A stretch of 64,000 nt of DNA, taken from the NCBI RefSeq assembly GCF_963921235.1, contig NC_086108.1:21948001-22012000 (forward strand), given 5' to 3'. Made by a program: the position numbers and the translations under genes. This document shows positions 1-64,000 of the stretch, piece after piece. The notes below the pieces were generated by a model that saw only the letters and a list, made by a program, of their open reading frames with translations, did not search any database and was not told the origin of the DNA. The DNA comes from Mobula hypostoma. Lineage: Eukaryota. Each line of letters begins with the position of its first letter. Position 1 is the stretch's first letter.

Positions 1-1079
1 GCATCATTTGATCTCCTTGATCACTTTGCTTTTCTAAAACCTTTTTTAAAAAAACAAAAGGCTGACATGAAAGAGATGGGGGAGATTTTATGCGATTTTT
101 GGGATTATCATGCTTTTTGGCACAAGGAAATCTTATCTGACACTGAAATCACTAGAAAAATAGCATGTCCTGAACCCTACCTGGACAGTTTTCTTCATTG
201 TCAAGTAAATACCAGTTTTGTAATTATATTGGGACAGCTTGTCTTGGGGATGTGATTAGTTCTGTAGTACAAGTCTTCAGCACCACACCCGAGATATTGT
301 CTGGTAGATACCCAAGTTGGAATTATACTGGAAAAAATAACTGGAGGTGTGACTAGTACTTTAGCACAAGTCTTGAGTACTATACCTGGTGTGTCGTTGT
401 GTTCCTTTACTTTGTTGCATCAGTACTTTTTGCCATTTCTTGATACCATGTACAGTGAATGGACATAGCTGAAGATTGGCTTCTGTGATTTTGTGGATCT
501 CTAGAGGAAGCTAAGGTGGATCATCCTCTCAGTCCCTCTGGCTAAACATGCTTATGAATCCTTAAACCTGCAAGAGTGCACATGCAGGGGCTCTGCCATC
601 ATTAAGGTCTTTAGATTGTCCTTTCATTAACTGTTGAATTGTCCATCACAATTTATACTAAGATGTGGTTGCAGTTTGGAGTTTTGATCTAATTTACTAG
701 ATGTATGTCCTTGTCCATTTCATGCTGTTTTTGTTGTTCACCACTTCTGTCATCCTGTGGTGCTTCAGGTGACCACCATGTTTAATTTGTCTGATCCAGT
801 TCCTTTACTGCACTCCTCACTGTTGATTGCCTCCCCATAATTGATCATCTTATTTTGAATGTAATGGTAGAATGAAGCTTATGTGGTTACACCTTGTGGC
901 TGTATCCTGATCTGTCTATTTATCATCCATGAATTTTCAGATATGAACTGCAGGTCTGTTCTAAATAAAGGACGTTTATTTAGTCAGTTATATGGCATCC
1001 TCAGACAAAATCAGAGATGGAGGAATCTGCACTCCTCGCGGTGCTCAGACGTGGCAGTTCTGAGTAACTCTTGCTCACT

Positions 1080-3470
1080 CAGTTTTGAATATCTTAACGG
1101 TGAAGTGTCACCCATACTACCTGACAAGGGCATTCACTTTAGCTATCCTGATGGCAGTCTCCACCCCACCTCAAACTGACATGGAGCCTGCATTGAGTGA
1201 TCTATACTCTGTGGTCAGCAGCTTTGAAAAGGGATACCCAAAGGCCTTTTTCATCATTGACGGTGACTTTAACCAGAACAACTTCAAGAGCATGTCTCCT
1301 GACCCATCAGAGGATCAAGCACTCTTGACATTGGTATACACCATCAAAGGTGCCTACTAAACCATCCTTCATCCATATTTTGGTAAATCAGACCACTAGG
1401 CTGTGCTCCTACTTCCTGCATACAAATAGAATCTAGTACAGAAAGTCATACAATGCTGGTCTGGGAAAACAGATGAGATTTTATGCAACTGCTTGAGTCA
1501 GTAGACTGGTCCATGTTCAAAGATTCAGCTGCCAGCCAAGATGAGTATGACAACACCATCAGGGACCTTATCAGCAAGTATGTTGAGGATTTGTACCAAA
1601 GAGGACAATCTGGGTTTTCCCAAACCAGAAACCGTGGATGAACTGGGAGATCAACTCTCTTCTCCAGTTTAGGTCTGCAGCATTCAAATCAGGTGATCCT
1701 GAGTTTTATAAGAAAACAAGATATGTACTCTCTAAAGCTATCAGAGATGTTAAGAGACAGTACCAGTCTAAAACTGAGTCCCAGTCCAGCCGTCAATTGT
1801 GGCAGGGCTTGCATACCTAATGGGCTACCAAAGTTGCATAGCATTGCTGACAGCAGCACAATTCCTTCGTAATGAGCTTCACAATTCTCTGTATGTTTTG
1901 AGCAGAAGGGAAATGAGTATGAAACGAGACCATCTGCAGTCACTGTCATGGATGTAAAATCAGTCTCTGGAGGGTGATCCTATGGAAAGCATGAGGCCTG
2001 AATGGTGTCCCTGCTGCGTCTGTTTACCCTGTACTGATCAGCTCTCAGAGGTAATTCAAGCATTTTTAACCTCTCCCTGCTTCAAGTTGAGGTTCCTCCT
2101 GCTTTTAAGGAGAGCACTATCATCCCGGCACCCAAGAAAACCAAGGTAATGTGTCATAATGGTTACCACTCAGTGATTCTGACATCCACCATCATAAAAT
2201 ACTTTGAGAAGCTGGTCATCGTATGTATCAACTCTAACTTCCCAGACAACCTTGACCCAATGCAATTTGCCTACCATTGGAGAAATGGGTCTACACCAAA
2301 TGGGAGCTCCCTGGCTACGATCATCTCTGGAGCATCTGGATAATAAAGCCACCTACATCAGATCAGTGTTTATTAATTACAGTTCCACCTTCATTACTAT
2401 TAATCAAAGCAAATTCATCACTGAGCTCTAGATCCTGGGAGTCAACTCCACCCTCTGCAACTAGATCCTTGACTTTGTGATCAACAAACTACAAATCAGG
2501 AAGGACAGGAAGCAACACCTCTACCACGATTATTCTAAACAGTGGTGCTTCACAAAGTTGTGTCCTTAGTCTCCTTCTCTACACCTGTACACTCATGACT
2601 TGGTCAGATTCTGTTCTTAACTCCTGCAAGTTTGCAGATGGTACCACTGTTGTGGGCTGTATCTCAAATAACATTGATTTGGAGTACTGGAAGTAATAGT
2701 GAGCATGGTGACATGGTGTCATAACAATAACCTTTTCCTCAATGTCAAGAAAACGAGAGCTTATCATTGACTTCAGAAGAGGAGCAGTGCACATGCTCTT
2801 GTCTACATCAATAGTGTTGAAGTTCTAGTTCTCGGGTGTGTACATCACCAATAGATGGACCTGGTCCAACCACTTTGATGCCACAGCCAAGAAAGCACAC
2901 GAACATCTCTACTTCTTCAGGAGGCTATATAAATTCGGCATTTCATTGTTGACCCTTACCAATTTTTATTGATGAATCGCAGAAAGCATGCTATGAGAAT
3001 GTTTAGTGGTTTGGTATAGCAACTGCAAGAAACTGCGGAGAGTTGTGGACTGATTCTGATTCTGACATATACTATACTTCCTGCTGCCTTAGTAAAGCAG
3101 CCAGTATAATTAAAGACCTCGCTCTCCCTAGACATTCTCTCTCTCCCCCCCCCCCCCCCCGGCTTTGGGAAGAAGATACAAAAGCCTGAAAGCATGTACT
3201 ACCAGACTCAAGGACAGTTTCTATCCCGCGGTTATCAGTCAGATTCTTGAACGGACCTTGTTAGATAAAAAGAATTCACAATTTACCTTGATATGATCTT
3301 GCACTTTATTGTTTCCCTGCATTGCACTTTCTCTTTAGCTTTTACACTTTACTGTTTTACTTTGTTCTAGCTCATTGCACTGTATAATGATTTAAATCTG
3401 TATGAACAGTATGCAAGACCAGCTTTCACTGTGTCTTGGTGCATCTCACAATAGTAAACCAATACCAATG
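1080..3470 (+). mobile_element. Degenerate Rex1/Babar-type non-LTR retrotransposon (endonuclease to RT to 3' tail)
   Basis: Frameshifted ORF pieces 'FFIIDGDFNQ' (APE endonuclease), 'KYFEKLV...LDPMQFAY', 'INYSSTFITI' and 'FADGTTVVG' (RT). Tail reads 'acaatagtaaaccaataccaat'. Confidence 0.85.
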
Positions 3471-3629
3471 CATTTAACATAATTATTGTGCCATGCAACA
3501 CAATGCATGGATAATATTTTTGGTGTACATGGAATTTAGTCTGCCCATGTTTCTTACAGGCTCACTATTACCAAAAATGTTATGGATGATTGCATCGGCA
3601 TATTGTGGCTACAGGATTATCCCTCATAT

Positions 3630-3780
3630 GGAAAAGTAGAAACTGCAGATGCTGGAAATCTGAAATAAAACACAAAATACTGAGAACAGCAGGTTAGACA
3701 GAATCCTGGAGAGAGGAATGGTGTTAATATTTCAGGTCCTTGACCTCTATCAGAATAGTTCTTCAACATGAAGGAACGAT
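3630..3780 (-). mobile_element. Old solo Penelope-like terminal fragment
   Basis: 'aactgcagatgctggaaatctg...aaatactgagaacagcagg' resembles the reverse complement of the PLE tails at 14555-14640 and 7430-7500. Confidence 0.55.
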
Positions 3781-3949
3781 AATGATTCATGAGCTGAAGA
3801 AGGATGGCAGGTGTATTCAAGAGAAGGTTACCTTGCCTAAGTTTATTTGGTGCAGTGAGGTCTGAGGTCTCCCTTCTGCTACTGCCATCTCTCGCAGATT
3901 TGTCCTGTTAGTAGAATGATTTGCCAACGATTGTGATTGAGGACTCTGG

Positions 3950-4260
3950 CACATCAAGACCATCAAATATAGGTGCATAATTAAGCTATTCAGCCAATCG
4001 GATTTACTCCACCACTTAATAATGGCTGATTTTTTTGAAAACCCTATTCTCCTACCTTCTTCTCATGATCCTTAACCTCCGTTGCCAATTAAGAACCATC
4101 AGTTGCTACCTTGAATGCTCCCTATGACTTGACCTCCACAGCCATCTGTAACAATTAATTCCTCTGGTTCACTTCCCTATGGCTGAAGAAAGTCCACTTT
4201 ATCTTAGTTTTAAAGAGAGGTCTGCATATTCAGAATCTGTGCATCCTTTCCACATCCACT
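3950..4260 (-). mobile_element. Old CR1 3'-end fragment
   Basis: Degenerate match to the CR1 3' end at 5175-5470 (tail, 'ataggtgca...ttcagcc', 'ggctgaagaaa'). Confidence 0.6.
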
Positions 4261-5174
4261 CTTCACTGAGATAAACTATGTCAGCCTCTACTTTGACTCA
4301 ACTTTGAAACTATTTTTCCAATTTAGATAACACTCCCACACAGATATTTGTGAGGAGGATATTGGATGGTTGACTGACCTGGCAGTGATATTGCATTGTC
4401 TGAAATCAGTGAGTGGGTTATGCTTGGTGGTCCATGTAGTTCATTCTTTTCCTGTTTTCATGTTGCAGTTGGATAAAACAGAGAAGTTTGCTAGTCTATT
4501 TAAATAGATAGTTAATGGATAACCTCATTCTTGTATTGGCCAGGCAAAGTTTCTTCCCTAAAGGGGTATTAGTGAAATAGGTTGTTTTTCATTTTACAAT
4601 CCATTTTTGTTATCATTGTAACAAACGATTTTTTTGTTTTAAAGTTCCAAGTTATTAACTGAAGTTAACTTGTACAACTTGCATGTTGGTTTATTGATTT
4701 GTCTGTAGTCTTCTGGTAACTTAACAGCCACTGCCCACCACTGCACCTCTTATGATGGTGATTTACTTTGGTCATCTTCAAGTGGAGGTTTGTATCCATT
4801 AATCTTCATTCATGGTGTAAGAAGTTTGTTGATAATTAAAAAGAAACTTAATTGGAATCGTTGCAGACTTTATGATGAAATAGACAGGTCATATGTATGG
4901 CAGGTGGAGCTCAATAACCTGAAAATATGCAGTTTGGGAGGGCTTGCATGGAAAGGGTACATGATACATTGGATGATCTTTGAGTATAGCTAAGCACTAA
5001 GAGATGTCCTTTTACAAAATTCCTTGTAGGTGGCAAAAGAAGTGTATGACGATCAAATTTCATAGGCTATTCAGGTTCAAATTCAAATTTATTAAATGAA
5101 AGACATCTTTCTGGGACTTTATAAATGATTGTTTCAATCTCAGATCATGTACAATGGACACTTTGTTATGCTAT

Positions 5175-6030
5175 TAGAAACATAGAAACATAGAAAATAG
5201 GTGCAGGAGTAGGCCATTCGGCCCTTCGAGCCTGCACCGCCATTTATTATGATCATGGCTGATCATCCAACTCAGAACCCAGCCTTCCCTCCATACCCCC
5301 CGACCCCTGTAGCCACAAGGGCCATATCTAACTTCCTTTTAAACATAGCTAATGAACTGGCCTCAACAGTTTGCTGTGGCAGAGAATTCTACAGATTCAC
5401 CACTCTCTGTGTGAAGAAGTTTTTCCTAACCTCGGTCCTAAAAGGCTTCCCCTCTATCCTCAAACTGTGACCCCTCGTTCTAGACCTCCCCAACATCGGG
5501 AACAATCTTCCCGCATCTAGCCTGTCCAATCCCTTTAGGATCTTATACGTTTCAATCAGATCCCCCCTCAATCTTCTAAATTCCAACGAGTACAAGCCTA
5601 GTTCATCCAGTCTTTCTTCATATGAAAGACCTGCCATCCCAGGAATCAATCTGGTGAACCTTCTTTGTACTCCCTCTATGGCAAAGATGTCTTTCCTCAG
5701 ATTAGGGGACCAAAACTGCACACAATACTCCAGGTGTGGTCTCACCAAGGCCTTGTACAACTGCAGTAGTACCTCCCTGCTCCTGTACTCGAATCCTCTC
5801 GCTATAAATGCCAGCATACCGTTCGCCTTTTTCACCGCCTGCTGTACCTGCATGCCCACTTTCAATGACTGGTGTATAATGACACCCAGGTCTCGTTGCA
5901 CCTCCCCTTTTCCTAATCGGCCACCATTCAGGTAATAATCTGTTTTCCTATTTTTGCCACCAAAGTGGATAACTTCACATTTATCCACATTAAATTGCAT
6001 CTGCCATGAGTTTGCCCACTCACCCAACCT
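5175..6030 (-). mobile_element. 5'-truncated CR1 LINE with open C-terminal ORF2 (5389-6027) and (AGAAACAT)n tail
   Basis: 212-aa ORF 'WQMQFNVDKCEVIHFG...LVRPHLEYCVQFWSP...LERRRLRGDLIETYKI'-type CR1 C-terminus. Octamer tail at 5175-5196. Confidence 0.95.
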
Positions 6031-6788
6031 ATTGTACTTTGCATTTACCTGTACTACACTTTTCAGTAGCTTTTACACTTTGTTCCAGCTCAGTGCACCG
6101 TGTAATGATTTGATCTGTATAAACAAGTATACAATACAATCTTTTCACTATATCTTGGTACATGTGACAATAATAAACCAAACAAGGAATTTCTGGTAGC
6201 TATATTTTAACTAGCATGGACCTGATGGACTGAATGGCCTTCCTTGCCATAATGATTGTGTGTAATGAATTAAAGCCTTGGAGTGATAGCATTAATTGTA
6301 GCCCTGGATATTATTAAAGATCATTATGGAAAGGACATTGTTAAGATAGAAAGAGTGCAACAAAGATTTAGAAGAATGAAAAGGGACCTGAGGGACATTT
6401 TCAGACAGAGGATGATACCTATATGGAAAGAGTTCTCAGGGAAATAGTTGAGACAGATACAATAATAATAATAGCCAAAAGACATTTGGTGAGGTACATG
6501 GGTAGGAAAAGTTTAGAGAGATCTGTGCTAAACATTGGCAAATGGGATCAGTTTAGGTGGGAATCCTGGTCGGCATGGACAAATTGGGCTGAGGGCTTGT
6601 TCTGTTACTCTGTTACTATCAGGGACTTTGGCTCTGATAAAGGATTGAAAAAGTTAGAAACTTTTCCCTCTGGAATGTGGGAAGTTCAAGAGATGACCTG
6701 GAGACTTCCAAGATGATAAGTTTGAATGGAATAGAATGCCTTACTGTCTTGCTTGCTTTGCACTTTCTCTGCAACTGTTAACAGTTCA

Positions 6789-7505
6789 CCATTTATCTCC
6801 TCCCTCACCTCCATTTGAAGTACCAAACAGTTCTTTCAGGTGAGGCAACTAGGATGAGTTTGCTAGGGTTATCCAGTGCTTCTAATGTGACCTCGTCTAC
6901 ATTTATGGGACGCTTTGCTGAGCACCTCCGCTCCATCTGCCACAAGTAGTAATTCCCGATGGCCAAACATTTGAATTCCATTTCCCCTTCCTGTTCCGAC
7001 ATGTCGGTCCATGGCCTACTCTTTTGCCACGTTGAGGCCGCCTCAGGGTGGAGGAACAACACCCTATATTCCGTCTGTGTGGTCTCCAACCTGAGAGCAT
7101 GAATATCAATTTCAACCATCTGGTAAGGAAAAAATTCCCTCCTCCTCCCCTCTTCTTCCATTCCCCACTCTGGCTTCTTACCTCTTCTCATCTACCTGTC
7201 ACCTTCCACTGGGTCCCCTCCTCTCCTTCCCTTTCTCCTGTAGTCCAATGTCCTCTTCTGCCAGATTCCTTCCTCGCCAGCCCTTGACCTTTCCTACTCA
7301 TCGAGCTTCACCTATCACCCTGCTAGCCTCTTTCTCTTCCCCTCACCTTTTTAATCTGGCATCTTCCTCCTTCCTTTCCAGTCCTGAAGAAGAGTCTCGA
7401 CCCGAATTGTCAACTGTTTATTCATTTCCATAGATGCTGCCTGATCTGCTGAGTTCATTCAACATTTTACATGTATTGCTTTAGATTTCAAGCATCTTGT
7501 TTATG
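6789..7505 (+). mobile_element. 5'-truncated Penelope-like element (GIY-YIG end plus terminal repeat), probable 16-bp TSD
   Basis: 'EEQHPIFRLCGLQPESMNINF' is a GIY-YIG C-terminus. Flanks AACTGTTAACAGTTCA (6773-6788) and AACTATCAACAGTTCA (7506-7521) match at 14/16. Confidence 0.85.
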
Positions 7506-9774
7506 AACTATCAACAGTTCATTCTCCATTTTGTTACTATTTTTCCCCAAGTACTGCCTCAGTGGCTTGCTGTGATAAATGGCTTGCATGCAGAACAAAA
7601 GTTTTCATACTTTCTCAGTATATGTGAATAATAAATCAATTTACCAGTTTAGGTGAAGGAAAGCTATTTCTGGTGCAACATACAGCAACAAGGGTCATAA
7701 ATTCATAATCAGTAGAGAGGATCATTTGAGGGTGACAGGCTAAAGGGAGAATACGAATCGACCATTCTTTCAAAGGGGCACCAAAATCAAGTTCCTTTGA
7801 TATATCTTGGCCAATTTCTCAATTTAGCTGCAGAAGTGATTGGGCTTCACTGCTGGATGATTCTGACGCCCACTTCTGCTCTGTGCAATAAAATTGAAGA
7901 CAAGCTTGAAAATTAGAAAGAGCAACTGCATATGCTGAATGGTTCATTTCTATGTTGGTAAACATTTGACATTGTAGCATGTCCAGGTTAAATTAAACGG
8001 AGGTTTGAAAGTTATTTGAGAAACTGCAATTCATTCAGCACATGGTACTGTAACTTGAGACTGAGCTCGATGCGAGTTCAGACAAAGCTAGCATTCTCCG
8101 CTCTATGGGATGGTGAGACCAAACATGAAAGAGTTTAGCACTGTAATTGACCTGGGAGTGCTTGATGTTTCCTGGGTGAAAATGGAAGTTTTATTTGTTC
8201 AGCAGTAATATTCTTCACCATAGGCATGGTCTGATGGGTAGCATGCTGTTTTAGCAGGATAGGAGAGTTCAAAACTGGAGGGCATGGGTTTAAAATGAGG
8301 TTTAAAAGAGACTTGCGGAGCATCTTTTTCAAACAAGCTGCCAGAGAAGTGGTAGAGTTGGGTACAATTATAAATTTTTAAAAAGTTGGACATGCGCATA
8401 GATAGAAAAGCTTTAGAGGGAAATGGGATTAGCTTGGTGGGCAAATTGGTTAGCATGGGCAAGTTCTAGGCACCTTTGTTGTCAAAGTATGTAGACAGAT
8501 AACAGGCCGTGTCTTCACAGGCTGCCGCTGGAACCCCTGTTTTCCCTTCCCTGACCACCACTCCGCAATCTCATCTCTCTCAGGTCCCACTGCCTGCTCT
8601 TGGGCCATTGGAGACTCCACCTTCCTCTAACACCACCACCCCTGAACACTCCAAACCTCCCTTCCCCTTAGTCACACCAATCCCCTTCCCCCACTCCGAT
8701 CCCAGCTCTCATCCATGCCAGGTTTTCACTATTCCCTCAGACCTTCCCCTCTCTGAGGCAGAATGTTCTGTCCTCAGCAGGGCCTCACTTTTGTTCCCCT
8801 GTGCCCACGCACTGAGTTCCGTGCCTGCCACAATGCTGAGCTCTTCTTTGGCCGCCTCTGTTTCTAAGCCTATTTCTTTGGCAAGGACCCCACCCCCCGC
8901 ACTGATGACCCCCTTCTCCCGTCTTCAACCCTCTTCCACTTTCTCTTCCTGAACACCCCGCCCTGGTCTTCTGCCTGTTCTGGACCCTTTCATTGCCAAC
9001 TGCCAATGGGACATAAACAGTCAATAATTTAACACTCCTCTCTCCTATTCCAACCTCATTCCTTCAGAGTGCTCGGCTCGCCACTAGTCCTAACCTCATC
9101 ATCAAACCTGCAGATAAGGGAAGTGCCGTAGTAGTCTGGTGAACTGACCTCTACCTTGCTGATGCCCGACACCAACTCTCAGACACCTCCTCTTACTTAC
9201 CCCTTGAACAGGACTTAAGGAACACCAGGCCATTGTCTCCCACACCATCATCAACCTTATTGACTCTGAGGATCTCACATCCACAGCCACCAACCTTATA
9301 GTTTCCATGCCCCACACCTCATGTTTCTACCTCCTAACCAAAATCCACAAACCCACTTGTCCAGGTAGAACTATTGTTTCAGCTTGTTCCTGCCCCACTG
9401 AACACGTCTGCATACCTTGACTCTGTTTTATCCCCCCCTGTTCAGTTCCTTCCTACTTACATCTGTGACACACCATGTGCTATTAATCTTTTCAAGGATT
9501 TCAGGTTCCCTAGCCCCCATCATCTTATTTTTACTATGGATGTCCAGTCTCTATATACCTCCATCCCTCACCAGGAAGGCCTCAAAGCTCATCGTTTCTT
9601 TCTGGACACCAGACCCAACTAGTTGCCCTCCAGCACCACTTTCCTCCGCCTAGTGGAACTTGTCATCACTCTAAATAATTTCTCCTTTGGGTCCTCCTAC
9701 TTCCTTCAAACAAAAGGGGTAGTCATGGGCACTCGTATGGGTCCCAGCTATGGCTGCCTGTTTTTCGTCTACAT

Positions 9775-12700
9775 AGAAACCATCGAAAAACTACAGCACA
9801 GAAACAGGCCTTTTGGGCCTTCTTGTCTGTGCCAAACCATTTTCTGCTTAGTCCCACTGACTTGCACACGGACCATATCCCTCCATTCACCTCCCATCCA
9901 TGTATCTGTCCAATTTATTCTTAAATGTTAAAAAAGAACCCGCATTTACCACCTCGTCTGGCAGCTCATTCCACGCTCCCACCACTCTCTGTGTGAAGAA
10001 GCCCCCCCAATGTTCCCTTTAAACTTTTCCCCCTTCACCCTTAACCCATGTCCTCTGGTTTTTTTCTTCCCTTGCCTCAGTGGAAAAAGCCTGCTTGCAT
10101 TCACTCTATCTATACCCATCATAATTTTATATACCTCTATCAAATCTCCCCTCATTCTTATAACCATATAACCATATAACAATTACAGCACGGAAACAGG
10201 CCGTCTCAGCCCTTCTAGTCCGTGCTGAACTCTTACTCTCACCTAGTCCCACCAACCTGCACTCAGCCCATAACCTTCCATTCCTTTCCTGTCCATATAT
10301 CTATCCAATTTAACTTTAAACGACAACATCGAACCTGCCTCAGCCTCTTCTGCTGGAAGCTCGTTCCACACAGCTACCACCCTCTGAGTAAAGAAGTTCC
10401 CCCTCATGTTACCCCTAAACTTTTGTCCTTTAACTCTCAACTCATGTCCTCTTGTTTGAATCTTTCCCACTCCCAATGGAAAAAGCCTATCCACATCAAC
10501 TCTATCAATCCCCTTCATAATTTTAAACACCTCTATCAAGTTCCCCCTCAACCTTCTACGCTCCAAAGAATAAAGACCTAACTTGTTCAACCTTTCTCTG
10601 TAACTTAGGAGATGAAACCCAGGCAACATTTTAGTAAACCTCCTCTGTACTCTCTCAATTTTATTGACATCTTTCTTATAATTCGGTGACCAGAACTGTA
10701 CACAATACTCCAAATTTGGCCTTACCAATGCCCTATACAATTTCAACATTACATCCCAACTCCTATACTCAATGCTCTGATTAATAAAGGCCAGCATACC
10801 AAAGGTTTTCTTCACCAACCTATCCACATGAGATTCCACCTTCAGGGAACTATGCACCATTATTCCTTGATCCCTCTGTTCTACAGCATTCTTCAATGCA
10901 CTACCATTTACCAGGTATGTCCTATTTTGATTAGTCCTACCAAAATGTAGCACCTCACATTTTTCAGCATTAAACTCCATCTGCCATCTTTCAGCCCACT
11001 CTTCTAACTGTCCTAAATCTCTCTTCAAGCTTTGGAAACCTACCTCATCATCCACAATGCCACCTATCTTAGTATCATCTGCAGACTTACTAATCCAACT
11101 TACCACCCCATCATCCAGATCATTAATATATATGACAAACAACATTGGTCCCAGTACAGATCCCTGAGGCACACCACTACACACCGTCCTCCAATCTGAC
11201 ACACAGTTATCCACCACTACTCTCTGGCGTCTCCCATCTATCCACTGCTGAATCCATTTTACTACTTCCATATTAATGCCCAATGGTTGAACCTTCCTAA
11301 CTAACCTTCCGTGTGAAACCTTGTCAAAGGCCTTACTGAAGTCCATATAGACAACATCCACCACTTTATCCTCGTCAACTTTCTTAGTAACCTCATCAAA
11401 AAATTCGGTAAGATTTGTCAAACATGACCTTCCACGCACAAATCCATGTTGACTGTTTCTAATCAGACTCTGTCTATCCAGATAATTACAGTGTATATAT
11501 ACCATCTCTAAGAATACTTTCCATCAATTTACCCACCACTCATGTCAAACTCACAGGCCGATAATTGCCAGGTTTACTCTTAGAACCCTTTTTAAACAAT
11601 GGAACCACATGAGCAATACGCCAGTTCTCCGACACCATCCCCGTTTCTAATGACATTTGAAATATTTTTGTCAGAGCCCCTGCTATTTCTTCACTAACTT
11701 CCCTCAAGGTCCTAGAGAATATCTTGTCCAGACCTGGAGACTTATCCACTTTTATATTCCTTAGAAGCGCCAGTACTTCCTCTTCTTTAATTGTCATACT
11801 TTCCATAACTACCCTTCTTGTTTCCTTTGCCTTACACAATTCAATATCCTTCTCCTTAGTGAATACCGAAGTAAAGAATTTGTTCAAAATCTCCCCCATC
11901 TCTTTTGGCTCCCTACATAGCTGTCCACTCTGATTCTCCAAAGGACCAATTTTATCCCTCACTATCCTTTTGCCACTAACATAGCTGTAGAAACCCTTTG
12001 GATTTATTTTCACCTTACTTGCCAAAGCAGCCTCGTATCTTCTTTTAGCTTTTCTAATTTCTTTCTTAAGATTCTTTTTCCATTCTTTATATTCCTCGAG
12101 TACCTCATTAACTCCAAGCTGCCTAACTTTATTGAAGATCCCTCTTTTTTTCTGAACCCAGTTTCCAATATCCCTTGAAAACCATGGCTCTCTCAAACTT
12201 TTAACCTTTCCTTTCAACCTAACAGGAACATAAAGATTCTGAACCCCCAAAATTTCACCTTTAAATGACCTCTATTTCTCTATTACATCCTTCCCATAAA
12301 ACAAATTGTCCCAATCCACTCCTTCTAAATCCTTTCGCATCCAGGGAATAAAGTCCTAACCTATTCAACCTTTCTCTGTAACTGAGTTTCTCAAGTCCTG
12401 GCAACATCCTTGTAAACCTTTTCTGCACTCTTTCAACCTTATTAATATCCTTCCTGTAATTTGGTGACCAAAACTGAACACAATACTCCAGATTCGGCCT
12501 CACCAATTCCTTATACAACTTCATTATAACATTCCAGCTCTTATACTCAATACTTTGATTAATAAAGGCCAATGTACCAAAAACTCTCTTTACGACCCTA
12601 TCTGCCTGTGATGCCGCTTTTAGGGAATTTTGTATCTGTATTCCCAGACTCCTCTGTTCTACTGCACTCCTCAGTGCCTTACCATTTACCCTGTATGTTC

Positions 12701-12953
12701 TACCTTCGTTTGTCCTTCCAAAGTGCAATACCTCACAGTTGTCTGTATTAAGCTCCATCTGCCATTTTTCAGCCCATTTTTCCAGCTGATCCAAATCCCT
12801 CTGCAAGCTTTGAAAACCTTCCTCACTGCCCCCTACACCTCCAATCTTTGTATCATCAGCAAATTTGCTGATCCAGTTTGCCATATTATCATCCAGATCA
12901 CTGATATAGATGACAAATAACAATGGACCCAGCACTGATCCCTGTGGCATACC
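9775..12953 (-). mobile_element. Outer 5'-truncated CR1 LINE (segments about 9775-10159 and 12341-12953)
   Basis: 'PQGSVLGPLLFVIYI...SKFADDTKIGG' at 12261-12950 continues into 'RMRGDLIEVYKIM' at 9946-10182 once the inner insertion is removed. Confidence 0.9.
10160..12340 (-). mobile_element. Inner 5'-truncated CR1 LINE (about 2.2 kb of ORF2, frameshifted)
   Basis: 420-aa and 236-aa ORFs with CR1 RT motifs (YMDFSKAFDKV, SGVPQGSVLGP, SADDTK). (TAACCATA)n tail at 10160-10180. Confidence 0.95.
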
Positions 12954-13122
12954 ACATGGAACAGTCTATGTTCCAAGCCTACACTGGTGATCACCCCGCA
13001 CTTTTCCTGCGCTACGTCAATAATTGCATTGGTGCTGCTTCCTGCACCCGTGCTGAGCTCGTCAATTTCATCCACTTTGCCTCCAACTTCCACCCTGTCC
13101 TCAAGTTCACCTGGTCCATTCA

Positions 13123-13385
<263 letters not shown>

Positions 13386-14654
13386 ATCTATTGATGTCTA
13401 TTATAAACTAATGGACTCTCACAGCTACCTGGACTATACTTTGTCCCATCCTGCTATTTGTAGAAATGCCATCCCATTCTCTCAATTCCTCCCTCTGTGC
13501 TACATCTGCTCTCAGGTTGAGGCTTTTCATTCTACAATGAAGGAAATGCCCTCCTTTTTTCAAAGAAAGAGGCCTCCTGTCCTCTGCCATCAACGCTGCC
13601 CTCAACCGCATCTCTTCCATTTCACGCACATTTGTTCTTACCCCATCCTCCCACTACGCTATAAGGGATAGGGTTCCTCTTGTCCTCACCTACCACCCCA
13701 CCACATAATTCTCCAAAACTTCTGCCACCTCCAACTGGATCACACAACCAAACATATCTTTCCCTTCCCCCCCACTTTCTGCTTTCCACAGGGGTCACTC
13801 CCTACACGACTCCCTTGTCCATTCATCCTTCCCCACTGATCTCCCTCCTGGCACTTATCCTTGCAAGCGGAACAAGTCCCTACACCTCCTCCCTCACTAC
13901 TATTCCGGGCTCTAAAGAGCCCTTCCAGTTGAGGTGACACTTCACCTGTCAGTCTGTTGGGGTAATATACTGTGTTCGGTGCTCTTGGTGTCTCCTTATA
14001 TCAGTGACCCAACATAGATTGAGAGATTGCTTCATCAAGCATGTACGTCCCGTCTGCCAGAACAAGCAGGATCTCCCAATGGTCACCCATTTTAATTCCA
14101 CTTCCTATTCCCATTCCAATATGACCATCGATGGCTTCCTCCACTGTCGTGATAAGGCCACATTTAGCTTGGAGGAACAACACCTTGTATTCCGTTTGGG
14201 TAGCCTCCAACCTGATGGCATGAACATCAGTTTCTCAAACTTCCAGTAATGCCCCCCTCCTTCACTATTTCCCATCTCCATTTCCCTCTCATGTTATCTC
14301 CTTGCCCATCCATCTGGTGCTCCTCACCCTCCCCCCCCCACTTTTTCTTTTTCCGTGGCCTTCCGTCTCTTTCACCAATCAACTTCCTAGCTCTTTGCTT
14401 CATTCGTCCCCAACCAAGTTTCACCTATCGCCTGGCATTTCTCTCTCCCCTCTCCCCCCTCTCCCCACCTTTCAAATCTACTCCTCAGCTTTTTTTTTTG
14501 TCCAGTCCTGCCGAAGAGTTTCAGCCCAAAACGTCGACTGTACTTTTTTTCCCTGGATGCTGCCTGGCCTGCTGAATTCCTGCAGTATTTTGTATGTGTT
14601 GCTCGAATTTCCAGCATCTGCAGATTTTCTCTTGTTTGTGCCACAGATTACAAC

Positions 14655-16410
14655 TTTGACCAAGAAGGTTTTAAATGGTCCAAGTACCGTCTCCGGAAAG
14701 CCAGCTCATGGGTGAAGTGCCAATTCAGGACTAAACTTGGAAATAGCAAAGGATGCTTGACAGTTATAGCAGGGCTCAAATACTATCATCTCTTATAAAG
14801 TGAAATCAAGCAACATATATGACGACAAGGCTTGGCTTCCCGATGAGCTTAATGCCTTCTATGCTCACTTTGACTGTCAAAACATGGAGGAACCATCACG
14901 GACACCCACAGCCCCTGATAATTCTGTGGTTTTAGTTGCTGAGGCCGATATATGAGCAGCCTTCAGGAGGGTGAACCCATGAAAAGCATCTGGCCCAGAC
15001 AGGATACCTGGCCAAGTACTAAAAACCTGTGCTGATCAACTGGCTGGAGTGTTCACTGAGATCTTTAACCTCTCGCTTTGCCTGACTGAGGTACCCACCT
15101 ACTTTAAGCAGACTTCAATTATACCAATGCTAAGAAGAACACAGTAATCTGCCTCAATAACTATCGTCCATTACCACTTGCACTCGCAGTGATTAAGTGT
15201 TTTGAGAGGTTGGTGATGAAACGTATCAACTCCTGGCTGGGAAGTGATTTAGATCTGCTCCAATTTGCCTGCAAGTTCACAGCCGATGTTATCTCATTGG
15301 CTTTTTACTCAACCCTGGAACATCTGCATATATCATGATGCTCTTTCTTGACTACAGCTCAGTATTCAATTCCATCATTCCCTCCGAACTAATCAATAAG
15401 CTCCAAGACTTCAATACCTCTTTAGGCAATTGAATCCTTGATTTCCTCACTTGTAGACCCCAGTCAGTTCAGATTGGCAACAACATCTCCTCCACGGTCT
15501 CCATCAGCACAGGTGCACCACAATGCTGTGTGCTTAATCCCCTGCTCTACTTGCTTTATGCCTATGACTGTGTGGCTAAGCACAGCTCCAATGTCCTGTT
15601 CAGTTTGCTGATGATGCCCCTGTCAGGCCAAATCGAAGATGGTGACGAATCATCATATAGGAGGGAGATTGAAAATCTGGCTGAATGGTACCATAGCAAC
15701 AACCTCTTACTCAATGTCTGCATGAGATTATTGGGAGGAGGAGGAAGCCAGTCCTCATCAGAGGATCAGAGGTGGAGAGGGTCAGCAACTTTAAATTCCT
15801 CGGTGTTATTATTTTGGAGGACCTTTCCTGCGTCCATCACGAGTGCAATTACAAAAAAAGCATGGCAGCACCTCTACTTCCTTAGGAGTTTGTGAAGATT
15901 TGGCACGACTTCTATAACTTTAACTAACTTCTATAGATAGGTAATGGTAAGTGTATTGACTGGCTACATCACAGCCTGGTATGGAAACACCAATGCCCTT
16001 GAATGGAAAATCCTGCAAAAAGTAGTGAATACGGCCCAGTCCAGCATGGGTAAACCCCCTCCCCACCATTGAGCACATCTACATGAAATGCTGTCACTGG
16101 AAAGAAGCATCCACCCTCAGGGGCTACCACCACCCTGGACATGCTCTCTTCTTACTGCTTTCATCAGTAAGACAGTGCAGGAGACCCACACCACCAAGTT
16201 CAATAATTATTATTATTTCTTTCTTCTACTTGCACAGTGTTTTGTTTATTGCACACTGGATGAATGCCCAAGTTGATGCATTCTTTCATTGATTCTGTTA
16301 CGGTTATTATTCTGTTACCGATTTATTAAGGATGTCTCCAAGAAAACGAATCTCAGGGTTGTATATGGTGACGTATGTACTTTGATAATAAATTGACTTT
16401 GACTTTGAGA
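14655..16410 (+). mobile_element. Degenerate Rex1/Babar-type LINE (RT and 3' tail)
   Basis: '[17 protein letters not shown]', 'DYSSVFNSII', 'TGAPQ', '[15 protein letters not shown]'. Tail 'aataaattgactttgactttga'. Confidence 0.85.
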
Positions 16411-18754
16411 TTCATCCTCCCACAGGGAGCCAAAAACAAAGAAATACCGTGGAACACATTCAAGAAAACATCAAATACCCAATGTGTGAGAAAAGAACGA
16501 ATTGCACAAATGGCAATGCACAGGCAAACACACATAGAATTTCGAACATCACACCAGAAGTCCAGTAGTAGTTGGGCCTAACTGCCCTTTTTGTGTTGTA
16601 TAGCTAGGACAATATGACCATAGACAGTGAATTGGATGCATTTGTTTTGATGTGAGCCCCAGAACTACATGGAAGTCACTAGGGAAGTCAGTCCATCATT
16701 GTTTTGCCCTTTAATGACTTGCTTAAAGTGGAGTTGGTGGAAGATGAGGATTGTGTATATAGCATACTCTCATACACTGTACATTTGACAGTGTGGGCTT
16801 GTGTCTTTGTTGTGTTTGGAGGAAAAAATATATAATTCCATTCTATGTAATTCTCCAGGAAACCAAGATGAATTATTTTGCAATTTAATAAGCGTGCATC
16901 TGCTTCAGATTTTATCCCTCGCTGAAACCCCCTTTATGCAATCTCATGACAAACTTTTCCAGCCCTTTTGCTTTTCTAAGCTGTGTTACTTTTTTAATGG
17001 CCTCTTGTCCATCTCTAAAGTTAATGAAACCATTTGTAGTTATGGCGATATTACAGCAATGTAGACCTTGAAATCGTGAATTCCTTCTCTCAACCTCTCT
17101 GCACTCTTTCCTTCTGTAAGATTCTTCAGGCTTTTATCTCCTCCAATGTGACTTAGAATGTTTGCCGTATGTTGGACACTTACAAAGGAAGGAAACTAGG
17201 GAGCCTGGATCTTTCTGTGCTAATGTGGAAATATTGCAGAAGAATTTTGAATGAAGTAAAAAAAAATGTATTATGACAAATACATGTTCTGTACACTTTT
17301 GAATACGTGAACATCACATGCCTTTGTTTGTTGTCATTATTATTTGTGGAACCTGTACAGTTAAGTAAGTAACAAATAGGCAAACTTATTGAAGGTAAGC
17401 AAACACAGCAGAAAAGACATTGACGCAATAATAACCAGGTTCTTGTAGGTCTGGATGCATTTTGAATATAGCGCACCCATACCCCTTAAAAAAAACAACT
17501 TTTAAAAAAAAATCAAAATTTGTTCATTAGTTGCTTACATTGAATAGAAGTTCAACAGGCAGCTAATTATTTATAAATACTTAGTCAATAACAAATTAAA
17601 CATTTATTGTATTGTTATTTCATGTTTCTGACTCAGTGATTCTGGTGTGACGGTGATTTGAGTTTACTTTGCTTCGAACAAAATTGGTTGAGGTATTTTT
17701 GATACATGAAACAGATTAATTTGCTGCAGTATCGATGCAGATGTTGATATTTTCAGTCAGTAAGAAAGCTGTTCTCAATAATCTTTCCTGATGATGAACA
17801 GTAGATTAATTTGTCATGTAGGACTCCACCTGTTTGTTCTTTAATTCTGTCCCATGGATAGTACCTCAAACTTGCTATTCTGTACATTCTGCAGATGAGG
17901 TGAACAGGACTCATTTTGCTGATCCTCCTTATGAACCCGTGCACTATGTCCTATTTGGTGGCAGTTAAAATGTAGATGTTCTGAAGCCAGGTGACTTGTA
18001 TAAAAGCAGAAATGAGACTTCTTGTTTCCAATTTTCTTGGCTGACTTTCCATCTCTGGCAGGACTGTGGTCCATTGTTTTTCATCAATCCAAGTTGCTTG
18101 TGCCATCAGTGGGACTCAGCTGACAGTAAGTGCATGATGCCTTTACCAACTTGGGGTTAGCTGCTATCCAATACCTCTTAGTCGTGTCAAGAATGAAATT
18201 CAGTGCACTATCCATGCACTTAGCAGTCTTGTGTAATTCCTCTTGTGTCAGATCCATTGCTTGGATTTTCTCATTTGTCAGCCCGCATGCTAAAAGATCC
18301 TAAAGCACACAATCTAGTGAGGTCTGAAGGGGCAGCATATAATTATTCTCTTCAATCTGACAAATATTCATCAATCATCTCATCAATTTCTAGGTTGTAT
18401 GATCCAAATGTGTAACTCTTTAAGTTTCTGGGGGTGCTTGATTAAAATGTCACTTCAGGGTTTGTAACTATATCTTCAAGAGAGATCTTGGCCATGGTGT
18501 GCGGCACTACTACACTCACTACCAATTTGTATTTTTCAACTGGTGATGATATCACCACCATCTTCACACGTATGTTTGCATTGATCAACTTTGCATCATC
18601 TTTGAGACCTCAGCAATATAGACCTCAGCATAATGGAGCATTGACCAGCAGCCAATGCAGATATCAGAAGATTGAGAGGAGTGGATTTCAATCAGGTCCA
18701 CTGCCCAAGTAGAAAAGGCAGCAGCAAGTGGGATATGGCAGTGTAATAGAGCAT

Positions 18755-20745
18755 TGTAATATTAATGAGGCAGCTTACAGAGAAGAAGTCATCACCCTGA
18801 CACAGTGGTGTCAAGAAAACAACCTCTCCCTCAACATCACAAAATCAAAGGAGCTGGTTATGGACTACTGGAGGAATGGAGACAAGCTAGCCCCTATTGA
18901 CATCAATCACGGGACTCTGTAGAGAGTGGTGTGGACAGCCCAGTGCATCGGTAGATGTAAACTTCCCACTACAGGTGTCCCCCGCTTTTCGAACGTTCGC
19001 TTTACGAAACCTCACTGTTACGAAAGACCTACATTAGTTCCCTGTTTTCACTTACAGAAGGTGTTTTCACTGTTACAAATAAAGGCAGCGCACGGGAAAA
19101 GCAGCGCGCAAAAAAAATCAGCACGCGCCCGAGCAGCCGCTCTCCCCCGGATTCGGAACGGCATTCTAGCCGGCATTGCTTAAACACGTGCCTGTGAGTA
19201 GCCGTTATCAAGGTGAGCTCTAAGGTATTGGAAAAGCCTGAAAGAGCTCGTAAGGGTGTTGCATTTAGCATAAAACTAGACATAATTAAGTGTTTTGGTT
19301 GTGGTGAACGAGGTAAAGACAAGGCGAGTTTGGCTTGTGGAAGTTGATGAAGATGATGTTGAAGAGGCTTTGACATCCCATGACCAAGAACTGATAGATG
19401 AAGAGCTACTGCAATTGGAAGAGGAAGGGATAACAATCGAAACCGAATGCTGCAGCGAACAGGCCGCGGACAGATACCGATTCGCAGAGAATGCAGCGGT
19501 AGCTGGAATGCATCCAGCACGTCTTTAAGAAAAAAGCCGAAATTAACATGCTAATTAATTTAGTGCCGCCCGGCACGTAAATGTCGACCCAGATCAGAGG
19601 CGATTGGGTCGCCTCTGATCTGGGCTGACAATTACATGCCGAGCGGCACCTAATTAATTAGCATGTTTATTTCGGCTTTTTCTTAAAGACGTGCTGGATG
19701 CATTCCAGCTACCGCTGCATTCTCCGCGAATCGGTCTCTGTCCACGGCCTGTTCGCTGCAGCATTCGGTTTCGATTGTTATCCTTTCCTCTTCCAATTGC
19801 AGTAGCTCTTCATCTATCAGTTCTTGGTCATGGGATGTCAAAGCCTCTTCAACATCATCTTCATCAACTTCCACAAGCCAAACTCGCCTTGTCTTTACTT
19901 CGTTCACCACAATCAAAACACCATCATCAGTGTGCTCAACAAACCGTCTTCCCGATTCCAGTAAGTGATACTACACTGTACATACATTATTTCTACTTTA
20001 TAATAGGCTGTGTATTTTTACATGTTATTTGATATGATTTGGCAGTTTCATAGCTTAAAGGTTACTGGAGAGCGCTTGCGCCGTGTTTCTGCTGAGACCG
20101 CTTGCGTGAGATTTTCACTACGGTGGACAGTGCAGCAATGATTGTGGAAAAGTATTTCTACTTTATATAGGCTGTATATTTATCATATCATTCCTGCTTT
20201 TGCTATATGTTACTGTTATTTTAGGTTTTATGTGTTATTTGGCATGATTTGGTAGGTTATTTTTGGATCTGTGAATGCTCACAAATTTTTCCCATATAAA
20301 TAAATGGTAATTGCTTCTTCGCTTTACGACATTCTGGCTTACGAACCGTTTCATAGGAACACTCTACCTTCGGATGGCGGGGGAAACCTGTATTCAGGAC
20401 ATTTACAAAGACAGGTGTGTAAAAAGGGCCCGAAGGATCATGGGGGGCCCAAGTCATCCCAACCACAAACTGTTCCAGCTGCTACCATCTGGGAAATGGT
20501 ACCGCAGCATAAAAACCAGGACCAACAGACCTCAGGACAGCTTCTTCCACCAGGCCATCAGACTGCTTAACTCATGCTGTAATTCATGCTTAATTCAACT
20601 GTATTTCTATGTTATATTGACTCCTGTTGTACATAATATTTATTATAAATTGCATATTGCACATTTAGACAGAGATGGAACGTAAAGATTTTTATTCCTC
20701 ATGTATACGAAGGATGTATGTAATAAAATCAATTCATTTCAATTC
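18755..20745 (+). mobile_element. Rex1/Babar-type 3' fragment interrupted by a Tigger element
   Basis: 'EAAYREEVITLTQWCQENNLSLNITKSKELVMDY' on the left and 'IQDIYKDRC...LFQLLPSGKWYRSIKTRTNR' on the right join across the TA insertion site. Confidence 0.85.
18972..20390 (+). mobile_element. Non-autonomous Tigger/pogo-type DNA transposon with internal foldback
   Basis: TA on both sides (18970-18971, 20391-20392). Imperfect terminal inverted repeats (TIRs) CAGGTGTCCCCCGC / GCGGGGGAAACCTG. Acidic pogo-like remnant 'EVDEDDVEEALTSHDQELIDEELLQLEEE'. Confidence 0.85.
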
Positions 20746-20779
20746 ACTGATTGTGATTGATTAGCAAGAGCAAATTAAA

Positions 20780-23555
20780 GGAAGGCAGGCCAAACGCAGC
20801 AGCCGTCGTCTGAGTGGACAAAGTCAGAGTGGTGATCTTGAGGCTTTAGCTCTTCGAGACTTTAGAGAAACAGCAAAAAAAAAGCACTAGGTTAAGTTTT
20901 TTTTCCTTCCCTTCTTTATATCTGCATTGTTAGGACAGTAGGGATGCCAGACAGCACAGTGGAATGCTCCTCTTGCAGGATGTGGAAAGGCAGGGAGACC
21001 TCCGGTATTCCTGACAACTGCAAATGCTGTGAGAAAGGCATCCAGCTGTAGCATCTGACAATTTGTGTTAAGGAGTTGGAACTGGAACTGGATGAACTCT
21101 GGATCATTCAGGTGGCTGAAAGGGAGATGGGTAAGACATATGGAGCGGTAGTTACATCCAAGGTGCAGGACACAGGGGTCCAGAAGCGGAAAGGGGTTAA
21201 GGAGTACCCCTGAACAAAAGGTATATCACTTTAGGTACTGTTAGGGGAGAGGGAGTGGATGACCAAACATAGAAAAGACACAGTGGTCAGGTCTCTGGCA
21301 TTGAGTTTACCTCTGTGACTTAGAAGGGAGTGGGGAGAGGTGGAACGCTGTGGGGATAAGGGATTCATTAGTTTGGGGAATGGACAGGAGATTTTCTGTA
21401 AGCGAGAACAACAGTATGTTGCCTCCCAGGTGCTAGGGCCTGGGACATCTTGTAATGAAGTCTTCAGCATTCTTAAGCGGGAGGGTGAACAGCCAGAGCT
21501 CATGATCCACATAGGTACCAACGACCTGGGTAGGATGAGTGACTAGGTTCTGCATTGGAAGTTCAGGGAGTTAGGTGCTAAGTTGAAGGGCAGGACCTCC
21601 AGGGTTGTGATCTCAGGATTGCTACCCATGTCACTTGCTAGTGATGCCAGAACTAGGAAGATTATACAGTTGAGCATGTGGCTAAGGCGTTGGTATATTA
21701 GGGAGGACATAAGATTTTTGGATCATTGATCTATCTTCCATGGAAGGTGGGACCTGTACAGAACAGAATGTTTGTGCCTGAACTGGAGCGGAATGAGTGG
21801 GAAGGTTTGTTAATGCTGCATGGTGGGGTTTAAACTAGGAGTTGCAGGGGAATGGGAAAAGGTTGAGTGTGATGGGACTAGTAACCTGAGCTGCTTATAT
21901 TTCAACGCAAGAAGTATATAGGAAAGGCTGCTGAAGATGAGGGAGCTGCTTTACAAACAGGAAATGTGTAGTGAGGAGAGGCTGTTGATGGGGCAAAATT
22001 GCAGTCAGCAGGATGAGTTGCAACTTAAAAGACATAAAATTGAATAAGATGAATACAGGACTAAAGGTGTTATATTTGAATGCACGCAGTATACAGAATA
22101 AGGTAGGTGAACTTGTAGCACAGTTACAGATTGGCATGTATGATGTAAGCATCACTGAATCATGACTGAAAGAAGATTATAGCTGGGAGCTCAATGTTCA
22201 AGGATACACATTGTATCGAATGGGTAGGCAGGAAGGCAGGAACATTGCTCTTGGTAAAAAATGAAATCAAATCTTTAGCAACAGGTGACAAAGGGTCAGA
22301 AGGTGATGAATCATTGTGGATAGAGCTAAGGAACTGCAAGGGTAAAAAGACCCTGATGGGAGTTGTATACAAACCTCCAAACAGTAGTAAGGATGTGGTC
22401 TACAAATTACAGTGGGAGATAGAAAATGCATGCCAAAAGGGTAGTGTTAAAATAGTCATGGGGGATTTCAATATGTAAGTAGATTGGAAAAATCAAGTTG
22501 GTGCTGGATTCCAAGAGGGGGTATTTCGAGAATGCCTATAAGATGGCTTTTTAGAGCAGTTTGTGGTTGAGCCCACTTAGGGGTTCAGCTATTCTGGATA
22601 GGGAGTTGTGCAATGAACTGGAATTGATCAGAGAACTTAAGGTAAAAGAACCCTTAGGGACAAGTGATCATAATATGATCAAATTCACCCTGAAATCTAA
22701 GGAGAAGCTAAAGTCAGATGTATCAATATTACAGTGGAGTAAAGGGAATTACAGAGGACATGAGAGAGGAATTGTTTGGAAAAGAACACTGGTAGGGAAG
22801 ATGGCAGAGCAGCAATGGCTGGAATTTCTGGAAGCAGTTAGAAGGCACAGAATATTTACATCCCGTAGAGGGAGAAGTGTTCTAAAGGCAAGAAGACACA
22901 ACCATGGCTAACAAGGGAAGTCAAAGCCAACATAAAAGCCAAAAGCGGACATATAATAGAGCAAAAATTAGTGGGAAGTTAGAGGATTGGGAAGCTTTTA
23001 AAAACCAATAAAAGGCCACTAAGAAAGTCATTAAGAAAGTAAAAATAGAATGTGAAAATAAGCTAGTCAATAATATTGGAGAGGATACCAAAGGTTTCTT
23101 CAGATACATGAAGTGTAAAAGAGAAGTGAGATTGGATATCAAACTGCTGGAAAATGATCCTGGAGATGGGGGACAAGGTAATGATAGATGAACTGAATAA
23201 GTATTTTGCATCAGACACAAGTAGCATGGTGGAAGTTCCAGTGCTAGGGGTCATGAAGCATTTGAAATTACCATTTCTTGAGAGTAGGTTCTTGGGAAAC
23301 TAAAAGATCTGAAGGTAGATAAGTCACCTGGACCAGATGGTGTACACCCCAAGGTTCTGTAAGAGATAGCTGAAGAGATTGTGGAGGCTTTAGTAATAAT
23401 CTTTCAAGAATCACTAGATTCTGGAATGATTTTAGAAGATTGGGAAATTACAAATGTCACTCCGTTCTTCTAGAAGCGAGAAAGGCAGAAGAAAGGAAAC
23501 TGTAAGCCAGTTAGTCTTACCTCAGTGGTCGGGAAGATGTTGGTGTTGATTATCA
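20780..23555 (+). mobile_element. 3'-truncated CR1 LINE with ORF1 (zinc finger plus SGNH-esterase-like) and ORF2 endonuclease
   Basis: ORF1 'VECSSCRMW...C' and 'EQPELMIHIGTNDLGR'. ORF2 'LYLNARSI', 'IVMGDFN', 'LGTSDHNMI', 'DKSPGPDGVHP'. Confidence 0.9.
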
Positions 23556-23674
23556 CCAAAGTGATTGACATAGCCTTTTCCAAACAAATATTCTTTCTTG
23601 AAGAAGAATAACACTCAGCTAAGAGGGTCTGAGGTAATCAAAGCCAAACCAATAGATTCACGGAATTCGTAAAC

Positions 23675-24165
23675 TTTCAAAGTTCAAAGTAAATTTATAT
23701 TCAGAGTACATATATATACTGAGATTCTTTTTTTTGTGGGCTATCACAGTCAGTAGAAGAAACAGAATAAAATCAATGGAAGACCACACCCACTATGATG
23801 GACGAACAATCAATGTGCTAAAGACAACAAATAGTACAAGTACAAAAAGAAGGAAAACTAATAATAAATAATCAATAATAAGAGAATAATAATAAATAAG
23901 AGAAAATTAGATGAAGAGTCCTTGAAAGTGAGTCCATATGTGATGGGGCAAATGAGTGAAGTTGAGTGAAGTTATCCCCTTTGATTCAAGAGCCTGATAG
24001 TCGAGGGGTAATAAGTGTTCCTGAACCTGGTAATGTGGGTCCTGAGGCTCCTGTGCCTTCTTTTGACAGCGATGAGAAGAGAGCATAACCTTGATGATGA
24101 ATGTTTTCCTGCGTCAGTGCTCCGTGTAGTTGTACTTAACAGTGGGGAGGCCTTTACCCGTGATG
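23675..24165 (-). mobile_element. Rex1/Babar-type 3' end
   Basis: 'RSLRTHITRFRNTYYPSTIRLLN'. Tail 'aaagttcaaagtaaattta'. Confidence 0.8.
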
Positions 24166-24452
24166 GTATAGCACAAAGGAGCAGATTGCTCAGTTTTGGG
24201 GAGTTCTCCATTTTCCCTTGATCAAAATTTGAATGGAAATTTCATTGGTTGTATCTACTGAGCCCATTTGTGTAAGAATGCAGTTCTGGCAAGTTCATGG
24301 TAACCAGATTGTTGTAGTTAAAACACTGCTTTAATCTTCATGTCACATGTTTCAGCATAGAAATGTGTCTTGCAATTTGAATAATCCTGCAGTTGGTGCA
24401 GTCTTTTGGCAGGCTTGAAGTTGTGGGGTTGACCAATGTCATTCTTGCACAG

Positions 24453-24579
24453 GTAAACGTCGATATGCTACAAGATCAACAGGTGGAGTTCTCAAAAGGA
24501 CGAATGCTGCGGCGGACAGTTAGCGTTCCATCCGAGGGACAGTTCCCAGACTATCAACAGGATGGCAACACTAAACTGG
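24453..24579 (+). CDS. RASAL2: Internal coding exon of Ras GTPase-activating protein nGAP (N-terminal region of the long isoform; phase 0 to phase 1)
   Basis: Acceptor 'attcttgcacAG', donor 'G|GTGAGT', 127 bp. Encodes VNVDMLQDQQVEFSKGRMLRRTVSVPSEGQFPDYQQDGNTKL, collinear with human RASAL2 as recalled (IPVEGGQEQQTDSTKGRCLRRTVSVPSEGQFPEYPPEGATKL). Confidence 0.92.
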
Positions 24580-26692
24580 GTGAGTTCAGCCGGGCTGCAG
24601 TACTGAGTAATGCTTACTGATTGAATCTCTGGTTTTCACATCTTGATTGCACATTGTCTCTAAGGATGCCCTCTAATGGACAAAATGTGAAATCTAATTT
24701 GCAAAGGGAAACTATCTTTCCAGCTCAACAGGTAATGTCGCCATCTCCTGGCTGTTGTGTTAACTACCTGCCCAAGTTCAATACAGCTTGCTAGGGTCAC
24801 TTGTATATTTTTATTCTGCCCCTTTTCTCCCTAAAGCTCTTGTGTCCTGCTTCGTAAAATAAAAAGATTTAAAAATAGATATGTGAGATAATGTATTCCC
24901 GAATGAGTAGCTTGCATCAGCAGAATCAGTTCTCTGCACTGTTCGAAGATTTCCTTTTTGGGAAATTTGGTGTTTTTTGGAAATGTGATTTTGGAGATAC
25001 AAAATCAGTTGTGAGGAATGGGATTTGTTTGTCTAAAACACAAACCCTTTTATGAAACAACATTTTGTTTAAAAATGTTCAACATTTTGTTTGTTTTCAA
25101 TCAAAATATTTTGTCTGATTTTGGTAGAATTTCTAATCAGACTGGAGAAGTTTCAATGAGTTTTGAAAGGCCTGGAACAAAATTAAAACAAAGCTGCCAA
25201 TGAATTTCAGTTCTATGAGGTATGATGTGAGAGATTCCAATGAATTTGAGAAGTAGCCTCATGGTAGAGCTTGAACCATTACTGCTCAAAATGTTATTGA
25301 TCTTGTTTGAGAAGTATGAGATATTACTGCTTTGACTCAGTTCCTTTTCCCAGTAAGGGAATAAATGCATTCTTTTTATATGCCATCTTTCCAGTAGCAT
25401 GGTGAAGATTGAGATCATTAAATTGTGACTATTAATAGGTTATGTTTTACATCACTGTACAAAGCTGCTCGAAAACCCAAGTCATAATTATTTCTGTTTT
25501 GTTGGGAAAATTCTCCCTTTTTTTTCAATTTATCTCTGTAATTTAAGCAGTGTTATTTTCGACTGGGATCATGCCTCATTTTCTGTCACTTTTATTTGGG
25601 AAAAGAAAATTGAACATATCTCTTTGTAGAATTTGTGAACATAAAACACAAAAATTCCAGTAACTATTTTATGTTGACCTTTGTTAATTGTTGGAACTCG
25701 TTCAAATTTCACTCCCAGTACTGAATAATGCTGTGTTTTATTTGACATGATATGCAGAAATAAGTTATACCCTAAGATGGCCATTACTGCTGTATAATAT
25801 TGTTATTCCAAAATTTTCCTAACTTCAGAGCAAAAAAACAAATGACTGGAGGAAGTCAGCAGGTCAGGCAGTATATGTGGAGGTGAAGGGTAAGATCTGG
25901 GTCAAGATCTGGGCCATGAACCAATTTTATGTATCTTTCTTCACAATGGAATAATTTTAACGTGCCCAGGTAAATTTGGGGGTTGGGGCTACTTAAGTCT
26001 TAACAAGGGTAGAAATGACTTTATGAAATGATAGGACTGAAGGCTGACAAGACTGCAAGTCTAATTGGCTACAGAAATTAGTTCTGTGATATAGCAAAAT
26101 TCCCTAATTCCATCGAGGCAATGATTTCATGTCCTACATAAGATGAAGCAAGACAGCAAATGGGAGACTGTTGGAATTCATTATGAAGGAAGTAACTGCA
26201 GGATACCCAGAAAATCACAGTATCACCAAACCAAGGTGAACTTAAGGGCAACCATTATGATGAATCAAAGTTTGTTGAGGATGTCCTTGGCACTGTGGGT
26301 AAGAGGAATGTGTTTGGATTTTCCAGTGGTTGCTGATAAGGCACCACATAAAAGGTAATTTCCCAAGGCAAAAGTCTGTTGAGATAGGTGTAACATAGTA
26401 AGAAGAACAGTTGGATGGGTACCAGAGCAGACAAGATTGTTGAAATAAATGAGTCATTTTCAGGTGATGAAACTGTACTTTCTGGGGTTCCAGAGGGATC
26501 ACTGTTAATGATTCAACTGTTTACAATCAATGACATGGACCCCAAGAATATAAACAAGAAAGTTCCAAGTAAATTTATTATCAAAGTACATATAAGTTGC
26601 CATATGCTTGAGATTTACTAATAGGCTCAGGAATAGTCGATTTGAATGCTCATGCCTAGTCTGCTAATCATTCACTTCTTGGGTGATATCAT

Positions 26693-28986
26693 GCAAACAC
26701 AAGAAAATCTGCATGTGTTGGAATTTCAAGCAACACACACAAAATGCTGGTGGAATGCAGCAGGCCAGGGAGCATCTATAGGAAGAAGTACAGTCAACAT
26801 TTTGGGTCGAGACCCTTCGTCAGGACTATCTGAAAGATGAGATAGTAAGAGATTTGAAAGTGGGAGGGGGAGATCTGAAATGATAGGAGAAGACAGGAGG
26901 GGGAGGGATGGAGCTAAGAGCTGGGAAGTTGATTGGCAAAAGGGATACAGAGGTGGAGAAGGGGGAGTGTCATGGGACGGAAGGCCTTGGAAGAAAGAAA
27001 AGGGGAGGGGAGCACCAGAGGAAGATGGAGAACAGCAAGGAGTTATTGTGAGAGAGAAAGAGAGAGAAAATAAATTAAATAGGGATGGGGGTAAGAAGAG
27101 GAGGAGGGGCATTAACGGAAGTTAGAGAAATCAATGTTCATGTTATCAGGTTGGAGGCTACCCTGATGGAATATAAGGTGTTATTCCTCCAACCTGAGTG
27201 TGGCTTCATCTCGACAGTAGAGGAGGCCATGGATTGACATATCAGAACGGGAATGGGACGTGGAATTAAAATGTGTGGCCACTGGGAGATCCTTCTTCCT
27301 CTGGTGGACAGAGTGTAGGTGTTCAGGGAAGCAGTCTCCCAGTCTGCGTCGGGTCTCACCAATATATAGAAGGCCACACTGGGAGCACCAGACACAATAT
27401 ATCACACCAGCAGACTCACAGGTGAAGTGTCACCTCACCTGGAAGGACTGTCTGGGGCCCTGAATGGTGGTGTGGGAGGAAGTGTAGAGGCATGTGTAGC
27501 ACTTGTTCTGCTTACAAGGAGAAGTGCCAGGAGGGAGATCGGTGGGAAGGGATGAGGGGGACGACTGGACAGGGAGTTGTGTAGGGGTGATCCCTGTGGA
27601 AAGCAGAAAGTGGGGGGGTGGAAGGAAAGATGTGCTTAGTGGTGGGATCCTGTTAGAGATGACGGAAGTTACGGAGTATTATATGTTGGACACGGAGGCT
27701 GGTGGGGTGGTAGGTGAGGACAAGGGGAACCCTATCCCTGGTGGGGTGGCGGGAGGATGGGGTGAGAGCAGATGTGTGTGAAATGGGAGAGATGCGTTTG
27801 AGGGCAGAGTTGATGGTGGAGGAAGGGAAGCCCCGTTCTTTAAAAAAGGAAGAGATCTCCTTCGTCCTGGAATGAAAAGCCTCATTCTGAGAGCAGATGC
27901 GGCAGAGACGGAGGAATTGCGAGAAGGGGATGGCATTTTTACAAGTAACAGGGCAGGAAGAGGGATAGTCCAGGCAGCTGTGATTTAGCAATAAAAAGAT
28001 CCAGAGCAGGCAGGAAACTAGAGCGGGGTGTTCATGAAGAGGAGGAGGGTTGAAGACAGGAGAAGGGGTCATCGGTGGGGGTAGGAGAGTCCTTGCCAAA
28101 GAAGTAAGCTCGAAGATGGAGCCAGCAGAAGAAGAGTTCAGCGTCATGGCACACATGCTACACCTGCCCTTACACTTCCTCCCTCACCACCATTCAGGGC
28201 CCCAGACAGTCCTTCCAGGTGAGGCGACGGTTCACCTGTGAGTCTGCTAGTGTGATATACTGTGTCCGGTGCTCCTGGTGTGGCCTTCTATATATTGGTG
28301 AGACCCGATGCAGATTGGGAGACCGCTTCGCTGAACACCTACGCTTTGTCCGCCAGAGGAAGCAGGATCTCCCAGTGGCCACACATTTTAATTCCACGTC
28401 CCATTCCCATTCTGATATGTCTATCCATGACCTCCTCTGCTGTCAAGATGAAGCCACACACAGGTTGGAGGAACAACACCTTATATTCAGTCAGGGTAGC
28501 CTCCAACCTGATGGCATGAATATTGATTTCTCTAACTTCTGTTAATGCCCTTCCTCCCCTTCTTGCCCCAACCCTATTTATTTATTTATCTATCTATCTA
28601 GCTATTTATTTATTTATTTATTTATTCGTTCATTCATTCATTCATTCTCTCTTTCCCTCTCACAATCACTCCTTGCCTGTTCTCCATCTTCCTCTGGTGC
28701 TTCTCTCCCCCTTTCTTTCTTCCAAGGCCTTCCGTCTCACAATACTCCCCCTTCTCCAGCCTTGTATCCCTTTTGCCAATCAACTTCCTAACTCTCGGCT
28801 TCACCCCTCGCCCTCCTGTCTTCTATCATTCCGGCTCTCCCCTTCCCCCTCCCACTTTCAAATCTCTTACTATCTTTTTTTCCTGTTAGTCCTGATGAAG
28901 GGTCTCGACCCGAGACATTGACTGTACTTCTTCCTGTAGATGCTGTCTGGCCTGCTGCGTTCCACCAGCACTTTTTGTGTGTTGCA
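26693..28986. mobile_element. Inverted (tails-out) Penelope-like insertion: minus arm about 26693-28140, plus arm about 28147-28986
   Basis: Both arms encode GIY-YIG 'IYCV.CS.CGLLYIGETR.RLGD.F.EHL'. Flanked by TGATATCAT at 26684-26692 and 28987-28995. Confidence 0.9.
28887..28924 (+). ncRNA. Degenerate minimal type I hammerhead ribozyme motif in a PLE terminus (best-preserved helix II; other copies at 7379, 14503, 26791 on minus, 55348 and 59878)
   Basis: AGTC-CTGATGA-A-GGGTCTCGACCC-GAGA-CA-TT-GACT. Helix I is AGTC/GACT and the CUGAUGA box is intact, but the GAAA box is mutated to GAGA. Confidence 0.75.
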
Positions 28987-29029
28987 TGATATCATTCCTA
29001 CTTTCCTGGGCTTCTGTAAATCCCTCTGC

Positions 29030-29870
29030 AGCTGTATCTTCGACTTCCTTATCAGGAGACCGCAATCAGTGTGGATCAGTAAAAACATCTCCTTCTTGTT
29101 GATATTCAACAAAGATGCACCTCAAGGATGTGTGCTTATCCCACTGTTCCACTTCCTATGTTCGTGACTGTGTGGTGAAGCACAGTTCAGGCGCCATCTA
29201 TAAGTTCACCATTAAAACCAGTGTTGTTGGTCGAATCTCAACTGCCAACAAAGAGGGAAAGGAATGAGATAAATCAGCTAGTTGAGCAGTGTCACAACAA
29301 CACTCTTGCACTCAGTGTCAGCAAGACTAAGGAATTGATTGTAGATTTCAGGAAGAGGAAGTTAGGAAAACATGCAGTCTTCACTGAGGTCTCAGCAGTG
29401 GAAAGGGTGAGGATGTGTTAATGTCTATCCTGGACCCAACACGTTGATGTAATCAAGAAAAAAGCATGCCAGTGCCTCTATGTTAGGGTTTGAAGAGGTT
29501 TGGCATGTCACCAAATACTTAGGAACTTCTATAGATGCACACTGTCCAGTGCGCAAGCTCCAATGCACAGGGTTGCAAAAGGTTGCGGAGTCATCAAGTA
29601 CGTCTTCAAAAGGCGGTGCCTCAGGAAGGTGGCGTCCATCAGTAAGGACCCTCACCACATGGAATATGCTCTCTTCCCTTTACTGGGGCATTAGGGAAGA
29701 AATACAGGAAGCTGAGGGCCCACACTTAATGACTCAGAAATGGCTTCTATCCCTCCGCCATCAGATTTCTGATCGATCCATGAGCCTATGATCACCACTT
29801 GATTATTCTCTTATCTTAGCAGTATTTATTTTGTAAGTTATAGCAGTTTTATGTCTTTGCACCTCACTTA
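29030..29870 (+). mobile_element. Degenerate Rex1/Babar-type RT and 3' fragment
   Basis: 'APQGCVLIPL', 'LSVSKTKELIVDFRK', 'KVASISKDPHH'. Confidence 0.8.
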
Positions 29871-32380
29871 CTTAACAGAAACGTCATTCAAAGGAACACA
29901 GACAACAGAAAAAGATCAATTTAAAGAGCATGGGGGAACTGAGCAGTTGAAAGGGAATGGGGGAATAGAGGCCTTGGTAAGTGGAAGGGAGCCAGGCAAG
30001 CATTGATTGGAAATAATAGGTCATCTATGTTACCTGTTTGGAAGCATTACTTTGGGTAGCCTCTGTCCATTTGCCTCATTCTTTGTTCTCCCTGGAGCCA
30101 AGTGGGGCATCATTAAGATTTCAGATGATGGGCCAGATTTTAAAGAGTGAATTATCAGAGTTTGACCAGTGTTTTCAGTGATTCGTGTCATGAAATTGCT
30201 CATGTGCCTCTGACACCAACATTTTTCAATCTCACCTTTATTTTCAAAAAAGAAAAAAATTTTTACTTTGACGTGGATGATCTTACAGTTTTTCTCCCAT
30301 GTATTCCATCTGCCTTATCCTTCCCCATCCTTTTAATTTGTTATTAACTCCTGAACATCCTCTTGTTAACCATTGACACAGTTTTGTATCGTTAGCAATA
30401 CTGGATGTATTACACTTAATACCAAAATCTTGATACAGATTGTCAACACCTAGGGCCCCAGCACCGTTTTGTCTGTCATCTTGCTGTCACAAACTCACAA
30501 TCTAAAAATGGCCTAGATATTTCTACCCTGTGTTTTCCATTTTGTTGCTAATCCACAATCCATGCATCAGTCATCTTCAAAATGTGTGTTCCAGCCTTTT
30601 TTGCTTCTGTCTTGTGTGGCACCTTATTGAAAGCTTTTCCACAGTTCCAATACACTGTCAAATTATGCTCTTATCTGTTCTACTGGTTGCAGTCTCAAAG
30701 AAGGGATTGAGGTCTCTAATGTACAGGAGGCAGAATTTAAAAATGGGAAATTCTTGCTGTCACATTTGAAGTGCTCCATACAGTTCTGATCTCCATATTT
30801 CGAAGTATATGCTTGGCACTGGGAGCAGTTTATTAGATTTTGTGGGAAGAAAGGTTTGTCTATGAGAAATGATTGAGTATACTGGGAATTTGGAAGAGTG
30901 AAAGGTAAAACAAGTGAGATTGCAAGAAAGCTTGATAAAGGAGATATTTTCTTCTTGTGGGGATGTCCTAAACCAGGGAGAATAGTTTGAGAGGACGTTG
31001 GTGCTAAGGCAGAATTTCTCCTGAGTGTTATGAACTTCTGCAATTCTGTACCACACAGAGTTGTGCAATCTGAATCACTGAATCTATTCATCGCTAAATT
31101 GGTCAGGTTTTCAGACTATAATGAAGTTAATGGTTTTTGGGAACTAGCAAAGAAGTAGGGGACACAACTAAGACTGGATCAGCTAGAACATTATGGATTG
31201 GTGAATCTTGTGGGGACTATTCCTTTTGTTCTGGAGTGACGATTTCAACTTTCCAGAGATGCTGCTTATTTGGATAAGTTCTTCCAGCAGTTCTGCTGTT
31301 TGTTTCATATTACAGCATCTGCAGGTGTATTTGCTTTATATCTATGAAATGGGTCTGACTTAACCGACATAATTTCTGAAGAAATTACTTATTGGTTACA
31401 AGAAATTAGTGCCATTATTTCCTTCAAAACTGGTATTGTTTCATTTTTCATCTGGAATGACTCCATTAGCAAATATATTTGCATTTGTAGTTTGCTTATG
31501 TGTCCTCTCAAGAGAGTAGAGCTGAGACATATAGTTGCTGTGTTTCTTTGTATGATTTAAGTGTAAGCCTAAAACAAAAATTGGCAAGAGTTATTACTGT
31601 TCCATTCCTGATTATGCAAATGCAGAGAGAAGTAGCTTTTGTGGTTGCCCAGGTCAGTCATATCATGATGCGTTCTGCCTTTCATATCATCTTGTTATTG
31701 TAGATACAGTCTTTCTGCTAATGACGGAGACCATTTTGATTTATTGGGCAACATTTAGTTTTTCCCAAAAACACTTATTGAGAATCTTGGGGTTTGAAGC
31801 TGTAGGTATGCTTGGCCTTTGTACAAACTGGTGATAGACAATGTTTGAAACTGAAGAACCAACAATTCTTTTGCTTAAACCTGGAAAAATGGATGCTGTG
31901 CAGCTGAAAAAAGTGTAATTTGAGGTAGAGCAATAGTGTATCCATTCCCTAATCTCTTTGTACCTGGTGATAAATTTGACCTCTGATTTTCTGGCAAGTG
32001 TTTCATCTGCTCTGAAAATAAATTCTAATGTTGATCTTAATGTTGATTCTTAAAGTGACATCAACAATAGTGTAATACTCAACATTCTTTTGTGGTGTGA
32101 TTTTCAGATGTATAGTCCTGGACATTAAAACTCATTTGATGATTGAATAGTCAGCTTTAACTGATGGCATTTTCTGTGAATTCATACGATTTGAAGTTTT
32201 AGTAGTCATGTTGGACTCTCCATCCTCACAGAGTTTGGTAATCACCTCACAGATCAATTATAGTTTCACCAAAATGCTTGGGCTGCTTTGCAGTTGGATG
32301 GTAATGTCTCACTTTCTTATCTTCAGGTTTATTCCAGGACGCTGCTGAGACTTCTACCACATCTCATAATTTGCTATTTA

Positions 32381-32928
32381 CCCGCAGTGGCCATTTTATT
32401 AGATATCCCCTGTACTTGATAAGGTGTCCACTGGGTTTATATCTGTGGTTTTCTTCTGCTGTAGCTCGTTCACGTCAAGGTTCAAAATGTTATGCATTCA
32501 GAGATGCTCTTTAACATGTGGTTATTTGAGTTACTGTCTTCCTGTCAACTTGAACCAGTCTGGTCATTCTTCTCTTAACTCTCTCATTAACAAGGCATTT
32601 TCGTCTACAGAACTGCTGCTCACTGGATGTTTTTTTGTTTTGTTGCACTATTCTCTGTAAAGAGACTGTTGTGCATGAAAATCCCAAGAGATCAGCAGTT
32701 TCTGAGATGCTCAAACCACCCCATCTGGCACTGACAATCATTCTATGGTCAAAGTCACTGAGATCACATTTCCTCCCCCTTCTGATGTTTGGTCTGAACA
32801 ACAGTTGGACCTCTTGACCATGTTGGCATGCTTTTATGTATTTTGCTGCCACGTGATTGGATTGGCAGATTAGACATTTGCATTCATGAGCAGGTGTACA
32901 GATATATCTAATAAAGTGGCCACGGGGG
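32381..32928 (-). mobile_element. Internally deleted Tc1-like DNA transposon
   Basis: TIRs CAGTGGCCATTTTATTAGATA / TATCTAATAAAGTGGCCAC. Minus ORF contains a paired-like HTH 'GRKCDLSDFDHRMIVSARWGGLSISETADLLGFSCTTVS'. Confidence 0.85.
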
Positions 32929-35056
32929 TTGTTGAGGGGAGGTAGAATCACCCAAGCTCCACATAGACACAAGCAGAGAAAGCTTCGTCTACTGTTTTTT
33001 CAATATTCTTGAGCAAACATGGGAATTTGTTGGCATCACCAACTTTCCCAAAACTCATTGATTCTGGTTTTACGTTTATGTTGTATTACTTACAGCAAAG
33101 ATTTTCCTGAAAGTTTGTTGTCAGGAGTGCTTGGCTGTAGCCTTAGAGGACCTTTGCAGCCCCTTTGCACTAAGAACACGCTTCTTACAAACACTGTCCC
33201 TCACCTGTTTTCCTGACCATCTGAGAACACTCCTATGCTTTTCAGCAAAGAGACTCTGAGGCTGCAAATGCTACTGCATGCTTTTATATATAGCATTGAT
33301 TCTGCCCTCCTCTATTCTTCTGAGACCTGAACTACCTTTATCATCCGTTATCTCCAGACGCTGGAAAAATAACACTCATGTTGTGTCTGTAAAATTGTTC
33401 AAATTCACTGGCAGGTTAAACGAACCAATGTTCTCTCTCAGGCCAGTGTCTGCAACATCAAGGCCTTAACTACTCTCCACTGGCTAGGCTGGGCTAGTTA
33501 AGTCATTTATATCCCGGACACCAAACTCCAGAAACTATCATTTTTTTCCCTAACTCTCACAGGAGATTACCAGGCAGATAGGAAAAAAAGATCTAAGGTT
33601 ACACTTAAAATTTACTGAAAGAGATGTAACATCCCTGTTGATAGCTAGTAACCTGTGGACCATGATTTGGGATGGTATTGAGAACCTCAAGGCAATGCAT
33701 TGGGAGCTCACAACAGCTCTGGGATGAAAGGATGTTGCTCCCTCACAAAACTAACCACTTCCCCATAGCAGTTTCCTGTTTCTTATGTGGAAGAGAGAAT
33801 CACCCACTTTGACTTGGAGGCTATTTCAGAATCCAGAGTGGAAGCAAGTCATTTTATTCCCAAAGGACTGCCCAAGAAGAGGATTTGTATGGTAATATGA
33901 CCTGGTAAGGGTTGTTGCTGAGGTTGCAAGCTGTGATCTTTGCCAGCAATTTGCATTATCTTGAAATAGATCAGTAGTGGAACTTGCAGTGAAATCAACA
34001 CAGGAATATCCATTAACACCGTTCTGGGAGACCCATAATTAAAGATCAAGATGTTTAAGACATTTAAAAACAGTGTGCAACAGGCGCACTCACTGTTTTA
34101 ATAGATAGATGATTGTGTATCTTTTCATGCAACTGAACAATGCTGCTAGGTGACTAAAACACCCAAGTGGTTTGAACCTGAACTGGTCAGATTTTTTAAA
34201 AAGCTATCAGTTGTACTGAAGGATCTTTCAGTTAGCAAGAAAGGCAAATTATCTCAGATACCCACTCCTTACCATGTGGGCTTTTCTGACACTAAACATT
34301 CTTTTGATTGCTGTTTCTTGGCAAATGTGTACTGTTCATGCTGCAAGTAGTTGAGGTTTAATTAAAATTGAAAACTGAGGGGTTATAATTGTGTTCATGA
34401 TATTGGTGCCATAACAGTTACTCAGAACCTTGAGTAGATAGCAATAACACAGTTGCATACAATTTTGTACTTGTTTCCTAATGCAAAAACAAGATGTTGG
34501 GTTATCATCGAGCAGACTTCAATTTAAAAGCAAAAGTTTTGGATCAGGTTTCTGCTCAACAAAAGGATGCATTGCATGGGATCAGCTTTCTATTGTATAT
34601 TGAAACTTTGGGATAAATAAACCCTTTGCAAGTGTGTCTCACAGTAATGAAATAACTGAACAAGTGGGTGACTGGAATTATTGTAAACAGGGCACTATTA
34701 TTTATGAAATGACCTTTGAAGAATGGAGTGGGTTTTAATTACATTCAACAAAATGTGTGTATTCAGGACAGCTTGCTGAGGCTGCCGCGAGAGCACAGAA
34801 TCCAATGATTTTTCTTAAGACAAATCTGAAGTATATTCTTGGCAACCTGACTGGCCACAGAAGGGTTATAACTCCTGCTGGTGTCATGAAAGTTGCAGTT
34901 TCCTTCAGTTCTTGATTTATTTAACTGTACAACTTCTGAAAATATCATTGGCCAGCTGTATTAGGATACGCTGCTTTCTTTTTGTACACCAACTCACCAG
35001 GAGCATCCAAGGAAGATATTATTTACCTTCAGTGGTATTCAGTTTATTGGGGCAAA

Positions 35057-35087
35057 ATGGAGCAGTTAGTTAGGATCATCAATTCTG
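35057..35087 (+). CDS. Candidate alternative first coding exon of RASAL2 (MEQLVRIINS plus G, phase 1)
   Basis: Strong Kozak context aaaATGG, 10 open codons plus 1 nt, donor CTG|GTAAGC, non-repetitive surroundings. Same phase as the exon 24453-24579 donor. Confidence 0.4.
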
Positions 35088-37577
35088 GTAAGCGTTTTCT
35101 GTGCACATTTGTTAAGTCATTTCAGAACATTGCTTTGCTTAAGTACTAATAATGATTCTTTTGCATTTTTGAAGTGAATTCTTGAACCATACCTGTCCTT
35201 CCCAAAACACCTCAATCTGTGTCATTTTATGTTTACCAGAAGGGAGGAAGGAAAATTACACAACATTGGTTTGTAACATCTGCTCAGCAAGAATTTGTGC
35301 CATATTGCCATACTTTTCCTTCGCAGGTAATGATCCAAGTTAAGTCTATAAGTTGTTATTACATTGGTTTTCTTCACCTTTTCAGATTCTGCTTTCCAGT
35401 TCCTAACCTGCAGCATTAAATAGGTCTTCAGCTCTACTGATTCCCCTACTCCTACCCTTCTTCTCTTTTGCCAGAAGTTTTTATTTATATGAGAAAGGCC
35501 TGAAGTTAACAGGTTTATATCTCTTTTGAATAAAGTTGTTTGTAACATTTACAACCCTATAGTTCACTGTTGCTACTCCTGTGTTCAAGATAATTGAAAA
35601 ATTGCAGCCATAAGTATCGTTATTTTCCTCATTAGCGTGGTTACATATGAAGTGACCCAAATAATATTTCATCGTGAGCAGTACAGGTATTTAAGAACTT
35701 CATCTTTATCTCTCCAGCTATTTTCTCTACAACTTCCTCTATTGTGACATTTCCAACAATCTTTGTAAAGATTAAAGCAAAACATTCAATTTGTGCTTTT
35801 CAATATTCTTTGCCTGCATAACAATATTTTTTTGTTTCCAGTCTTCGTTTTTATATGTTTAGCATTAGATCTTTTTTCATACATTCATTGCCCCTTAATT
35901 CTGTTGCCAGGTATATTTTATATTATGCTTCTCTATTATAGACCTGATATGTAATAGATTTTCTGTTTCCATTGTGTCTTAAGATTAATTACTTCTGTCA
36001 AAGTGTAGATTCAGTTCTCATTTTTGGTATCCATCAGACCTTACTGCAGAGTTCTTGGAAATCCCGCGCAAAAAAGGCACTATTGAACCAAATGTAAAAT
36101 CAAAAAGCAATAAGAAAAATTGAAGCTGATAATTGACACCTAGATATGATTTGTGTGAGGAAGAGAAAAGTGATTTAAAAGTAGCTGGGCAATTTGGGAA
36201 AAACAAATCTAGGAAACTCAGACCACCTTGCATAACTGGAATTCAGGATATCACTCTGGTCTGAATAATTCTGTGCAGTACCTATTTTGGGATCACTGTG
36301 TAGAAGCAGATTCAAAATTGCTTGAAGTAAAGATGAAACCTTCCTGCAGTCTCATTTCTCTGGGAAATGAACCACTTCTGACATCTAACCTAAAGTTGGC
36401 TTTGATAATCTTAAAATTGTCAAAATTGGGTTTATTACCACTGATATATGTCAGTGGCAGTGGTGCAGTGCAAGACAAAAAAATTACTATGTTACAAAAA
36501 AAGTAATAGCTAACCAAAGTACTGCAAAAGAGGAATAATGAGGTAGTCTTCATGGACTTTTCAGGAATGATATGGCAGAGGAGAAGAAACTGTTCCTAAA
36601 ATGCTGAATGTAGGTCTTCAGATTCTTGTACTTCCTCCCTGATGGTAGTATTATGATGGTAGTGATATTATGAAGGATCCCACCCATCCTTTTCATGGAC
36701 TGTTTGCCACACTCCTGTCAGTGAGGAGGCAACATAACATCCATGACAGGACCACTGAAAAGTCACTTTCCTTGAGCCGTAAGGTAGATCAACCCCTCCA
36801 CCCACTAACCTCCCCAAAACTCCCACCATGACTGCTTTATCATTTCCTGTCAGTCACCTTCTGTTCAGACACTTCTGTGCTAAGTGTCACTTTATGTACA
36901 TTCAATCAGTCTGTACATATTAAACGTCTGTATTTATATTTATTGTCTTTTTTGTTGTTCTCTTTATCTTTTTTTTTGCGCTGCATTGGATCTAGGGTAA
37001 CAATTATTTCATTCTCCTTTACACTTGTGTCTTAGAAATGACATTAAACAATCTTGAATAACTTGAATGGTGGAGAAATTAGTGTCTGTGATGGAGCTGG
37101 CTGAGTCTACAACACTCTACAGCCCCTTTCACTCCTTTAAATTGGAGCCTCTAGATCAGGCGATGGTGTAGCCAGTCAGAATGCATCTAGTCCACCATGC
37201 ATCTAGAGAAATTTGTTAGAGTTTTTGTGGCATACCAAATCCCTTCAGACTCCTAATGAAGTATAGCTTTCTTTATGGTTTATTAATACATTGTACCCAG
37301 GATAGATCACCTGAGGTGTTAGCACCCAGGAACTTGAAGCTGCTCATCCTTTCCACCACTGACTCCTCCATGAGGACTGGTCTGTATTCTCCCCACTTTC
37401 CCTTCCTGTAGTCTACAATAAATTTCTTGGTCTTGCTGATGTTGTACAGGGTTGGTGCACACCACTCAAGCAGCCAATCTATCTCACTCTTCTACATTTC
37501 CTCATTGCCTTCTGAGATTCTGCCAACAACAGTGGTGTCATTGGTGAATTTATAGATGGTGTCTGAGCTGTGTCTAG

Positions 37578-38420
37578 TGTTACGTACCCCGTAACTGGGT
37601 TGCCAAACCAGCAGAAATGGATCACTCAGTTGGAGTCTGGAGTACTAGAACTAAGAAAGTTTTATTAAAGAAACAAGCAACACAGTAATCGAAAGGATAA
37701 TAAATGCAACAGTTCAGCGATGATAAACACACATGTGCACAGAATTAAGATAACAGCATCAATCAAGCTCTATCGTTGTCTAGGGGTAAATGACCAAATT
37801 TCAAAGTGACTCAAAGTTCAGTTCGCAGTAATCGTTGCCATGGCGATGGACAACGTGGGGGAAGAGAGAGATAGAACAGGAACAACTGATCATTCAGAAC
37901 GGCTTCACTCACAGACCAGCGAGATTGCTCACAAGCAACTTTTGGGCGGGTCCTTGGTGATGTCACCTGAGGTCACTGACTGTGACCCCTCCTCCAGATA
38001 TGGTCGATCCTCTGCAGTGAACCCGGCACCCAGGCAAGGGCGGACACACACCGGGTTCCCGCGGATCGTACCTTTCCACCCTGGTCGTTGTCTGGTACTT
38101 CTCACCCACTCGTGAGAGGCGCACCGCTTCCAGGATCTCGTTACCTCGGGTGGCGTGTGTGTCTGTCTTAGTGAACCTGTCCCTTTTTATCCCCCTGCTG
38201 GGGCATCACCTGTCCATCACTTCAAACAGTTCAAGGTTCAAAGGGGGGAGCCGCTCCAGACAGCTCTCTCTCTCCCGTTCCTTCATTACACATCTCCAGA
38301 CGCTGCTCCATTGTTCCTTATCTCTCCTTCCCCTGAGGGCAGGTGGCAGACCACTTGCTGATGTCACTGATGCTAACCCAGGCCAGCAAACATCTTAATT
38401 TTATGTGTATTCTCGTCACA
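37578..38420 (-). repeat. 3' LTR (843 bp)
   Basis: TGTTACG...CGTCACA. Near-identical to 41523-42365. Confidence 0.97.
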
Positions 38421-38432
38421 CTTCCCCCCTTT
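38421..38432 (-). promoter_or_regulatory. Polypurine tract
   Basis: Minus-strand AAAGGGGGAAG-type purine run directly abutting the 3' LTR. Confidence 0.85.
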
Positions 38433-38594
38433 AAAGGATTTTTACCGGGAGGTAAAAATTACAAACATGACTACATTATTTGATACACACACAAATATGC
38501 ATCTTTATCAGTTATTTGGCTAATACAGAGAATTTGAAGCTGTCAACGCCTTGACAGACAGTCATCACATTTTCTGTTCCTTTTACACGTGTTG

Positions 38595-39590
38595 TTAATA
38601 ATCCCTTAGACCAGGCTCCAACTCAGCAAACTTCATAGTGGCCAAAAACACTGATGAATTGCGACCAGTGTAACCTCTCATTTGGTTTTGTCCCGGACCA
38701 CAATAACAAGGGTCGTCCCATTCCGACTCAGTTTTCTCTCGCAAGGGCTTAGTAGGAGGGGAACGGGTATTGACCGCAGAGTTATTGCAAAACTTCCTGC
38801 AGTACCCCACCATCTCCAAGAGCCTTCTGAGGGCCCTCTTGTCTGTCGGGCTTGGGAGGTCAGCGATAGCCTGCACTGTAGCTTGCATCACTGCCAGCTG
38901 CTCCTGTGTCACCACAATTCCCAGGTAAGTGACCCTCGTGTGGCCGAATTCATTTTTTTCAAGGTTCACTATCAAACTGGCTTCAGACAGCCATATTAAA
39001 TTGCCAATACACACCTCTGTGTTCATCAGCCCTTTAGTCACTGAATTACTCATTAAATATGGGTGTTGTTTACTTGGCTGCCCTATTGTAACCACAATCA
39101 CCCAACGTCCCAGTTCTTTGCATTTCCTCGGGACAATCAAACACATGGGTGCGAGTCGTTTAATTACTTCTGCTAAAGATTCGCTTTGTTTGGGGATTAA
39201 GGGAGAGACCTTATCAGTAGACCTGGCCAAAACAATAGCCTTCTCCCATCTGACCGATCCCATCCTAATCTTTTCAAAATGGTTTTTTCCTCTTATCAGG
39301 GGGCCCCTAGCTTCTTTGATTTCCACGCTAACACCGACTAGGTTTGTTAGCATATCAAAAGCCGGTGACCGTCTCAGTTCGCGTCGGTCATGATCAATAA
39401 CATTTTTCCCCCTGGGCAGCCGGTAAATCTCTTTCATGATTCCACCAACTGTTTCCTCCAGCACCGCAAAATGTCCACCGGGTGGTACCTCGTGGGCCAT
39501 GTTAAAAACCTCATCCCCATAACTCTTTTGCACCACCCCCCACTCCTCATCTGCGGATACTGTCCTTGATTTCCCTTTCCTCCTCCGCAC
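38595..39590 (-). pseudogene. Pol remnant: integrase N-terminal His region joined to an RT C-terminal/connection fragment
   Basis: 'ADEEWGVV...AHEVPPGGHFAV' followed by 'LIVNLEKNEFGHTRVTYLGIVV...VQAIADLPSPTDKRALRRLLEMVGYCRKF'. No DDE core, YxDD or RNase H is recognisable. Confidence 0.75.
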
Positions 39591-41424
39591 AATAGCTTGT
39601 CAAGGCTGTGTCAGAGAGAGCGGTCTCTGCCACAACTATCAGCCCCTCGTCTCGCTCCTGCGTCTGCACAAATTCTTTCCTGGCTACTGCTACGTCCGTC
39701 CCAGCTCCCTCACTACCTCTTATCTCACTACACCCTGTCTCATACAAGGTTGGCAAAAATGTTTCAGCTAAATTCACTATCGCGGGCCCGCGATGAACCT
39801 GTGAGTCCAGGGGCGGGGCCTCAATGCTGGCAGGCTGATCTGTCAATCTCACGACTGGGAACACGATTCCTCCGGCGATGTCATTACCGAGCAAGACTTC
39901 CACGTCTTTCATCGGTAATTCGGACCTCACCCCGATCGTGACTAGTCCAGAGACCAGGTTGCTCTGTAAGTGTATCTGGTGCAAAGGGACTGACTCTGTC
40001 CCTTCCCCAACACCTTTGACCTCTACCTCCCCAGTCTGGGTCTCTGAGCTAAACTCTAATACACTCTTCAGTATTAGTGACTGACACGCTCCCGTGTCTC
40101 TCCAGATCCGCACTGGAACTGGTTTTAACCTCTCCTTCACTGACACCAGTCCGGCCGAGATAATCCTCTCGCGCCCTTCCTGGACTTTTTCAGACCTGTC
40201 CTTCCCTAGCGGTTCGCTTAACAGCTCGATACAGCCATTCAAAATTTCCGCTTTTCCTTTCCCCATCTGCTTCCTTGGGGCAAAGCACCTGGACGCAAAG
40301 TGTCCGACTTTCCCACAATTATAACAGACGACCCCAGGAGTCTTCCTACCAGACTGCTTCCGGTCTACCTTATCCTTTTCACTAGTCCCCGGCTTACTTT
40401 CTGACTTTTCCGGCGGACTCTCCCCACCGTCCTGACTACCCTTCTGGTAGCCTTTACTCGGGGCAAACTTCATTTTATGCGTCAACGCATACTCATCCGC
40501 TAACTTAGCAGTTGCGGCTAATGTGGCTGCCTCTTTCTCATCGAGGTAGGGTCTCATACCCTCAGGGACACAACCTTTAAACTGCTCAATCAGGATCAGC
40601 TGCAGCAGTCTGTCATAATCCCCCTCTACCCCATTCGAGGCGCACCAACGCTCACAATATGTTTGCATCTCAAGGGCAAACTCCAAATACGTGCGGTCCC
40701 ACTGCTTCCTCGCATTCCGGAACCTCTGCCGGTATGCCTCCGGGACCAACTCATAAATCCTGAGGATGGCCTCTTTCACCACCTCATACCTCTGGGCATC
40801 TTCCGCGGACAAAGCTGAGTAAGCTTCTTGGGCCTTCCCTTTCAGTACACTCTGAAGTAACACAACCCACTTATCCCTCGGCCAGTCCTGACTTATAGCC
40901 ACTTTTTCGAAGTGGAGAAAGTACCGATCCACGTCGGTATCGTCAAATGGGGGAACCAGCCTAACCTCCTGGGTCGCCCGGAACCCTCCACCTTGGTTCG
41001 GCACGAGCCCCTGCTCGGCCCTTATCTTTAACTTCTCCAGCTCAAATTCCCTTTCCCTCTGTTTCCCTCTCTCTTCTCGCTCCCATTGCTTCTCTTTCTC
41101 CTCTCTCTCTAACTGTCTCTCTCTCTCTTTCTCTTCTCTTTCCAACTGTCGTACCCGGAACTCGTGCTCGAGTCTCAGTTTTTCAAACTGTACCTGTACC
41201 GCGTCTCCAGCAGGTTTTTCAATAGACACCACCCCCAGCTCACCTTGGGGAAACACACCTTTAGATACATAGTGCTCTACAATAGCTCTGTGTATCTCCT
41301 CTCTCCTCATTGTCGACTTCACCTTAGCAAGATTTAACCGTTTGGCCACAGCTATCAATTCCGATTTCCTGGCATCCTCTAATGCCTCCAAGGTCAGCGC
41401 CTTTAGAAATTCCTCAGCCTCCAT
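39547..41424 (-). CDS. Retrotransposon Gag-protease (SCAN-like capsid, CCHC knuckle, aspartic protease), 625 aa
   Basis: 'YELVPEAYRQRFR...LLQLILIEQFKGCVP...AKLADEY' (SCAN-like), CYNCGKVGHFASRC, 'IWRDTGACQS', 'VLLGND'. Confidence 0.92.
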   Translation of the reverse strand: MEAEEFLKALTLEALEDARKSELIAVAKRLNLAKVKSTMRREEIHRAIVEHYVSKGVFPQGELGVVSIEKPAGDAVQVQFEKLRLEHEFRVRQLEREEKERERQLEREEKEKQWEREERGKQREREFELEKLKIRAEQGLVPNQGGGFRATQEVRLVPPFDDTDVDRYFLHFEKVAISQDWPRDKWVVLLQSVLKGKAQEAYSALSAEDAQRYEVVKEAILRIYELVPEAYRQRFRNARKQWDRTYLEFALEMQTYCERWCASNGVEGDYDRLLQLILIEQFKGCVPEGMRPYLDEKEAATLAATAKLADEYALTHKMKFAPSKGYQKGSQDGGESPPEKSESKPGTSEKDKVDRKQSGRKTPGVVCYNCGKVGHFASRCFAPRKQMGKGKAEILNGCIELLSEPLGKDRSEKVQEGRERIISAGLVSVKERLKPVPVRIWRDTGACQSLILKSVLEFSSETQTGEVEVKGVGEGTESVPLHQIHLQSNLVSGLVTIGVRSELPMKDVEVLLGNDIAGGIVFPVVRLTDQPASIEAPPLDSQVHRGPAIVNLAETFLPTLYETGCSEIRGSEGAGTDVAVARKEFVQTQERDEGLIVVAETALSDTALTSYCAEEEREIKDSIRR

Positions 41425-41500
41425 TTCTGCTGTTTGTCTTTTCTTTCTTTCGAGAATTTTAACCCAATCAATTTACTCTGTCCCAAATTTAGCGTTCAAA

Positions 41501-41518
41501 ATCCTGGACGAGCCCCCA
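41501..41518 (-). promoter_or_regulatory. tRNA-Pro primer binding site
   Basis: Minus strand TGGGGGCTCGTCCAGGAT, a 17/18 match to the canonical Pro PBS TGGGGGCTCGTCCGGGAT, 4 nt from the 5' LTR. Confidence 0.92.
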
Positions 41519-41522
41519 CTTA

Positions 41523-42365
41523 TGTTACGTACCCCGTAACTGGGTTGCCAAACCAGCAGAAATGGATCACTCAGTTGGAGTCTGGAGTACTAGAACTAAG
41601 AAAGTTTTATTAAAGAAACAAGCAACACAGTAATCGAAAGGATAATAAATGCAACAGTTCAGCGATGATAAACACACATGTGCACAGAATTAAGATAACA
41701 GCATCAATCAAGCTCTATCGTTGTCTAGGGGTAAATGACCAAATTTCAAAGTGACTCAAAGTTCAGTTCGCAGTAATCGTTGCCATGGCGATGGACAACG
41801 TGGGGGAAGAGAGAGATAGAACAGGAACAACTGATCATTCAGAACGGCTTCACTCACAGACCGGCGAGATTGCTCACAAGCAACTTTTGGGCGGGTCCTT
41901 GGTGATGTCACCTGAGGTCACTGACTGTGATCCCTCCTCCAGATATGGTCGATCCTCTGCAGTGAACCCGGCACCCAGGCAAGGGCGGACACACACCGGG
42001 TTCCCGCGGATCGTACCTTTCCACCCTGGTCGTTGTCTGGTACTTCTCACCCACTCGTGAGAGGCGCACCGCTTCCAGGATCTCGTTACCTCGGGTGGCG
42101 TGTGTGTCTGTCTTAGTGAACCTGTCCCTTTTTATCCCCCTGCTGGGGCATCACCTGTCCATCACTTCAAACAGTTCAAGGTTCAAAGGGGGGAGCCGCT
42201 CCAGACAGCTCTCTCTCTCCCGTTCCTTCATTACACATCTCCAGACGCTGCTCCATTGTTCCTTATCTCTCCTTCCCCTGAGGGCAGGTGGCAGACCACT
42301 TGCTGATGTCACTGATGCTAACCCAGGCCAGCAAACATCTTAATTTTATGTGTATTCTCGTCACA
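41523..42365 (-). repeat. 5' LTR (843 bp)
   Basis: Direct repeat of 37578-38420. I saw two substitutions. Confidence 0.97.
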
Positions 42366-43380
42366 CTAGCCACAGAGTCATGAGTGTTGAGAGAGTAGAA
42401 CAGTGGATTAAGTATGCATCCTTGAGGTGTTCCAGTGTGATTGTCGGCAAGAGGAGTTGCTGTTTCTGATTCGCATTGACTGTCAAGAATCTCAGTTCTA
42501 CGGAGAGGTACATAGGCCCAGGTTTTGAAGTTTGTTGATTAGTACTGTGGGGATGATGGCATTGAATACTGATAAATGGCAACATGACCTGTACATTGAG
42601 GTTCTCCACTTGTTTGTTTGCTTGAATTAAATTTTCCACTCAGAAATAATATTTTCCCTTGATTAATCTTGACAAAATTTAGAAAATACATTCCTTGTCC
42701 ATTTATCTCTTGAATGAGGAATGCCAGCTTTTATAATCAATCTTCATGAAACATTTAAAACCGAGAATCATCTTGCAACTCTTTTCTTCACCCACTCAAT
42801 ATCATCTTTTTGAACAGATCCAGGTTGGAATCCTTTTTCTAGCTGAGACTTAAAGAATTTATTGTGAAAGGACTGGATAAATAGAATCATCCTTGTCCAC
42901 CTTTACATTATGTCTCTCGGTTTTTATGTATTCTAAGTGTGGTTTATCCAAAGTTGAATTTATGTTTAACATACCTCCTTGGCTTTTGTAGAAGTTAGCT
43001 TTTATACTTTCTGTGTCATTTTTCTAGTTGTGCTACTACTTTTAATGTTTTATGGATCTACAGAATGTCACTTAGTGTCTTGGATTCCAAATGTGGTACT
43101 AATGATTGAAGGTGTCAGTGCTGAATTTGAAAACCTTTGGGCAAATTGCAAATGTAAATGTGTTGATTCTAAAGTAGCTTGTTTTAGTAAATGCTTAAAT
43201 GATTATTCTCACTCTCTGTTGTTTCTGCCTTTCACATTATTGCATATACAGTACTATGCAAAAGTCTTAGGCACATGTATATAGATGGGATGCCTAAGAC
43301 TTTTTGCACAGGATTGTAGTAATTTTATGTATTGCACTGTACTGCTGCAGCAAATGGGAAAAACAATTTCATGATATATA

Positions 43381-46288
43381 AGAACATAGACCATAAGACA
43401 TTGGAGCAGAATTAGACCACCTGGCCCATCGAGTCTGGTCCACCATTCAATCATAGCTGATCCTTCTTTTCTATCTCCTCCTCAACCCTAGTTTCCGGCC
43501 TTCTGTCCGTAACCTTTGACGTTGCGTTAATCTCTGCCTGAAATACACCCAATGACCTGGCCTCCACAGCTGCATGTGGCAGCAAATCCCACAAATTCAC
43601 CACCCTTTGGCTAAGAAATTTCTCTGCATCTCTGTTTTGAAAGGGCATCCCTCTATCCTGAAGCTATGCCCTCTTGTCCTAGACTCTCCCACCATGGGAA
43701 ACATCCTTTCTACATCTACTCTGTCTAGGCCTTTCAACATTCAAAAGGTTTAAATGAGATTCCCCCCCGCCCGCAATCCTTCTGAATCCCAGCGAGTGCG
43801 GACCCAGAGCCACCAAACATTCCTCGTATGATAATCCTTTCATTCCTGAAATCATCCTTGACAAGGTTCCACACGGTAGGCTTATTCAGAAAGTCAGAAG
43901 GCATGGGATCCAGGGAAGTTTGGCCAGGTGGATTCAGAATTGGCTTGCCTGCAGAAAGCAGAGGGTGGTGGTGGAGGGAGTACATTCAGATTGGAGGGTT
44001 GTGACTAGTGGTGTCCCACAAGGATCGGTTCTGGGACCTCTACTTTTTGTGATTTTTATTAACAACCTGGATGTGGGAGTAGAAGGGTGGGTTGGCAAGT
44101 TTGCAGACGACACAAAGGTTGGTGGTGTTGTGGATAGTGTAGAGGGTTGTCGAAGATTGCAGAGAGACATTAATAAGATGCAGAAGTGGGCTGAGAAGTG
44201 GCAGATGGAGTTCAACACGGAGAAGTGTGAGGTGGTCCACTTTGGAAGGACAAACTCCAAGGCAGAGTACAAAGTAAATGGCAGGTTACTTAGAAAGTGT
44301 GGAGGAGCAGAGGGATCTGAGGGTACATGTCCACAGATCCCTGAAAGTTGCCTCACAGGTAGATAGGGTAGTTAAGAAAGCTTATGGGGTGTTAGCTTTC
44401 ATAAGTCGAGGGATAGAGTTTAAGAGTTGCGGGGTAATGATGCAGCTCTATAAAACTGGTTAGGCCACACTTGGAGTACTGTGTCCAGTTCTGGTTGCCT
44501 CACTATAGGAAGGATGTGGAAGCACTGGATAGGGTACAGAGGAGATTTACCAGGTTGCTGCCTGGTTCAGAGAGTATGGATTATGATCAGAGATTAAGGG
44601 AGCTCGGGCTTTACTCTTTGGAGAGAAGGAGGATGAGAGGAGACATGATAGAGGTATACAAGATATTAAGAGGAATAGATAGAGTGGACAGCCAGCATCT
44701 CTTCCCCAGGGCACCACTGCTCAATACAAGAGGACATGACTTTAAGGTAAGAGGTGGAAAGTTCAAGGGGCATATTAGAGGAAGATTTTTTACTCAGAGC
44801 GTGGTTGGTGCGTGGAATGCACTGCCTGAGTCAGTGGTGGAGGCAGATACACTAGTGAAATTTAAGAGACTACTGGACAGGTATATTGAGGAATTTAAGG
44901 TGGGGGGTTATATGGGAGGCAGGGTTTAAGGGTCGGCACAACATTGTGGGCCAAAGGGCCTGTATTGTGCTGTACTGTTCTATGTTCTAACCTCCTCTGG
45001 ACCCTCTCCAATGTCAGCACGTCTTTTCTAAGATGAGGGACCCAAAACTGTTCACAATACTAAAGTTGAAACCTCACCAGTGCCTTATAAAGCCTCAGCA
45101 TCACATCCTTGCTCTTGTATTCTAGACTTCTTGAAATGAATGCTAACATGACATTTGTCTTCCTCACGACCGACTCAAACTGCAAGTTAACCTTCAGGGT
45201 GTTCTGCACAAGGACTCCCAAGTCCCTCTGCATCTCAGATTGCTGGATTTTCTCCCCAAAGAGAAAATAGACCGCACATTTATTTCTACTACCAAAGTGC
45301 ATGACCATGCATTTTCCAACATTGTATTTCATTTGCCACTTTATTGCCCATTCTCCTAATCTGTCTAAATCCTTTTCCAGCCTGCCTGTTTCCTGTACAC
45401 TTCCTGCCCCTTCACCAATCTTCATATCATCTGCAAACTTGGCAACAAAGCCACCTATTCTATCATCTAAATCATTTATAAACAGCATAAAAAGAAGTGA
45501 TTCCAACACTGACCCCTACGAAACACCACTAGTCACTGGCAGCCAACCAGAAAAGGATCCTTTTATTCCAACTCGCTGCCTCCTACCAATCAGCCAATGG
45601 CCTAACCATGTTAGCAACTTTCCAGTAATACCATGTGGCCCTTAACTTGGTAAGCAGCCTCATGTGTGACACCCTTGTCAAAGGCTTTCTGAATGTCCGA
45701 CTATATAACATCCACTGCATCCCCTTTACCTATCGTACTTGTAATCTCGTCAAAGAATTCCAACAGGTTCATCAGGCAGGACTTTCCATGAAGGAAACCA
45801 TGCTGACTTTGTACTATCTTGTCCTGTGTCACCAAATACTCCATCACCTCATCCTTAACAATTGACTCCAACATCTTCCCAACCATTGCTAACTAGTCTA
45901 TAATTTCCTTTCTGCTGCCTTCCTCCTTTCTTCAAGAGTGGAGTAAGATTTGCAATTTTCCAGTCCTGCGGCACCATGCTAGAGTTCAATGATCTTTGAA
46001 AGATCATTTCTAATGCCACCACAATCTCTAATGCTATCTCTTCCAGAACCCTAGGATGCAGTTCCTCTGGTCTGGGTGACTTGTGTACCTTTAGGTCTTT
46101 CAGCTTTTTGAGCACCTTCTGTCTTGTAATAGTAACCACACCCACTTCTCTTCCTTCACACACTACAGCATCAAGCATACTGCTAGTGTCTTCCACAGTG
46201 AAGACTGACACCAAATACTTATTTAGTTTATCAGCCATCTCCTTGTCCCCCGTTATTATTTCTCCTGCCTCATTTTCTAGCGGTCATA
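43381..46288 (-). mobile_element. 5'-truncated CR1 LINE (outer), interrupted at 43861-44988
   Basis: 'ADKLNKYLVSVFT', 'SQHGFLHGKSCL', 'AKFADDMKIG'. Tail 'agaacatagaccataagaca'. Confidence 0.9.
43861..44988 (+). mobile_element. 5'-truncated CR1 inserted antisense into another CR1
   Basis: 'VTSGVPQGSVLGPLLF...KFADDTKVGG' and 'LERRRMRGDMIEVYKI'. Tail 'gtactgttctatgttct'. Host CR1 rejoins as 'atcatccttg..aacctcctctgg'. Confidence 0.93.
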
Positions 46289-47292
46289 TGTGAGTGATGA
46301 TAAACCTGATTCTGATATGAGTCTGTATTGAGGACTGAGAGTGGGAAGGGGGCAGGAAGAGGAGAGAATCATGGTTGGGGAAAAGGGGGAAGGAGTGGGA
46401 AGCACCAGAGAGACATTCTGTTATTATCAATAAACTAATTGTTTAGAATCAAATGTCTTGGGGCTGGATGTGTCTGCACCCGCGCCACTCCCTGCTCCTG
46501 ACACTTCAGGGCCAACTGCCCTACACCGCCCCCACAGCACTCCACCCTCACCATTCCCAATATCCTTTGCCTCTGCCAGATTTACAAACTGGCTCTGCGC
46601 TCCATGTTGATAAATACAGTACTGTGCAAAAGTTTTATGCACCCTAGCTATATATATTTGTGCCTAAGGCTTTTTGCACAGTGCATTATTTACATTTTAA
46701 TACATTATTAGTCCCCTTTTGTGTTGTACTCTCAACTGTAAAACAACTGAAAATGGCAACAACTGAAGAACTCATATTTATGTTTGACCTTAGCAACTTG
46801 TCCAGACTGCTTCACTTAATAAATTGCAATGAAATATCAAGGCTCCTCCTGCAACACTAATCAGCTTGTGATGTTTGTTAACGAGGAAATAAGAACTTCT
46901 GTATCTTCACTGTGATGGGAATTTGTCTCATATGAACATGATTCAGGCCTGTAGGTGTTACTGATCCAAGCAGACAATGCCAAGTGTTTAAATAAGTTGT
47001 GATTGTAAAATTTTGATACCATAATCAACTGAAACTTCAGATTTTGTTAAATGATGAATTGCGTGAATTAACTTTTGTTGATTTCAGCACAGAGTATCAG
47101 TGAGAAAGGTATCAAGCTCTTGACCAGGATTGAAAATACAGATTTTAGTATTTAGAGACAAGGTCACTTACACTGATGCAAACAACACATATTGCCTAAT
47201 TATTGAAATATGATGCCAAGCATCTAAGAGTATTTGTTCAGATTAAACATTTAAAATCAGGAAACATTTCTCACTGTCCTCAGATATGACAT

Positions 47293-48100
47293 TCAGAATC
47301 AGAATCAGGTTTATTATCACTGGCATATGATGTGAAATTTGTTAACTTAGCAGCAGCAATTCAATGCAATACATAATCTAGCAGAGAGAAAAAAAAATAA
47401 AAAATAATAATAAATAAACAAACAAGTAAATCAATTACGTATATTGAATAGATTAAAAAATGTGCAAAAACTGAAATACTGTATATTATAAAATAAGTGA
47501 GGTAGTGTCTAAAGCTTCAGTATCCATTTAGGAATTGGATGGCAGAGGGGAAGAAGCTGTTCCTGAATCACTGAGTGTGTGCTTTCAGGCTTCTGTATCT
47601 CCTACCTGACGGTAAGAGTGAGAAAAGGGCATGCCCTGGGTGCTGGAGGTCCTTAATAATGGATGCTGCCTTGCTGAGACACCACTCCCTAAGGATGTCT
47701 TGGGTACTTTGTAGGCTAGTGCCCAGGATGGAGCTGACTAGATTTACAAACTTCTGCAGCTTCTTTTGGTCCTGTGGTCCTGTGCAGTAGCCCCTCCATA
47801 CCAGACAGTGATGCAGCCTGTCAGAATGCTCTCCACGGTACAACTATAGAAGTTTTTGAGTTTATTTGTTGACATGCCAAATCTCTTCAAACTTCTAATA
47901 AAGTATAGCCACTGTCTTGGCTTCTTTATAACTACATCGATATGCTGGAACCAGGTTAGATCCTCAGAGATCTTGACACCCAGGAACATGAAGCTGCTTA
48001 CTCTCTCCACTTCTGATCCCTCTATGAGGATTGGTATGTGACCATTCCACTTGTTGGCATATCTCACTTCTGTACGCCTTCTTGTCACCACCTGAGATTC
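47293..48100 (-). mobile_element. Rex1/Babar-type 3' fragment
   Basis: 'FLGVKISEDLTW', 'HALFSLLPSGRRYRSLKAHT'. (CAGAAT)n tail. Confidence 0.88.
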
Positions 48101-48277
48101 TGCCTTCTGATGGAGATCTGGGCATTTGTGCTTTTTGTAGATGGCAGAAATGCTACAGCCATAGTGTGCAGTGTCATGGGAATGGTCAGTTGATAAAACA
48201 AGTGAAGAGTATTCAATTACACAAAACCTGCTGGTTACATTTTGCAGGTCAGGCAGAAGCTGTGAGAAATTGAGCTA

Positions 48278-49565
48278 TAGTCATAGTCATAGTCATAGTC
48301 ATACTTTATTGATCCCGGGGGAAATAGGTTTTCGTTACAGTTGCACCATAAATAATTAAATAGTAATATAACCATAAATAATTAAATAGTAATATGTAAA
48401 TTATGCCAGGAAATAAGTCCAGGACCAGCCTATTGGCTCAGGGTGTCTGACCCTCCAAGGGAGGAGTTGTAAAGTTTGATGGCCACAGGCAGGAATGACT
48501 TCCTATGATGCTCTGTGTTGCATCTCGGTGGAATGAGTCTCTGGCTGAATGTACTCCTGTGCCCAACCAGTACATTATGTAGTGGATGGGAGACATTGTC
48601 CAAGATGGCATGCAACTTAGACAGCATCCTCTTTTCAGACACCACCGTGAGAGAGTCCAGTTCCATCCCCACAACATCACTGGCCTTACGAATGAGTTTG
48701 TTGATTCTGCTGGTGTCTGCTACCCTCAACGTGCTGCCCCAGCACACAACAGCAAACATGATCTCAGTGGCCACCACAGAGTCGTAGAACATCCTCAGCG
48801 TCGTCCGACAGATGTTGAAGGACCTCAGTCTCCTCAGGAAATAGGGACGGCTCTGACCCTTCTTGTAGACAGCTTCAGTGTTCTTTGGCCAGTCCAGTTT
48901 ATTGTCAGTTTGTATCCCCAGGTATTTGTAATCCTCCACATGTCCACACTGACCCCCTGGATGGAAACAGGGGTCACCGGTGCCTTAGCTCTCCTCAGGT
49001 CCACCACCAGCAACTTAGTCTTTTTCACATTAAGCTGCAGATGATCCTGCTGACACCATGTGACAAAGTTTCCTACCGTATCCCTGTACTCAGCCTCATC
49101 TCCCTTGCTGATGCATCCAACTATGGCAGTCATCGGAAAACTTCTGAAGATGACAAGACTCTGTGCAGTAGTTGAAGTCCGAGGTGTAAATGGTGAAGAG
49201 AAAGGGAGACAAGACAGTCCCCTGTGGAGCCCCAGTGCTGCTGATCACTCTGTTGGACACACAGTGTGTTGCAAGCACACGTACTGTGGTCTGCCAGTCA
49301 GGTAATCAAGAGTCCATGACACCAGGAAAGCATCCACTTGCATCGCTGTCAGCTTCTCCCCCAGCAGAGCAGGGCGGATGGTGTTGAACGCACTGGAGAA
49401 GTCAAAAAACATGACCCTCACAGTGCTCGCTGGTTTGTCCAGCTGGGTGTAGACATGGTTCAGCAGGTAGATGACGGCATCCTCAACTCCTAGTCGGGGC
49501 TGGTAGGTGAACTGGAGGGGATCTAAGTGTGGCCTAACCATAGGCTGGAGCAGCTCTAGAACAAG
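48278..49565 (-). mobile_element. Younger Rex1/Babar-type LINE, 5'-truncated, (AGTCAT)n tail
   Basis: 'LDPLQFTYQP...VRVMFFDFSSAFNTIRP', 'GAPQGTVLSPFLF...QKFSDD', 'YKYLG...YKKGQSR.YFLRRLRSF'. Confidence 0.92.
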
Positions 49566-49869
49566 TTAATTTCCAGAACAAGAAAATGTTAATTTAATGA
49601 TGCAGACCATAAGGTTATAGGTTTTCTTATCTCTTCTACTGACCTCCCAAGAATTCTCTGGCTCTTTAGCTCTCTTGTGGTACATATCCCATGGTTTAAT
49701 CACTTCACCAATGATATTTGTACCTTTAGCTACCAAAATAATTGCTGTTCTAGTGGCATATAGATAGACCACTGAGCCAATTCCTAGTTGTCATCCTCAT
49801 TTCTTTGCTCCTTACTCAGCCGTACAAATATTTTATCTTAAGTGCCTATGTAATTGTATTTTGAAAAAC

Positions 49870-51190
49870 AACAGATTTCAGTTAATTGAAACACATTGGG
49901 ACCATTTTGGCCCAACTAACCAGCTGTCACAATTAGCTGAAGTTTCATGGAAATGGTTAAAAAGGTATAAAAAAGACAAATTACTGTTGAACTGAGCAAT
50001 AAATTATATATTTAAATGAAATACAGAACAAATTGGAACACAAAACCAATGCTACTGCAGTACCATAAAACTGTGTATTAGTTCCTAATATTTACTGACA
50101 GAGGAATTCATTAAGTATACATTGCTGTGTGTGGAGTGTCCAGGGAAGGGTAGCACCTCTGGTGAAGGGGCTTGTCATGTCCATTCTGGGGTAGCTCCCT
50201 TGCCTTTGGTCCCCATCGGACTCTGGGCTCTCACTTATGCTCCAAGTAGCAGTTTGCATGTGATAGAGGCTACACCCCTGTCCACCGCTTTGACAGGCGG
50301 GTTAAACCAGTTGAAGGTGGCTGGTGGGCCTCATACCTCAGTGAAATAGGGAAATACCCTTTCCTAGCATTTGAAGTCAGTTTGACGGACTGGGCCGGTG
50401 AGATCCAATGGCCAAGATGGCGGTTCTGTAGCACTTCATGGAGAGCAAAGAGCATGATAAGGCACAGAAGAAATCATGGTTATCCGCTGAAAACAAGGAA
50501 GACCCCAGGTTTAGATGACTACTCAAACCACTGGACCCAGACTTCCAAGGTCAAGAGAGTGGAACTGTCCCAGTGCAATGGCTTTTCCACTTTTAAAACT
50601 CTCCCACACAGGTTTCACCGTTACCATTCAGTGTGATGGACAGCCAACACACTGCCGTATTGTTTGATTGACTGAAAGTGAACAAATTTTGAACAGTCAC
50701 CTAATGCAGATAATGGTCTGCCTACATACAATGCTGTTGATGATTGCATCTTCCAAATCATAATTTCCATTGGAATATTCAAGATGATTGTCAATACCTT
50801 AAAAATTTTTATAATTCCTAACTTGTTGAAGTAGTGAAATCGATTCATTTTCATTCCTGGCCACTTCTGGCATCTCCAAGCCTGAATGCTTGAAACCACA
50901 GTGAGCAAAACAATTCCAAATTGTATTGCGGCTTATTTTGCACCAATTGTCAGTGAGGAAAATCACTGCTTTTTGAACACAAACACGTGCATCTGGTGTG
51001 ATTTAAAATAACTTCACTCTAAGCACTGCGTGGTGTCCAACAGCCACACGTGTCTGTGACTGATTCTAGTGAGAAGCTGTTCAGCAACAGTGTCCTGTCC
51101 CAGTTAAGTGGCATAGTGTCCCAAATAAATGGATGAAATTGTGGCTATTTTCTTGATTAGTTTTTGTACTTTAAGAATTTTTCCACATAA
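49870..51190. mobile_element. Old DNA-transposon-like (probably Tigger-derived) remnant containing a GC-richer insert at about 50120-50630 that resembles an RTE-clade 5' UTR
   Basis: Subterminal 'gggac/gtccca...ttaa' motifs at both ends. The insert starts 'cacctctggtgaaggggcttgtcatgtcc', reminiscent of RTE 5' ends. Recognised by resemblance only. Confidence 0.4.
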
Positions 51191-51879
51191 ATACCTGATT
51201 TTATACTCAATATCACCTTAATTATGAATTCTTTGTGCTGTGTGAAGCACTCCCTCAAAATAACCTGCAATTTTCAAGAATTTTCAGTGATCTATGTACA
51301 TATACAGCAAGACCCTATGCGCACTTTATTTGGAACTGTGTTCCTTAGTCTTCATCGTCTCTCCGTTCTTTCTGCTGAATTGTAGCATTTCACACTTTTC
51401 TGTTCTGCATGTTTTCAATCACTAGTCTGCCCAGTCTAACCATTCTGTCAACGTCACCTTGAATTTTTTTTGTTCTCCTTCTCACTGTATGCTACATTTC
51501 CAAACTCTGTTATCTGTAAATCTGGTCATTTTACCTTACATTGCCTGTGATGGGTATTCACTATCCAGGGTCAGAGGCTTTTTGTTGATCTCTGCTTTTT
51601 AGCAGAAGTAACTGTTTAAGTATCAAGATGTTTGTTGTTTTTTTAAAACTTTTATTATTTAGCAATTCTCTGAAGAAGCAATGCTGTCCAGGCTCAAGAC
51701 TCTATTTGTGACTGACTGAGATTGCAACCTAATCAGAAGAAACAACATTGTCTGTTAACCTAAACTCCTGCTGTCTGACCTGATCAATGCAGTTGTGAAC
51801 ACATTAACATGCAGATGAGATCATCACAAAATGACTGGGAAAAGATGTAAATACTAGAAGGCAGTTAAGATGCGAGGTG

Positions 51880-52575
51880 ACAGAGGGATCTGGGAATACA
51901 GATCCATAATTCATTGAAAGTGGTGTCATGGGTATATAAGGTTGTAAAGAAAGCTTCTATTACATTGGCCTTCGTAAATCAATGTATTGCCTACAGGAGT
52001 TGGGATATTATGTTGAAATTCTATAAGACGTTGGTGAAGCCTAATTTGAAATATTGAGTGCAGTTTCGGTGACCTACCTACAGGAAAGATGTAAATAAGG
52101 TTGAAAGAGTGCAGATAAAATTTACAAGGATGTCGCTGGGACTTGAGAACCTGAGTTATAGGGGAACGCTGAATAGATTATTCTTTAGAATGTAGAAGAT
52201 TGAGGGGAGATTTGATTGAGGTATACAAAGTTATGAAGGGTATAAGTAGGGTTAACGCAAGTAGGCACTGAGGTTGGGTGAGACTGGAACTAGAGGTCAT
52301 GAGCTGATGGTGAAAGATGAAATATTTAAAGGGAACATGCGGGGTGGGGGAACTTTATCACTCAGAGAGTGCTGAGAGTGTGGAATGATTTGCTAGTGCA
52401 AGTGGTGGATGCATCGTCAATTTCAACATTTAAGAGAAATATGTATAGGTACATGGATGGGAGGGATACAGAAGGCTGTGGTGCAGGTGCAGGTTGATGG
52501 AACGGGCAGATTAATAGTTTGGCATGGACCAGGTGGGCCAAAGGGCTTGTTTCTGTGTTGTAGTGTTCTATGACT
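51880..52575 (+). mobile_element. Degenerate CR1 3' fragment
   Basis: 'ctataagacgttggtgaagcctaatttg', 'gaagattgaggggagatttgattgaggtatac'. Tail 'tagtgttctatgact'. Confidence 0.85.
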
Positions 52576-53132
52576 ACGTGAGGTTACTGATAGACATCTA
52601 TAACAATAAGAATTAAAGTCTTGGCTTAATTTTTACAACTGTAGATATTGATGCACTTAATAACAAGCCATGTCTAAGTCACTGACTTATATCGAATGGA
52701 AGCAGTAAGTCCCATTGCTGACCCCTTGGGAACAAAACATTCTGGTGTCCTCCATTCTGGGAAAATAACCGTTTCCAGCTTCCCTGATTTCCAACTTTAA
52801 TATGAAATTCTATCTTTGCTGCTGATGATCCTTTAATGGTACAGTCGGCAAAACTGATGACTAATCTTCTGTGTTGCACTATCAGGATCTGAACCTCTTG
52901 TAATTCCTCTTAAATCCTCTCCTCCACACTTTCCAATTCACTCCTTAAATGATACTTTTATGACTCATCCTTGGGCTTTTGGTTTCCTATTAACTTATGT
53001 GGTTCAAATTGCTTTAGGACATTGTCGTTCCTGAATAAATTGAACTTGTTCTGAAGTATTGGCTCTGAATTTGAGGTCAGCAATGAATCTCAAATGAAAA
53101 ATCATTTGTCATAAGGTTCTAACTTTCTTTAA

Positions 53133-53376
53133 GCAGGCTGGTGGCGTAGTGGCATCAGCGTTGGACTTCGGAGTGAAGGTTCCCGAGTTCGAATCCAGCC
53201 GGCTCCCTTGCACGCTTTCCATCCATGCTGGGTTGAGCATCGAGCTAGCAACTCAACCTCATAAAAATAAGAAAACCTGCTAAAAAAAACGCCGTCATGA
53301 CGGCGTCCCGATGACTCCACTTGGAGTTAAGGGCTTTCTTCTTCTTCTTTTCTTCGTCTTTGTCTTCTTCTTCTTC
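53133..53376 (+). mobile_element. tRNA-derived SINE with (CTT)n tail
   Basis: A box TGGCGTAGTGG (53142-53152), B box GAGTTCGAATCC (53185-53196), non-tRNA body, (CTT)n tail at about 53335-53376. Confidence 0.85.
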
Positions 53377-53549
53377 CAGCTATCTTTGTAACTAAAAACT
53401 CCCCTTGACTGAAGCCTGTTTCTTTCAGGCATGAATTCAGGAAATTCATTGAAAGTTGTGATGATGCTATCAACTTGGCTAATATTAAATAGATCTAATT
53501 TGGAAACCATGCAACAAACGTTATTAAAATTGCTTTTTAAGTGTCTGCT

Positions 53550-53817
53550 GGGAATGAAAATGACCGAGGGACTGCACAACAGCACCTTTCTCCATTTAAC
53601 TGATGAACCCATTGAACCCATGAACACTATCTCACTACTTTTTAAAAATTTCTGTTTTTGCACTATTTATCTTAATTCAGCTAGTTAATATACACATATA
53701 TACTTACTGCCATTCAGTTTTTTTCTGTATTTATCATGTATTGCATTGTACTGCTGCTGCTAAGTTAATACATTTCATGACATATGCCGGTGATATTAAA
53801 CCTGATTCTGATTCAGA
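53550..53817 (+). mobile_element. Rex1/Babar-type 3' tail
   Basis: 'gtattgcattgtactgctgc...atttcatgacatatgccggtgatattaaacctgattctgatt'. Confidence 0.7.
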
Positions 53818-54664
53818 TTATTTTGATATTTTACAACTAATTTTGAAGTTACAGCAGATTTCTTCTGAAGTGCTCATTTTGTCTCCCTTGCTGCCTGTTG
53901 TTAGTGCACTAATTTAAATCTAAATCAAATGACTTTAGAAGCATGCAAATGCACGGTATATCAGGGTTCAAATTAAGTTCACAAATGGGAAGGGCTGAGA
54001 AGCCTTTGGGCATTCTGCAAATCAAAATGAAACTTGTAAGTATGCAGCTGTCATTGGGTGAAGTGGCAAAGAATCATTGTTGTCTATGTAACGTGCTAAT
54101 GCTGTTAAGTCTGTGTAATGCTGTACAGTCCGGGGGATATACCCCAGCAGAGTAGAGTACACAAATGAAAGAAAAAGGGTTGGTGGCCTTTATTTATGGA
54201 CAGGAGCCATAATTCAAACAGAAACAAACAGAAGCTTGTCTAACACTGGAGAAATTGATACCGAGTTTGAAGGCTCCACTGTGCCCAGATGAACGGTAGT
54301 GTTGTTCCTTGAAACCATGTTGAATGTCATTTCGACAGTGAAAGAGGCCACATTCAGAGATGTTGGAGTGGAAATGTGATGGGCAATTGAAGTGGCAGAT
54401 ATCTGGAAGTTCAGGGTTATGCTTGCAGACTGAGCAGTGATTTTCTGTAAAGTGATCACCTAACTTTCTGTATATTTGTTTTTTCCCAACGTGGAGGAGA
54501 CCATATTGTTGACATTGAATATAATATATGAGATTCGAAATAATTCAAGTGAATTGCTGCATTATGTGGAACGAATGATTGAGTCCCAAGATACTGGGAA
54601 GGGAAGAGTTCAAAGGACAGCCATTATATCTCCTGCATGGGAGAGTACCTTTGCATTTGAAGTT

Positions 54665-55195
54665 GTTTGAGACATTAGTGAGGCTTAATTTAGAGTATTG
54701 TGTGTGTGCGCAGTTCTGGTCACCTACCTACAGGAAATCTCAATTAAATTGAAACAGTGTGGAGAAAATTGCACAAGGATGTTGCCAGAACTTGAGGACA
54801 TAAGTTATAGGGAGAGGTTGAATAGATTAAGACCTATTTCTCGTGCAGATTTACCTAGTGCAGTAGAATGAGGGGTAGAGATAAGGTGAATGGAAACAGG
54901 TTTTTCCCTCTGAGGTTGGGTGAGGCAACAAGTCATGGGTTAAGGATGAAAGGTGAAATGTTTAAGGGGAACATGAGGAGGGACTACGTCATTCTGAGGG
55001 TGGTGAGAATATGGAACGAGCGGAAGTGATGAATGCAGGTAAGAATTCAACATTTAAAATATTTGGATAGGTTCATGAATGGGAGGGCTAAGGTCTAAGT
55101 GCAGGTTGATAAGATTAGCCAGATTAATAGTTTGGCACAGACTAGATGGGCCAAAGGGCCTGTTTCTGTGCTGTAGTGTTCTATGACTCTATGAC
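54665..55195 (+). mobile_element. Degenerate CR1 3' fragment
   Basis: Similar to 51880-52575. Tail 'gtagtgttctatgactctatga'. Confidence 0.8.
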
Positions 55196-55347
55196 AAGTC
55201 ATTGTTGGTGGGGATGGAACAGGTGACTGAAAGGAGTGGTCCCTTGGAAATGCTAAAATGGGAGGGGAATACACTTGAGTACCTAATAAGGAGATAGTCC
55301 TGTGCACCAGATTGTAATGTGTGGTTATTTAAATTACTGTTATGTTA

Positions 55348-55472
55348 CTGACGAAGGGTTGCGGCCCAAAACGTTGACTGTTCGTTTCCACGGATGCTGC
55401 CCGACCTGCTGAGTTCCTCCAGCGTGTTGTGAGTGTTGCTCTGACCCCAGCATCTGCAGAGTATTTTGTGTT
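55348..55472 (+). mobile_element. Solo PLE terminal fragment beginning at the hammerhead core
   Basis: CTGACGA-A-GGGTTGCGGCCC-AAAA-CG-TT-GACTG followed by the 'gatgctgcccgacctgctgagttcctccagc' tail. Confidence 0.8.
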
Positions 55473-55950
55473 TATTATTCTTCTTTGGCACTGGTAGAAT
55501 TGTTGCCTTTTTGAAGCAAGTGAGAACTTCTGCCTGTAGCAGTGAGGGGTTGAAAATGTCCTTGAATACTCCTGCTAGCTGGTTGGCACAGGTTTTCAGA
55601 GCCTTACCAGGTACTCCATCAGGACCTTCCGCCTTGCAAGGGTTCACTCTCTTTAAAGACAACCTAACATCGGCCTCTGAGATGGAGATCACAGGGTCAT
55701 CAGGTACAGCAGGGATCTTCACAGCTGAAGTTGTGTTCTCCCTTTCAAAGTGGGCATAGAAGGCGTTGGGTTCATCTGGTCATGAAGTATTGCTGCCATT
55801 CATGCTATTGGGTTTTGCTTTGTAGGAAGTAATGTCTTGCAGACCCTGCCAGAAATGCCATGGATCCAATGTTGCCTCCAACCTCATTTGAAATTGTGTC
55901 TTCACCCTTGAAATTGTCCTCCGCAAATCATACCTGGTTTTCTGGTACAT
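55473..55950 (-). mobile_element. Rex1/Babar-type internal fragment
   Basis: 'KAEGPDGVPGKALKTCANQLAGVFKDIFN...CFKKATILPVPKK'. Confidence 0.85.
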
Positions 55951-56302
55951 GCGTGAGCTATTCTGAGCTATTTCGTTTATTTTCTGAAAGCCTTTCAAAG
56001 TTCACTGTCATTTCTATACAAATTCTCAGGGAGTGGAGGGAGAGGGTGGAGTCAAACTATTTGTCCCTGATGTTACCAGTATTGTGCTCAGTAAGAACAA
56101 GATTATTTTTGAGCTGAGTGTTGGAGACTGACTTTGGTTTGCTACTTTAGAGATATTGTCTGTGAAATCAAAAAAGGAAGAAATGATTCTGAAACAGGCT
56201 TTCCTGCATGCTTTTGTGCATTCCTTTGGGCTGATTGAAAACGAGTAGTTCTTTCTTATTTTGTTCAGTGCTGAAGAAGCTTGAAAAAGGAGAACTCTGA
56301 CC

Positions 56303-56327
56303 ATGCAGTCCACAGATGAGTATCACA
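56303..56327 (+). CDS. Candidate first coding exon of the short RASAL2 isoform (MQSTDEYH plus A, phase 1)
   Basis: accATG CAG TCC ACA GAT GAG TAT CAC A|GTGAGT in unique sequence. MQST resembles the MQTP start I recall for human short nGAP. Confidence 0.55.
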
Positions 56328-57054
56328 GTGAGTAAATTTTGAGACTTAGATACATTAATCAGGTGATATTTTGATGACCTGCCTAGTACTTTATCCACAG
56401 CTGCAGCTGACAGTATTACTGTTTTGAGTAAAGCAGGCAAAGCTTAGTTTTTATTTCCCCATAAACTATGTTGTCACTATTTTTGTTCAGTGCATTTCAG
56501 AATCACTTTGACTTAAGGCTCTTCTTGTAAAAGATCATCAATAATCAATGAAGCTATACTGAATGTGCATGTTATTCTAGTCTGTATGTTGGGAATTCAC
56601 AATTTAAATAGCAGTAGTTTTATAGAATGAAGTATCTGATGCACGGCTTTGGCAATTTACAGGAGATGGGATGTATTGATATGTGAAAGATGAGAGAGTT
56701 GAGGGTCATTAGAAAGGCCAGGAAAAAGTGGCACTGTCTTCCTTTTCTAACAAAAGGAACTTTAATGTGATTGAGACATCACTCAGCTTGGAGCTGAATT
56801 ATAGGCTGAGCTAAAAATAGTGAACCTTTCAACATGGATCATATCACTGAACTGCGACTACTGGTGATTTTAACTCCCAAGGACAAAGAAGGAATTAGCT
56901 CCTTATTGCTGTGTAAATAGATGGAACTGTTGTTCTAATCAGTTCAATTAATTGTAAGCAAAACTTGTTTAAAGTTTTCAAACTTTGGTAAAAAACTTAT
57001 TCACTTTTTTTTCTCCAACATGCTGATGTTGTTAGTAGTCTATATCAGCCGCTT

Positions 57055-57111
57055 CTCTCTCCTACCCTCCCTTCTACCCTCCCTTCTACCCTCCCTTCCA
57101 CCCTCCCTTCC

Positions 57112-57153
<42 letters not shown>

Positions 57154-57218
57154 ACATACATACATATATATATATATACTTACATATGTGTGTGTGTATG
57201 TATGTGTGTGTATATATA
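57055..57218. repeat. Compound repeat: about four 12-mer CTACCCTCCCTT units, then (TG)n and (TA)n
   Basis: Directly visible. Confidence 0.9.
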
Positions 57219-57224
57219 AATTAA

Positions 57225-57890
57225 GATAGGTAGTGCAAAAACAGAAATTTTAGAAAAAGCAGTGAGGTAGTGTTAATGAGTTCAATGTCCATTTAGAAAT
57301 CGGTTGTGGAGGGGAGTCTTCTGTACCTCCTTCCTGATGGTAACAATGAGAAGAGGGTATGTCCTGGGTGGTTGGGGTGCTTGATGATGGAAGCTGCTTT
57401 TCTGAGACACCACTCCTTGAAGATGTCTTGGATACAATGGAGGCTAGTACCCATGATGGAGCTGACTAATTTTATAACTCTCTGCAGCTGACTTCAATCC
57501 TGTGCCGCAGCCACCATCTCCCCTGAATCCAGAGAGCGATGCAGCCAGTCTGAATGCTCTCCATCTGTAGGAGTTTTCGAATGTTTTGGGTGACAAACCA
57601 AATCTCCTCAAACTCCTGATGAAATATAGCCACTATTTTTTTCTTTATAGCTGCATCGATATATTGGGACCAAGTTAGATCCCCAGAGATATTAATACCT
57701 AGAAACGTGAAATTGCTCACTCTTTCCACTTCTGATCCCTCTCTGAGGACTGGTGTGTGTTCCCTCGTCTTACCCTTTCTGAAATCTACAATCATTTGTT
57801 TGGTTTTACTGACGTTGAGTGCAAAGTTGTTGTTGTGAGACCACTCAACTACCTGCTATATCTCATTCCTGTATGCCCTCTCGTCACCAG
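57225..57890 (-). mobile_element. Rex1/Babar-type 3' fragment
   Basis: 'IVDFRKGK...[22 protein letters not shown]'. Confidence 0.85.
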
Positions 57891-58949
57891 TTTCATATAC
57901 CTCAATTTAATCTCCCTTCTGCTTCATTTATAGCTGGGTTAACAACCTCAGCTGAACTCAATTCATATGCCATTTTAGTGATTTCCTTGTGAATGTCCTT
58001 TGATTCTAAATAATGCTCTTAATGTATCCTTCAACTTGTTGTGTTTACAGTGCCTTATTTGTCCTTCTCAAAAATATTTCAGACTGAACTTCATTTATCA
58101 CATACCTATCTGAATGTATTGATAATTCCAGAAGGCTAATGCCTTCTTTGTGATTGGGCACACTGCCATTTTTTTGTGTATTGGACATGGTTTGGCTATT
58201 TAAATACAAATCATTAATGCAGATTTATCATGCAAATCAACAAATCCTATACTGTTCCCTGAAGAATACCTTTGCCTGCAACCTTTCGTTCATTTAAACT
58301 CTTACCCACACATATTGTGACCTTTTGCAGTCACTAAGCAAGTTTTACATCCATTGGCTTTGATTTTGCTAAATTGCTTCTTTATGTGTCAGATGTGCGG
58401 CCCTCCACATCCCTTCATGTTATCTCTTCAAAAATTTGCATCACCCGTGCAAACTTGAACGAAGGCTTGGCAAGACAAAAATATAATTGAACTTGGGAGG
58501 AGTCTGAAGTGTAGATGTTCCAGCCATGGTCAAGGTATGCTCCCCTGACAGAAAAGTGTGGAGAAACTAAAACCAGAGTTCTATTGATCTTAATAAAAAA
58601 ATACTGAAAAGAAGATCAGTTGCCATGTGTTAACACATGAAAGCTAGGCTGATAACAGTAACTTCAGAGGGTAAGCAAAACAAAAACAAAATGAGTAAGG
58701 CAAAGAAAACACGAGGAAACCTGGCAATAAAAATATGCCATAGCCAATGAATAGGAAAATGGAAACATAAGACACTGAAGATGCTGGAATCTGGGGCACA
58801 AAACAAATTGCTGGAAGAACTCAACTGGTCATCTATGGAGGCAAATGAATGGTTGCCATTTTGGGTCCAAGACCCTGCATCAGATGCTAAAAACCCACTG
58901 AGTTCCTCCAGCAGTGTTTTTTTTAAACAGGAAAAGGACTGTAAGAGGT

Positions 58950-60750
58950 GGAATTGACCAAGGTCCGAAGAAGACTTACTGATGAAAGCAATGGTCATAG
59001 CACAGGTATTAACTGACTATTTTGTATCAGTTTTCAACAAGGAAGAAGAAGCTGCTAAAATATCAACAAAGAAAGATAAAACTGATATTGTTGATAGGAT
59101 TAAAGTAGGTAAAAAGAGGAAGTACTTCAATCACAAACAAGAGAGAAATCCAAGTAACACACGCAAAATGCTGGAAGAACTCAGCAGGCTCTTACAAGCA
59201 GAACAAGTGCTACACCTGCTCCTACACTTCCTCCCTCACTACCATTCAGGGCCACTTGAAGGTGAGGCAACACTTCACCTGTGAGTCTGTTGGGGTCAAC
59301 GACTGTATCCGGTGCTCCTGGTGTGGTCTCCTGTATATCAGTGAGACCTGACATAGATTGGGAGACTGCTTCGGCAGGCACCTGTTCTCCGTCCACCAGA
59401 AAAAGCAGGATCTCCCAGTGGCTACCCATTTTAATTCTACTTCCCATTCCCATTCTGACATGTCAGTGCTTGCCTCTTCTACTGCTGCGATGAAACCACA
59501 CTCAGGCTGGAGGAGCAACACCTTGTATTTAGTCTGGGTAGCCTCCAAACTGATGGGATGAACATTGATTTCTCAAGCTTCCAATAATGCTTCCCCCCAC
59601 ACTTCGACATACCCCATTCCTGTTTCCCACTCTCACCTTATCTCCTTACCTGTCCATCACCCCCCTCCGGTGCTCCTCCCCCTTCCCTTTCTTCCATGTC
59701 CTTCGGTCCTCTCCGCTCAGGTTCCCTTTCTCCAGCCCTTTATCTCTTTCACCAATCGACTTCTCAGCTCTTCACTTCAACCCCTCCCCTTCTCCCAATT
59801 TCACCTATCACCTACTAGGTTATGTTTTTTCTTCCCCCACCCCCACCTTCTTACTCTGACTTCTCATCTTTTTTCTCCAGTCCTGATGAAGCGTCTGGCT
59901 TGTAATGTCGACTGTTTATTCTTTTCCATAGATGCTGCCTGGTCTGCTGAGTCCCTCCAGCATTTTGTGTGTGTTGAAGAGGAGGTACTTAATGGTTTAA
60001 CTCTATTGAGATGATAAAACACATGGTCTAGTCGGTCTGTATCCTAGGTTGTTGAAGGAAGTGAGAGGAGTTAGACATGTTCTGTACGTAATCGAATTCA
60101 GGGGGTGTGCTTGGGTACTGGAGAATTATTAATGGTACACATTTATTCAAAACCAGATGTTGGGATGAACCTGGTTATAACAGACCAGTCAGTTTAATTT
60201 CAGTGACGCTGAGGCTCTGGAAAGTATCATCAGAAACTGAAATTTACTGTCACTTTAGTGGATTGAATATAGGGAGGCTGCACTGATTTGTTAAAGACAA
60301 AACACCTAACTCACTGGGTAATACTTCCTGATCAGTTACTGGAGAGAATTAATGGGGAAGTGTGGTTGATATGCCAGTTATAAACATCCAAATGACATTG
60401 GATAAGATGGCATATCATAGGTATTCTATCAAAACTGAAGAAAACAGAATATAGCCACTATTGGTGGAAGGGTCAAGAACCTGGGAACATAAAATGAAAG
60501 TAATTGACAAGAGCAAAAAATTAGATGAGGAAATTTAATTTTTGCAACATAGGTTGGAATATGGAATGCACTGTCAAGGGTATTACTGGAGGCAGATTCA
60601 GATGTAGCATTTGAAAGGGAGTTGGATAAGTATGTAAAATGAAAGATTTTCTCGGGGCCAATAGGGAAAAGGATAGTGAGTGACATCAGCTGCATTGCTC
60701 GTGCATACATTCAGTGTTATTGATGGGCCAAATTGTCTCTTCCTGTGCTG
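58950..60750 (+). mobile_element. Very old CR1 remnant interrupted by a PLE
   Basis: 'AQVLTDYFVSVFNKE' on the left. 'gtatcctaggttgttgaaggaag', 'ataacagaccagtcagttta' and a CR1-like 3' end on the right. Confidence 0.6.
59128..59976 (+). mobile_element. 5'-truncated PLE preceded by a short inverted copy of its own tail, 14-bp TSD
   Basis: TSD AAGAGGAAGTACTT (59114-59127) / AAGAGGAGGTACTT (59977-59990). Inverted tail at about 59128-59190. GIY-YIG remnants. Confidence 0.88.
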
Positions 60751-61719
60751 CAATCACTTAGTAGTTTTGTAAGTATCAATGATAGACTGTCAGGCTTGGT
60801 AATTTGTCAGTGTCTTCTTTTTCTCTCTTTTTAAGAACCTGTACCACCTGACAATCTTATAGTACTTTAGCTCCATGATAATTATCTATAGACAATTAAA
60901 AAATGATAGTCAGTGCATCCACCTTTTCCAAACTGTATCAGATACGAGTTATTTGGACCTGATGATTTATTCACACTGTTGAGCACTGGAACAATCATAG
61001 GTATCCTCTCTCTTTTTTTATGCTCATTATTTCTCATATCTTCTTGACTTCATTGTTCAGATCGCCTCCTTTGAGTGTAAATTAATAATGGGAGTTTTCA
61101 AGGATTATGCTACAGTTGGAAAAGCTCATGCTTTTGGGTATTAAATAGCCATTTTTAATTGGTGAATAACCTCCAGAGAACATGGTGACTTCAGTGAAAT
61201 GATTAAAACTTGTGAGGGTTCTTGAGGCTTAGCTTAATTACACTGTAGACCAGCATCCTAGAGCGCCATGCTGAACTCTAAATATATCTTCAATGGTCAA
61301 GAGCAAATGTGTGGTCTTGACCATTGAAGAGACTTTGGAGATTGTGTGAAGTTGGGAAAAAATATTCAGTAGAAAATGGAACTGATTAACAGAAGGATTA
61401 TGATTTTTTAAAAAAAGAACAAGACAGTGCCAATTTCTTATACAATTACCTCTTTTTTGAATAGTTAGCTATGAGCACATCAGCAAAAAAGTCATCATGT
61501 GCTTTTGTGCAGAGCACTGCTGGAGTTATTAAACTTGCAGAGATGGTTAGCTGTACTAGAGTCTGAATTTAATTGTGTTATACAGGCCATTTTTTAATTT
61601 CACAATCTGGGAATGAAAAATATTATCCCTTTCCTGGATGGCCTGATGGTTTAAAGAAAATGACGTAACTGTAAGTGCAGAAGAACAAACAAGCTGGCTG
61701 TTGCTAGCCTATGTGAGGA

Positions 61720-62470
61720 ATTCAGAATTCAGAATCAGGTTTATTATCACTGGCATGTGACGTGAAATTTGTTAACTTAGCATCAGCAGCAGTACAATGC
61801 AATACATAATATAGAAGAAAAAAACCAAAATAAAATAATAATAAATAAATAAATAACTAAATCAATTACAGTATATGTATATGGAATGGATAAAAAATTA
61901 TGCAAAATCAGAAATACTATATATTCAAAAAAGTAAGGTAGTTTACAAGGGTTCAATGTCCATTTAGGAATCGGGTGGCAGAGGGGAAGAAGCTGTTCCT
62001 GAATCGCTGAGTGTGTGCCTTCAGGCTTCTGTACCTCCTACCCGATGACACCATTGAGAAAAGGGCATGTCCTGGGTGATGAAGGTCCTTAATAATGAAT
62101 GCTGCCTTTCTGAGACACCGCTCCCTAAAGATGTCCTGGGTACTTTGTAGGCTAGTACCCAAGATGGAGCTGACTAAATTTACAATCCTTTGCAGCTTCT
62201 TTCAGTCCTGTGCAGTAACTCCCCCCCATACCACACAGTGATGCAGCCTGTTAGAATGCTCTCCATGATACATCTATAGAAGTTTTTGAGTGTATTTGTT
62301 GACATACCAAATCTCTTCAAACTCCTAATGAAGTATAGCCGCTGTCTTGCCTTCCTTATAACTGCATCAATATGTTAGGGCCAGGTTAGATCCTCAAAGA
62401 TCTTGACACCCAGGAACTTGAAACTGTTCACTCTCTCCACTTCTGATCCCTCTATGAGGATTGGTATGTG
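61720..62470 (-). mobile_element. Rex1/Babar-type 3' fragment (same family as 47293-48100)
   Basis: 'IIKDLHHPGHALFS...RYRSLKAHTQRFRNSFFPSATRFLN'. (CAGAAT)-like tail. Confidence 0.88.
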
Positions 62471-62904
62471 TTCACAGCATTCACAGCATTCATTAAAGGA
62501 GGTTTGCAACAGGAACATTACAATGCAGGTTAAATGGGACTATATCACAAATGCATATGGATATGTGCCTTGCTATTTAAGACAGAAAAATATACTGTGG
62601 CCCACTATTGTAGCTATTATGTGCTATACAAGCACAATTGACTTGTATAAACCTAAACTTTGTGTGGTTGACAAAGAAAATTTTAAAAAGCTTTTTTATT
62701 TTTAGTCATTAAAATCTCTTAAATACAGTGGATTGTTTTTCAGCCAGAAGTCACTGTGGTATTTTTAAAGAGTCGGTTGGCATGATTGTTCCTCACACCT
62801 GAATGTATGTGCGATGAAAGACACTGCTGGAAAATGTTCGCTTGCTAGTGGATGATGTTTGTCTTGTCAAGTGCCTCATCAAAATCATAGCAGCTAGGCT
62901 CTCT

Positions 62905-63440
62905 GTTCGAAGTTCAAAGTAAATTTATTATCAACTTACATATATGTCACCATATACAACCCTGAGATTCATCTTCTTGCAGGCATTCACAGCAGATACT
63001 TGAAACACAATAGAAGCAATGGAAAGACTACACCCAACAGGACAGACAAATAACCAATGTGCAAAAGAGAATAAAATGTGCAAATAAAAAAAGAAAGAAA
63101 AGTGTGATGATAATAATAACAAATAAATAAGACAATAAATATTGAGAACATAAAATGTAGAGTCTTTGAAAGTGAGTCCTTAGGTTGTGGGAACAGTTTA
63201 GTGATGGGGTGAATGAAGTTGAGTGAGTTAGTCTCTCTTGTTCAAGAGCCTGATGGTTGAGGGATTGTAACCGTTTTTGAACCTGATGGTGTGAGTCCAG
63301 AGGTTCCTCTACCTTTTTCCTGACAGCAGCAGTGAGAAGAGAGCATGACCAGGGTGGAGGAGTACTTAATGTTGGATGCTGCTTTTCTGCAACGCACTCC
63401 ATATAGATGTGCTCAATAGTGGTGAGGGATTTACCCGAGA
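62905..63440 (-). mobile_element. Rex1/Babar-type 3' end
   Basis: Tail 'gaagttcaaagtaaatttattatc'. Similar to 23675-24165. Confidence 0.8.
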
Positions 63441-64000
63441 TGCGATCCAGTCTTTGGATCAGGGAAAGATTGCTTGCATTAAAAGGATTATTGATCAAGC
63501 CAATCATGCTGTGACACTGATTTATTTTTATGTATCTGCTTCCTGTCCCATGTTCTCCATATCATATTGAAGGAAAGGATTTTAAAGGTGGTTTCATATG
63601 GGCATATTGGCACTGCCACTGTCTGTTCAGATACCCGTGCATTCTTGGGAGTATAGTATTGGGTAAGGAAGAAATCCTAGAAAGGTGGCAGAAAACTAAA
63701 TGGATACTTTGCATTGTTTCTCCTCTTCCCCATTTGATTATCAAGCCTGATTCTCTTGATGCATGTAACTCAACCACATATCTGCCTCTCTACTCAAGCA
63801 TGGAAGCTGAGAGTTATTTTAAAGAAAGATTAGTTTTGAAGTAAAAAAAAACTGTTGACAGTTCCAAAGAAAGTGGCTTTGGAGTAAGTCCCATTTATAT
63901 TTATTGATTCAGGATTTTAAAATATATTTAATCATTGTGATCCTGCAATTCCCTTCAAGTCACAGTCCAATTAATCTTCACCAATTCTTTCCATTAAACT

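Follow-up and report, generated by a model that had tools for sequence, protein, structure and literature searches.

We identified six related motifs of 33–38 nt in a 64-kb window of a ray genome (the window being the whole stretch of DNA analyzed) that are very probably mutated minimal type I hammerheads from the terminal repeat of a Neptune-type Penelope-like element (PLE), brought in by five insertions across two introns of RASAL2 and likely inert. This reading rests on the position of the motifs behind the endonuclease, their match to the strand of the element's frame, inverted arms, a one-sided tail and target-site duplications, together with damage to the core of each copy and a whole core in the family consensus. 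It upholds the original prediction of a minimal type I hammerhead in a PLE terminal repeat, whose six motifs and weaker seventh were all recovered with the same positions and strands, although an older eighth copy had been overlooked. A 25-letter pattern from the earlier consensus, allowed at most 3 mismatches, gave 3 matches in the window compared with 0.00 in 100 shuffles, and the seventh motif was detected at E 1.3e-8 by an nhmmer profile built from the six. The eighth differs in having A-U as the closing pair of helix II and U-A as the closing pair of helix I.

Table 1. Coordinates, strands and distinguishing characters of features assigned in the 64-kb window
Feature	Position	Strand	Details
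RASAL2 (nGAP) coding exon, the only one found in the window	24453–24579	+	AG before, GT after
5'-truncated PLE copy, motif 7379 at 3' end	~6789–7505	+	Endonuclease homology 6783–7125
Longest PLE copy, motif 14503 at 3' end	~8505–14642	+	RT pieces 9536–9778 and 12917–13120; endonuclease to 14246
Single PLE insertion, head-to-head inverted 5'-truncated copies	26693–28985	.	Arms 91% complementary over 424 nt
Open frame, C-terminal GIY-YIG endonuclease with CCHH residues	28108–28545	+	VIY...YIG, CxxC, H, H
PLE copy, motif 59878 at untailed end	~59130–59976	+	Short inverted arm ~59130–59190 bears tail
Decayed minimal hammerhead	7379–7416	+	A15.1 to U, C15.2 to U, G1.1 to A, helix II mismatch
Decayed minimal hammerhead	14503–14540	+	A6 to C, G12 to A, helix II mismatch
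Decayed minimal hammerhead	26791–26828	-	G12 to A, C15.2 to U; U at 17
Decayed minimal hammerhead	28887–28924	+	A14 to G, G16.2 to A; U at 17
Decayed minimal hammerhead	55348–55380	+	G12 to A; starts at C3, without helix I 5' strand
Decayed minimal hammerhead	59878–59914	+	A13 to U, helix II broken
Seventh motif, heavily decayed	58851–58888	-	In mini-element ~58760–58916
Eighth motif, older variant	3721–3758	-	GAAA intact, first box damaged

Five of the six motifs sit 250–340 nt behind a PLE endonuclease stop, on the element's sense strand, while the sixth (55348) lies in a 120-nt end fragment, reaching ~55466, that lacks the endonuclease. The endonuclease open frame gave a Pfam GIY-YIG match at E 0.0069, under the curated cut-off, and its homologues are ray and skate proteins with 61–88% identity in the 7 near-full-length matches of 10. 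A CX4CXXC linker is preserved whole in the left arm of the inverted insertion (~27500–27530, minus strand) as CKQNKCYTC, and reads CKRNKCYTC in ray homologues. We assign the element to a putative Neptune type by this linker motif rather than by an RT tree; the RT pieces are broken, and the linker of Nematis is related to that of Neptune. In the portion of Craig et al. 2021 (PMC8557442) consulted, Neptune EN+ PLEs share with this element a C-terminal GIY-YIG endonuclease with CCHH, a CX2-5CxxC linker, an inverted 5'-truncated partner, a 30–40 bp tail at one end and target-site duplications of variable length, but the window holds neither a whole frame nor a tandem with a 5' pLTR.

The combination of inverted 5'-truncated partner, one-sided tail and duplication was found at both 26693–28985 and ~59130–59976. 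Since motif 26791 (minus), in the left, tailed arm, and motif 28887 (plus), in the right, untailed arm, belong to one insertion, the six motifs represent five insertion events. This insertion has a 37-nt tail on its left arm only and a 9-bp target-site duplication, TGATATCAT, at 26684–26692 and 28987–28995 (at least 9 exact letters were common to 7 of 2000 random window pairs). The other long copies carry less exact flanking repeats, with a candidate duplication at 6773–6788 / 7506–7521 (14/16 letters), a weak one at 8495–8504 / 14643–14652 (9/10 letters) around the longest copy, which is interrupted by LINE pieces and a microsatellite, and one at 59114–59129 / 59977–59992 (14/16 letters). No convincing target-site duplication was found for the three mini-copies; the mini-element at ~58760–58916 has a short inverted arm with its junction at C3. 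Behind an older endonuclease relic at 54236–54649 (minus), neither visual inspection nor nhmmer revealed a motif within 420 nt. The motif had been placed at the element's terminus: it does lie near the end, but not at the very end, with the predicted cut ~66 nt from the untailed end and ~95–107 nt from the tailed end.

Within the window, every copy is damaged. The GAAA box originally described is a reconstruction, as none of the six copies reads GAAA (in coordinate order GAAT, AAAA, AAAA, GAGA, AAAA and GTAA), and G12 is present in three of them. The CUGANGA box is intact in five, all except 14503, and one unpaired base precedes helix II in the consensus. Two further elements of the prediction stood in part: the ACGU palindrome is in the consensus but intact only in 14503 and 55348, and the GUC cleavage triplet is in 7379, 14503 and 59878 but not in the other three. 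Each of the six has a lesion in its enzyme half (A6, G12, A13, A14 or A15.1), so that no pairing among them yields a whole core; counting the two weaker motifs, the core is intact in 0 of 8. A strict hammerhead descriptor finds no intact motif in the window; with one core mismatch allowed it gives 2 matches, whereas 12 shuffles average 0.83. Rfam returned no match in the window at the gathering score, and none of its 20 matches up to E 10 is a hammerhead. Because every window copy has a broken catalytic core, we regard these copies as likely inert relics.

The pattern of change is consistent with neutral decay. The core is not better kept than its surroundings, as it would be in a domesticated intronic hammerhead: 7 of 66 core cells are changed compared with 34 of 281 in the downstream flank (Fisher p = 0.83), a comparison of low power given just 66 core cells and a consensus derived from the same copies. 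In the endonuclease 142 of 1063 cells are changed, and within the motif changes fall at 16 of 59 CpG sites and 20 of 168 other sites. Across the eight aligned window copies, base pairs are formed in 81.9% of helix cells, a value matched by 18 of 500 shuffles, compared with 23–46% when the same alignment is slid out of register. Two-sided pair changes number only 2, none in helix II as aligned, and 325 of 500 shuffles of these 8 rows score as high. Folded singly, none of the 8 copies outperforms its shuffles (z between -1.36 and +1.72).

The missing letters are found in relatives, namely contigs from the runs of four other organisms (4 of 24 listed, of which two are only presumed to be RNA). 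G12, where the reference copy has A, is present at 43, 78, 64 and 57% of depth and is thus the majority letter in three of the four; C15.2 (43, 79, 71 and 57%) and C17 (42, 77, 52 and 54%) likewise appear where the reference copy carries a decayed letter, and all three sit where that copy shows CpG decay. No other core position is listed at the 10% threshold in the four runs, with A13–A15.1 unchanged and, apart from N7, no change at 10% or more across C3–A9. Additionally, in one stingray protein model a copy is translated as P-E-T-S-T, a reading that requires G12, A13, A15.1, C15.2, U16.1 and C17. The family consensus carries the whole core, including CUGANGA and GAAA, and reads ACGU-C, a palindrome plus UH cleavage site. 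The element family is very abundant, with 2,246 to 32,401 contigs per run matching a 251-base query in the four runs; neither the motif nor its downstream flank gave an exact-pattern match (0 loci) in metagenome contigs, viral contigs or prokaryote genomes.

This layout is that of the minimal hammerheads of PLEs (Cervera and De la Pena 2014, PMC4209133, seen in part), whose published consensus comprises a U-rich lead-in, helix I, CUGANGAH, a G-C closing helix II, GAAA, a palindrome and UH. The ray motif shares the U-rich lead-in, a helix I of 3–5 bp, CUGANGA with an extra base, the G-C pair closing helix II, GAAA, the palindromic C-G replacing helix III and UH, as well as its place at the 3' end of 5'-truncated metazoan PLE copies and in pLTRs; among its rows, Acropora Neptune and Xenopus tropicalis (2) match our consensus in the layout of the core. 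It differs in that helix II is here 4 bp with a 4-nt loop, in that the window copies are all core-broken, and in its host, a ray, cartilaginous fish being absent from the examined portion of that alignment and table.

In the parent element, the ACGU palindrome would bring two motifs together, each lending its CUGANGA–helix II–GAAA half to cut its partner after position 17, in a reaction that is probably slow and aided by the element's own protein. Such cleavage may trim or release tandem transcripts. Target-primed reverse transcription would start ~65–105 nt downstream, so that the motif is retained even in short 5'-truncated copies, which after insertion would decay by CpG loss and random change.

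The motif could instead be hammerhead-derived without any needed cutting even in the parent, acting as a folding or protein-binding signal or riding as a passenger, a possibility that deserves weight though we consider it unlikely. The only PLE examined alongside its protein is the anole Poseidon element PAc (Frangieh et al. 2024, PMC11167929, in the portion available), which likewise has its hammerhead inside the pLTR and two 3' ends one tail apart downstream, but belongs to a clade without the linker zinc finger. In that system cleavage was measured directly. The PAc hammerhead is cut only with the element's protein, and cleavage is dispensable for insertion in vitro: core mutants insert normally, and RNA-seq ends are absent from the cut site. 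Naiad PLEs also spread without canonical hammerheads, and in ViennaRNA calculations, which ignore tertiary contacts, the first box of our consensus monomer pairs with the cleavage triplet and the lowest-energy dimer is an inactive duplex (-38.5 kcal/mol, compared with -19.3 for the active dimer). Against this stand the conservation of the core across PLE clades from cnidarians to reptiles (PMC4209133), the weak cutting of dimers in vitro (Lunse et al., via the review PMC6765202, in part), the cleavage of the anole motif with protein, including C3/G8 rescue (PMC11167929), and the older window variant, which retains GAAA though both closing pairs differ. This alternative bears on the parent element and does not conflict with the relic status of the copies.

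A more speculative reading, to which we give little credence, is that a 3' splice site coincides with the 5' strand of helix I, as has been reported in Drosophila virilis Penelope, with splicing toggling the ribozyme between two states across distant PLE clades and the same 5' edge serving as a favored stop or turn-back point of reverse transcription that would give mini-copies from C3. A pyrimidine tract followed by YAG does occur at this strand in all five long copies. A protein search with the motif's frame gave one match among 18 candidates, reading through the YAG and not from it, and no spliced joint was seen among 15 of the 32 joints listed from contigs of the four runs.

Turning to the host gene, the single exon, 100% identical to two ray proteins, places RASAL2 on the plus strand and five of six motifs in its sense orientation, as originally stated; the copies occupy the two introns flanking this exon rather than one. 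That sense copies still cut RASAL2 pre-mRNA as cis dimers and so regulate the gene is very improbable. In its favor are the five sense motifs, the two sense pairs, the members of each falling within the same intron (7.1 kb and 4.5 kb apart), and the conserved intronic hammerheads known in amniotes, such as RECK (PMC6155905, in part), which are also type I and lie in introns of vertebrate genes. Those, however, are whole and conserved at one locus, while the window copies are minimal, broken and decaying like their flanks. Nor is the earlier picture of sense-oriented ribozymes scattered through a host intron supported: all enzyme halves are damaged, core and flank decay alike, the descriptor finds nothing intact, and the bias toward one strand falls short of significance (5/6, p = 0.22; 5/8, p = 0.73). 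Equally improbable is an accidental likeness in an ordinary repeat end with a reader-adjusted consensus: the lack of GAAA in all six copies, the silent Rfam search, the weak covariation and descriptor near-matches not far from shuffles favor it, but it is largely refuted by the contigs of four organisms, in which the missing core letters are present and mostly predominate. The consensus also satisfies every term of the published PLE consensus at the PLE hammerhead site.

We also considered animal non-LTR retrozymes, which carry type I hammerheads from PLE repeats and, in the portions of the sources at hand, are reported in one chondrichthyan genome (PMC7229834; bioRxiv 10.64898/2026.07.22.740005). 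These are head-to-tail tandems of whole ribozymes, whereas the copies here are single or inverted, 2–26 kb apart, mostly joined to endonuclease sequence and never whole, and this candidate was rejected.

The motif is of a known kind and represents at most a new host lineage. Beyond the 2026 preprint, whose supplements may list the family, we found no published report of it in cartilaginous fish in a search with subscription journals, Repbase and Dfam outside its scope. Its significance is small: a cartilaginous fish joins the hosts of a motif known since 2014, and the case cautions that sequences resembling hammerheads in the introns of ray genomes are for the most part relics of retroelements. 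Because the family is very abundant, ray genomes could give a well-powered test of whether PLE hammerheads are needed for transposition, and of whether insertion ends record the cut; this window, with broken copies only, is an unsuitable place for it.

All six predicted hammerhead ribozyme motifs and the weaker seventh were found at the coordinates and on the strands originally predicted, and all belong to a single repeat. With up to 3 mismatches, a 25-letter pattern drawn from the earlier consensus matched 3 times in the window vs. 0.00 in 100 shuffles. A profile of the six copies picked up two more, one being the seventh motif (E 1.3e-8) and the other an eighth (E 0.001). The consensus initially proposed, with its GAAA box, was tidier than every copy, as 0/6 read GAAA. 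A minimal-hammerhead descriptor found no whole-core motif on either strand of the window (2 motifs with one mismatch allowed, where 12 shuffles averaged 0.83), and an Rfam search of the window gave no hammerhead match at either threshold.

Motif copies and other features of the window (motif copies by start; core positions in hammerhead numbering)
Position	Strand	Feature	Box	Core lesion
7379	+	motif	GAAT	A15.1 to U
14503	+	motif	AAAA	A6 to C, G12 to A
26791	-	motif	AAAA	G12 to A
28887	+	motif	GAGA	A14 to G
55348	+	motif, mini-copy	AAAA	G12 to A
59878	+	motif	GTAA	A13 to U
58851	-	weaker seventh motif, mini-copy		
3721-3758	-	eighth motif	GAAA	
25820-25881	-	short, heavily decayed repeat-end piece, motif nearly or wholly gone		
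48218-48268	-	as preceding		
31249-31292	+	as preceding		
about 8505-14642		longest Penelope-like element (PLE)		
10243-11523	-	LINE fragment		
26693-28985		inverted PLE insertion		
28108-28545		GIY-YIG endonuclease frame		
54236-54649	-	much older PLE endonuclease relic		
24453-24579	+	RASAL2 exon		
37578-42400	-	LTR retrotransposon		
39547-41472		its Gag-like frame		
38595-39599		its shortened pol-like frame		
19290-19921		inverted repeat		

Judged by sequence, the repeat-family consensus is nonetheless a hammerhead by two routes, since both a consensus of the six copies and contigs of 4 other organisms carry the core, in line with the original prediction for this PLE-end motif. The CpG-aware consensus holds the entire core, C17 and the palindrome ACGU in place of helix III. 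In contigs of 4 of the 24 runs listed, from 4 organisms, aligned at 80% likeness to the 26791 copy, G12 accounted for 43, 78, 64 and 57% of depth, C15.2 for 43, 79, 71 and 57%, and C17 for 42, 77, 52 and 54%, where depths are sums over contigs rather than copy numbers and the reference has decayed letters at these three positions and biases toward them. No changes at other invariant core positions were listed at a 10% threshold in these contigs. One stingray protein model translates through another copy as P-E-T-S-T, a reading that requires G12, A13, A15.1, C15.2, U16.1 and C17 in that copy. The family consensus agrees term by term with the PLE minimal hammerhead consensus in the available part of PMC4209133.

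Helix cells were paired in 81.9% of cases in window copies vs. 23-46% when slid. Covariation across the window was nonetheless sparse: two-sided pair changes numbered only 2, a count reached in 325/500 shuffles, with some covariation cells coming from copies that have flank or junction as 5' strand. The fourth pair of helix I was broken in 19-29% of depth in 2/4 runs, with no partner change listed. The eighth copy, which keeps GAAA, closes helix II by A-U and helix I by U-A, and this single damaged copy hints at an older PLE subfamily with compensated stems.

The insertions show the build and anatomy of PLEs. In 5/6 copies an endonuclease stop lies 250-340 nt before the motif on the same strand. 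The tabulated endonuclease frame contains a VIY...YIG motif, CxxC and two histidines, with 61-88% identity to ray and skate proteins (7 near-full-length among 10 matches) and a weak Pfam GIY-YIG match under the cut-off (E 0.0069). Upstream of the endonuclease in the 26791 arm is a CX4CXXC linker, as described for Neptune and Nematis and unlike Penelope/Poseidon in the available part of Craig et al. (PMC8557442), a likeness by linker motif rather than reverse transcriptase (RT) tree.

The inverted insertion comprises two head-to-head 5'-truncated arms, only one of which carries the 37-nt tail, and is flanked on both sides by a 9-bp duplication (7/2000 random window pairs share as much). Because the 26791 and 28887 motifs share it, the six motifs represent five insertions. 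The 59878 copy has its tail on a short inverted arm; its 16-bp duplication includes 2 mismatches. The 14503 motif ends the longest element, which is interrupted by LINE pieces. LINE fragments are numerous; the one tabulated sits inside this element and has an RT frame open over 426 aa (Pfam RVT_1, E 3.9e-23). Distances from the predicted cut are ~66 nt to the untailed end and ~95-107 nt to the tailed one; even short copies therefore contain the motif. The older endonuclease relic matches ray PLE proteins at 32-41% identity, and no motif was seen behind it.

In 5/5 long copies (7379, 14503, 26791, 28887, 59878), a pyrimidine tract (72-84%) and then CAG or TAG make up the helix I 5' strand, a sequence resembling a 3' splice site; several endonuclease stops resemble a GTAA donor. 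A D. virilis intron is reported to end at this strand (PMC4209133, in part). Acceptor use here was not supported in one protein-model test, the lone protein match reading through the YAG. Two mini-copies (55348 and 58851, the latter with its edge at 58883) begin at C3. Among 15 listed of 32 contig joints, 5 were opposite-strand, 4 at 26823-26827 (the motif 5' edge) and one at 26792, with none of those listed at the predicted cut (26796/26795). Mini-copies and inverted-arm junctions (joints at 26823-26828) start at the motif 5' edge rather than the cut site.

The copies themselves are decayed, and their sequences mark them as likely relics. The window copies gave no sign of selection (core 7/66 mismatches vs. 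34/281 in downstream flank, Fisher p = 0.83; endonuclease 142/1063) in a small test whose reference consensus derives from the same copies. Motif CpG sites differ in 16/59 cells vs. 20/168 at other sites. The hammerhead core needs A6, A13, A14 and A15.1. G12 is described as its general base (PMC6155905, in part). In a dimer, one motif would supply CUGANGA, helix II and GAAA, and its partner the cleavage site; all six copies have their lesions in the former half, so a whole core would be unattainable by any pairing in pre-mRNA.

The exon has 100% identity to the RASAL2 (nGAP) proteins of two rays and was the only match in the window to six RASAL2 proteins; the copies therefore occupy two RASAL2 introns, not the single one first proposed. 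Five of six motifs do lie on the RASAL2 strand as predicted, but this is no significant excess (p = 0.22; 5/7, p = 0.45; 5/8, p = 0.73), with one pair among the six (26791, 28887) opposite in strand by construction, as arms of one insertion.

Elsewhere in the window, the LTR retrotransposon looks young and internally deleted, with near-identical long repeats from 37578 and 41523 (300 nt at 100%) and a Gag-like frame of 641 aa that includes SCAN and zinc-knuckle domains. The inverted repeat is nearly perfect (arms 245 nt at 98% plus 73 nt at 89%, 5-nt centre), is overlapped by an acidic open frame, and is probably what remains of a folded-back DNA transposon. Translated pieces of PLEs also occur in public ray gene models (those named mucin-2, divergent protein kinase domain 1C, chitinase domain-containing 1 and sirtuin-3), through exonisation or as artefacts of annotation.

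This kind of element and motif is already described; for this family in rays, our literature search (repeat databases lay outside it) found only a 2026 preprint, whose available part reports hammerhead tandems in one chondrichthyan (bioRxiv 10.64898/2026.07.22.740005). For published minimal motifs, monomers showed no cutting and dimers showed weak cutting (PMC4209133), an outcome repeated in a second study according to a review (PMC6765202; both in part). In ViennaRNA, which leaves the tertiary core unscored, the first box of our consensus monomer pairs with the cleavage triplet (-14.2 kcal/mol), and an inactive duplex (-38.5 kcal/mol) is much more stable than the active dimer (-19.3 kcal/mol), both agreeing with a poor stand-alone ribozyme. 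The available part of a study of an anole PLE (PMC11167929) reports cutting only when the element's protein is present. A dispensable hammerhead role, which we consider rather unlikely, would fit its further reports that mutating the core did not abolish insertion in vitro and that RNA-seq reads showed no ends at the cut. We favor self-cleavage: in the parent element, two motifs would pair via ACGU and then cut after position 17, and the RNA of this family is likely processed in this predicted manner.
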